Positions 1 to 32,000 of a stretch of 32,000 nucleotides of DNA are shown here, one piece after another. Source of the DNA: Candidatus Saccharimonadota bacterium. Lineage in GTDB: Bacteria > Patescibacteriota > Saccharimonadia > Saccharimonadales > UBA4665. The position numbers and the translations under genes are program-made. Position 1 is the stretch's first letter, and every line of letters starts with the position of its first letter. The DNA is taken from assembly GCA_016699935.1 (NCBI GenBank), contig CP064992.1:720001-752000 (forward strand), given 5' to 3'. The notes beneath the pieces were generated by a model. It did no database searches and had not been told where the DNA came from. It saw only the letters and a program-made list of their open reading frames with translations.

Positions 1-1097
1 GGTGGGTGGCTTGGTGCCGCAAGTCAGGGTAGGGATAGCAATTCACGGGTTATTGCCGAGCAAAAAACAGCTGTTGCAAGTACGGCTAACCTGGTTAGTT
101 CTATTGCTGGAACTGTTGGTGAAAGCGTTGTGTCGGTCAATGTAACTTCACAATCTGGCGGCTCAACCTACGGCGGCTTTTTTGGATTCGGCTACGGTCC
201 GTATACACAAGAAAGTGCCGGCACAGGGGTGATACTGAGCTCGGATGGGCTCATACTGACAAATCGACATGTGGTGCCTACCGGTACAACTGAGGTCAGC
301 GTCACGCTCAGTGACGGAACGGTGCTCGAAAAGGTAAAGTGATTGCCCGCACGAATGCGCGTGACAGCCTTGATATTGCATTCCTGAAAGTTGAGGATAA
401 TGAAGGCAAGAAGCTTGTTGCTGCCAAACTGGGCGACTCGAGCAAGATGAAAGTGGGTGACGCGGTTGTTGCCATCGGTAATACGCTCGGCCAGTTCCAA
501 AACACCGTGACAAGTGGCATAATTTCTGGCTATGGTAGAAGTCTTATAGCTGGAGACGGATCTGGGGATCAAGCTGAAAACCTTGATGATATGTTTCAGA
601 CAGATGCAGCAATAAACCAAGGCAATTCAGGCGGACCGCTCGTTAATATGAATGGCGAAGTTATCGGCATCAACACTGCTATCGCAAGCGATGCGCAAAC
701 AGTTGGCTTTGCCATACCTATCAACAATGTGAAAGGCCTTATCGATAATGTGAAAAAAAGCGGCAAGCTCGAGAGGCCATATCTTGGCGTTGTCTATGTG
801 ATGGTCACCGATGATATCGCGAAAGAGTATAACCTTGGTGCTACCAGGGGAGCATACATTCCCAAAGCAGAAGATATGGGCAGCGATACTATCCTGAAAG
901 ATGGCCCTGCAGCGGCCGCCGACATACAAGAGGGTGATGTAATAACTAAGATAGATGGTGTAGAAATTAACGAAAAATCGAGCTTACTTTCGGTCCTAAG
1001 CAAACATAAATCGGGTGATAGTGTTGAGCTGACCATACTACGCGGAAACGATACAAAAATAATTAGCGTAAAACTTGGCACCGCGCCAGCAAGCTAA
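1..1097 (+). CDS. htrA: HtrA/DegP-family serine protease with C-terminal PDZ domain; 5' end lies outside the window; one frame break near 334-341 as assembled
   Basis: Frame 1 is open from nt 1. Catalytic-triad contexts are LILTNRHVV (His), SLDIAFLKV (Asp) and NQGNSGGPLVN (Ser), followed by a PDZ-like tail. ORFs 130..342 and 339..1097 join as ...DGTVLEKVK|VIARTNARD if the A-run at 336-338 is one base longer. Confidence 0.9.
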
Positions 1098-1117
1098 CCA
1101 ACTGTTTAAGAGCTAAT

Positions 1118-1270
1118 CCACATCTATCTTTTGCCTATAAAATCAAGGTCACTCACTAGTTATCTGTCCTTTCGTTTAGGGTTCGTAGCTATGGCCACGA
1201 CCACAGACCGAAGCAACAGATAACAAATCATGAGTGTTGCTTGATTTTCGGCTGTAACAGATAGATGTGG
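1118..1270. repeat. 153-nt imperfect palindrome (rod-like hairpin) in the htrA/prmC convergent spacer
   Basis: Nested perfect helices at 1118-1129/1259-1270 (12 bp), 1139-1147/1240-1248 (9 bp), 1150-1155/1231-1236 (6 bp) and 1159-1167/1216-1224 (9 bp). There is no flanking T-tract. Confidence 0.6.
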
Positions 1271-1277
1271 AATTGCT

Positions 1278-2111
1278 CTAGGTCGAGTAAAGCTGTGCGA
1301 GTCCGTCAGTGGTGGTTAGCGAATAGCCGGTACCTTGGGCAATTGTAGCAAGGCTGGAATGCTGTTCGAGTAAAGACTCGGTAATTATGCATTTCACTTG
1401 GTGCTCTTTTGCCTGCACAAAGAGTGCACGGTAGTAGTCCAGTCCATCGGCTCCACCGTACAGTGCGCTGCGAGGTTCATGCGCCGCGGCTCTGTTGATT
1501 GGGTATGCATCTGGTACGTAGGGAAGGTTGGCAAGAATGATAGAATTTTGCATTATGAACTTTGAATTTGGGATATGAGCAAGTAAATCTGCACGGAGGA
1601 AGGTGATATTTGCGGATAGTTTTAGGGCGTTTTGTTTAGCCACCTCTAAGCAGGCTGGGTCGATGTCGGTTGCAAGTACGGTGCTGTTCGGTAGCTCAAG
1701 CTTTGAGGTAATTGCAAGCGCACCCGAGCCCGTCCCAATATCGATAATCGTGATTTCGGAGTGGTGCTTTGTGGATGCTACGAGAAGCGTAATCATGCTT
1801 TCAGACTCGGGGCGGGGTACTAGCACATGTTCATTGACCACAAATTCTCGGCCATAAAACTCAACCTTACCGCGGATGTACGCTAGCGGGATATGCTGTA
1901 TTCTTTGAGCAATCTTTTTATGCAAACTTTTCAATTCCGACCTCTGTAATTCGTACTCAGGGTGCGCCAAAACCCAGGCTTTATCCCGTCCCAGCATATC
2001 GCCCAGTAGCACCAACGCATCTAACCTAGCGGTTGTAATATCAGCCTGTCGGAATATATATTCCGTTGCAACAATCCACTCACTTGTCGTCATTGATGAG
2101 GGAGCGTTCAT
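1278..2111 (-). CDS. prmC: Release-factor glutamine N5-methyltransferase (PrmC/HemK)
   Basis: Intact 277-aa ORF with SAM-binding motif DIGTGSGA and an NPPY-type motif NLPYV. Its start overlaps the 3' end of prfA by 32 nt, the classic prfA-prmC pairing. Confidence 0.9.
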
Positions 2112-3132
2112 AGTCTGCTAGTTTTTCTATAAGATCGTCTATTTGACCGCTCAGAGCACCGGGGATGTTGCTACGGCTGTAGCCGATCCGGTGGTCAGTT
2201 ATGCGGTCTTGCGGGAAATTGTAGGTGCGAATTTTTTCAGAGCGGTCGCCGCTGCCGATGAGCTTTTTCCGAGCATCACTGAGTTGCTTGGTTTCTTCAT
2301 CAATCTTCAGCTGGAGCAGGCGTGATCGCAAGACTCCGAGCGCCTTCGCTTTATTTTTTATCTGTGATTTTTCGTCCTGATTTGCAACGACGAGTCCGGT
2401 TGGAAGGTGAGTGATACGTACGGCTGAGTCGGTGGTGTTTACGCTCTGGCCACCGTGGCCGCCAGCGCGAAAAACGTCTATGCGTAGATCGGCTGGGTTT
2501 ATTTCTATGTCTGTCTCCTCGGCTTCTGGTAGTACTGCAACTGTGACGGTAGAGGTATGTATGCGCCCCTGACTTTCGGTAGTAGGTACGCGCTGGACGC
2601 GGTGGACACCGGCTTCAAACTTAAGGTGCTTGTACAGGTCGGTTCCGCGCATGGCAAAAATAATCTCCTTAAACCCACCGACTTCACTTGGACTCTCACT
2701 GACCAACTCTGATTTGAAGCCCTTTATTTCACCCCATCTGATGTACATGCGATACAGTTCTGCAGCAAACAATGAGGCTTCGTCGCCACCAGCTCCGGCC
2801 CGTATTTCGACTATTACATCTTTTTCGTCATTCGGATCTTTCGGAGTCAACGCTTCGGCTAGTTTGTAGTTTGTAGTTTGTAGTTTGTAGTTTAAGGAAT
2901 CAAGCTCAGACTTGGCGTCATCAGCGAGCTCGGGTTCTTGTAGCAATTCCTCGGTATTGCCGATCTGCTCTTGGAGGTCTGAAACGTTTTCAAATAAGGC
3001 AATTATTTCCTCTAGCTTTGCTTGGCGTTTGGCAAGCTTAGGATACGATGGATCGTTAAAAATCGCGGGGTCTGAAAGCTTTTGCTGGATATCCCCCAGT
3101 TCAATACGTAGGTTTTGTTCTTTTTGGTCCAT
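2080..3132 (-). CDS. prfA: Peptide chain release factor 1
   Basis: Intact 350-aa ORF with the RF1 P-x-T tripeptide context [14 protein letters not shown] and the GGQ motif [19 protein letters not shown]. Confidence 0.95.
2861..2893 (-). repeat. Tandem heptamer array (AGTTTGT)x4.7 on the + strand, equal to (ACAAACT)n in the prfA sense strand, lying in frame inside prfA
   Basis: Direct reading gives agtttgt agtttgt agtttgt agtttgt agttt. It is translated as [14 protein letters not shown]. Confidence 0.9.
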
Positions 3133-3140
3133 AACAGTAG

Positions 3141-3146
3141 TGTATA
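3141..3146 (-). promoter_or_regulatory. Putative -10 box (TATACA) 8 nt upstream of the prfA ATG; predicted leaderless or near-leaderless start
   Basis: The minus strand reads cc TATACA ctactgtt ATG. No Shine-Dalgarno sequence lies between them. Confidence 0.4.
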
Positions 3147-3150
3147 GGTT

Positions 3151-3525
3151 TTAGTGATTAGTTTGTAGTGGCTTACCTAGTGTGTAAATGATTTTGGTGA
3201 GCATTTTTTCAATTTCGGTAATTAAAACAAGTGCATTATTGCAATCTATATCCGGGTAACGCCTAGTAACGATAAGTTATTGTGCTTCTGCCTCAGCGGC
3301 GGAACCGAGTGCTATACGTGTAAAATTACGAAAATCAGATCGAGTTCCACGCTTACTGCCCTCGGCAATGTTTGAAGGAATAGAAATAGCAGAACGTCTT
3401 AGTTGATCGCTTAATACAAAACGCTCATCGACTGGTAATGCATGAACAATATCGTATGCGCAGTCGACAAAATCAATAGCCTTTTGCCAAACCACTAAGT
3501 CTCGAAACGACTGGATGTCGCTCAT
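3151..3525 (-). pseudogene. Four-helix-bundle protein (23S rRNA intervening-sequence protein / Avd-like family) with an in-frame TAA at codon 83
   Basis: Translation is MSDIQSFRDLVVWQKAIDF...QLRRSAISIPSNIAEGSKRGTRSDFRNFTRIALGSAAEAEAQ*LIVTRRYPDIDCNNALVLITEIEKMLTKIIYTL...* This shows the family hallmarks VWQK, SIPSNIAEG and GSxxExExQ. The TAA at 3277-3279 sits where the family usually has Leu (TTA), and the frame continues to a stop at 3151-3153. Confidence 0.8.
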
Positions 3526-3581
3526 CGTACTCTCTTTCTCGCGCACCCTAAAAACTATCAACTACAAACTTAAAGAAAAGG

Positions 3582-3913
3582 CTACTCGGTAGCTTTTTCT
3601 TTTTCAGCTTTTTTCTCGGCTCGGGCACTGGTTTTTTTGGCAGCGGCCATGCGAGCTTCTTTGGCTTTGGCAGCGGCTTCGGCACGAGCTTTAAACTTAT
3701 CGACGCGGCCTTCTATATCGAGGACGCGCTCTTCACCGGTGAAGAATGGGTGGCTACTACCGGTAATGTGCACCTTCACTAGCGGATATTCCACCCCTTC
3801 AAAGAGATAGTTTCGTCTGTCGCGACTGTGCTGCGCGTCAGATATGTATGGTTGTTGTTCAGGTCTTGAAATACGACCAACCGATAGTTTTTCGGATGTA
3901 GATCCTTTTTCAT
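3582..3913 (-). CDS. rpmE2: 50S ribosomal protein L31, type B (no Cys zinc knuckle), with a Lys/Ala-rich C-terminal tail; one frame break at A-run 3801-3803
   Basis: Reconstructed as [37 protein letters not shown]|[37 protein letters not shown]. There are no cysteines. The track ORF 3582..3794 is only the C-terminal part. Confidence 0.8.
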
Positions 3914-4016
3914 TAGATTTGATTCCTTATGCTCAGAAAATATTGTGTAGTATGCGTGGCATCCGGTTAGCAGGCGAGCGTCCCTGCAGTCGGCCTATCC
4001 CAAGCAATTACCCAGC

Positions 4017-4046
4017 ATTATACCACCTCTGTTACGAAAAACGCAA
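4017..4046 (-). promoter_or_regulatory. Putative rpmE2 promoter: extended -10 TGGTATAAT (4017-4025) with a weak -35 TTGCGT (4041-4046), giving a leader of about 95 nt
   Basis: The reverse complement of 4017-4025 reads TGGTATAAT. The distance to the ATG at 3913 is about 100 nt. Confidence 0.5.
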
Positions 4047-4109
4047 CAGCTTGCTTTTTCTCTTTTAGGAGTATGCTTATGCTATAACCTAAAAACAAAA
4101 ACAATTATT

Positions 4110-5981
4110 ATGCCCGAACAAGCAACTCATTCTCCAGGCACTTTGCAACAACCACCATCAGGTGTATCTGCATTAGGTGTGGACGAATTTGCTCCGGTTG
4201 ATCCTACCTTGGTCGCTGAATTTGCGGCCGGGAATGAGTTTGTGCGGGCAGAGCAGGCGCCTACACACCATCCTGCCGAAGTAGCTGCTTGGCGAGATAT
4301 GCATATAACACCAGGGGATCGCCTGGCTGACCTGGAAGAGTTAGAGGCCGTGAAGCCGGGGAGTACAGTAAAACTACCGCCAGACGTTGCATCTATGGCG
4401 GCCGGGATCATACATGATGCAAGAGGGCTTATTCAGATTGCGGAGGTAGTGCAACCAACTGGCGTCTCTGGGCACGATCCAGTCGCACCAAATAAAGGAC
4501 CAAAGGGTGGAAATAAAATACGCACCAACTTCACTCGCGAACCACTAGCATTAGCAGGTGAATTTAGTACTTTTCAGCCAAAAAATGGTTTTGAAAAAAC
4601 ACTAGCTACAACTGTCGAAAGAAATCGGCCACAAATAGAAAGAGCGATAGAGCTTCTACCATATGAACCGACTCGAGAGGTCATTGAATCAGTAGCTGGC
4701 TACTATAATGATCATGACATACTTCTGCGTACAGTTACTGGATACTCCGCCGGTTATTCGACGAGTCCAGTGGACGGGGAGAAGATTATCAGTCATCCAA
4801 TTCTTGCAAAAGCAATGACCGATTTTTGTTCATTTGGTCAACAAGGTAGAACGGCAGAAGCAGATGAATTTGCTAAGGATATTCTAGACTCTCTGTATGA
4901 TGAATGCGCAATTGGCGCCCAGACATTACCTGATGAATTGATCCGGTTAAAGGCTGGTATAATCGAAAAAACATACCAGTCTTTAGGTTTCACCGTAGAG
5001 CCAGGCTCCGTCGAGAGAAGAATTATAGACACAAGAACAGAAGCGTTGGGCGAAGTCAGACATGCCGGGCAGCCACTGTTCCACAACACGCCGCACATTC
5101 GAGAAATAGTCCAAGGTGGGTTTGGGATAATGGGAAGGACTGCTCAAACCGAAAATGTTGGACATACATATGCTAACACGGGTGGTTATGAGAGGACGGG
5201 ACCAGCACATGCTAATGTGCCGCACTTTTCTGAGATGTACGACCCCACGTCCTATAGGCGCCCAATGGGCCCTAGGTCTAAGAATGAAAGGAAAGATGAC
5301 TTTGTTGGCGGCTGCGTTGTAATACCACTCGCGGATGTTATTAGCGAGGCACCGTTCGGACGCAATATTCGTTATGGCGTGCTAAGTGTAAAGCCGGGTG
5401 AAGTTATTGATGCAGCCAATAAAACAGATTCCATTGTGTATGATGGCGGAAATAATATGGGCGCAACAGATAGACCCTGCGCACATTTATCATTTGATCG
5501 AGTATTCTTCGCCGGCGACGGAAATAATGGAGAAGGAGCTGTCCCGGCACACAACTACACACTCGGTGCTGCAATAGTTCATCCTTCAAGACGCGGAACA
5601 ACAGGTGATACAGCGGGTATCATCATTACTGCAGATTATGATGTTTCCCCAGCTTATTCGAGAGGCCCTGATGGGGAATTGGTGGAAGATCGGAGTGGCC
5701 CAAATTTTGGTAGTGGCTATGGATTTCCAAGATTTGTTCGTATAGAAACTCCTGATGTAAAAACCGCTGACTTTCGTGCAAGTAGCGTGAGGGCTGCCCC
5801 AAAAAAGCTCGCTGAACTTTCAAGGCCAACCATCGAACAAGTTGCAAAAGAATCCATCGAAAACCCACTATATGATGGAAAATATGTTGTTCCACTCAGA
5901 GGTGCAATTATCTCATTTACCCATGAAGGCACCTTACACGGGAAGAATGACGCTACTCCATTGCAAAGACGCTATCTTTAA
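4110..5981 (+). CDS. Hypothetical protein, 623 aa, with no domain I can assign
   Basis: Single uninterrupted 1872-nt ORF. The leader is A-rich with no SD. I see no signal peptide or TM segment. The N-terminal ~130 aa are Pro/Ala/Glu-rich and the C-terminal half is Gly/Asp/Asn-rich. Confidence 0.7.
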   Translation: MPEQATHSPGTLQQPPSGVSALGVDEFAPVDPTLVAEFAAGNEFVRAEQAPTHHPAEVAAWRDMHITPGDRLADLEELEAVKPGSTVKLPPDVASMAAGIIHDARGLIQIAEVVQPTGVSGHDPVAPNKGPKGGNKIRTNFTREPLALAGEFSTFQPKNGFEKTLATTVERNRPQIERAIELLPYEPTREVIESVAGYYNDHDILLRTVTGYSAGYSTSPVDGEKIISHPILAKAMTDFCSFGQQGRTAEADEFAKDILDSLYDECAIGAQTLPDELIRLKAGIIEKTYQSLGFTVEPGSVERRIIDTRTEALGEVRHAGQPLFHNTPHIREIVQGGFGIMGRTAQTENVGHTYANTGGYERTGPAHANVPHFSEMYDPTSYRRPMGPRSKNERKDDFVGGCVVIPLADVISEAPFGRNIRYGVLSVKPGEVIDAANKTDSIVYDGGNNMGATDRPCAHLSFDRVFFAGDGNNGEGAVPAHNYTLGAAIVHPSRRGTTGDTAGIIITADYDVSPAYSRGPDGELVEDRSGPNFGSGYGFPRFVRIETPDVKTADFRASSVRAAPKKLAELSRPTIEQVAKESIENPLYDGKYVVPLRGAIISFTHEGTLHGKNDATPLQRRYL

Positions 5982-6381
5982 AATGGGGTGGAATGCCAAT
6001 GACGCATCTCACATACGTTACGCAGGTATGCTTCCTTAAAGACATATGAAAGCCTTGGCAACCTTGTGTATTAATAGCATTACAAATATGAATGAAGCAC
6101 GGCTTGGCTCACGCTGAGTTTTCACTTGGCTGCAGGATTTATATATTAAGACAACAGGCGCGTTCTGATGGTCTCGCGATACACATGCGGTAGAAAGTAA
6201 TATTCATCAAACCGTGGCTAATAACAGCAAAAACAACATTACAAAAATTCAAAGTTGCTTGAGTAATCTACTAACCTGTTAGGATGTAAGGGCAATTAAC
6301 TAAGCAGGTGCGGGTGTTGATCCTCCTAAGTGTTTCTATGTAAGGACATTTTGGGCCTCTCGACCGGTGTAAAAGGATTGG

Positions 6382-6454
6382 GGTTAGTAGATAGAAGGTG
6401 ATAGGTAGTAGATAGGGTTATCCCAACTACCAACTACCAACTACCAACTACTCC
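6382..6454. repeat. Back-to-back inverted heptamer arrays: degenerate (TAGWAGR)x5 at 6382-6417, then (CCAACTA)x4 at 6423-6450
   Basis: Direct reading gives ggttagtagatagaaggtgataggtagtagataggg tta tc ccaacta ccaacta ccaacta ccaacta ctcc. The arms are about 70-85 percent complementary. Confidence 0.8.
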
Positions 6455-6478
6455 TTTCGTAAAGAAAGGATTTGCCAG

Positions 6479-7203
6479 ATGGCAACAGACGTAGATATCA
6501 AAAAATTACTAGAGGCAGGGGCGCATTTTGGTCACAAAACCGAACGGTGGCACCCAAAAATGGCACAGTACATCCACAGCAAGCGCGGTGGCAGCCACAT
6601 CATTGACCTCACGAAGACTGTTGTGAAGCTCGAAGAAGCACTTAGCGTTGTGCAAGAGATGGCTAGCAAGAACAAACAAGTACTGTTTGTCGGCACCAAG
6701 AAACAAGCGCAAGACATCGTTAAAAACCTCGCTGAGGCAACAGGGCAGCCATTTGTGACGGAACGTTGGCTCGGCGGTATGCTTACTAACTGGAATACAA
6801 TTGGGGCTCAAATAAAGCATCTCGTTGACTTAGAAACCAAAATGGCGAGTGGTGAGCTAGCAAACAAGTTTAATAAACTAGAAGTACAGCGTTTCCAAGA
6901 AGAAATCGACAGCATGAACGTGCTGTATGGTGGCATAAAGGAATTAAATGCTCGGCCAGGTGTGGTTGTCGTTTTCGATGTTGTTCACGACCAAAATGCA
7001 GTAAAAGAAGCACTGAAGCTCAAACTACCAATTGTGGGTGTGTGTGACACAAATAGTAACCCGACAAATATTACGTACCCAATCCCATGCAACGACGACG
7101 CCATAAAGGCACTGCAGTTGCTGGCTGACTACTTCAGACGGCCGTAGAAGCTGGCAAGGCCAAAAGCAAAGTCGAGAAACCAGTCGATAAAGAAGACAAG
7201 TAA
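6479..7203 (+). CDS. rpsB: 30S ribosomal protein S2; probable frame break near 7125-7140 (the called ORF stops at 7147)
   Basis: Diagnostic N-terminus LLEAGAHFGHKTERWHPKM, with an AAAGGA SD 8 nt upstream. The -1 frame continues as ...AVEAGKAKSKVEKPVDKEDK* to the TAA at 7201-7203, resembling the usual S2 ADAVxEGK tail. Confidence 0.9.
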
Positions 7204-7262
7204 TTTAACAGATAAACAGGTAGCAGATAACAGAAATTGAGCAGGTGGCAGGTAGCAGACAT
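7204..7262. repeat. Degenerate CAG-containing tract with a ~7-nt period in the rpsB-tsf spacer
   Basis: CAG recurs at 7209, 7217, 7224, 7231, 7242, 7249 and 7256. The clearest units are gcaggtg gcaggta gcagaca. Confidence 0.4.
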
Positions 7263-7328
7263 TTGCGACCTGAAACATGCAAAATTTCTGCCAAATGTCG
7301 TCTGCTTCTGGTAAATGGAGAAACGAAT

Positions 7329-7922
7329 ATGGCAATTACAATTGAAGATATAAAGACTGCGTGAGCTTACCGGTGTCGGTATGACCGATGCCAAAAAGCG
7401 CTTGAAGCGAGCGACGGCGATTTTGACGCTGCGCTCAAAGAGATGCGCAAAAAGGCCTCACCAAGGCCGAAAAACGCGGTGAACGTGAGGCTCGTCAGGG
7501 AATTGTAGGTACCTACAACCACGACGGTCGCATAGGAGTCATCGTCGAAGTCAATTGCGAAACCGACTTTGTCGCACGGAACGAAATTTTCAGGGTCTCG
7601 TCAAAGACATTGCTATGCACATTGCGGCAAGTAATCCGGCGTATGTCGGTAGTGAAGAACATTTCGGCCGAAGCTCGCGACGCTAAAAAGCAAGAACTGC
7701 TTGCAAGTGACGCTCTGAAGGGCAAGCCAGCAGACATGGCCGAGAAAATCGTTGAAGGCCAGCTGGGCAAATATTTTGCCGAAGCTTTGTTTGCTAGACC
7801 AGCCATTCATTAAAAATCACTATGACCAAACCGTAGCTGATTACGTGAATGATCACAATGCTCGCCTCGGCGAAAACATCGTCGTCCGCCGCTTTAACCG
7901 CATCGCCCTCGGCGAGAAATAA
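7329..7922 (+). pseudogene. tsf: Elongation factor Ts (short form, about 198 aa), broken by about 6 frameshifts as assembled
   Basis: Reconstructed as [107 protein letters not shown]...ISAEARDAKKQELLASDALKGKPADMAEKIVEGQLGKYFAE.CLLDQPFIKN...GENIVVRRFNRIALGEK*. GGAGAA SD. It lies directly downstream of rpsB. Confidence 0.85.
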
Positions 7923-7937
7923 AACAGGACGTAGTTA

Positions 7938-7966
7938 TTGACTTTAATACACCTTTATGGTAGTAT
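7938..7966 (+). promoter_or_regulatory. Near-consensus sigma70-type promoter: TTGACT, 17-nt spacer, TAGTAT, with a TGn extension
   Basis: -35 ttgact at 7938-7943, a 17-nt spacer, then tgg-tagtat at 7958-7966. It sits about 40 nt upstream of the ATG at 8008. Confidence 0.6.
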
Positions 7967-8007
7967 GCTGGTATTAAGAATACATAAAAATAGATTGTTG
8001 ATTACCT

Positions 8008-8567
8008 ATGACAGCAACAGCCACTCCAGAAATATCTCAGCCCGTACGGCCTGATGTTAGTTTTGATTCCGGCGCCGGACGCGATGGGGTGTCTCTTGAA
8101 ATTCCTGAAGAAATCCGTCACCTTGATTTTCCTACACCAGTAAACCCTCAGGGTGAGACTCATGGTTCAAGAGGAGCACAGCTGCGTGCAAGTCTTACGG
8201 AAGCAGTCTCAAGTATCCGGGGCTGCCGAAAATGTCGGGTACTAAAGTGGCTGATGTATGGAAGCGCGTCCCTGAACCGCTTCAGGGTATTAGAGAGGCT
8301 GGACGCGGGGCGTTATATGGTGCAATCGGCAGGAATCCCGCAGAGCGCAGTCAAAGAATAGCTGCCTTAACGACCAATCCTAAAGCTGCTCTTTTGACTG
8401 CCGCCAAAGATGCCCTACAGGAAGGTATTCTCGGTGCGAGAACGGCTTCCGTCGAACAGAGTGTAAACCCAAAGCATTTTGATTTGGGTGTTCGCTTGAG
8501 TGCTATGGCTACTAGGGCTATTTTACGCAGACCAAAATCCCCTAAACCTAATTGGTCAAGAGCCTAG
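8008..8567 (+). CDS. Hypothetical protein (about 186 aa) with one frame break near 8215-8232
   Basis: ORFs 8008..8361 and 8232..8567 overlap and are joinable as ...SLTEAVSSI|PGLPKMSGTKVADVWKR... I recognise no motif. Confidence 0.45.
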
Positions 8568-8659
8568 TAAAAGTCAATCAATACAACTATAGTTAGTTGA
8601 ATGTCTACTTTCATACGTGATGTAAGTTATACTGATAGTACTAGAGTAAAGGAGACGCT

Positions 8660-9219
8660 ATGAATCCACAGCAGGTAGTTGAAGAAGCGAAAAGAAGTTT
8701 ACTGGTGCGGTCGAGCACTATCATGAAGCAGCTGAAGAGTTTGCGGACAGGGCGGGCAAGTGCTGCTATGCTCGACGGGGTAGTGGTGGAAGCCTACGGC
8801 ACACCCATGCCGCTAAACCAGGTGGCTAACGTTAGTGCCCCAGAGGCTCAATTGCTGCAGATTACGCCGTTTGAAAGCAACCTGCAAAAGATTGCGAGTG
8901 CCATTCGTGATAACGAGCCTGGGTATGAACCCCAGCGATGATGGTCATGTGGTACGCGTGCCTATCCCAGCACTCACTGAGGAGCGCCGCCGCAGGAAAT
9001 TGTTAAACAACGGCGGCAAACAAGAAGACGCCATGATTGCTGTGCGCAATATCCGCCATGAAGCAATGGACGCCATAGACAAAGCCAAAAAGACAAAGAA
9101 ATCGGTGAGGATGACGCGAAGCGCCTCAGTGGACAGGTTGAAGATGCTATGCAAAGGTTCGTACCGATATAGAGGCTGCCTCCAGAGCGAAGGAAAGTGA
9201 TATTCTGTCACTTTCTTAG
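8660..9219 (+). pseudogene. frr: Ribosome recycling factor, broken by about 5 frameshifts as assembled
   Basis: Matching segments are LKSLRTGRASAAMLDGVVVEAYGTPMPLNQVA, LGMNPSDDGHVVRVPIPALTEERRR and IAVRNIRHEAMDAIDKAKK.KEIGEDDAKRLSGQVEDAMQRF.TDIEAASRAKESDILSLS*. AAGGAG SD 5 nt upstream. Confidence 0.85.
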
Positions 9220-9396
9220 TGCAGAGGGCTGAGAGCAAAAACAAAAGTTTGTCCTAGGGAAATATTATGTCAAGTTTCAAGGATTTAAGACCTCTTGCAA
9301 AATAACTCCGTAGTCCATAACGCGCCCTTTTTGTCCCAAATAGAGCAATAACCTTCGCATCGTAACAGCGGTTACGATTTGTCGGCTATTGTCAAT

Positions 9397-9769
9397 TTGA
9401 AACAAAAATCAACACGTTCTGGATATACGGATTATTCTGCAAAGAGGTCTTTGAATGTGTGGCAGAAGGGTGTTGAGCTTAGTATTTTGGCGTACGGGCT
9501 CGCGCACAACTGCCAAAAATGAACAGTACCGGCTGGCACTACAGATTACTAGTGCCGCCACATCAATTCAACAGATATCGCTGAAGGTTACCGGCGCAAT
9601 AACAGAGCCAGTACCGTCACTTTGTAGTATTTCACTTGGTTCAGCTGCCGAATTTGAGACTCAATTGGTTATTATCAGAAAAAGGTCTTTCCTGAAATCG
9701 AAGTAAAGGCTAGCGATGGGTTTGGTAACAGAGATCCAGAAAATGCTGACAGTACTTGTCAGAAACTGA
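9397..9769 (+). pseudogene. Second four-helix-bundle (S23p/Avd-like) gene with at least 4 frameshifts and an unclear start; a possible decayed extra N-terminal fragment lies at 9267-9396
   Basis: Reconstructed as ...SLNVWQKGVELSILAYGLAHN.PKNEQYRLALQITSAATSI..DIAEGYRRNNR...ISLGSAAEFETQLVII...GLVTEIQKMLTVLVRN*. Separately, ATG 9267 opens MSSFKDL (a family-like N-terminus) but hits stops immediately. Confidence 0.65.
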
Positions 9770-9779
9770 GCTGACTCAG

Positions 9780-9804
9780 CCCTTTGCCCTTTGCCCTTTG
9801 CCCT
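9780..9804 (+). repeat. Tandem heptamer array (CCTTTGC)x3.5
   Basis: Direct reading gives c cctttgc cctttgc cctttgc cct, immediately followed by TATAAT at 9806-9811. Confidence 0.9.
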
Positions 9805-9811
9805 ATATAAT
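9783..9811 (+). promoter_or_regulatory. Putative rseP promoter built from the heptamer array: TTTGCC, 17-nt spacer, TATAAT, with the ATG 8 nt downstream (predicted leaderless)
   Basis: tttgcc at 9783-9788, tataat at 9806-9811, then agaatcca and the ATG at 9820. Confidence 0.5.
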
Positions 9812-9819
9812 AGAATCCA

Positions 9820-10984
9820 ATGGCAGTTTTTATATTAGTTATGGGCTCGTGCTATTCCTTTTGCTCATCATCACGCATGAGATGGGGCATTTTTGGTGGC
9901 CAAGCGAAATGGGGTGAAAGCTGAAGAGTTTGGCATATTCTTCCCACCAAAACTCTGGAGTAAGAAGATGAAGGGCGGCTGGGATTTCACCATAAACGCA
10001 CTACCACTCGGTGGTTTCGTGAAGCTGAAGGGCGAACACGATAGCGACACCGAAAAGGGTAGTTTTGGCGCGGCCAGCGATTGGTCTAAGGCAAAAATCA
10101 TGCTGGCGGGTGTGGCGGTAAACCTCGTGACTGCACTGGTTTTGTTTACCATCCTCGCGCTCTTAGGTATGCCGAAGCTCGTCGATAACCAGTTCACCGT
10201 AGCCAGCGATACGAAGATATCCCGTTACGATGTCTTAGTCGGGTATGTTGAGGCTAAAACACCAGCCGCAGGGGCAGGGTTAAAAGAGCGAGATAAACTC
10301 CTCAGCTTTGCAACGGCACAAAAAACAGTCGAAATGAACGGCCAAAAGCTGTCAGAGGTTACAAAACAGTTTGCTGGACAAAAAGTGACAATCAGCTACG
10401 AGCGTGATGGGAAGGTGCGTTCCACGCAGGCAACGCTCCTTACGGCCAATGCTGTTGAGGCAAGCCGTAAAACAGACAATCCGAAGGGATACCTCGGTGT
10501 AGCGCCACAGGAAATCATCATCCGCAAATCTACGTGGTCGGCTCCGGTCGTTGCGGTTGGGTTGAGTGCGCAGTTTACCCAGCTGACGCTCAAAGGTATT
10601 GGTACGGCACTTGGTGGCCTCGGGGGCATCATTGCGGGCGGCGTTACAGGCAACACCGAAGCGCGACAGAAGGCGCAAACCGAAGCAAGCAGTCAGGTAT
10701 CTGGTCCACTCGGTATTTATTTCGTACTCAAGAGCGGCAGTTCGCTCGGTCTTCTTTTCATGCTTTTTATCATCGCTATCATATCGCTTACGCTTGCCAT
10801 TATGAACGTACTGCCCGTGCCAGCACTCGATGGTGGACGACTCTACATGATGCTCGCGAGTCGCTTAACCAAGCAGAAACGCCTGACGCCCAAGATGGAA
10901 GAGAACATCGTTGGGGCGAGTTTTATGCTCCTCATCGGCCTCATCATCCTAATCACCATCGTTGATGTCAAACGCTTCTTCTAA
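9820..10984 (+). CDS. rseP: RIP metalloprotease RseP (site-2 protease, M50) with a PDZ domain; two frame breaks in the first 75 nt
   Basis: Reads MAVFILVMGLVLFLLLIITHEMGHFLVAKRNGV... if GGG 9843-9845 is G4 and T5 9890-9894 is T6. The HEMGH zinc motif is at 9876-9890. The rest (track ORF 9893..10984) is intact and ends in TM helices with the NVLPVPALDGG motif. Confidence 0.9.
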
Positions 10985-11801
10985 AGGGCCAGCTTTGCCA
11001 AATGAGGTGAACCTCACCGAAGATAAAACCATATTCCCAGGTGAACCTAAAAAAAGTAAAACACCAAAAGACCGTGGTTGGCGACCGCTACCAGCCGTGC
11101 TCTGGACCTTGTTCTTGTATATTGCTCCACAGGTCGCGGCGGCTTCCATACTCGTTTTTATCCTCAGTGCCCTGGGTTGGAGCTCGGAGCGTGCAACAGA
11201 TTGGTTGCAGAATGCTGTGAGCGCACAGTTTTATTACATACTTGTTGCAGAGCTACTGACACTAAGCGGGATATACTGGCTGCTACGAACGCATCGCAAA
11301 ACATGGAAACACCTCGGGCTTATATCTTTACGGCTCGCTGATGTATGGAAGGCGGTGCAGGGGTTTGGTGCATATGTTGTCGTCTACATTGTCGTTGCTA
11401 GTGTGGTTGGTGCACTCATACCGTCATTGGATGTCGAGCAAGAACAACAGATTGGCTTTGAAGCAGCGCGATCGGGCATCGATTTACTCCTCGTCTTTAG
11501 CGGTCTCGTTATGTTAGCGCCGCTGGCTGAAGAAATTGTGTTTCGTGGCTACCTCTTTACAAGCCTCAGAAGTAAATTTAGTTTTCTTTACGCTACACTC
11601 ATAACAAGCACACTCTTTGGAGCTGCTCACTTGCAGTTTGGATCAGGCGAGCCCCTACTATGGATTGCGGCCATAGACACTGCGGTGCTTTCTGGAGTCA
11701 TGTGTTACATGCGTGAAAAAACGGGCAGCCTTTGGCCGGCTATATTTATTCACGCCATGAAAAATATGGTCGCATTTTCATACCTTTTTTTGTTCAAATA
11801 A
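10965..11801 (+). CDS. CPBP-family intramembrane glutamic endopeptidase (CAAX protease-like)
   Basis: Multi-TM ORF with the motifs LAEEIVFRGYLF, FGAAH and IHAMKN. The start is uncertain (TTG 10962 or ATG 10965), and it overlaps the rseP 3' end. Confidence 0.8.
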   Translation: MSNASSKGPALPNEVNLTEDKTIFPGEPKKSKTPKDRGWRPLPAVLWTLFLYIAPQVAAASILVFILSALGWSSERATDWLQNAVSAQFYYILVAELLTLSGIYWLLRTHRKTWKHLGLISLRLADVWKAVQGFGAYVVVYIVVASVVGALIPSLDVEQEQQIGFEAARSGIDLLLVFSGLVMLAPLAEEIVFRGYLFTSLRSKFSFLYATLITSTLFGAAHLQFGSGEPLLWIAAIDTAVLSGVMCYMREKTGSLWPAIFIHAMKNMVAFSYLFLFK

Positions 11802-11885
11802 CCAAGACTATAGAGTACAATAGGGCAATGCAACGAGCGTTCTTTTGGCCGAACACACGAACCATACCACCGCGGCGGTCTTGCG

Positions 11886-11920
11886 TTAACTCTTAACTCT
11901 TAACTCTTACCTCTTAAATC
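11886..11920 (+). repeat. Tandem heptamer array (TTAACTC)x3 plus variants TTACCTC and TTAAATC
   Basis: Direct reading. It is followed by CATAAT at 11922-11927. An AGGA SD sits 7 nt before the proS ATG. Confidence 0.9.
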
Positions 11921-11948
11921 TCATAATACATAACTCTAGGATTCCCCC

Positions 11949-13649
11949 ATGAAAGTATCACAAATAGTCACTCGTACCAGCAAAACCGCTCCTGCTGAGG
12001 AAGTTGCCAAAAACGCACAGCTGCTCATTCGCGCTGGGTATGTTTACAAAAATATGGCCGGAGTCTATTCGTACACACCGCTAGGTTTCCGTGTGCTAGA
12101 AAATATCAAACAGATTGTACGAGAAGAAATGGATGCTATTGGCGGGCAGGAGCTCATTATGAGTAGTCTGCAGCGCAAAGAAACTTGGGAACAAACCGGG
12201 CGTTGGGACGAAAAAGTTGTCGACATTTGGTTCAAATCGCATCTACAAGATGGCACCGAGGTTGGGTTTGGTTGGAGCCACGAAGAGCCAATCATCGAAA
12301 TGCTTAAGCAATATATAAGTAGTTATAAAGACCTGCCAGCCTATGTTTACCAGTTTCAGACAAAACTGCGCAACGAAGTGCGGGCCAAAAGCGGCATTTT
12401 ACGTGGCCGTGAGTTTGTTATGAAAGACATGTATAGCTGTTGCGTCGATCAAATGCAGCACGACGCATTTTATCAAGCGAGCATGGATGCCTACATGCGT
12501 GTTTTTGAAAGAGTTGGTTTGGGCGAAGACACATTCATCACCTATGCCAGTGGTGGGGCGTTTACTAAATTTAGCCACGAGTTTCAGACCATTTGTGACG
12601 CCGGAGAAGATTACATCTTTGTCGTTCCCAGCACCAAACAGGCTTTCAACGCTGAAATAGCCCCGGTTAAATCCGCCCCTGTTGAACAGCCAAATGAAGT
12701 AAAACCACTGGAATTTTTAGAAGATACCGAAACGACAGGAGTTGACGCACTAGTCGAGCGTCTAGGAATAAAGCTGTCATCTAGTACCAAAACCATGCTC
12801 TTCAGCAGCGACAAAGGGCTGATTGCGGCGGCCGTTCGCAGTGACTACAAACTGAACGAAGAAAAGCTAAAAGCGGTCGTGGACGCCGATTGGCTGCAAC
12901 TAGCCTCGGCCGATGAAGTTCGCGCGGCAACAGGGGCAGAGCTGGGCTTTGCTGGGCTATATAACTTGCCAGATAGTATAAAATGCTATGTCGACGAATC
13001 TTGTGAAGGCTTGGTCAATTTTGAAACAGGCGCCAACGAAACAGGCAAACACGCTTACAATGTGAACTGGGAGCGTGATGTTCAAAAACCAGATCAATTT
13101 TATGATATCAAGCTAGCAAAAACAGGCGATCTCTATCCTGAAACCGGTGAGGCCTATGAGGTACACAAAACAGCTGAGGTTGGAAACATTTTCAATTTTG
13201 GAACCAAAAAGAGTCAGGAAATGGATTTTGCCTTTACAAACGAGGCAGGTGAGCGGCAATTCGTCTATTTGGGCTCATACGGTATTGGTGTTACCAGGCT
13301 AATGGGCGTACTAGCAGAGAAAATGGCTGACGAACATGGACTGGTTTGGCCAGTCAATGTTGCACCTTATATGGTCTATCTTGTGCAAATTGGAAATGAA
13401 AACGAAGTAGTAAAAAGTACAGAAAATCTGTGCGAAATATTACAGTCTTGGGGGGTGAGTGTGCTGTATGATGACACGGACAAACGTCCTGGTGAGAAGT
13501 TCGCCGATGCTGATTTGCTTGGCATCCCGCACCGCGTTGTGGTCAGTACTAAAACAATAGAGGCAGGTAATTATGAGTATAAAGCGCGTACGTCAAGTGA
13601 TGTCGAGATGGTATCAATGGACAGACTCAAAAACATATTGACCCAGTAA
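11949..13649 (+). CDS. proS: Prolyl-tRNA synthetase (bacterial type, 566 aa)
   Basis: Intact ORF with class II motifs including GILRGREFVMKDMYS, the ...YLGSYGIGVTRLMG motif-3 region, and a C-terminal anticodon-binding domain. Confidence 0.9.
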   Translation: MKVSQIVTRTSKTAPAEEVAKNAQLLIRAGYVYKNMAGVYSYTPLGFRVLENIKQIVREEMDAIGGQELIMSSLQRKETWEQTGRWDEKVVDIWFKSHLQDGTEVGFGWSHEEPIIEMLKQYISSYKDLPAYVYQFQTKLRNEVRAKSGILRGREFVMKDMYSCCVDQMQHDAFYQASMDAYMRVFERVGLGEDTFITYASGGAFTKFSHEFQTICDAGEDYIFVVPSTKQAFNAEIAPVKSAPVEQPNEVKPLEFLEDTETTGVDALVERLGIKLSSSTKTMLFSSDKGLIAAAVRSDYKLNEEKLKAVVDADWLQLASADEVRAATGAELGFAGLYNLPDSIKCYVDESCEGLVNFETGANETGKHAYNVNWERDVQKPDQFYDIKLAKTGDLYPETGEAYEVHKTAEVGNIFNFGTKKSQEMDFAFTNEAGERQFVYLGSYGIGVTRLMGVLAEKMADEHGLVWPVNVAPYMVYLVQIGNENEVVKSTENLCEILQSWGVSVLYDDTDKRPGEKFADADLLGIPHRVVVSTKTIEAGNYEYKARTSSDVEMVSMDRLKNILTQ

Positions 13650-13725
13650 ACAAAACCCAGTAGTATAGCAAGACTAAACGACCAAGACCGGTTCAGCCAC
13701 ATCAGTGCAAAAGGAGGATATAGGT

Positions 13726-14182
13726 ATGAAGAAGTTATTTCATTTGACCCAGGAAGGTATAAAGAGCTTGAAGCCGAGAAGGCGGAGCTGCTTATAAGGA
13801 GGGTCGAAACGGCTGAGGCGATTAAGGTTGCTCGCGAGCTTGGTGACCTTCCGAAAACGCAGAGTATCAATCGGCACGAGCCGAGCAGGAGCGTAACGAT
13901 GGCCGGCTTGAGGAAATTGACCACATCCTCGCCAACGTGGAAGTCATAAAGGCCCGCAAGAGCAAGCAAGTTGGGCTTGGCTCTACCGTAACCCTGAAGC
14001 ACCCAAAGGGCAATGAAGTCACCGTTCAAATCGTCGGAACCATAGAGGCCGACCCGGCTGTCGATAAAATTTCCGACGAATCACCTATAGGCAAAGCGCT
14101 TCTTGGTAAAAAAGAAGGCGATTCGGTCGACATAGTCAAACCCGCTGAAACCATCACCTACCAAGTTATTGCAATTCGCTAG
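13726..14182 (+). CDS. greA: Transcription elongation factor GreA; two frame breaks in the N-terminal coiled coil
   Basis: Reconstructed as MKKLFHLTQEGIKELEAEKAELLIRRVETAEAIKVARELGDLSENAEYQSARAEQERNDGRLEEIDHILANVEVIK...SPIGKALLGKKEGDSVDI. The breaks are at A-run ~13760 and TT ~13848. AAGGAGG SD. Confidence 0.85.
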
Positions 14183-14185
14183 TCG

Positions 14186-14230
14186 CTACGAGCTTCGCAA
14201 CTGAGCAGCTGGCTGGTGCGAAACTCGTGG
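14186..14230 (+). terminator. Possible greA terminator hairpin
   Basis: ctacgagcttcgcaac (14186-14201) pairs with ggtgcgaaactcgtgg (14215-14230) at about 14 of 16 positions. The downstream sequence ttgctttacattt is only moderately T-rich. Confidence 0.35.
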
Positions 14231-14290
14231 TTGCTTTACATTTGTGCTTATTCGAGTAACATACTACTTATAAAGTAGGAGGGCAGCGGG

Positions 14291-15079
14291 ATGGACTCAA
14301 CAGAGGAAAATAGCACTAACGAGGTGAAAACATCTAGTACGAAAGCGGTAACACTGCGTGTAAACCCATGGTGGTTAAGTGCGGCTCTTGCGGTTGGGCT
14401 ACTTGCCGTTGTGGTACTGTGGCGCCCGTGGGATAGCCAGCCGAGTGCAGGCGATCGTACTGTAAGCGTGAGCGGGAGTGCAACACTCAAAGCCGAACCA
14501 GATGAATACGTCTTTTACCCAAGTTATGAGTTTAAAAATGCCGACAAGGCTACTGGACTCAAAGAGCTCACCGCCAAAAGCGATGAAGTAGTCGCTGGGC
14601 TTAAAAAAGCAGGTGTAGCCGACAAAGATATCAAAACAAATGCTAGTGGCTACCGAGACTATTACTATTTTGACCAAGAGGCAAAAACGCACACCTACAG
14701 TTTGCAAATCACCGCTACAACGCATACTCGTGAGACGGCGCAAAAAGCCCAAGATTATTTACTGACAACTGATCCAAGCGGGGCAGTGACGCCGCAGAGT
14801 ACCTTTAGCACGGCGAAACAGAAGCAGCTCGAGACACAAGGTCGTGACCAAGCTACCAAAGAAGCACGCGCCAAAGCCGACCAACAAGCTAAAAACCTTG
14901 GCTTCAAACTGGGTAAGGTGAAAAGCGTCGAAGATAGCAGCAATGCATATGGCGGACCGATACCGATGCTGACGATGGACTCAGCCAAATCGTCTGGTGT
15001 GAGTGAATCAAGTCTACCTGTCCAACCCGGCCAAAACGACCTAACCTACACCGTCCAGGTCACGTACTACATCCGCTAA
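14291..15079 (+). CDS. SIMPL (DUF541) domain protein with an N-terminal membrane anchor
   Basis: Intact 262-aa ORF with a TM segment (WWLSAALAVGLLAVVVLW). The core runs from SVSGSATLKAEPDEYVF to the end ...LPVQPGQNDLTYTVQVTYYIR, typical of the family. AGGAGGG SD. Confidence 0.75.
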   Translation: MDSTEENSTNEVKTSSTKAVTLRVNPWWLSAALAVGLLAVVVLWRPWDSQPSAGDRTVSVSGSATLKAEPDEYVFYPSYEFKNADKATGLKELTAKSDEVVAGLKKAGVADKDIKTNASGYRDYYYFDQEAKTHTYSLQITATTHTRETAQKAQDYLLTTDPSGAVTPQSTFSTAKQKQLETQGRDQATKEARAKADQQAKNLGFKLGKVKSVEDSSNAYGGPIPMLTMDSAKSSGVSESSLPVQPGQNDLTYTVQVTYYIR

Positions 15080-15130
15080 CGCTTATTTAGTTGAGTTGTC
15101 CGACAGTTGTAGATTAAAGAAGGCAAATTT

Positions 15131-15159
15131 TTGTGCTCTTGTGAGTCTTTCGGTACAAT
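15131..15159 (+). promoter_or_regulatory. Putative lysS promoter: TTGTGC, 17-nt spacer, TACAAT, with the ATG 10 nt downstream
   Basis: ttgtgc at 15131-15136, tacaat at 15154-15159, ATG at 15170, and no SD. Confidence 0.45.
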
Positions 15160-15169
15160 AGAATACGAT

Positions 15170-16741
15170 ATGCAGTGGTTAAATACGATTGTTGATGAGC
15201 TTATTGCTCGTGTGCCGGAAGGTGAGATTTTGCTGGAGTCTGGCGCGTCGCCTAGCGGGACGTATCATTTGGGGCATATGCGTGAGTTGTTGACGCCCGA
15301 TGCGGTGCTGCTGGAACTACGTCGCCGAGGTAGGCAGGCGCGTCACATTCACTTCGTCGATGACCTCGACGCCCTACGCAAAGTGCCGGTAAATATTCCT
15401 AGCGAGTACGAAAAGTACCTGGGCATGCCGCTGTGTGATATCCCGGCCGTAGATGGCAGCCAGCGCTCTTACGGTGACTATTTTCTAGATGGCTTCAAAC
15501 AGGCTGGGGAGCTACTGGGTATAGAAGTAGAATATTTGTACGCTCACGAAAAATATCGGGCAGGCTTTTTTGTGCCAGCTATAGAAAGAAGTTTAGAGCG
15601 TATACCACAAGCTCATGCTGCGTTAGAAGCAGTTTCGGGCCGTCAACTAGACGAACACTGGTCTCCGGTGCAAATCATGGAGCAGGGCAGGCTAAAAAAC
15701 CGTCAGTTTATTCGCCTTAACAAGTCAGATAAAACTATTGCGTACCAGTCTGCTGATGGTCAAGAACAAACTGTCGCGTATGATACCGGTCTAGTTAAGC
15801 TCGATTGGCGGCTCGACTGGCCTGGGCGCTGGTGGTTGCTCTGTGTCACAGCTGAACCATTTGGCCGCGATCATGCCAGTGCTGGCGGTTCATACGAAAC
15901 AGGAGCGCGCATGATGCAAGATGTCTACAGGCTCCAGCGCCATACCCCATTCCCTATGACTTTATAAATATGGCTGGTGATACGAAGAAAATGAGTGCTA
16001 GCAAAGGTACTGGTCTAGATGCAGTCGAAGGCGCTACCATTAGTATGCCGGCAGAAGTAGTGCGCTATTTTGTACTTGGTTCCGCCCCGAGCAAACGGCT
16101 GTATTTCGACCCTGTCGGAGGGTTGTAAGGCTGATGGATGAATATGCAGCGTTAGGCTGCCAAGCCAGATAAAACGCCCGAAGACGAGCAGCTACTGTAC
16201 ATTTGTACTCGCGGTAATAACCGACAAACGGTTAGCCGCGTACCTTTTAGCCAATATCTTGTGGCCTGCTACCAGAGCGAGTTTGCGTGATCCAGCTAAA
16301 ACTCTTGAGGTTATCAAGCGGACAGAACATGCCCAGGCAGCAGAGGAAGACCCCGAAATCATTATGCGCGAGTTGACTTTCATTGATGCGTGGTTAGAAT
16401 ATGCCGCCACCAGATGAAGTGAAATTCGCTTTGCGTGAACAGATAGAAAAAGTGAGTTTAGCGAAAATGAAGTGAAGCTATTGCTAACCTAGCGAAAGCG
16501 TTGCTGCTGCACCGGCCAATAGCTGAGGGGGACTATTTTCACCTAGCTCTCTATGCGCTCAAAGACGAGTTTGGCATGCGGCCAAAGATATTTTCTCGGC
16601 ACTATACCGCTTACTAATTGGTAAAACCAGTGGCCCCCGCGCCGGCTGGTTCCTCAGTATCCTCCCCGCGACTGGCTTATCTCTCGTCTAAAGCTGGAAA
16701 AAGTAAGAAACATTTACAAAAAGTTAAAGCGTTTGATATAA
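15170..16741 (+). pseudogene. lysS: Class I lysyl-tRNA synthetase (LysK type); intact to about 15930, then at least 5 frameshifts; 3' end uncertain (16691 or 16741)
   Basis: Class I features: SGASPSGTYHLGHMRE (HIGH-like), LDWRLDWPGRWW, EPFGRDHASAGGSYETG and KMSASKG (KMSKS). The tail reads ...ALYRLLIGKTSGPRAGWFLSILP. Confidence 0.8.
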
Positions 16742-16742
16742 T
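16714..16742 (+). promoter_or_regulatory. Putative vapBC promoter: TTACAA, 17-nt spacer, TATAAT, with the ATG 7 nt downstream (predicted leaderless)
   Basis: ttacaa at 16714-16719, tataat at 16737-16742, then gctttac and the ATG at 16750. Confidence 0.55.
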
Positions 16743-16749
16743 GCTTTAC

Positions 16750-16968
16750 ATGACATATACAGCAACAATATCTTCACAGGGACGAGGTGACCATACCGGC
16801 GAAGTACGGCGGCAGTTAGGGCTGCGAAGCGCAAGTGTGGTATTTGACGTAAAGACGACCAGCTAATTTTGCGGCGTGAGCCAACCCTTGAGGACATCAG
16901 GCTATCCTGAAGGGGACTGAAAAAAGTTATCAGATATCGAGTCGGAAAGAAACAATCCGTGGGCACAT
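16750..16968 (+). pseudogene. vapB: AbrB/SpoVT-type antitoxin (VapB-like) with several frame breaks and an unresolved 3' end
   Basis: Reconstructed as MTYTATISSQGR.VTIPAEVRRQLGLRSASVVFDVKDDQLILRREPTLEDIR..., showing the swapped-hairpin signature. It lies immediately upstream of a PIN gene. Confidence 0.6.
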
Positions 16969-17379
16969 TTGGCAATAGCCAGGATTTACGAACGCGTGGT
17001 TATTGATACGAAAATCATCCTGCGGTGTTTGCTGCAGGATAGCTCAACCCAGTCCCCTGAAGCCAGTCGGGTCATACTGGAAGCACCTAAGATCATCATA
17101 ACAGACGTGGTACTGATGGAATGTGCCTATGTGATGTCATTACTATACAAAAAAACACACCAGCAGATTGCCTTGTCCCTTGGGCTTTTTATAAAAAGAA
17201 ATAATGTTGTTTACGAAGCAGGGCTAGCAGAGTATTACCTAGGTCTATACGTTCTTGGAAGCCTGGATTTAGCCGACTGCTATCTGGTTGCATATGCTTT
17301 AAAACATAACGAAACTCTACAAACTTTCGATAAAAAACTGCAGAGAGTATATGAGGCTGAGAGAGCGAAAGTGGCCTGA
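16969..17379 (+). CDS. vapC: PIN-domain ribonuclease toxin (VapC-like)
   Basis: Intact ORF with VVIDTKIIL (first acidic residue), VLMECAYV, SLDLADCYLVAYA and LQTFDKKL. The start is TTG 16969 or GTG 16996. Confidence 0.75.
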   Translation: MAIARIYERVVIDTKIILRCLLQDSSTQSPEASRVILEAPKIIITDVVLMECAYVMSLLYKKTHQQIALSLGLFIKRNNVVYEAGLAEYYLGLYVLGSLDLADCYLVAYALKHNETLQTFDKKLQRVYEAERAKVA

Positions 17380-17747
17380 TGGAAGCCACAGATAAGTTGT
17401 TTCATGAGCTAATAGACAGGGCGTTTGATTCTTTGCCGCAGATCCACCGCGACCGGGTGAGGAACGTTGCGATTGTGACGGCCGATGAACCTACACCGCT
17501 GCAAAGACAAGAGCTGAAACTGCACTGCAATCAGACATTGCTTGGGTTATACAGTGGTATCCCTTTGCCGCAGCGACAGGGCAGAGAACCGCTCGTGCCA
17601 GATGTCATTACGCTTTTCAAGCTACCGCTACTGGCAGAGAGTGATGATGAAGCAGCACTTTACGAGAACATTCGGCACACACTATGGCATGAGGTCGCCC
17701 ACTACTACGGGCTTGACCATGACCAGATTCACAAACTCGAGAGATAG
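17379..17747 (+). CDS. Small zincin-like metallopeptidase-family protein (DUF1025-like)
   Basis: 122 aa with a C-terminal HEVAHYYGLDHDQI motif (HExxH). Its ATG overlaps the vapC TGA (TGATG), which suggests translational coupling. Confidence 0.65.
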   Translation: MEATDKLFHELIDRAFDSLPQIHRDRVRNVAIVTADEPTPLQRQELKLHCNQTLLGLYSGIPLPQRQGREPLVPDVITLFKLPLLAESDDEAALYENIRHTLWHEVAHYYGLDHDQIHKLER

Positions 17748-17819
17748 ATCGTCCTCACACCCGCACTTAAGTATCGAAAATAAACTTCAAAATGTAGCAT
17801 TTTGATAAAGGGAGGGTAA

Positions 17820-17859
17820 AAATAAACCTCTCGTGGTTAAAACCACGAGAGGTTTATTT
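17820..17859. terminator. Bidirectional intrinsic terminator between convergent genes
   Basis: A perfect 19-bp inverted repeat, aaataaacctctcgtggtt / aaccacgagaggtttattt, separated by 2 nt. It is flanked by an A-run upstream and a T-rich run downstream, so it works on both strands. Confidence 0.8.
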
Positions 17860-17869
17860 GTTAAATGTG

Positions 17870-18410
17870 TCAGTGTACTTTATTTTGCAGTTTTTCAGAG
17901 CTGGGGCCTTTGCCCAAATAGGCTGGTCGTAGCTGGAAGAGGATCCACCAGCCAATTGCAGTACCAATGAGCCCACCTATAAAAGAACCTGGGCCGCGAC
18001 CGTCTATAAAAAGCATTACAACTGAATACACAATATTCACGAGGCTAGCGTAAAAAGTAGATCCCATCCTCGCTTGGCTTTCTCTTTGAGCGGGCTATAT
18101 GCCATAAAGTAGATTATGGCAGTGACTATCGAGAAGCCGACCGCCAGCCAGACCCAAAGTGTCATATCGCTGGTGGCAACCGCTTTGCCACCGTATGCAC
18201 GGCTGAAATCATTGCCCACTTTACAACGGTATCTGCAGAATGTGCAAGTTGCCATAGCACTAATGCACTCCATGCTGTCAATACAGCGCCGACAAGAGTC
18301 AGGATGGGTGCGTATTGTACCAAAAAGTCATACAGACCCTTTGGCATTTTGGGCGCTTGCTTGCCAAACACATCATTAAGCTGTTTTTCCAAACCATTGA
18401 CATCCGCCAT
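17870..18410 (-). CDS. Hypothetical small membrane protein split into three ORFs by two frame breaks
   Basis: ORFs 18162..18410, 18037..18273 and 17870..18067 are consecutive on the minus strand and all hydrophobic. AAGGAGG SD 5 nt upstream of the ATG at 18410, with TGTACAAT further upstream. Confidence 0.55.
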
Positions 18411-18518
18411 CTCAACCTCCTTAGTTATGCTGGTATTGTACAGCTATTAATCGCTCGTATCGAGTAAGATATATCACAATCAGTAAACATTATTTTGGAG
18501 CCAGCATATTATTCGAAG

Positions 18519-19720
18519 CTAATCTGTACCCGTAAAATGCGTTATATTACTTTGCGGCGAAACTTGGTATAGGGCAGTTTTTGTTTGAACAAGCCCAAGA
18601 AATCCGTCGTATTGCGGCGATATCAAAGTATTGATGTCGTGTAGGTGCGACGAAAACAGCGCGGTTCTACCTAGATATTCTTTAAATGGGTTCCACCAAC
18701 GTGTAGCTCTGATTAATTCACTCTCTTGTATAATCCCAAGCCTACGCAGTAAGTTGGGCTGAGTTTCGCAAAGAATAGTGCTTAATCCTACTTCGTTGCC
18801 CGCTTCACGTAGAGCATTAAAATCGACGGATGTTGTTATATCATATTCGCCGGGTAGGTATTCAAGAATGTCACCTCTCATTTGCCTGCCAGATTGGTAT
18901 AGTCTTGGTGCAAATTGTCTTTGGGCTGAAGCAGGGTCAACCGAACTGAATCCGTAGTCAATAGTTATTACACTCCCAGCATCAAGCATTCGTGCAACAT
19001 TATGTTGCCAATGACGCAAGGTGGGAGAGGCGTTCACTACAACACCTTCAGGAACGGTGTCTAAGACCGAAAGGTAGAACGGATTGTATAGTTCGGGATC
19101 AAGCTTCATGTCAACTTCTACAAGGCGCTTATTTGCCCTATCTATACCCACACCAACTTCAATTATTTCACCGCCGATCCTCTTTATTCGGTGTACTGGA
19201 AAAGTGTCAGGTAGTTCATTTGATATGACCACTCCCATCATTCCGGATAGAGCTACATCTTCCGCAGACGCTTGATGCCACACTATACCCCTATCGCCAG
19301 TAGTATGTTGTTGCTTCTTAATCATTGCTTCGGAAACTTCAACTATTTGATACTGTAGTGCCTGCGCTAGCTCTGGATAAGAGAGTCTAAGCCTATCAAT
19401 TATGTGATTAGCCATAATTCCAGTACCCGCACCCATTTCCACAACATCGAAACAAGATGGCTCACCAAGTGCTACCCAAACATCATGTATTCCTCGTGCC
19501 AAAGTTCCTCCAAAATGGGGTGCTCGCCTGGTGCGGTTTTAAAATCGCCGCGTAAGTTGTCTATCTCGGCCTTACCGGCACCATAATAACCCCTTGGCGA
19601 CGTAAGACATACTTCCATATATTGGCTAAAAGGAATCGCACCATCAGGAGACGCATTTATACCGTCAACGATGATTTGCAGAAGGTCTTCTTTTTCAAGT
19701 TCCTGGATGGCGTTGGTCAT
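18519..19720 (-). CDS. MidA/NDUFAF7-like (DUF185) SAM-dependent methyltransferase; one frame break at 19512-19515
   Basis: Sequence reads IPFSQYMEVCLTSPRGYYG...GDFKTAPGEHPIFGGTLARGIHDVWVALGEPSCFDVVEMGAGTG once the A4 run (T4 in the sense strand) is read as 5 bases. Confidence 0.7.
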
Positions 19721-19728
19721 ACTAGTAT

Positions 19729-19793
19729 ATTATAACATAAAATCACTACTTGGTCACGTTATTCTATTTCAATGTAGGGTCTACTGGTATAAT
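19729..19793. promoter_or_regulatory. Divergent promoter pair: TATAAT (19729-19734, minus strand) 8 nt from the MidA-like ATG, and TGGTATAAT (19785-19793, plus strand) 7 nt from the HAD ATG
   Basis: Read directly on both strands. Neither gene has an SD sequence. Confidence 0.55.
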
Positions 19794-19800
19794 TTACCAT

Positions 19801-20429
19801 ATGCGGGCGGTGATTTTGATTTTGATGGGACTATTGCGGATAGCTTGCCGGCATTGCTACGGCTGTACGACGATGTGCATGGAAAGCCGGTCAAGCGTAC
19901 CCAAGAAGCAGTCGATAGCATGCGGAACAAATCGATGTACCAGATTGCCCGCGAAACGGGTTTGCCTATCTGGAAAATCGTCTGGTTGGCGGTGCGTGGG
20001 CGGCGCATGTTACGACGGCATTTACGAAGTATACGGGTGTATCCTGGGGTCGCTGAGCTTATTCGTGACCTCTATGAAGCTCGCGTTAAGCTCTTTGTGG
20101 TGAGCACGAACCACGGCGCAAACGTGCAGAAATATCTTGAGTGGCACGATCTTGACAGCTACTTCGACGGTATTTATGGTGGGGCTCACTTCTGGTCTAA
20201 GGCGAGTACTATGCGCCGTGTTATGAAGCGTGAAGGTCTCGATACGTCACAACTGTGGTGTGTAGGCGACGAAAAGGTTGACGTAGTCTCGGCTCGTGGG
20301 GCGGGGCTGCGAATTATTTCTGTGACGTGGGGCTACAGTAGTAAACATGGCCTGGAATTGCTGAAGCCAGATAAGCTAGTGACGACAGTAGATGATTTGC
20401 GGAAGGTTTTGAGCCAGTGGATGAAGTAG
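19801..20429 (+). CDS. HAD-superfamily hydrolase (phosphoglycolate-phosphatase-like); one frame break at T-run 19814-19817
   Basis: Reads MRAVIFDFDGTIADS (DxDGT motif I) if T4 is T5. Other motifs are VVSTN (motif II) and a VGDEKVDV motif IV-like element. Confidence 0.75.
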
Positions 20430-21772
20430 TCATTGGAAAACTTGTGCACGGTGGGCAGGGGCTCGGCACGTTACCCGATGGCCGGAAAGTGTTTGTATGG
20501 AATGCGCTGCCAGGTGAAACAGTACGGGTGCGTCTCATTAAGCAAAAACGCTCGTACGCCGAGGCGATAGCCGAGGCAATAGTAGTCGCCTCACCAGAAA
20601 GAATCGAGCCGCTTGAGGCAAACTATCTGGCGACAAGCCCGTGGCAGATGATGACGTTTGAGGCCGAAAACCGTTACAAAGCCGATATAGTCAAAGAGCT
20701 ATACACCCAGGCCAAACTAGATATTTCTCCTTTCATTGAAACTACTGTCTTAGAAAATGCAACCGGAAACGGCAAAATCACTTTGTCTCCCTCCGCGTTT
20801 GCATACCCACCTAGGGCTTCCCACTATAGGAATAAAATGGAGTATTCATTCTGGGGAGACGAAGACGGCCTGCACCTGGCGCTTCACCAGCGTGGCAGTC
20901 ACGGCAAACAAATAGTTTCGGGTAGCGCGCTGGCTTTGCCGGCGGTCGACGTGGCAGCCCGTGTGGTGCTAGCAGAACTGACGAGACTCAAGGTGAGGGC
21001 GGGCGACCTCAAAACGCTCGTTGTGCGTTGCGACCAGTATGGTGCTGCTGTCGCCGCGCTTTTTGTGAAACCAAGTAAATTCCCCAGATTAAAACTGCCA
21101 TCCCAGGCGAAACCATCATCCCAAAAGGACAGTTCTGTGAGTGAGGGTGGTGGCGGATTGAGGGGGCTGCGAGTGTATCATTCGAATCCGAAGTCACCGG
21201 CATCGGTTAGGACAAAACTGATATACGAGCTTGGTGATTGCGGGCTTGCAGATTCGCTACTCGGCAAAGTGTTCCACTACGATGTCGACAGCTTTTTTCA
21301 GGTGAATGTGCCGGTGTATGAGCAGGCGCTTGAGACTATTCGTACATACTGCCAGGGTGACCCAGTCGATATGTATGCTGGGGTAGGGACGATAGGACTG
21401 AGTGTGGCAAAAAAGCATGTGACGCTCGTAGAGTTGGATCCGGCAACTGCCGCTATGGCACGCCTCAATGCGTCAAGGACGGACCCTGACGCAAGGGTAG
21501 TTGAGGCATCGACCGAAAAGGCGCTCGAATACATTACTGCAGAGCAACCAGTTATTTTTGATCCTCCACGTGCTGGGTTGCATGCGTCAGTCGTCAAGCG
21601 TTGCTTAGAAGCAAAACCGCCGCAAATTATTTATCTAAGTTGCAATCCAGCCACCCAAGCGCGCGACTTGGCGCTGTTGCAGGCTGAGTACGCCGTAAAG
21701 CATTTCACTATTTTCAATTTTTTCCCACGTACCCCGCATATTGAGACCCTGGTAGTACTAGAATTCAGGTGA
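20417..21772 (+). CDS. TrmA/RumA-family class I SAM-dependent RNA (uracil-5) methyltransferase with an N-terminal TRAM-like domain
   Basis: Intact 451-aa ORF with the motifs FFQVN, DMYAGVGTIG, IFDPPRAGL and YLSCNPAT. Its start overlaps the HAD gene's stop. Confidence 0.8.
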   Translation: MDEVVIGKLVHGGQGLGTLPDGRKVFVWNALPGETVRVRLIKQKRSYAEAIAEAIVVASPERIEPLEANYLATSPWQMMTFEAENRYKADIVKELYTQAKLDISPFIETTVLENATGNGKITLSPSAFAYPPRASHYRNKMEYSFWGDEDGLHLALHQRGSHGKQIVSGSALALPAVDVAARVVLAELTRLKVRAGDLKTLVVRCDQYGAAVAALFVKPSKFPRLKLPSQAKPSSQKDSSVSEGGGGLRGLRVYHSNPKSPASVRTKLIYELGDCGLADSLLGKVFHYDVDSFFQVNVPVYEQALETIRTYCQGDPVDMYAGVGTIGLSVAKKHVTLVELDPATAAMARLNASRTDPDARVVEASTEKALEYITAEQPVIFDPPRAGLHASVVKRCLEAKPPQIIYLSCNPATQARDLALLQAEYAVKHFTIFNFFPRTPHIETLVVLEFR

Positions 21773-21780
21773 AATAAACG

Positions 21781-21808
21781 GGAACTCTTAACTCTGAACT
21801 CTTAACTC
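21781..21808 (+). repeat. Tandem heptamer array of the TTAACTC family (GGAACTC TTAACTC TGAACTC TTAACTC)
   Basis: Direct reading. It is followed by TG TATACT (21811-16), then gcctcc and the ATG at 21823. TTAACT at 21788-21793 lies exactly 17 nt upstream of the -10 box. Confidence 0.9.
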
Positions 21809-21822
21809 TGTATACTGCCTCC

Positions 21823-22612
21823 ATGAGTTATATGAGGGGGCGGTCACGGCCGTATGAGCCAGGGCAAACTGAGCCGTATAAAGTGAGTCGAAGCAAGATA
21901 GAGCTGTATATGCAGTGTCCACGCTGCTTCTGGCTCGATGTGCGGCACAAGATTACCCGGCCTAGCAGTCCGCCATTCAACATAAACAAAGCTATCGATG
22001 AGCTTTTCAAAAAAGAGTTCGATGTGTACCGCCAGAATGGCAAACCACACCCGCTTATGAAGCAATTTGGAGTCGATGCCGTTCCGTATACCCACAAAGA
22101 CCTCGATACGTGGCGGCATAACTTCACAGGGGTGACCACACTGCATGCGCCGACGAACCTACACGTATTCGGTGCCGTCGACGATGTGTGGGTAAACCCA
22201 GCGGGCGAGCTCATGGTGGTAGATTACAAGGCTACCGCAAAAGCGGAGCCGGTCAAAGCACTTGGCCCGGAGGGCGGTTGGCAAGACATGTACCGTCGCC
22301 AGATGGAGATTTACCAGTGGTTACTGCGCCAAAATGGGTTCTCGGTTAGCGACACAGGCTATTTTGTGTATGCCACGGGTAACCCCGGCAAAGATGCCTT
22401 CGATGGGATTGTCGAGTTTGAAACACACGTTTTCCTCACCACGGCACAAGCGACTGGGTAGAGCAAACATTGCTAGACATGAAACAGTGCATGGAAAGCG
22501 ATACAATGCCACCTGTCGGCACCGCAGCCATGGGCGGCACATGAATTTTTGCAGCTACGCTCGCTCTCGCACCGAGCTCACGCTTGCAGCCATCCAAAAC
22601 AAGAACTCTTAA
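21823..22612 (+). CDS. PD-(D/E)xK nuclease-family protein (Cas4/RecB-nuclease-like) with two frame breaks near 22455 and 22545
   Basis: Contains the N-terminal Cys pair YMQCPRCFW, the core GAVDDVWVNPAGELMVVDYKAT (D...D/E-x-K) and YRRQMEIYQWLL (QxxxY). After reconstruction the tail reads DWVEQTLLDMKQCMESDTMPPVGTAAMGG.C.FCSYARSR (CxxC). The stop lies inside the next heptamer array. Confidence 0.7.
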
Positions 22613-22643
22613 CTCTTAACTCTTAACTCTTAACTCTTAACTC
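22602..22643 (+). repeat. Tandem heptamer array: AGAACTC followed by (TTAACTC)x5
   Basis: Direct reading. It is followed by TG TATACT (22646-51), then actaatc and the ATG at 22659. TTAACT at 22623-22628 lies 17 nt upstream of the -10 box. Confidence 0.95.
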
Positions 22644-22658
22644 TGTATACTACTAATC

Positions 22659-23901
22659 ATGTTAGACATACAATTTATACGAGATAACGCTGAGCTGGTC
22701 GAGCGGAAGGCGCATGAAAAGGGCTACAATAACGTCGATGTGACGGCATTGCTTGCAACTGACGAAGCGCGGCGAGCGCAGTTAACGGCGGTCGAAGAGT
22801 TGCGGGCACAGCGCAATGCACTGACCGAATCGATGAAGGGTCAAAACCGACAGCAGAGCAGATAGAGCAGGGAAAGGCCCTAAAAGAAAAGATTGCCAAA
22901 ATAGAAAATGAGCTGAAAGTCACAGAGGAAAAATGGCAATCCCAGATGCAAATGGTGCCAAACCCAACGTTTGACGATGTGCCGCTAGGTGGCGAGGAAG
23001 ATAGTGTAGAGATTAAGCAAGTTGGCGCACAGAACAAGGGCGCCACAGACCACCTGGACTTCGCAGTCGCGCGCGACTGGGTTGATTTTGAGCGCGGAGC
23101 GAAGGTGGCTGGGGCGAAGTTCTACTACCTTAAGGGCGATCTCGCGTTGCTAGAAAACGCGATTACGCAGTTTGCACTCGATTTTGTACTCAAAAAGGCT
23201 TTACCTACATGACTGTGCCGCATATGGTGAATTCACGGGTGGCAATGGGGGCGGGTTTTTCTCCGCGCGGTGACGAAAGCGGCAATGAGTATTATGTCGA
23301 AGGCGAAGACTTAACGCTCATCGGCACCGCTGAAGCGCCACTGACTGGATACCATGCAGATGAAATTATCGGTGAAGATGCCTTGCCCTTGAAATATGTT
23401 GGTTACAGCCCATGCTACCGTCGCGAAGCAGGCACATACGGTAAGCACACGCGGGGCTATTCCGCGTACACCAATTCAATAAACTTGAGATGTATATTTT
23501 TGTGCACCAGAGCAGAGCCGAGACATGCACGAGTTTATCCTCGCGATCGAAGAAGAACTTTGGCAAGCGTTGGGCATACCGTATCATGTGGTTAATATTG
23601 CGTCGGGCGACCTGGGCGCGCCAGCGGCGAAGAAATATGATGTCGAGTACTGGTCGCCAGTAGATGAAAAGTACCGCGAGTTGACGAGCTGCAGCAACTG
23701 TACTGATTTTCAGGCACGCAATCTCAACATCCGTATTCGTCGTAAAGACGGCAAAGTTGAGGTGCTCCATACGTTAAATGGCACTGCTGTGTCGCTGGCT
23801 CGTTCACTTATCGCAGTCATTGAGCATTACCAACAGAACGTGGTACACTGAAGGTACCAGATGCATTGCGTCCATACATGGGCGGCAAAACTGAGCTATA
23901 A
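22659..23901 (+). pseudogene. serS: Seryl-tRNA synthetase, broken by about 5 frameshifts as assembled
   Basis: The fragments join as MLDIQFIRDNAELV..., ...VPLGGEEDSVEIKQVG, ...FYYLKGDLALLENAI..., TVPHMVN...LIGTAEAPLTGYH...[34 protein letters not shown]..., ...ASGDLGAPAAKKYDVEYW...ELTSCSNCTDFQARNLNIR...LNGTAVS and ...LKVPDALRPYMGGKTEL*. Confidence 0.9.
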
Positions 23902-23916
23902 ACTAAAAGGAGCTAT

Positions 23917-24272
23917 ATGATTCATACCGTCAGTGCGGAAGGTTTTGACCTGAGCCCAAAATTGCAGAAGTACGCCGCAGGCAAAATAAAAGATATCGAA
24001 AAATACATCCCGCGCAAGGCCCGCGAAGCTGCAGTACTCGCAGTCCATTTTAAAGAAAGTAAAAAGAGCCAGGAAAAAACCTGTACATTGGCGCTCGAGT
24101 TGCCGCACGGTACGCTAGCCTCTAAGAAACAACTACCCACATGTATGCTGCATTTGATATAGCAGTCGTTGAAATTCGCCGACAAATTGCTGATTACAAA
24201 GGTAAACATAGCACATATGGTTTACGTCATCGGCTGTTTCGCCGCGCAAAGCGTGAACAAGCAGTTGTCTGA
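23917..24272 (+). CDS. hpf: Ribosome hibernation promoting factor / RaiA family (short form); one frame break near 24123-24130
   Basis: Sequence MIHTVSAEGFDLSPKLQKYAAGKIKDIEKYIP... continues as ...ETTTHMYAAFDIAVVEIRRQIADYKGKH...* in the shifted frame. AAAGGAG SD. Confidence 0.75.
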
Positions 24273-24407
24273 AGTTTGTGTTACTTTCGCGTCAAAGTTT
24301 TTACCGAATTTGAAATATTTATGACATTTACTCTCGCATCCCCGAGGCAAACAGGGTACAATAGTTGGTGACTAATCTACAGGCTTTTAGGGAGGTGTAG
24401 CAAGCTT

Positions 24408-27007
24408 ATGAATAGAGTATTAAAACGTATCTTGGGTGACCCGCAAGCAAAGACCATTAAACGATTGCGTAAGCGCGTCAGGGTCATAAACGAACTTGCG
24501 CCCAAGTATGAAAAAATGACCGACAAACAGCTGCGCGAGCAAACAGACAAACTGCGAGCACGGCTCAAGAAAGAATCCCTGGATGGTATTTTACCCGATG
24601 CCTTCGCACTTGTGCGTGAGGCGGCGACGCGTACGCTCAAACAGCGTCACTACGATGTACAGCTTATCGGTGGTATGGTGCTCCACGAAGGTAATGTCAG
24701 TGAAATGAAAACTGGTGAAGGTAAGACGCTCGTTGCAACCGCACCAATGTTTTTGAATGCTCTTGGGGGCAAGGGTGCCCACCTCGTGACGGTGAACGAC
24801 TATCTTGCGCAGCGCGATGCCGGCTGGATGGGCCAGGTGTATCATTTCTTGGGCCTTTCGACCGCCGTTATTATGGCCGATCGATCATATCTGTACGACC
24901 CGAAATATGTGAACGAAGAACACGAAGACGAACGTTTTCGTCACCTGAGATCGTGCAGCCGTCAGGAAGCATACGCGGCAGATATAACCTATGGCACAAA
25001 CAATGAATTCGGCTTTGACTACCTACGCGACAACATGGTGCGCGAGACAGATCAGCTTCGTCAGCGCGAACTTAACTATGCTATCGTGGACGAAGTTGAC
25101 TCCATCCTTATAGACGAGGCGCGCACACCACTTATCATCAGTGCGCCGAGCGTTACCCCAGGGAATGCGTACGCACAGTTTGCAAAAACGGTGCTCCAGC
25201 TACTGCCAAGCACTATGAAGTCGACGAGAAGCGAAAAACGGTTGTGCTGAATGACTCTGGCGTGGACAAGATTGAAAAAGTGCTTGGGATTGAGAACTTA
25301 TACGGTAGTGATAATATTCGCACGCTGTACCACCTTGAGCAGGCGCTTCGGGCACAGACGCTCTTTAAACGAGACAAAGATTACGTGGTTACGAACGATG
25401 GAGAGATTGTCATCGTCGATGAATTTACTGGTCGCCTGCTTGCTGGACGTCGCTACAACGAAGGGCTACACCAGGCTATTGAGGCGAAAGAAGGTGTGGA
25501 AGTGCAGGAAGAGTCTATGACACTTGCAACCATTTCATTCCAGAATTACTTCCGTTTGTATGACAAGCTTTCCGGTATGACTGGCACGGCCTTAACAGAG
25601 AGCGAAGAATTCCATCAGATATACAAGCTTGATGTCGTGGAAATACCGGCTAACCGCCAAATAGTACGCAATGACCGCAGTGATCGCATCTACCGAAACG
25701 AATCGGCCAAGTTCAAGGCGATTGTTCGTGAGGTGAAAGAACTCTATCAAAAGGGTCAGCCGGTGCTCATCGGTACAGTTTCTATAGAAAAGAACGAAAA
25801 ACTTGGCGGTATGCTCACGAAGGCCGGGGTGCCGCATCAGGTACTGAACGCGAAGAATAATGAGCGCGAAGCGAAAATCGTCGCGAAAGCAGGTGAAAAA
25901 GGTGCGGTGACACTCGCGACAAACATTGCCGGCCGTGGAACAGACATTGTACTTGGTAAGGGAGTAAAGGAACTTGGCGGCCTGTTTGTAATAGGTAGTG
26001 AACGGCACGAATCACGGCGCATAGACAATCAGTTGCGTGGACGCGCTGGGCGTCAGGGCGATCCAGGGGCTACGCAATTCTACGTCAGTACCGAAGACGA
26101 CCTTATGCGCATATTTGGTGCAGAGCGAATTGGTCGAGTGCTTGACCGGCTCAAGGTTGATGAAGGTGTGCCTATCGAAAACCGTATGATTACCCGCAGT
26201 CTTGAAGCGGCACAAAAAAAGGTGGAAGGCTTTCACTTCGACCAGCGTAAAAATGTGGTCCAGTACGATGATGTGATGAACCGTCACCGTAAAGCTACCT
26301 ATGCGATGCGTAAGGAAGTATTGCGAGCAGAGGATATTAGCAAGCGAATAAAAGCGTATATAGAGGAAGAAATTAGTTTGCTCGCAGACTCACCATTGCG
26401 TTCGACAGAAGAATTTGAACCAGCAGTACAAGAACTATTACCTCTCGACGAAGCTGCGCTCGACCGTATTTTTTCTAAGACACAGGTTACTGTCAAACCG
26501 GTACTCATCGAGGAGGCGAAAGAGTTGTATGAAGGCCGTGAGAGTGCATTCACGTCCGAAATCATGCGAAAGGTCGAGCGTGATATTTACCTGCAAATCC
26601 TCGATAATCTTTGGATGCAACACCTCGAAAACATGGATCACTTGCGTGAAGGTATTGGTTGGATGAGCGTAGGACAGCGCGATCCACTGGTTGAATACCG
26701 TCGCCGCGGACAGATGATATTTGAACAAATGCAATACGCGCTTCGCCATGATGTCGTTCGTGCAATATTCCATGCAGAACCGATAGAAATGGACGAGTTG
26801 GATCGCCCGGTTGAAACTGAGCTGACACGTGCAGCACGTAGCTCTATTAGCAACGCTGGACAAATTTTGGACGATGAAAAACAGTTCGATGAAGAGGACT
26901 TTACTGGGGAGAAAAAACCATCCCAGGTGAAAGCGACATCCAAAGATCGTGCCAAAGCCAATAAACGTGAGCGTCAACGTAAGGCAAAAGCGAGGAAAAG
27001 GAAATAG
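24408..27007 (+). CDS. secA: Preprotein translocase ATPase SecA; one frame break near 25200
   Basis: Motifs [12 protein letters not shown] (Walker A), [18 protein letters not shown] and [10 protein letters not shown]. ORFs 24408..25250 and 25244..27007 join as ...[26 protein letters not shown]. The C-terminus is Lys/Arg-rich with no zinc-finger Cys motif. Confidence 0.95.
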
Positions 27008-27030
27008 GGCCTAAAGGGCAAAGGGCAAAG
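27007..27030 (+). repeat. Short heptamer array GGGCCTAAA GGGCAAA GGGCAAA G, the reverse complement of the CCTTTGC unit at 9780-9804
   Basis: Direct reading, immediately after the secA stop codon. Confidence 0.8.
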
Positions 27031-27075
27031 TCGGTTTGACTTAGCCTATAGTCCTTAAGCCCTATGCTTTGAACT

Positions 27076-28368
27076 ATGAAGCATACAGTTGAAGAAGTTA
27101 CGTTACAAAATGGTGCCAAAGGTCTTCTTGTGCATGTTCCTGATGCGACGGTCATGAATGTGTATATCAACTTCCGAGCAGGGGAGTACATGGTTGATCG
27201 CGCAAAGTGGGAAACGCCACACCTCATGGAGCATATTTTGCTTGGGGCGAACGATGATTTTCCACGGGCACGTGATTTCCAGGCAGAAGTCGAGAAAAAC
27301 GGAGCCTACAGCAATGCTTCAACCGATGTGTACGATATAGTGTACGAGCTCGAATGTGCAGATTTTGAGTGGGAGCGGGTGACGCGTTTGCTGCGCACGG
27401 CAATAGACAAACCACTATTTCTACAAGAAGAGTTTGACGCAGAGTTTGGGAATGTACGAGAAGAGTTGGCTGCACGCGCGAACAATCATTACCGCCAGCT
27501 TGGTGCGTCAAGTCGAAAAGCGTATGGACTTGTTTCGGAAACAGATAAAGAACGCCTGGTGTTAATGGATAATGTCACGCTTGATGACGTGAGAGAGCAC
27601 TATCGTCGCACCCATACGACCGACAATATGCAGTTTGTAATTGCAGGTAATATTACTCCCGCTCGCAAGCGTAAAATAGTGGAACTGCTTGAAGAAATTC
27701 AACTTCCCCGCGGTGAGCGGTTTATTATGCCTGATGAGGTTGTTTCTGGCTTGAAAAAACCAGTATGCATTCCGAATGAAACGGTTGATACGGTGTACTT
27801 TTACATCGATACTTTTATGAATCGTCGCCTTGAGGAACGCGAGATTGACGCACTTGGGCTGGTAAACGCTCTTCTCACAGAGACGCTGTATTCGAAAATA
27901 CTTGGCACGGCCCGCGAAAGAGGTCTTGTGTATGGAATGAATAGCGGGTTTCAACAGATAAAGCTGAGCAGCAACTTGTGGTTTGGAAGCCAGGTTTCGG
28001 CGGCGAATGCGCCGGCTTTGTTCGACATTATCATTGAGCAGCTCGGTAACCTATTCCGCGGTGAACTAGCAGAAGCAGACATTACTGCCGCCCAGGCATA
28101 TGCCATTGGTCGGTATCAGCGGAGTGCGCAAACAGTTTCGAGTACGGCAGCAGGCTATACTGGACGATATTTCTTCGATGAGCACATAGAAGATTATTAT
28201 GCAGTGCCAGAACGTATTCAGGCTGTAACTAAACAAGATATCATAGATGCTACACGAGCAATGTTTGCAGATGGTATCGGGGGTCTTGGTGTATATGGCA
28301 GCGTGAGTACGGCTTTAGCGGATGACTTGAATAAACAGATAGCTACGCTGTGGCAGCAGGTAGCGTAG
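27076..28368 (+). CDS. M16-family (pitrilysin/insulinase-like) zinc peptidase
   Basis: Intact 430-aa ORF with the inverted zinc motif HxxEH (HLMEH) near the N-terminus. TATGCT lies 7 nt upstream of the ATG. Confidence 0.8.
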   Translation: MKHTVEEVTLQNGAKGLLVHVPDATVMNVYINFRAGEYMVDRAKWETPHLMEHILLGANDDFPRARDFQAEVEKNGAYSNASTDVYDIVYELECADFEWERVTRLLRTAIDKPLFLQEEFDAEFGNVREELAARANNHYRQLGASSRKAYGLVSETDKERLVLMDNVTLDDVREHYRRTHTTDNMQFVIAGNITPARKRKIVELLEEIQLPRGERFIMPDEVVSGLKKPVCIPNETVDTVYFYIDTFMNRRLEEREIDALGLVNALLTETLYSKILGTARERGLVYGMNSGFQQIKLSSNLWFGSQVSAANAPALFDIIIEQLGNLFRGELAEADITAAQAYAIGRYQRSAQTVSSTAAGYTGRYFFDEHIEDYYAVPERIQAVTKQDIIDATRAMFADGIGGLGVYGSVSTALADDLNKQIATLWQQVA

Positions 28369-29449
28369 ATGGAAGAATCGCTGCGTACGGCAAAAGCACT
28401 CCAAGATGCTGTGTCTAGCGCACTCACGCGTATAAATTTTGACAAAATGCAGTCTCGTAACTCAGAGATTACTACCCTTATCAATGCACCTGATTTTGGA
28501 ACGAAACGGAAGTTGCACAGAAAACGGTCAAGGAACAAGCTGCTCTGGAAAACGCATCGTACCGTGGGCAGAGCTGAAGCAAAGCATCGATGAGGTGATT
28601 GAGTTATTAGAAACCGGAGACGAAACAATAGAGTCGGAAACGACATCCCAGTTGGGGCTGGCCGCACAAACATTTGCAGGCCTGAAGGAAGAGCTAAAAT
28701 TTTCAGGTCCATACGACGAAAACGATGTCATTATGAGTCTCCATGCCGGTGCGGGGGTAGTGACGCGCAGGATTGGGCGGGGATGTTGCTTCGTATGTAT
28801 GTTCGCTGGGCTGAACAACAAAATTACTCAGTTTTGATGATCGATGAGGCAGCGGCTGATGAGGGTGGTATCAAGAGCGCCACACTTGAGATAACAGGGG
28901 TATTTGCCTATGGAAAGCTAAAGGGTGAGCATGGTGTACATCGCCTCGTACGACTTAGCCCGTTCAATGCAGAAAGCCGGAAACCAGCTTTGCCAAAGTC
29001 GAAATTATGCCCAAGATAGATACCCAGAAGCCGTCGAAATAGACGAAAAGATTTAAAATCGATGTCTACCGTAGTGGCGGTCACGGTGGCCAAAGTGTCA
29101 ACACAACTGACTCTGCCGTACGCATTACGCACCTGCCGACTAACACAGTTGTTGCTATCCAGAATGAGCGCTCACAGCTACAAAACCGAGAAACGGCTAT
29201 GACCATTTTGCGTTCGCGTCTGGCTGCCTTACAGCTCGAACAACACGCCGAAAAGGTGAGTGAGCTGAAAGGCCCAAATGAGCAAGCCGCCTGGGGCAAC
29301 CAAATCCGCAGCTACGTCCTGCACCCTTATAAACAAGTCAAAGATCTCCGCACCGGCTACACCAGCACCGACCCCGAAGACGTCCTCGCCGGCAACCTCA
29401 CCCCTTCATCACCGCCTACCTCGACCACACCCTTGGTGACATACGATAA
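28369..29449 (+). pseudogene. prfB: Peptide chain release factor 2, broken by about 7 frameshifts as assembled
   Basis: Reconstruction shows [25 protein letters not shown], the RF2 SPF motif (VRLSPFNAE), GGQ ([25 protein letters not shown]), [19 protein letters not shown] and the end ...[15 protein letters not shown]. Example break: G5 at 28753-28757 must be G6. Confidence 0.9.
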
Positions 29450-29552
29450 AGATTTTGGGGTTTTGCACGTCTACTCAAGCACAGATTGATGCTACTGCAG
29501 CATTAACCGCATAGTCGGGAGGTGATGCATACGGCGTGCTATAATAGTGCTA

Positions 29553-30260
29553 ATGATTTTGTTGGATCGGGTAACGAAGACATACGGAAAGACACTCGGC
29601 TCGGCTCTCGATAGGGTGAGTTTGCATGTGGAGCCGAAGGAATTTGTTATTGTCGTCGGTCAGAGTGGAGCAGGGAAGTCAACGCTGCTCAAACTACTGA
29701 CCCGCGAAGAACGGCCATCGAGCGGTAAAATTATCGTCGGAGGCATAGATTACGACAAGCTGCCAGACAAAGACATCCCACTGCTACGACGTAAAATCGG
29801 GGTCGTATTTCAGGATTTCAAGCTCCTACCTAATCGTACTGTTTTTGAAAACGTCGCGTTTGCCTTGGAAATTGTGGGAGTCAGCACCAAGGAGATCAAT
29901 AACACCGTACCGAGAGTGCTTGAAATAGTAAACCTCAAAGATAAAGCGAAGCGCATGCCCGTGGAACTCAGCGGTGGTGAGCGTCAGCGTGTCGCCATTG
30001 CTCGGGCTATCGTACGCCAGCCAAAAATTCTTATTGCCGACGAGCCAACTGGGAATCTTGATCCAAAACACGCCTGGGATGTTATTACCGTACTCGAAAA
30101 AATCAATCGTTACGGTACTACAGTTTTGTTGACGACGCACAACCAAGATATTGTGAATAAGCTAAAACGGCGGGTAATAACAATCAAAAACTGTCGAGTG
30201 GTTAGTGACCGTGCAAATGCCCAGTATAATGAAAAACCGCCAGTCGTGAGGAGCGTCTAA
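29553..30260 (+). CDS. ftsE: Cell-division ABC transporter ATP-binding protein FtsE
   Basis: Walker A GQSGAGKST, signature LSGGERQRV and Walker B ILIADEPTGNLD. I prefer ATG 29553 over the track's GTG 29547 because TGcTATAAT (29538-29545) lies 7 nt upstream. Confidence 0.9.
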   Translation: MILLDRVTKTYGKTLGSALDRVSLHVEPKEFVIVVGQSGAGKSTLLKLLTREERPSSGKIIVGGIDYDKLPDKDIPLLRRKIGVVFQDFKLLPNRTVFENVAFALEIVGVSTKEINNTVPRVLEIVNLKDKAKRMPVELSGGERQRVAIARAIVRQPKILIADEPTGNLDPKHAWDVITVLEKINRYGTTVLLTTHNQDIVNKLKRRVITIKNCRVVSDRANAQYNEKPPVVRSV

Positions 30261-30264
30261 CGTA

Positions 30265-31212
30265 ATGGGCAGACGAACGACAACAACGGGCAGAATAATA
30301 CGCACAGGCTTCTTGTATTTTGTACGTAACGCTTGGCTTGCAGTTGCAGCCATGGCGACTATGATTATTACGCTGTCGATTATCTTGTTCTCTATTATCG
30401 TTAACGCGACTTTTGCGAATCAAGTCGATCAGATTACCAACAAGATTGACATATCGGTATACCTAAAAGATACGGTTACGCCTGCACAAGCGAAAAGTTT
30501 CGTAGCAAAGGTAGAGCGGCTTTCAAATGTTGAACAGGTGACATACCTTGATAAAGCTGCGGCACTGAGAGCCTTCATAAAGCAAAATTCTGGAAACGAT
30601 AAGTTGCTTGCTGCCGTGAATGAAACCGATAATCCACTGCCTGCCACAGTCAAAATCAAGCCAAAGGACCTCAATAAAATGGACGAAATCCGCTCATTCG
30701 TCACAAAGCCAGAGTGGCAGAAACTCCAGTCCGATCCTATCTCTGACAGTGGTGAGCGCCGAGCCACGATAGATAAAATCACTCATGCCACCAACATCCT
30801 GCAGCGAGCCGGTATTATTGCGGTTGCTGTCTTTGCGCTGATTTCGGTGCTTATCATTTTCAACACGATTCAGATGGCAATATTTAACCGCCGTGATGAG
30901 CTGCAAATAATGCGACTGCTCGGTGCGAGCACAGGTTATATCCGTGCACCATTCGTAGTCGAAACTGTTATTTACGGGGTGTTTTCGGCAATTATTTCTA
31001 TACTCATTATCAACGCGCTGTTTATAACGGCATCAAGCTCTTTGCAGGCGACGAGTTTGGGGTTACTTGAAATTAGTTACAGCCAACAGTATTTTCAGGA
31101 ACGGTACTGGCAATTGTTGCTCATGCAGCTTACGCTTGGTATACTCATAGGAGCTGCATCGTCCATGATAGCCACGCAGCGGTATCTCAAATTCAAAACG
31201 CCAAAGAAATAA
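30265..31212 (+). CDS. ftsX: Cell-division permease-like protein FtsX
   Basis: 315 aa with one N-terminal TM segment, an extracytoplasmic domain and three C-terminal TM segments. It lies 4 nt after ftsE. Confidence 0.85.
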   Translation: MGRRTTTTGRIIRTGFLYFVRNAWLAVAAMATMIITLSIILFSIIVNATFANQVDQITNKIDISVYLKDTVTPAQAKSFVAKVERLSNVEQVTYLDKAAALRAFIKQNSGNDKLLAAVNETDNPLPATVKIKPKDLNKMDEIRSFVTKPEWQKLQSDPISDSGERRATIDKITHATNILQRAGIIAVAVFALISVLIIFNTIQMAIFNRRDELQIMRLLGASTGYIRAPFVVETVIYGVFSAIISILIINALFITASSSLQATSLGLLEISYSQQYFQERYWQLLLMQLTLGILIGAASSMIATQRYLKFKTPKK

Positions 31213-31413
31213 AGACACGCTCCAGCTTATTCTCAGATAGGATCGAGAATACTTTTCTGGTCTTGAACGTTAGCCGTCACTGCTTGACGGGGATTACCTA
31301 TCAGGGTGAGCGACAAAAATAGAAAAAAGCACAACGTTTTATCGGATATAAGGAGGGTTGCCAATGGTGCTCAGTTGTGATATCATAAGCATGTTCAGGC
31401 AAACATAGAAATT

Positions 31414-32000
31414 ATGCAAAAAAAAGTCTCTCACTCTTTCTCTCGTGTACCGCTGCGTCCAGCGCGATTTGGTCTACTTGTCGCCGCTAGTATATTTTTG
31501 GCAGTAGCGACACTCATACCTACGTGGCGGCACATGGTCTGGGCTGATGAATATCAGGCACAAATAAACGCTTTGACGGAGCAAAACGCAGCAAATCGTT
31601 CTGCGTTAAGTGAGCTTGAGTCTGTCGCTCAAAGCTATGCCGACGCTATTCAGAAGCTCCAACAGCAAATTGATGGGTTACAAGCTTCTATTAATACCAA
31701 TTTGGATTTGCAGGCGCAGCTACAGAAGCAGATTATCGAAGCACAGGCTGAGATAGACCGTCAGCGAGCTATTCTTGCCGAGGATGTAAAGGCAATGTAT
31801 GTCGATGGCACGCCGAGTTCGCTAGAAATGCTGGCGAGTAGCCGTGACTTTAGTGATTATGTCGATAAGCAAGAATATCGATCACGAGTTCAAGCCAAAC
31901 TGCAGGATACATTAAAGAAAATTGCTGAGCTACAAAAACAACTGCAAGTCCAAAAAGCAAAAGTAGAGCAGCTTATTAGAGATTTACAGGTCCAACAGAG
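31414..32000 (+). CDS. Coiled-coil protein with an N-terminal membrane anchor, likely the FtsEX-associated peptidoglycan hydrolase or activator (EnvC/PcsB/RipC-like); 3' end lies outside the window
   Basis: The frame is open from ATG 31414 to the window end (not in the supplied track). It has the TM segment FGLLVAASIFLAVATLI, then about 170 aa of Gln/Leu/Ala-rich heptad-like sequence. Its position after ftsEX supports the call. Confidence 0.6.
   Translation, partial: MQKKVSHSFSRVPLRPARFGLLVAASIFLAVATLIPTWRHMVWADEYQAQINALTEQNAANRSALSELESVAQSYADAIQKLQQQIDGLQASINTNLDLQAQLQKQIIEAQAEIDRQRAILAEDVKAMYVDGTPSSLEMLASSRDFSDYVDKQEYRSRVQAKLQDTLKKIAELQKQLQVQKAKVEQLIRDLQVQQ

Follow-up and report, generated by a model that had tools for sequence, protein, structure and literature searches.

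A 32-kb chromosome segment from a small, parasitic member of the Saccharibacteria (TM7) (hereafter the window, that is, the whole 32,000-nt stretch of DNA that was analyzed) contains seven solid period-7 tandem arrays of 2.6–5.9 copies each. We think it probable that these arrays are heptanucleotide simple-sequence repeats (also referred to as STRR or 'long SSR') that were generated by slippage, in a lineage that is unusually rich in them, and that were kept where they are tolerated. The PrfA of the segment is 100% identical to QQS17920.1. A sequence-only reading of the window had claimed period-7 tracts, and their existence is confirmed; their coordinates had been given correctly to within 1–6 nt. 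Of the thirteen tracts listed in that reading, about four are not tandem arrays. The tracts placed at 3151–3171 and 3549–3572 are degenerate inverted arms, that at 6382–6417, purine-rich and degenerate, is the pairing partner of the CCAACTA array, and that at 9220–9260 is not periodic, so that only 9218–9233 counts, as the inverted partner of 9775–9790. Three of the four unit families that had been proposed are solid, namely A (AAACTAC and CCAACTA), B (TTAACTC), and C (CCCTTTG/GGGCAAA), whereas family D (RRCAGRT-type) is weak as a repeat. (A small palindrome, and nothing more, is found at 8596–8610.) Tandem Repeats Finder returned eight rows with period 7 in the window, and these are given below (TRF, with percent matches) together with the associated arms and genes.

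2860–2893, minus strand: (AAACTAC) x4.9 inside prfA (TRF unit TAGTTTG x4.9, 100%), encoding 11 residues in a variable linker of domain 1
3137–3170, minus strand: inverted arm on the right of the 4HB1 cassette, with ACTAC/ACTAA units in a degenerate 7-nt period
3277–3525, minus strand: 4HB1, four-helix-bundle protein gene (TIGR02436/PF05635 family; NCBIfam E 1.3e-24)
3548–3572, minus strand: left inverted arm of the 4HB1 cassette, GTTTGTAGTTGATAGTTTTTAG (inverted-repeat search)
6385–6416, plus strand: left arm of the rpsB-leader hairpin, degenerate and purine-rich (TRF period 11)
6423–6451, plus strand: (CCAACTA) x4.1, right arm of the rpsB-leader hairpin (TRF, 100%), 27 nt to the rpsB ATG (6479)
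7204–7262, plus strand: degenerate RRCAGRT stretch in the rpsB-tsf spacer, a weak repeat that is kept in L001 (compared with L001, L081, and L064)
7240–7258: weak period-7 row, x2.7 (TRF, 83%)
9218–9233, plus strand: AGTGCAGAGGGCTGAG, inverted arm on the left of the 4HB2 cassette, complementary to 9775–9790 (16 nt, 88%)
9267–9706, plus strand: 4HB2, the second 4HB gene (TIGR02436 E 8.6e-7)
9779–9804, plus strand: (GCCCTTT) x3.7, right arm of the 4HB2 cassette (TRF, 100%), 1 nt to TATAAT (9806–9811); rseP ATG at 9820
11886–11940, plus strand: (TTAACTC), three perfect and two degenerate units and a decayed tail, upstream of proS (TRF 11886–11921, x5.1, 89%)
21783–21809, plus strand: (AACTCTT/AACTCTG) x3.9 with period 7, alternatively a perfect 14-mer x2.1 (TRF), upstream of the nuclease gene
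22604–22644, plus strand: (AACTCTT) x5.9 (TRF, 100%), with the nuclease stop codon TAA within its first unit
27013–27030, plus strand: (AAAGGGC) x2.6, left arm of the secA-M16 spacer hairpin (TRF, 100%)
27058–27070, plus strand: right arm of the secA-M16 hairpin, degenerate, GCCCTATGCTTTG (sequence comparison)

Exact period-7 arrays of at least 2.5 copies numbered 6 in the window when compared to a mean of 0.007 in 300 Markov-1 shuffles, and the window contained no exact arrays of at least 2.5 copies at periods 8–15. When 2 mismatches per 14 comparisons were tolerated, six tracts with period 7 and none with periods 8–11 were found in the window. Moreover, exact heptamers at just 2–2.5 copies were absent from the window (1.8 expected), which argues that the excess consists of expanded arrays rather than seeds. 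Related genomes support the pervasiveness of period 7 that had been proposed: tracts occur at 188 per Mb in the window and at 320 per Mb in the nearest clade (L081, L088, and L017; 7 tracts per 21.9 kb), as compared to 35 per Mb in the next relatives and 13 per Mb in other Saccharibacteria loci (1.86 Mb). Periods 5 and 6 are flat across these four sets and periods 8–11 are near zero. The arrays are thus specific to period 7 and to this lineage and, extrapolating from the 32 kb of the window and ~22 kb of close relatives, would be abundant genome-wide.

At orthologous positions the arrays differ in copy number or in unit. The array upstream of serS has 5.9 copies in the window and 3.6 in L001, with an identical CTCTGTATACT junction, and TTAACTC is present in 4, 7, and 9 copies at a single site of related viral contigs. 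The prfA site contains CTACAAA x4.3 in L081 and AAACTAA x2.9 in L088; the presence of AAACTAC in the window and L081 and of AAACTAA in L088 indicates that a change has spread across units. Array units are 100% identical with decayed edges, and at 21782–21810 two diverged units have been duplicated as a perfect 14-mer. Replication slippage, one of the mechanisms suggested by the sequence-only reading, fits this identity of units, the copy-number differences between orthologues, the duplicated 14-mer, and the concerted change in prfA; nothing points to the dedicated nuclease or recombinase that had also been suggested. We envisage that a 7-nt segment would be duplicated and that strand slippage in replication would then expand and homogenize the copies, with intrastrand template switching within a hairpin probably making an added contribution where arrays face each other. 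(Against this reading, near-identical contigs that came from different samples did not differ in copy number, so high mutability is at most a possibility.) In a very compact genome, arrays would survive only where they are harmless or fit an existing element. One such niche may be variable protein linkers, as long as their overall length preserves the reading frame: the prfA array is in frame, the PrfA alignment is free of gaps there, and protein length is constant across species. The AAACTAC unit is also inserted in a PrmC loop of L088, where it again encodes NYKLQTT.

A second niche would be the position directly upstream of the -10 box. Four of the six intergenic arrays lie 0–1 nt upstream of a hexamer with at least five of six matches to TATAAT (P ~2e-7 under random placement, or ~1e-5 when two identical junctions are counted once), consistent with the earlier claim that tracts merge into -10 boxes; their placement at gene boundaries, and on the flanks of both 4HB genes and the nuclease gene, was likewise borne out. 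A promoter scan returned TTGCCC-16-TATAAT (at rseP, with 10 of 12 matches), TTAACT-16-CATAAT, and, twice, TTAACT-17-TATACT. The proS array is followed by CATAAT (11922–11927) and TAGGAT (11937–11942; ATG 11949), the nuclease array by TATACT (21811–21816; ATG of the PD-(D/E)XK nuclease gene 21823), and the serS array by TATACT (22646–22651; ATG 22659). The -10-like hexamer is 6–8 nt from the ATG at rseP, the nuclease gene, and serS; at proS, CATAAT is 21 nt from the ATG and the second -10-like hexamer, TAGGAT, is 6 nt from it. Because the arrays end 0–1 nt before a -10-like hexamer near a start codon, the TTAACTC arrays and one CCCTTTG array may form part of leaderless-type promoters; both the promoters and the leaderless starts are predictions from consensus matches. 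At such promoters the array would take the place of the spacer and the -35 region, and growth at its upstream end would leave the distance to the -10 box unchanged. L017 has an orthologous TTAACTC array upstream of proS. Counting against the proposed picture, the -35-like hexamer in L017 would have a 15-nt spacer. (Note that the nuclease gene had been called an orphan. We rejected this status, since the gene has 303 metagenome relatives and keeps its synteny across Saccharibacteria; its split state in the window simply reflects frameshifts of the assembly.)

Intergenic hairpins would provide a third niche, in their arms. Tracts of the AAACTAC/CCAACTA and CCCTTTG/GGGCAAA types form the arms of predicted hairpins in the rpsB leader, in the secA-M16 spacer, and around the 4HB cassettes. 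The rpsB-leader hairpin is a subclade-specific insertion of 70–80 nt between two AAAGGATT copies; it has orthologues with other units in L081, L001, and L064, and it is absent from the orthologous leaders of L118, L031, and L074. The secA-M16 spacer, the rpmE-4HB-prfA region, the second L081 4HB cassette, and the L077 4HB cassette likewise have orthologous hairpins whose units differ. In the window, the arms of the secA-M16 hairpin form a duplex of -25.8 kcal/mol (z -3.4), and its arm GCCCTATGCTTTG includes a -10-like TATGCT (27063–27068) 7 nt upstream of the M16 ATG (27076). Around 4HB1, whose 3' end is truncated in the present assembly, the inverted arms (3151–3171 and 3549–3572) are 74% complementary over 23 nt with a perfect 10-nt core. 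The arm at 3137–3170 (Tandem Repeats Finder period 14, 75%) merges into a -10-like TACACT (3139–3144) upstream of the prfA ATG at 3132, and GTTTGTAGTTGATAGTTTTTAG is also 87% complementary to the prfA array. 4HB2 is broken by a 165-nt hairpin element (9287–9451) and by frameshifts. Arm sequence differs between species and complementarity is kept: own-arm duplexes have z values of -3 to -5 in most species, and where lineages differ in unit, each arm pairs best with the partner from its own lineage. These observations fit the paired-stem role that had been proposed and suggest that complementarity may be maintained by selection, which would make the hairpins candidates for a function. Against this, the window itself shows modest arm complementarity (z ~-1.3) at two sites, the rpsB leader and the first 4HB cassette; whole-hairpin folds in the window have z values of -1.5 to -2.4.

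What slippage alone leaves unexplained is the recurrence of one unit at several unlinked loci. TTAACTC occurs at three loci in the window, and AAACTAC-type units occur in prfA, on the 4HB flanks, and in the rpsB leader. TAGGGTT/ACCCTA is present at three loci of L064, where two of the arms agree at 20 of 24 nt; orthologous loci in other genomes carry other units. Such recurrence within a genome could be a sign of movement from locus to locus or of selection acting on a motif. If the latter, the arrays would be functional cis-elements, either tandem sites for a lineage-specific DNA- or RNA-binding protein or unstructured, G-poor leaders that recruit ribosomes immediately before the start codon, with slippage merely varying copy number. 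In keeping with this, every TTAACTC array is oriented in the same way with respect to the gene that follows and stops 11–27 nt short of the ATG, their RNA is predicted to be unstructured (0 to -0.8 kcal/mol), the serS and proS arrays are kept in relatives (ProS identity to the window is 72% in L001 and 88% in L017), two-copy seeds are absent and all arrays have at least 2.6 copies, and the layout parallels that described in PMC4679880. We nevertheless consider cis-elements rather unlikely: several unrelated units occupy equivalent positions, close relatives have other units or no array at orthologous sites (the nuclease promoter in L001 and L091, the proS promoter in L001), the downstream genes (proS, serS, rseP, the nuclease gene, and the M16 peptidase gene) have no common theme, the -10 boxes, if real, mean that the arrays would not be transcribed from them, and no candidate binding protein was found.

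Spread between loci would instead be expected if families A and C were dispersed palindromic elements (REP/REPIN or miniature inverted-repeat elements) or the termini of a mobile 4HB cassette resembling 23S rRNA intervening sequences. Inverted arms bracket 4HB cassettes in the window (two), L081 (two), L088, L077, and, in degraded form, L064; the 4HB1 cassette is present in the window, L081, and L088, and the rpmE-prfA spacers of L042 and L052 lack it. The two AAAGGATT copies at the rpsB leader might be a target duplication, the similarity of the two L064 arms noted above would be accounted for, the family C arrays of the window, two in number, have GACT in common beyond the repeat, and in L081 one period-8 unit, TAGTCGGA, is present at both the rpsB leader and the second 4HB cassette. 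This sample is small, however (~6 cassettes), the hairpins of the window share a core of merely 5–10 nt with no long consensus, and TTAACTC arrays have no inverted partner. Typically, moreover, a perfect tandem array in one arm faces a degenerate other arm, suggesting recent local expansion, and the 32 kb contain no transposase, RAYT, or integrase (the lack of nearby CRISPR spacers, transposase, and integrase reported earlier holds for the window). Mobile or palindromic elements seem to us unlikely.

That the arrays are phase-variable contingency loci, in which copy number switches genes via promoter spacing or reading frame, is very improbable. Heptanucleotide promoter repeats do drive phase variation in Haemophilus influenzae (PMC8262952, PMC2651432), and four arrays of the window are in promoter-like regions. 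These are located on the upstream side of the -10 box, however, and extend in the direction away from it, so that a change in copy number leaves the nearest unit at the same distance from the box; further, the prfA array does not vary in length from species to species, the genes concerned have housekeeping roles, the arrays have few copies (3–6), and length variants were not found among near-identical contigs from several samples. There is next to no chance that faulty assembly or polishing of an error-prone long-read genome produced the arrays, despite at least 15 frameshifts relative to relatives in essential genes of the window (serS, tsf, secA, frr, lysS, and rpmE; the nuclease gene is affected too), since short-read assemblies made independently (L001, L017, L081–L087, and L088–L090) have arrays with matching units at the orthologous positions, random indel errors would erode perfect repeats rather than make them, and the prfA array is in frame with a conserved peptide.

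Heptanucleotide repeats have precedents, and the novelty implied by the sequence-only reading was too high: reports of their over-representation in certain bacteria date back to 2007 (cited in PMC4679880 and PMC4692102). The same papers cite the sole published idea on the length of 7 nt, which is that it matches the length of DNA in contact with the polymerase; this may be the reason for the unit length. Specific cases are known from cyanobacteria, Beggiatoaceae, and Xanthomonas (PMC4679880, PMC4692102). What appears to be new is Saccharibacteria as a host, a phylum for which there is apparently no earlier description of heptamer repeats; the repeat type itself was already known from cyanobacteria and a few others. 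The arrays of the window resemble the heptanucleotide STRR of cyanobacteria and the GGGAATC repeats of Xanthomonas, and their layout closely parallels that of the TAACTGA repeats of Beggiatoaceae, which have been proposed to act as unstructured, G-poor leaders that recruit ribosomes upstream of start codons (PMC4679880).

Heptanucleotide tandem arrays are far more frequent in the window than chance would provide. Tandem Repeats Finder reported eight period-7 rows, and the window holds seven solid arrays, in which 2.6-5.9 copies of a 7-nt unit run strictly head-to-tail:

2860-2893, array inside prfA
6423-6451, array in the rpsB leader
9779-9804, array upstream of rseP
11886-11921, array upstream of proS
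21783-21809, array upstream of the nuclease gene
22604-22644, array upstream of serS
27013-27030, array in the secA-M16 spacer

Exact period-7 arrays of at least 2.5 copies numbered six, whereas 300 shuffles averaged 0.007, and no exact array of period 8-15 was found in the window; a search that tolerated mismatches gave six tracts at period 7 and zero at periods 8-11. Note that heptamers of 2-2.5 copies were absent from the window despite the 1.8 expected by chance, and the excess is thus confined to expanded arrays. Six of the seven arrays lie outside ORFs (the intergenic fraction of the window is ~11-13% by our gene map), and units are reused within the window: TTAACTC at three loci, CCCTTTG/GGGCAAA at two, and the AAACTAC type at prfA and the flanks of the four-helix-bundle (4HB) genes. 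The sequence-only reading, which had claimed at least nine period-7 tracts in four families, was therefore right about the arrays themselves. Several entries in its list read differently. The tracts at 3151-3171, 3549-3572 and 6382-6417 are degenerate inverted partners rather than tandem arrays; that at 7204-7262 is a weak, conserved RRCAGRT stretch; that at 9220-9260 has no periodicity and contains one 16-nt inverted arm; and 8596-8610 is only a small palindrome. A CRISPR array was rejected, since CRISPR needs 23-50-nt repeats with unique spacers and the units here have no spacers between them. Rfam at gathering thresholds gave no match in the window and ARAGORN no tRNA, so none of the arrays belongs to a known RNA.

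We compared tract densities in the window with those in other Saccharibacteria/Patescibacteria loci (contigs, including the viral ones mentioned below, are designated by L numbers).

Tandem tracts per Mb at periods 7, 8 and 9
Window: 188 at period 7, 0 at period 8, 0 at period 9
Nearest clade, contigs L081, L088 and L017 (21.9 kb): 320, 46, 0
Next relatives (115 kb): 35, 0, 0
Other Saccharibacteria/Patescibacteria loci (1.86 Mb): 13, 2, 4

These densities (from raw counts of seven period-7 tracts and one period-8 tract in the nearest clade, and of 25, 3 and 8 tracts of periods 7, 8 and 9 in the other loci) indicate that period 7 is mildly favoured in all groups and boosted 15-25-fold in the window's clade; the densities of periods 5 and 6 are flat over all four groups. 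Period 7 exceeded neighbouring periods in the window and its relatives, and the mild preference seen everywhere is in line with the published general bias.

The window otherwise has a gene content typical of reduced Saccharibacteria genomes: htrA, prmC, prfA, rpmE, rpsB, tsf, frr, rseP, a CPBP protease gene, proS, class I lysS, PIN and zincin genes, trmA, a PD-(D/E)XK nuclease gene, serS, hpf, secA, an M16 peptidase gene, prfB, ftsE, ftsX and the two 4HB genes. The closest relatives of ProS, PrfA, RpsB and other window proteins are Saccharibacteria (TM7) genomes from metagenomes, and PrfA is 100% identical to QQS17920.1 (Candidatus Saccharibacteria bacterium). When compared with close relatives, essential genes contain at least 15 frame breaks (four in serS, three in tsf and two in the nuclease gene, with others in secA, frr, lysS and rpmE). 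The genes concerned are as follows:

rpmE, 3582-3913
tsf, 7263-7919
frr, 8660-9213
lysS, 15143-16699
nuclease gene, 21823-22612
serS, 22659-23898
secA, 24408-27007

These breaks most likely reflect indel errors in a long-read assembly and not pseudogenes, and they make ORF-based annotation of the window unreliable. They also explain why the nuclease seemed short and without relatives; the sequence-only reading had called it an orphan, a label that did not hold. An ORF of 623 residues (4110-5981) matches nothing in Pfam or NCBIfam; at the syntenic position, contig L001 has a weak relative of it (24% identity) and no better one is known. A perfect 19-nt palindrome after the zincin gene (17820-17859; AAATAAACCTCTCGTGGTT / AACCACGAGAGGTTTATTT) is probably a bidirectional terminator.

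Assembly artefact was rejected as the source of the arrays because same-unit arrays occupy orthologous sites in independent short-read assemblies. In particular, seven contigs of a relative whose PrfA is 87% identical have CTACAAA x4.3 within prfA, and AAACTAA x2.9 lies inside prfA of L088, a relative with an 84% identical PrfA. The prfA array thus has 4.9, 4.3 and 2.9 copies in the window and these two relatives, its unit having changed in L088; the array upstream of serS has 5.9 copies in the window as compared with CTCTTAA x3.6 in L001; and the TTAACTC units upstream of proS are present in L017 as in the window. Seven contigs of one L081-type strain carry identical arrays, as do three L088-type contigs, all from near-identical strains, and no copy-number polymorphism was found among near-identical contigs from several samples of the L081 and L088 lineages. 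(Note that contig L082, from a relative, breaks off inside a heptamer repeat.) The arrays are therefore places where short-read assemblies can break, and they could serve as strain markers.

Arrays also occur in-frame within coding sequence. The prfA array is not an insertion: the length of PrfA is constant over 13 relatives and the array-encoded peptide takes the place of a variable linker. Two lineages have AAACTAC as its unit where a third has AAACTAA, indicating that a substitution has spread through the units. In PrmC of L088, a loop is five residues longer and contains an AAACTAC unit beside a CCCCTA repeat, again encoding NYKLQTT. A phase-variable contingency locus was rejected, given that the arrays extend upstream from the -10 box and that the length of the prfA array is constant in all relatives.

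These observations are consistent with heptamer arrays that would arise by slippage-type expansion and homogenisation of units. Perfect unit identity with decayed edges is a hallmark of slippage, as are the copy-number differences at orthologous sites, the concerted unit change, and the duplication at 21782-21810, where a 14-mer of two diverged units is perfectly repeated; related viral contigs carry 4, 7 and 9 copies at one site. Replication slippage, one of the candidates named from the sequence, is thus supported.

Direct arrays next to promoter-like boxes form a first class. In four of the six intergenic arrays, a -10-like hexamer (at least 5/6 match to TATAAT) begins 0-1 nt past the array:

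Array at 9779, then TATAAT, 8 nt to the ATG of rseP
Array at 11886, then CATAAT, 21 nt to the ATG of proS, with a second hexamer, TAGGAT, 6 nt before the ATG
Array at 21783, then TATACT, 6 nt to the ATG of the nuclease gene
Array at 22604, then TATACT, 7 nt to the ATG of serS

The chance of such adjacency is ~2e-7, or ~1e-5 with the two identical junctions counted once. A consensus scan found promoter-like sites at all four junctions, the -35-like hexamer being supplied by a repeat unit at a spacer of 16-17 nt. The distance from array end to ATG is 13-27 nt (11 nt in L017), and the TTAACTC arrays all have the orientation of the downstream gene, whose start codon lacks a Shine-Dalgarno sequence. 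A -10-like hexamer also lies 5-7 nt before the ATG of prfA, the M16 gene and lysS, whereas a Shine-Dalgarno sequence takes that place at genes such as frr, hpf, secA and the SIMPL gene. We infer from this spacing that some genes are transcribed as leaderless mRNAs, and the pattern suggests that many genes in the clade are leaderless, with putative promoters that tolerate a repeat in place of the -35 region. The arrays would then occupy the spacer, the -35 region and DNA farther upstream of such promoters, and growth at the far end would leave the -10 box undisturbed. The junction CTCTG-TATACT is common to the nuclease and serS promoters of the window, serS of L001 and the nuclease gene of contig L091, where it has only two units (GGCTCTC GGCTCTG); the shared junction looks like expansion of the heptamer adjoining a -10 box. 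Note that the stop codon (TAA) of the nuclease gene falls inside the first unit of the array at 22604, both in the window and in L001.

Inverted arrays form a second class. At three intergenic sites, many Saccharibacteria have hairpins whose arms consist of short tandem repeats, and the arm units differ by lineage while arm complementarity is kept. Two of the sites are the rpsB leader and the secA-M16 spacer:

rpsB leader, window (6340-6480): TAGTAGATAGG-type arm and (CCAACTA)4
rpsB leader, L081:3385-3500: (TAGTCGGA)4 and (CTTACTA)3
rpsB leader, L001:2560-2725: TAGTTT/AAACTA-type arms
rpsB leader, L064:3640-3761: TAGGGTT/ACCCTA arms
secA-M16 spacer, window: GGGCAAA array and a degenerate partner
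secA-M16 spacer, L091: degenerate arm and (CCTATAA)4
secA-M16 spacer, L092: AAACTAC-type arms
secA-M16 spacer, L134: period-8 array and its partner

In most species a left arm paired more strongly with its own right arm than with shuffled arms (z of -3 to -5); for the window the values were weaker at two sites (-1.3) and clear at secA-M16 (-3.4). Lineages with different units pair best with their own arm, as in L064 (-33.9 versus -11.7 to -18.1 kcal/mol). Whole-hairpin folds gave modest z (-1.5 to -2.4). The comparison of sense with antisense hairpin stability came out 7 to 3, with both strands folding about equally well, so that a stem acting in RNA is not separable from one acting in DNA. 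The earlier suggestion of paired stems with an RNA-level role is thus upheld as to the pairing, which is kept across species.

The rpsB-leader hairpin is a subclade-specific insertion of 70-80 nt flanked by two copies of AAAGGATT, and it is not present in contigs L118, L031 and L074. The second AAAGGATT copy lies within a small conserved hairpin, TCCTTTC-GTAA-GAAAGGA, that is predicted to sequester the Shine-Dalgarno sequence; because the first copy is a potential competitor for that TCCTTT, the leader is a possible translational switch. A conserved block, TTAAGCAGGT...GGG...ATCCTC, lies upstream of rpsB and is common across Saccharibacteria.

Inverted arms also enclose the 4HB genes. Every 4HB (PF05635/TIGR02436, Avd-like) gene seen, two each in the window and L081 and one each in L088, L077 and L064, sits inside such arms:

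4HB1, between rpmE and prfA: arms 3146-3168 and 3548-3570
4HB2, between frr and rseP: arms 9218-9233 and 9775-9790
Cassette regions, window: 3137-3572 and 9218-9804
Cassette regions, other contigs: L081:200-760 and 4060-4535; L088:1880-2365; L077:5150-5620; L064:2345-2600

Arm pairing at these sites was assessed with manually picked arms and a cross-species duplex matrix; automated flank-pairing z-scores were set aside because the flanks were imprecise and there were only six hits. The whole-region fold of the 4HB1 cassette gave a z of -0.4, since the ORF dominates the fold. The arms suggest that 4HB cassettes sit inside conserved stems. The rpmE-prfA cassette is present in the window, L081 and L088 and degraded in L064, and the spacer has no 4HB cassette in contigs L042 and L052, which suggests that the cassette has been gained and lost. 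The second cassette, between frr and rseP, occurs in the window and L081, and its arms in L081 are built from the same period-8 unit as the rpsB leader of that contig. A diversity-generating retroelement was rejected (an Avd match of 21 bits against a cutoff of 80, and no accompanying reverse transcriptase). The 4HB2 ORF is split between MSSFKDL and NVWQKG by a near-perfect 165-nt hairpin element (9287-9451; -65.5 kcal/mol); the hpf-secA spacer of a different Saccharibacteria contig (L149:15304-15479) holds a relative of this element that shares its termini (AAGACCTCTTGCA...TGCAA..GGTCTT). The element matches no Rfam family, and at permissive E-value thresholds an Rfam search of 9150-9560 gave nothing beyond generic microRNA matches of the long-hairpin type, well short of the cutoff. 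The element may be a structured RNA outside the known families, or else one of the miniature inverted-repeat-like kind.

In the inverted pairs, template switching within the hairpin could plausibly carry a change from one arm to the other. Slippage alone does not explain why one unit family recurs at several unlinked loci of a genome and gives way, at those loci in other genomes, to a different family. Two further explanations stay alive on this account: the unit may be selected by a sequence-specific binding factor, or it may be spread by small palindromic or 4HB-cassette elements. No transposase, integrase or RAYT gene was found in the 32-kb window. As to a consensus of the kind seen in REP/REPIN-like elements, two L064 arms are alike at 20/24 nt and the window hairpins share only 5-10-nt cores (a small sample in both cases). 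Beyond slippage, we entertained the idea that the arrays are working parts of a compact intergenic 'grammar' rather than passive by-products of slippage. In this reading the upstream half of leaderless-gene promoters would consist of direct arrays; inverted arrays would form hairpins that still pair after out-of-register slips, with a role as terminators or as stems for RNase III processing; and the inverted arrays would double as the terminal repeats of 4HB (Avd-like) cassettes. These cassettes would be mobile, comparable to rRNA intervening sequences, and would carry the genome's preferred unit from locus to locus. We regard this reading as improbable.

Some 23S rRNA intervening sequences hold a 4HB (PF05635) ORF inside a long stem. 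The window cassettes likewise have a 4HB ORF within arms that vary by species yet stay complementary, but they lie between protein genes, not in rRNA. As in REP and REPIN elements (the latter described in PMC3116915), the hairpins are species-specific imperfect palindromes in intergenic spacers; in the small sample here they lack a long common consensus, however, and come with no RAYT gene in the 32 kb. Unlike both systems, the window's arms are made of 7-8-nt tandem units.

Short tandemly repeated repetitive (STRR) heptanucleotide sequences were reportedly described by Mazel et al. in 1990 in the cyanobacteria Calothrix, Nostoc and Anabaena. The window arrays resemble them in having tandem 7-nt units, several unit families per genome, a mostly intergenic position and lineage-specific abundance; they differ in their host (Saccharibacteria/Patescibacteria, with a genome of ~1.2 Mb), in their units, in their 3-6 copies (some cyanobacterial arrays reach dozens) and in being tightly tied to -10-like boxes and hairpin arms. 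We know of no candidate-phyla-radiation or Saccharibacteria genome among those with described long SSRs, and our literature search found no paper tying Saccharibacteria or Patescibacteria to heptanucleotide repeats. The cyanobacterial STRR are also cited in PMC4692102. The novelty implied by the sequence-only reading was too high, since heptanucleotides were reported in 2007 as the most abundant class of long prokaryotic SSRs, with the polymerase footprint as the explanation (Mrazek et al. 2007, as summarised in PMC4679880 and PMC4692102). The present arrays agree with those summaries in that period 7 exceeds neighbouring periods, in being mostly non-coding, in their sporadic phylogenetic spread and in the polymerase-slippage hypothesis. 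The interpretation thus stands as to slippage and paired stems, and not as to an orphan nuclease or novelty.

TAACTGA direct repeats occur in marine Beggiatoaceae, some cyanobacteria and some Bacteroidetes, and in Beggiatoaceae 2-6 copies lie just upstream of start codons without a Shine-Dalgarno sequence (MacGregor 2015, PMC4679880). The window arrays are similar in copy number per set, in their single orientation directly 5' of start codons lacking a canonical Shine-Dalgarno sequence, in occasional in-ORF copies, and in the housekeeping genes downstream, including ribosomal protein genes; an AACT core is common to TAACTGA and to TTAACTC, AAACTAC and CCAACTA. Membership of the TAACTGA family was rejected because the unit is absent (with one mismatch tolerated, neither the window nor 2.07 Mb of loci gave a two-unit match). 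Moreover, the window uses several units rather than one, many of its tracts are hairpin arms, and a -10-like hexamer separates array from ATG, which suggests that the promoter-proximal arrays are promoter DNA rather than 5' leader. Like the GGGAATC repeats of Xanthomonas and the GGGGA(T/C)T repeats of Nostoc (Rehm et al. 2015, PMC4692102), the window arrays are intergenic heptamers with some inverted pairs of stem-loop potential, flanked by the same gene pairs in sister species while length and sequence vary extensively. The Xanthomonas and Nostoc units are G-rich and form G-quadruplexes, whereas the window units, G-poor on the sense strand, cannot.

The units TTAACTC and AAACTAC are not unique to the window's clade, as (TTAACTC)3 and (AAACTAC)3 were each found in 16 viral contigs of diverse contexts, including giant-virus bins (only these two units were scanned). 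Some of the (TTAACTC)3-bearing contigs (L172, L175, L171, L177, L182 and L184; IMG/VR, GC 0.50-0.57) are rich in other period-7 arrays, with up to five in 9.5 kb, and the arrays of L178 and L179 end in TTAACTGAAA, just 5' of a Shine-Dalgarno sequence and an ATG. A nine-copy ACCAGCT array lies just past a TATAAT-like box in L077 (6758-6821), a Saccharibacteria-like contig mis-binned as Gammaproteobacteria, and AAATATC x4 lies apparently inside an rsmE-like coding region in L104 (3207-3235), and also in L105.

The question of what favours period 7 in bacterial tandem repeats has stood since 2007 and, to our knowledge, work on it has been confined to large genomes (cyanobacteria, Xanthomonas, Burkholderia and Beggiatoaceae). 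For all its minimal repair and regulatory machinery, a Saccharibacteria genome of 1.2 Mb may hold ~200 arrays per Mb, and its sister lineages are 15-25 times poorer in arrays, which offers a small, tractable comparison. Leaderless promoters tolerating repeats, and 4HB cassettes in stems, are essentially uncharted in candidate-phyla-radiation bacteria. The main value of the window is thus as a small-genome system for asking 'why seven' and as a first look at the promoter and intergenic architecture of the clade. Its arrays share all the defining long-SSR/STRR features that could be tested here, and their local twists, when compared with known heptamer systems, are the adjacency to -10 boxes and the repeat-built stems around 4HB cassettes.

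Follow-up and report, generated by a model that had tools for sequence, protein, structure and literature searches.

TTAACTC heptanucleotide arrays at serS and a nuclease gene are probably tandem expansions of a leaderless-gene promoter in Candidatus Saccharimonadales

The TTAACTC arrays in front of serS and of a PD-(D/E)XK nuclease gene are best explained, with a probability of roughly 0.6 as judged from sequence, as tandem expansions of a sigma-70-type promoter of leaderless genes in one sub-clade of Candidatus Saccharimonadales. The promoter core would cover 35 bp, with a -35-like TTAACT(C), a 17-bp spacer, TATACT as the -10 box and, 6-7 nt after it, the start codon; the promoter-proximal part of the spacer would be (G/T)TAACTC again, followed by TG. 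The anatomy of this arrangement, its conservation and its recurrence can be read directly from the loci compared. RNA polymerase would read TTAACT as the -35 box, the transcripts would be leaderless, and slippage would have generated the arrays.

In the window, the 32,000-nt stretch of DNA analysed, Tandem Repeats Finder and direct reading confirmed the three TTAACTC arrays seen by the first-pass annotation, all on the + strand and facing the + strand genes proS, the nuclease gene and serS (Table 1). The sequence TTAACTCTTAACTC matched 12 times in the window with at most two mismatches, against 0.18 matches expected from shuffles. The true period of array 2 is 14 nt, with GAACTCTTAACTCT occurring twice as a super-period. 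Since the assembly has many frameshifts in essential genes, exact copy numbers may be slightly off. TTAACTC is one among several heptamer units in the window, and among periods 4 to 12 only period 7 is represented by several exact arrays (6 versus 0-1 for the others). The window arrays are heptanucleotide simple-sequence repeats, with 7-nt units head to tail in at least three copies, above chance. Of 21 exact arrays, 14 are wholly intergenic, in DNA that is 88% coding. TTAACTC arrays carry TAA in all three frames within three units, and the nuclease gene, the proS upstream ORF, a peptidase gene (L140) and a PIN gene (L134) end inside arrays. A coding repeat was rejected on the same ground, the arrays having stops in every frame and giving upstream ORFs their last two or three codons and a stop only.

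Table 1. Arrays, predicted promoters and genes in the window. TTAACTC arrays 1-3 were located with Tandem Repeats Finder and direct reading.
Feature	Coordinates	Strand	Description
TAGTTTG array	2860-2893
CCAACTA array	6423-6451
GCCCTTT array at site-2 protease gene	9779-9822	+	(GCCCTTT)x3.7 (9779-9804), A, TATAAT (9806-9811), 8 nt, ATG (9820)
TACAAT box and leaderless proS upstream ORF	11816-11896	+	TACAAT 11816-11821, 6 nt, 22-codon ORF 11828-11896 (MQRAFFWPNTRTIPPRRSCVNS, stop)
Array 1, proS	11886-11921	+	5.1 copies: three perfect units, then TTACCTC, TTAAATC
Possible weak proS-proximal promoter	11900-11927	+	TTAACT, 16 nt, CATAAT; weaker than the other two; not conserved in relatives
proS	11949-13649	+	AGGA-N7-ATG in front
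Array 2, nuclease gene	21782-21810	+	3.9 units: GGAACTC TTAACTC TGAACTC TTAACTC
Predicted nuclease-gene promoter	21788-21816	+	TTAACT 21788-21793; 17-nt spacer; TG 21809-21810; TATACT 21811-21816
PD-(D/E)XK nuclease gene	21823-22612	+	PDDEXK_1; ATG 21823, 6 nt past TATACT; two frameshifts in this assembly
Array 3, serS	22604-22644	+	5.9 perfect units
Predicted serS promoter	22623-22651	+	-35-like TTAACT 22623-22628; 17-nt spacer of array units and TG (22644-22645); -10 TATACT 22646-22651
serS	22659-23900 (end approximate)	+	ATG 22659, 7 nt past the -10 box (leaderless arrangement)
AAAGGGC array	27013-27030

Arrays 2 and 3 end in the identical CTCTGTATACT, that is, ...AACTCTTAACTC-TG-TATACT, and the serS and nuclease-gene promoters have a 20-nt junction in common. 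At both, exactly 17 nt separate TTAACT from the TATACT downstream of it, as originally observed. TATACT conforms to TANNNT, matches TATAAT at five of six positions and is invariant in all orthologues. The G at position 3 of the -35 box is important according to established work in E. coli; TTAACT is conserved at exactly 17 bp and matches TTGACA at four of six positions without this G. TG directly abuts TATACT (positions -14/-13), outside the classical TGn register. At serS (N7), the nuclease gene (N6), gltX and purC (both N7), the start codon follows 6-8 nt after the end of the -10 box and has no Shine-Dalgarno sequence; this leaderless arrangement is absent from proS (Shine-Dalgarno, 27 nt) and hisS (AGGAGG, 9-10 nt). 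Across bacteria, transcription starts are centred 7 bp past the -10 box (PMC12641261), and with the start codon 6-7 nt past TATACT, transcription should begin at or beside the ATG. The serS product was identified by Seryl_tRNA_N (E = 2.8e-14), its reading frame having at least three frameshifts in this assembly. The stop codon of the nuclease gene (TAA, 22610-22612) is supplied by the first units of array 3, and the nuclease C-terminus aligns up to 22603.

The orthologous blocks of the predicted serS promoter are invariant in five lineages, whose neighbouring RlmD-like protein is only about 70-75% identical. In each, serS is preceded by TTAACTC, seven free bases and (G/T)TAACTC-TG-TATACT-N6/7-ATG, with or without a tandem array: the window has 5.9 units, L129/L130 have exactly 3, and the same ending follows TTAACTC TTAACCC GTAACTC in L134, TTAACTC TTTAGCG GTAACTC in L125 and TTAACTC CC(G/A)GTAC GTAACTC in L123/L131. 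The alignment shows no variation in CTTAACTC, the -35-like block, or in TAACTCTGTATACT; the heptad in the middle, the discriminator of 6-7 nt ahead of the ATG and the upstream flank do vary. Two invariant blocks with a free heptad between them are the footprint expected when a leaderless gene has a promoter with its -35 and -10 boxes 17 bp apart. Because relatives carry this promoter without any tandem array, the promoter would be ancestral and the array its expansion or homogenisation. The initial proposal of a promoter module is partly supported, in that the junction recurs. For a promoter spacer, so invariant a proximal TAACTC is unusual; something else may bind there.

The arrangement agrees with the promoter habits of the clade. 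In a set of 141 genes, the distance from the end of a TANNNT box to the start codon was 6, 7 and 8 nt in 17, 12 and 9 cases, respectively, compared with about 2-3 cases per other position. TTGACA-17-TAATAT, TTGACA-17-TACAAT and TTGACT-18-TATCAT were found at clade promoters without a TGn extended -10, whereas promoters with TGn show -35 matches at chance level (mean 2.5 versus 3.6 of 6 for those without TGn). These sequences indicate that the clade polymerase recognises TTGACA-like -35 boxes. Since the array promoters have CTG and not TGn, a -35 box is expected in them. In the literature searched, we found none on repeats or promoters of Saccharibacteria and no description of the leaderless -10 arrangement in this group.

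The combination (TTAACTC)n-TG-TATACT-N6/7-ATG, first noticed in the window, proved to be recurrent and clade-specific, with 22 loci, all in Saccharimonadales. The full junction was found at serS (five lineages), hisS (three species), gltX (L121), purC (L122) and the window nuclease gene. The three hisS loci end in CTC-TG-TATACT after 4.7, 4 and 3 units and have 9-10 nt with a perfect AGGAGG between TATACT and the ATG; gltX and purC have N7-ATG. At hisS, gltX and purC of other Saccharimonadales, 3 to 7 units stand at the junction, never fewer than 3. The AGGAGG and the 9-10 nt gap of hisS fit poorly with a simple leaderless start. A scan of genome contigs for (TTAACTC)3 gave at least 120 matches, mostly in other phyla, with three Saccharibacteria loci among the matches listed. 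TTAACTC arrays also occur in Nostocales, Bacteroidales and other phyla; among the matches listed were 117 such loci outside Saccharimonadales' own phylum, and the TAACTCTGTATACT junction accompanied none of them. Two short contigs matched the 20-nt junction in a scan of metagenomes, and two scans of viral contigs gave no matches.

These features suggest how arrays could arise from the promoter and persist in it. Because the same heptamer occurs in the -35 box and, 14 bp away, in the proximal spacer, the 7 bp between the two could be homogenised and units could be added upstream, probably by replication slippage. At least three units abutting TG-TATACT rebuild the same promoter, giving an identical sequence from -35 to ATG for any count, and a change in copy number thus leaves the -35/-10 spacing intact; the proposed independence of this spacing from copy number was borne out. 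Copy number varies between species (3 versus 5.9 at serS; 3, 4 and 4.7 at hisS) with the junction unchanged. Where two or three assemblies of one species cover the whole array (L129/L130; L146/L147/L149), the counts are equal, and five Logan contigs break inside the array. Selection would act on the three proximal units only, and extra units would be tolerated, at most adding AT-rich upstream DNA. Slippage alone, without selection, can also maintain perfect arrays.

The promoter reading, supported at serS and the nuclease gene, did not extend to proS, for which it had also been proposed. There TGTATACT is absent; array 1 is followed by CATAAT at a 16-nt spacing from TTAACT, and the proS ATG follows 27 nt after the array, with an AGGA Shine-Dalgarno-like site in front of it. 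As AGGA-N7-ATG precedes it, proS has a leader and is not leaderless. Further upstream is a conserved leaderless ORF with its own TACAAT box, both of which are found in L123, L129 and L137, and the stop codon of this ORF lies within array 1. If proS is transcribed from the TACAAT promoter, array 1 is inside the proS leader. The proS array would be a related repeat in another setting, as part of a transcribed leader or as a weak secondary promoter. That the upstream ORF forms a proline-sensing attenuator is no more than a lead: a small CCGC-N4-GCGG hairpin is predicted in L123 and L137, but the folds are no better than those of shuffles.

The arrays might instead be neutral, slippage-born simple-sequence repeats in mostly intergenic DNA, with TG-TATACT alone being the promoter and TTAACT not being read. 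Several unrelated heptamer units do occur in the window and in relatives, the orthologous secA-M16 intergenic site carries AAAGGGC in the window and CTACAAA in L123, and arrays in two other Saccharimonadales loci (L014; L088 2069-2106) face no gene. In addition, many clade promoters have no recognisable -35 box, and heptamers are, of all long repeats, those most over-represented in many bacteria, possibly through slippage, according to the summaries of Mrazek 2007 in PMC4679880 and PMC4692102. We nevertheless consider this account unlikely, as TTAACTC is invariant exactly 17 bp upstream of TATACT even where there is no array and the neighbouring 7 bp are random, each independent instance has three or more units in the same phase to the -10 box, and the array promoters are without TGn, the motif that accompanies promoters lacking a -35 box in the clade. 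On another account, the TAACTC repeats would be operators of a putative DNA-binding regulator co-controlling a synthetase-rich gene set, and the arrays multimerised sites overlapping the promoter. In the spacer, the proximal TAACTC varies no more than the -35 and -10 boxes do, three of five genes with the full junction encode synthetases (four of six with proS) compared with about 2% of the genes of such a genome, and Streptomyces regulator sites are heptameric direct repeats overlapping -35 regions (PMC5930380). On the other hand, no candidate regulator was found, a 7-bp period places neighbouring sites on different helical faces, lysS, tyrS and the serS of deeper relatives lack the motif, and the genes sampled are few and in part selected post hoc; these points render an operator function improbable.

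An action in RNA appears more doubtful still. Here the arrays would form an unstructured leader that tunes translation initiation or ends upstream translation, as proposed for the TAACTGA repeats of Beggiatoaceae. A conserved TACAAT box and a leaderless upstream ORF precede array 1, which would enter the proS leader; as RNA, the arrays form no structure; and upstream ORFs terminate within them at the TAA codons. However, serS, the nuclease gene, gltX and purC have a -10 box between the array and an ATG 6-7 nt away, which leaves the array outside a transcript started there and unable to overlap the ribosome-binding site. A terminator or hairpin was also considered and rejected, since the arrays have no self-complementarity and the terminator scan was not above shuffled expectation. 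Rfam at gathering thresholds gave no match in the window, hence no T-box or other known leader, which together with the lack of secondary structure argues against a structured RNA element or terminator. Finally, the arrays could be ends or solo remnants of a small mobile element with outward-facing TTAACTC arrays that scatters these arrays between genes. Another Saccharimonadales genome (L088) contains three copies of a shared core of about 200-280 bp with inverted TTAACTC-type arrays at its ends, of which those at 3590-3625 and 3829-3864 are 97% complementary and 203 nt apart, and the nuclease-gene promoter of the window is specific to its lineage and shares 20 identical nt with the serS junction. 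This origin is very improbable, given that the L088 core is absent from the window and all other loci, that no repeated DNA flanks the window arrays and that the serS promoter architecture is older than the arrays.

A more far-reaching version of the promoter-expansion reading is tentative and unlikely. At least three TTAACTC units with TG-TATACT would be a portable, slippage-proof Saccharimonadales promoter cassette, copied by ectopic conversion or by small mobile elements with inverted TTAACTC-array ends such as those of L088. It would replace older promoters, as at the window nuclease gene, whose relatives have other leaderless -10 boxes and no TAACTC, and would preferentially drive aminoacyl-tRNA synthetase genes (serS, hisS, gltX and proS) as a set co-regulated via RNA polymerase or a TAACTC-binding factor.

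Bacterial promoter repeats are known mainly as switches, in which slippage alters spacing and turns genes on or off, and repeats lie within the -35/-10 spacers of Neisseria and Haemophilus surface-protein genes. The geometry of the TTAACTC arrays would be the opposite: the unit holds the -35 box, and three units plus TG make up the 17-bp spacer, so that slippage is tolerated. The heptanucleotide repeats (ATCTTTC)n between the P2 and P1 promoters of Haemophilus influenzae hmw1A/hmw2A are phase-variable (PMC8262952, PMC12721329). Both systems have a slippage-prone tandem repeat inside a promoter region, and the hmw unit is also 7 bp. Whereas copy number in phase-variable repeats shifts spacing or leader length, hence expression, it alters neither in TTAACTC arrays with at least three units, leaving the core promoter independent of copy number. 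Phase-variable repeats front surface antigens; the TTAACTC arrays front housekeeping tRNA synthetase genes. Promoters of leaderless genes in Actinobacteria and similar groups (PMC3898074, PMC4633059) likewise have a TANNNT ending about 6-8 nt before the start, lack a Shine-Dalgarno sequence and serve a large share of genes, but their -35 region contains no tandem repeat.

The TAACTGA repeats of marine Beggiatoaceae, Cyanobacteria and Bacteroidetes, for which a translational role was proposed (MacGregor 2015, PMC4679880), share with the TTAACTC arrays a TAACT core, 2-6 copies, forward orientation, a position shortly ahead of the start codons of unrelated genes, some of them essential, and a similar phyletic spread (Cyanobacteria, Bacteroidetes). 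The units differ (TAACTCT in the window versus TAACTGA in Beggiatoaceae). TAACTGA repeats abut the start codon and overlap the expected ribosome-binding site, whereas TTAACTC arrays are separated from it by TG-TATACT and 6-7 nt; this -10 box between array and ATG points to transcription initiation. Long simple-sequence repeats of heptanucleotides were treated by Mrazek 2007, as summarised in PMC4679880 and PMC4692102. They and the STRR resemble the present arrays in having head-to-tail 7-nt units, several families per genome, a strongly intergenic location and a length and sequence that vary at the same site between related species; the host here is a member of the Saccharimonadales (CPR), and the array stands in fixed phase with TG-TATACT and the start codon. 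Heptamer repeats close ahead of start codons and in promoter regions were already described (PMC4679880, PMC8262952). The TTAACTC arrays are a variant of already known heptanucleotide repeats and promoter repeats, and they reveal no new kind of machinery. The cyanobacterial STRR were reportedly described by Mazel in 1990, and to our knowledge no function has been established for them. The TTAACTC arrays presumably fall outside the strict definition of STRR, since their unit is unlike STRR1-3 and their source is not a heterocystous cyanobacterium. If confirmed, the promoter reading would provide a concrete, testable function for heptanucleotide arrays in at least one clade, as well as the first promoter model for Saccharibacteria (leaderless starts, a TATACT -10 box and an optional TTGACA-like -35 box), useful for gene-start annotation and the design of genetic tools. 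The slippage-tolerant arrangement would front essential housekeeping genes in a reduced CPR genome, and it would illustrate how a promoter can seed a repeat array.

An array of another unit stands in a similar position in the window. The site-2 protease gene, preceded in relatives by TGG-TATACT or a Shine-Dalgarno sequence with the array absent, has here a GCCCTTT array that supplies TTGCCC 16 nt upstream of its -10 box.

Direct reading and Tandem Repeats Finder identified three TTAACTC arrays in the window, all on the + strand, upstream of the genes encoding ProS, a PD-(D/E)XK nuclease and SerS (arrays 1, 2 and 3, respectively), which confirms the first-pass annotation that three such arrays stand in one orientation ahead of genes. 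A two-unit pattern allowing at most two mismatches matched 12 times in the window versus 0.18 expected, and the hexamer TAACTC was not enriched in the window outside the arrays. Among periods of 4 to 12, several exact arrays occurred in the window only for period 7. Arrays 2 and 3 had been described as ending in an identical junction, and they indeed have a 20-nt end in common, AACTCTTAACTC-TG-TATACT. At array 2, TATACT (21811-21816) is followed by GCCTCC and an ATG at 21823, and at array 3, TATACT (22646-22651) is followed by ACTAATC and an ATG at 22659. The further claim that TTAACT always lies exactly 17 nt upstream of the -10 box was borne out by a consensus scan at the nuclease gene and serS, but not at proS, where TTAACT lies 16 nt 5' of a CATAAT box. 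Three TTAACTC units are enough to place a TAA in every frame of both strands, and ORFs entering from upstream often stop inside an array, including the nuclease gene (22604-22612) and a proS upstream ORF (11886-11896) in the window and, in comparison loci fetched from other genomes (L-numbers), an M15 peptidase gene (L140, 9950-9965), a PIN gene (L134, 3598-3611) and rsmH (L014, 1195-1215).

Repeat arrays, junctions and proS upstream ORFs in the window and in comparison loci
Feature	Position	Strand	Sequence or setting
Array 1	11886-11921	+	3 perfect units, then TTACCTC, TTAAATC
Array 2	21782-21810	+	GGAACTC TTAACTC TGAACTC TTAACTC; 14-nt super-period
Array 3	22604-22644	+	5.9 perfect units
serS, window			(TTAACTC)5.9-TG-TATACT-actaatc-ATG
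serS, L129/L130			ctc-TTAACTC TTAACTC TTAACTC-TG-TATACT-agacgc-ATG
serS, L134/L135			TTAACTC TTAACCC GTAACTC-TG-TATACT-agtttt-ATG
serS, L125/L126			TTAACTC TTTAGCG GTAACTC-TG-TATACT-gaaaac-ATG
serS, L123 and L131			TTAACTC CC(G/A)GTAC GTAACTC-TG-TATACT-gaagcc-ATG
hisS array, L140			4.7 units
hisS array, L146/L147/L149			gTAACTC + 3 units
hisS array, L150			TTAACTC TTAACCC TTAACTC
proS upstream ORF, window	11828-11896		MQRAFFWPNTRTIPPRRSCVNS-stop
proS upstream ORF, L137	about 1660-1730 with box		MKATFSILTCMIPPRR-stop
proS upstream ORF, L123	about 2760-2840 with box		MKRMYIHYHGSRSLPRRRYL-stop
proS upstream ORF, L129	about 2975-3050 with box		MKRYLAKLLQCPMPSLR-stop
TAGTTTG array	2860-2893		inside prfA
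CCAACTA array	6423-6451		before rpsB
GCCCTTT array	9779-9804		before site-2 protease gene
AAAGGGC array	27013-27030		between secA and M16 peptidase gene
secA-M16 array, L123	18715-18762
secA-M16 array, L131	18719-18759
secA-M16 array, L129	about 17085-17130
secA-M16 array, L125	about 10185-10232
AAAGGGC array, L140	2323-2348

Syntenic serS loci from five further lineages were aligned with the window. Two blocks, CTTAACTC and TAACTCTGTATACT, were invariant, and variation was confined to the intervening 7 bases, the upstream flank and the 6-7 bases that separate TATACT from the ATG. The distance from the first T of TTAACT to TG was exactly 21 nt in every aligned lineage, giving a 17-nt -35/-10 spacer at serS. 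The motif was absent from serS of two deeper relatives, which carry GGC-TATAAT-N6-ATG (L136) and CGG-TATACT-N10-ATG (L137). Since relatives have the promoter-like architecture without tandem repetition, the architecture is older than the array, and the alignment indicates that the six-unit array of the window and the perfect three-unit array of L129 are homogenised or expanded forms of it. The promoter interpretation of the arrays is hence partly supported: the conserved architecture argues for it, but the order appears to be promoter first and array second, and the support so far is purely comparative. In L129, the nuclease gene ends with its stop codon within the serS -35 hexamer, so that the entire 31-nt intergenic spacer is predicted promoter. 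The middle-unit variant TTAACCC recurs at different genes in different lineages, at serS in L134 (3598-3618) and at hisS in L150 (9959-9979).

A (TTAACTC)3 scan of species-representative genomes detected arrays in many phyla (Nostocales, Bacteroidales, Acidobacteriota and others). Among the matches listed, continuation with TGTATACT was found only at one Saccharibacteria locus, the hisS upstream region (L012/L140). The junction was also present at hisS of two further species (HisS identity 78% and 75%), and in all three species the array is followed by TG-TATACT-AGGAGGCAT(T)-ATG. A metagenome scan for the 20-nt junction returned two contigs, with the module (at least three units, TG-TATACT and a start codon) before gltX (N7-ATG) and before purC (7 units, N7-ATG), so that the module recurs at five gene families. 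Of the fetched loci, 22 contained the 14-mer TAACTCTGTATACT, every one of them from Saccharimonadales; among the matches listed, the 117 loci of other phyla that bear arrays all lacked it. At the nuclease gene, every relative compared carries a leaderless -10 box at the matching site (CGG-TATACT-N7, TTGG-TATACA-N8, TAGAAT-N6 and TACAAT-N7), and none has a TAACTC unit there, so that the module at this gene is specific to the lineage of the window; it shares 20 identical nt with the serS junction, which lies 800 nt further downstream. The modular promoter reading of the first-pass annotation thus fits serS and the nuclease gene and can be extended to hisS, gltX and purC in relatives, but it does not fit proS.

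Among 141 called genes in eight Saccharimonadales loci, TANNNT boxes ended 6, 7 and 8 nt before the start codon in 17, 12 and 9 cases, with a background of about 2-3 per position. Across bacteria, transcription starts cluster around 7 bp past the -10 box (PMC12641261), and leaderless mRNAs are known in Actinobacteria (PMC3898074). The pile-up 6-8 nt before starts appears to be the signature of leaderless mRNAs, pointing to an architecture widespread in the clade. Many of these boxes have a TGn extended -10 (TGG-TATACT, TGC-TATAAT and similar), with -35 matches at chance level. Promoters lacking TGn tend to have a TTGACA-like -35 box, including the canonical TTGACA-17-TAATAT, TTGACA-17-TACAAT and TTGACT-18-TATCAT, which indicates that the polymerase of the clade reads such boxes. 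In array promoters (CTG-TATACT), the TG is one position too close for a classical TGn, and TTAACT (four of six matches) lies at 17 bp; we infer that it acts as their -35 box.

We favour, with a probability of roughly 0.6, the reading that TTAACTC arrays are slippage-expanded promoters, in which RNA polymerase holoenzyme would recognise TTAACT (-35) and TATACT (-10) and start at or next to the ATG. One heptamer would fill two sites 14 bp apart, at the -35 position and in the proximal spacer, so that slippage and mispairing could convert the middle unit to it and extend the array upstream. Because any array of at least three units would rebuild the identical promoter, slippage would be harmless there and arrays could persist. 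Only three units would matter. The main rival, in which the arrays are neutral repeats and the promoter consists of TG-TATACT only, seems unlikely to us. Junction instances never contained fewer than three units, and copy number differed between species while the junction was unchanged. Some TTAACTC arrays do not match the promoter reading: one in L014 runs opposite to rsmH and overlaps its end, and several in L088, described below, also depart from it.

Binding of a regulator, which we regard as improbable, could draw on the otherwise unexplained invariance of the proximal TAACTC and on the over-representation of tRNA synthetase genes (serS, hisS and gltX, plus proS) where the module occurs. 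Aminoacyl-tRNA synthetase genes account for three of the five gene families with the full TG-TATACT junction, and proS also has an array, compared with about 2% of genes in a genome of this size, in a small sample partly chosen after the fact; the motif was absent at lysS and tyrS in the fetched loci. Synthetase-gene loci with arrays comprise serS and proS of the window, hisS in L140, L146 and L150, and gltX in L121 and L088. A role at the RNA level is slightly less probable again, being plausible only for proS, and an origin from mobile elements, for which L088 is the one supporting locus, is very improbable.

L088 contains a small repeated element in three copies (2069-2410, 3590-3864 and 5418-5755), each with arrays as its inverted ends; the element looks MITE-like. 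The element arrays are 203-276 nt apart, point outwards to flanking genes and, in the pair 3590-3625 / 3829-3864, are 97% complementary. One of the four TTAACTC arrays at this locus faces the 3' end of a sortase gene, and two others are separated from downstream TGG/AGG-TATACT boxes by 33-44 nt instead of abutting them. The element core was absent from the window and all other loci.

At proS, a TACAAT box, 6-8 nt and a short ORF directly follow the gene upstream of proS in all lineages examined except L136, where TACAAT-N8 runs straight into proS. TACAAT-N6/8-ATG with the leaderless upstream ORF is conserved in four lineages (window 11816-11896, L123, L129 and L137), and AGGA-N7/8-ATG precedes proS in every lineage compared. 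In the window, the upstream ORF stops within array 1. Since this array lies between the ORF and proS, it probably belongs to a transcribed leader, and it may in addition serve as a weak promoter (TTAACT-16-CATAAT). The proS upstream region of relatives contained no array, only TTAAnCC-like remnants (TTAATCC TTAACCG in L129; TTAAATC in L137 versus TTAAATC in the window). The upstream ORFs end in Pro/Arg-rich sequences (TIPPRRSCVNS, MIPPRR, SLPRRRYL and CPMPSLR, each before the stop), and in three of the four lineages a small CCGC-N4-GCGG hairpin, with T-rich sequence after it, overlaps the Pro-Arg codons; the hairpin folds no better than shuffles. Such an ORF could serve the prolyl-tRNA synthetase gene as a proline-sensing attenuator or leader peptide.

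The best relatives of the RlmD-like protein encoded between the arrays are Candidatus Saccharimonadales / Saccharibacteria, the nearest about 75% identical. Frameshifts relative to intact orthologues, recorded for 21823-29489, interrupt serS (at least three), the nuclease gene (two), hpf, secA and prfB, and likewise the site-2 protease gene, where a G is missing near 9885. Since essential genes are unlikely to be pseudogenes, these look like uncorrected homopolymer errors of an unpolished long-read assembly, and the exact array copy numbers in the window are subject to this caveat. Six independent short-read assemblies of the hisS region (L141-L145 and L148) break exactly inside the TTAACTC array, indicating that such arrays are systematic contig ends in metagenome assemblies and would be under-counted in MAG-based surveys.

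In many bacteria, no long simple repeat is more over-represented than heptanucleotide arrays, which are strongly intergenic in Nostoc and Xanthomonas and have no established function (PMC4692102; Mrazek 2007 via PMC4679880). TAACTGA repeats of Beggiatoaceae, Cyanobacteria and Bacteroidetes stand in forward orientation directly before start codons, with a proposed role in translation (PMC4679880). They resemble TTAACTC arrays in their TAACT core and phyletic spread, but abut the start codon, whereas the arrays described here are separated from it by a -10 box. In Haemophilus influenzae hmw, heptanucleotide repeats between two promoters tune expression by copy number (PMC8262952, PMC12721329), whereas the present geometry would make the core promoter independent of copy number. 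The proposed TTAACTC promoter arrays are not a new category, heptamer repeats and repeats in promoters being already known; none of the papers found in our literature search dealt with repeats or promoter structure in Saccharibacteria.

In 178 kb of Saccharimonadales DNA (88% coding), 14 of 21 exact period-7 arrays were fully intergenic, and most lay within 50 nt of the nearest downstream start in the same orientation. The GCCCTTT array adjoins A-TATAAT-N8-ATG at the site-2 protease gene, with TTGCCC from the array 16 nt upstream of this box; relatives have no array at this gene, with TGG-TATACT or a Shine-Dalgarno site instead. The secA-M16 spacer carries a heptamer array in every sub-clade lineage, with two unrelated units, AAAGGGC-type in the window, L125 and L134 and CTACAAA-type in L123, L131 and L129; in L123, a TAGTTTT array adjoins the near-complementary CTACAAA array. 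The coding sequence of prfA (RF1; 2080-3132, - strand) holds a perfect (TAGTTTG)x4.9, and a degenerate copy lies just upstream of its start (3137-3170), beside TATACA-N8-ATG. A 7-nt repeat kept in frame inside this essential gene is unusual.
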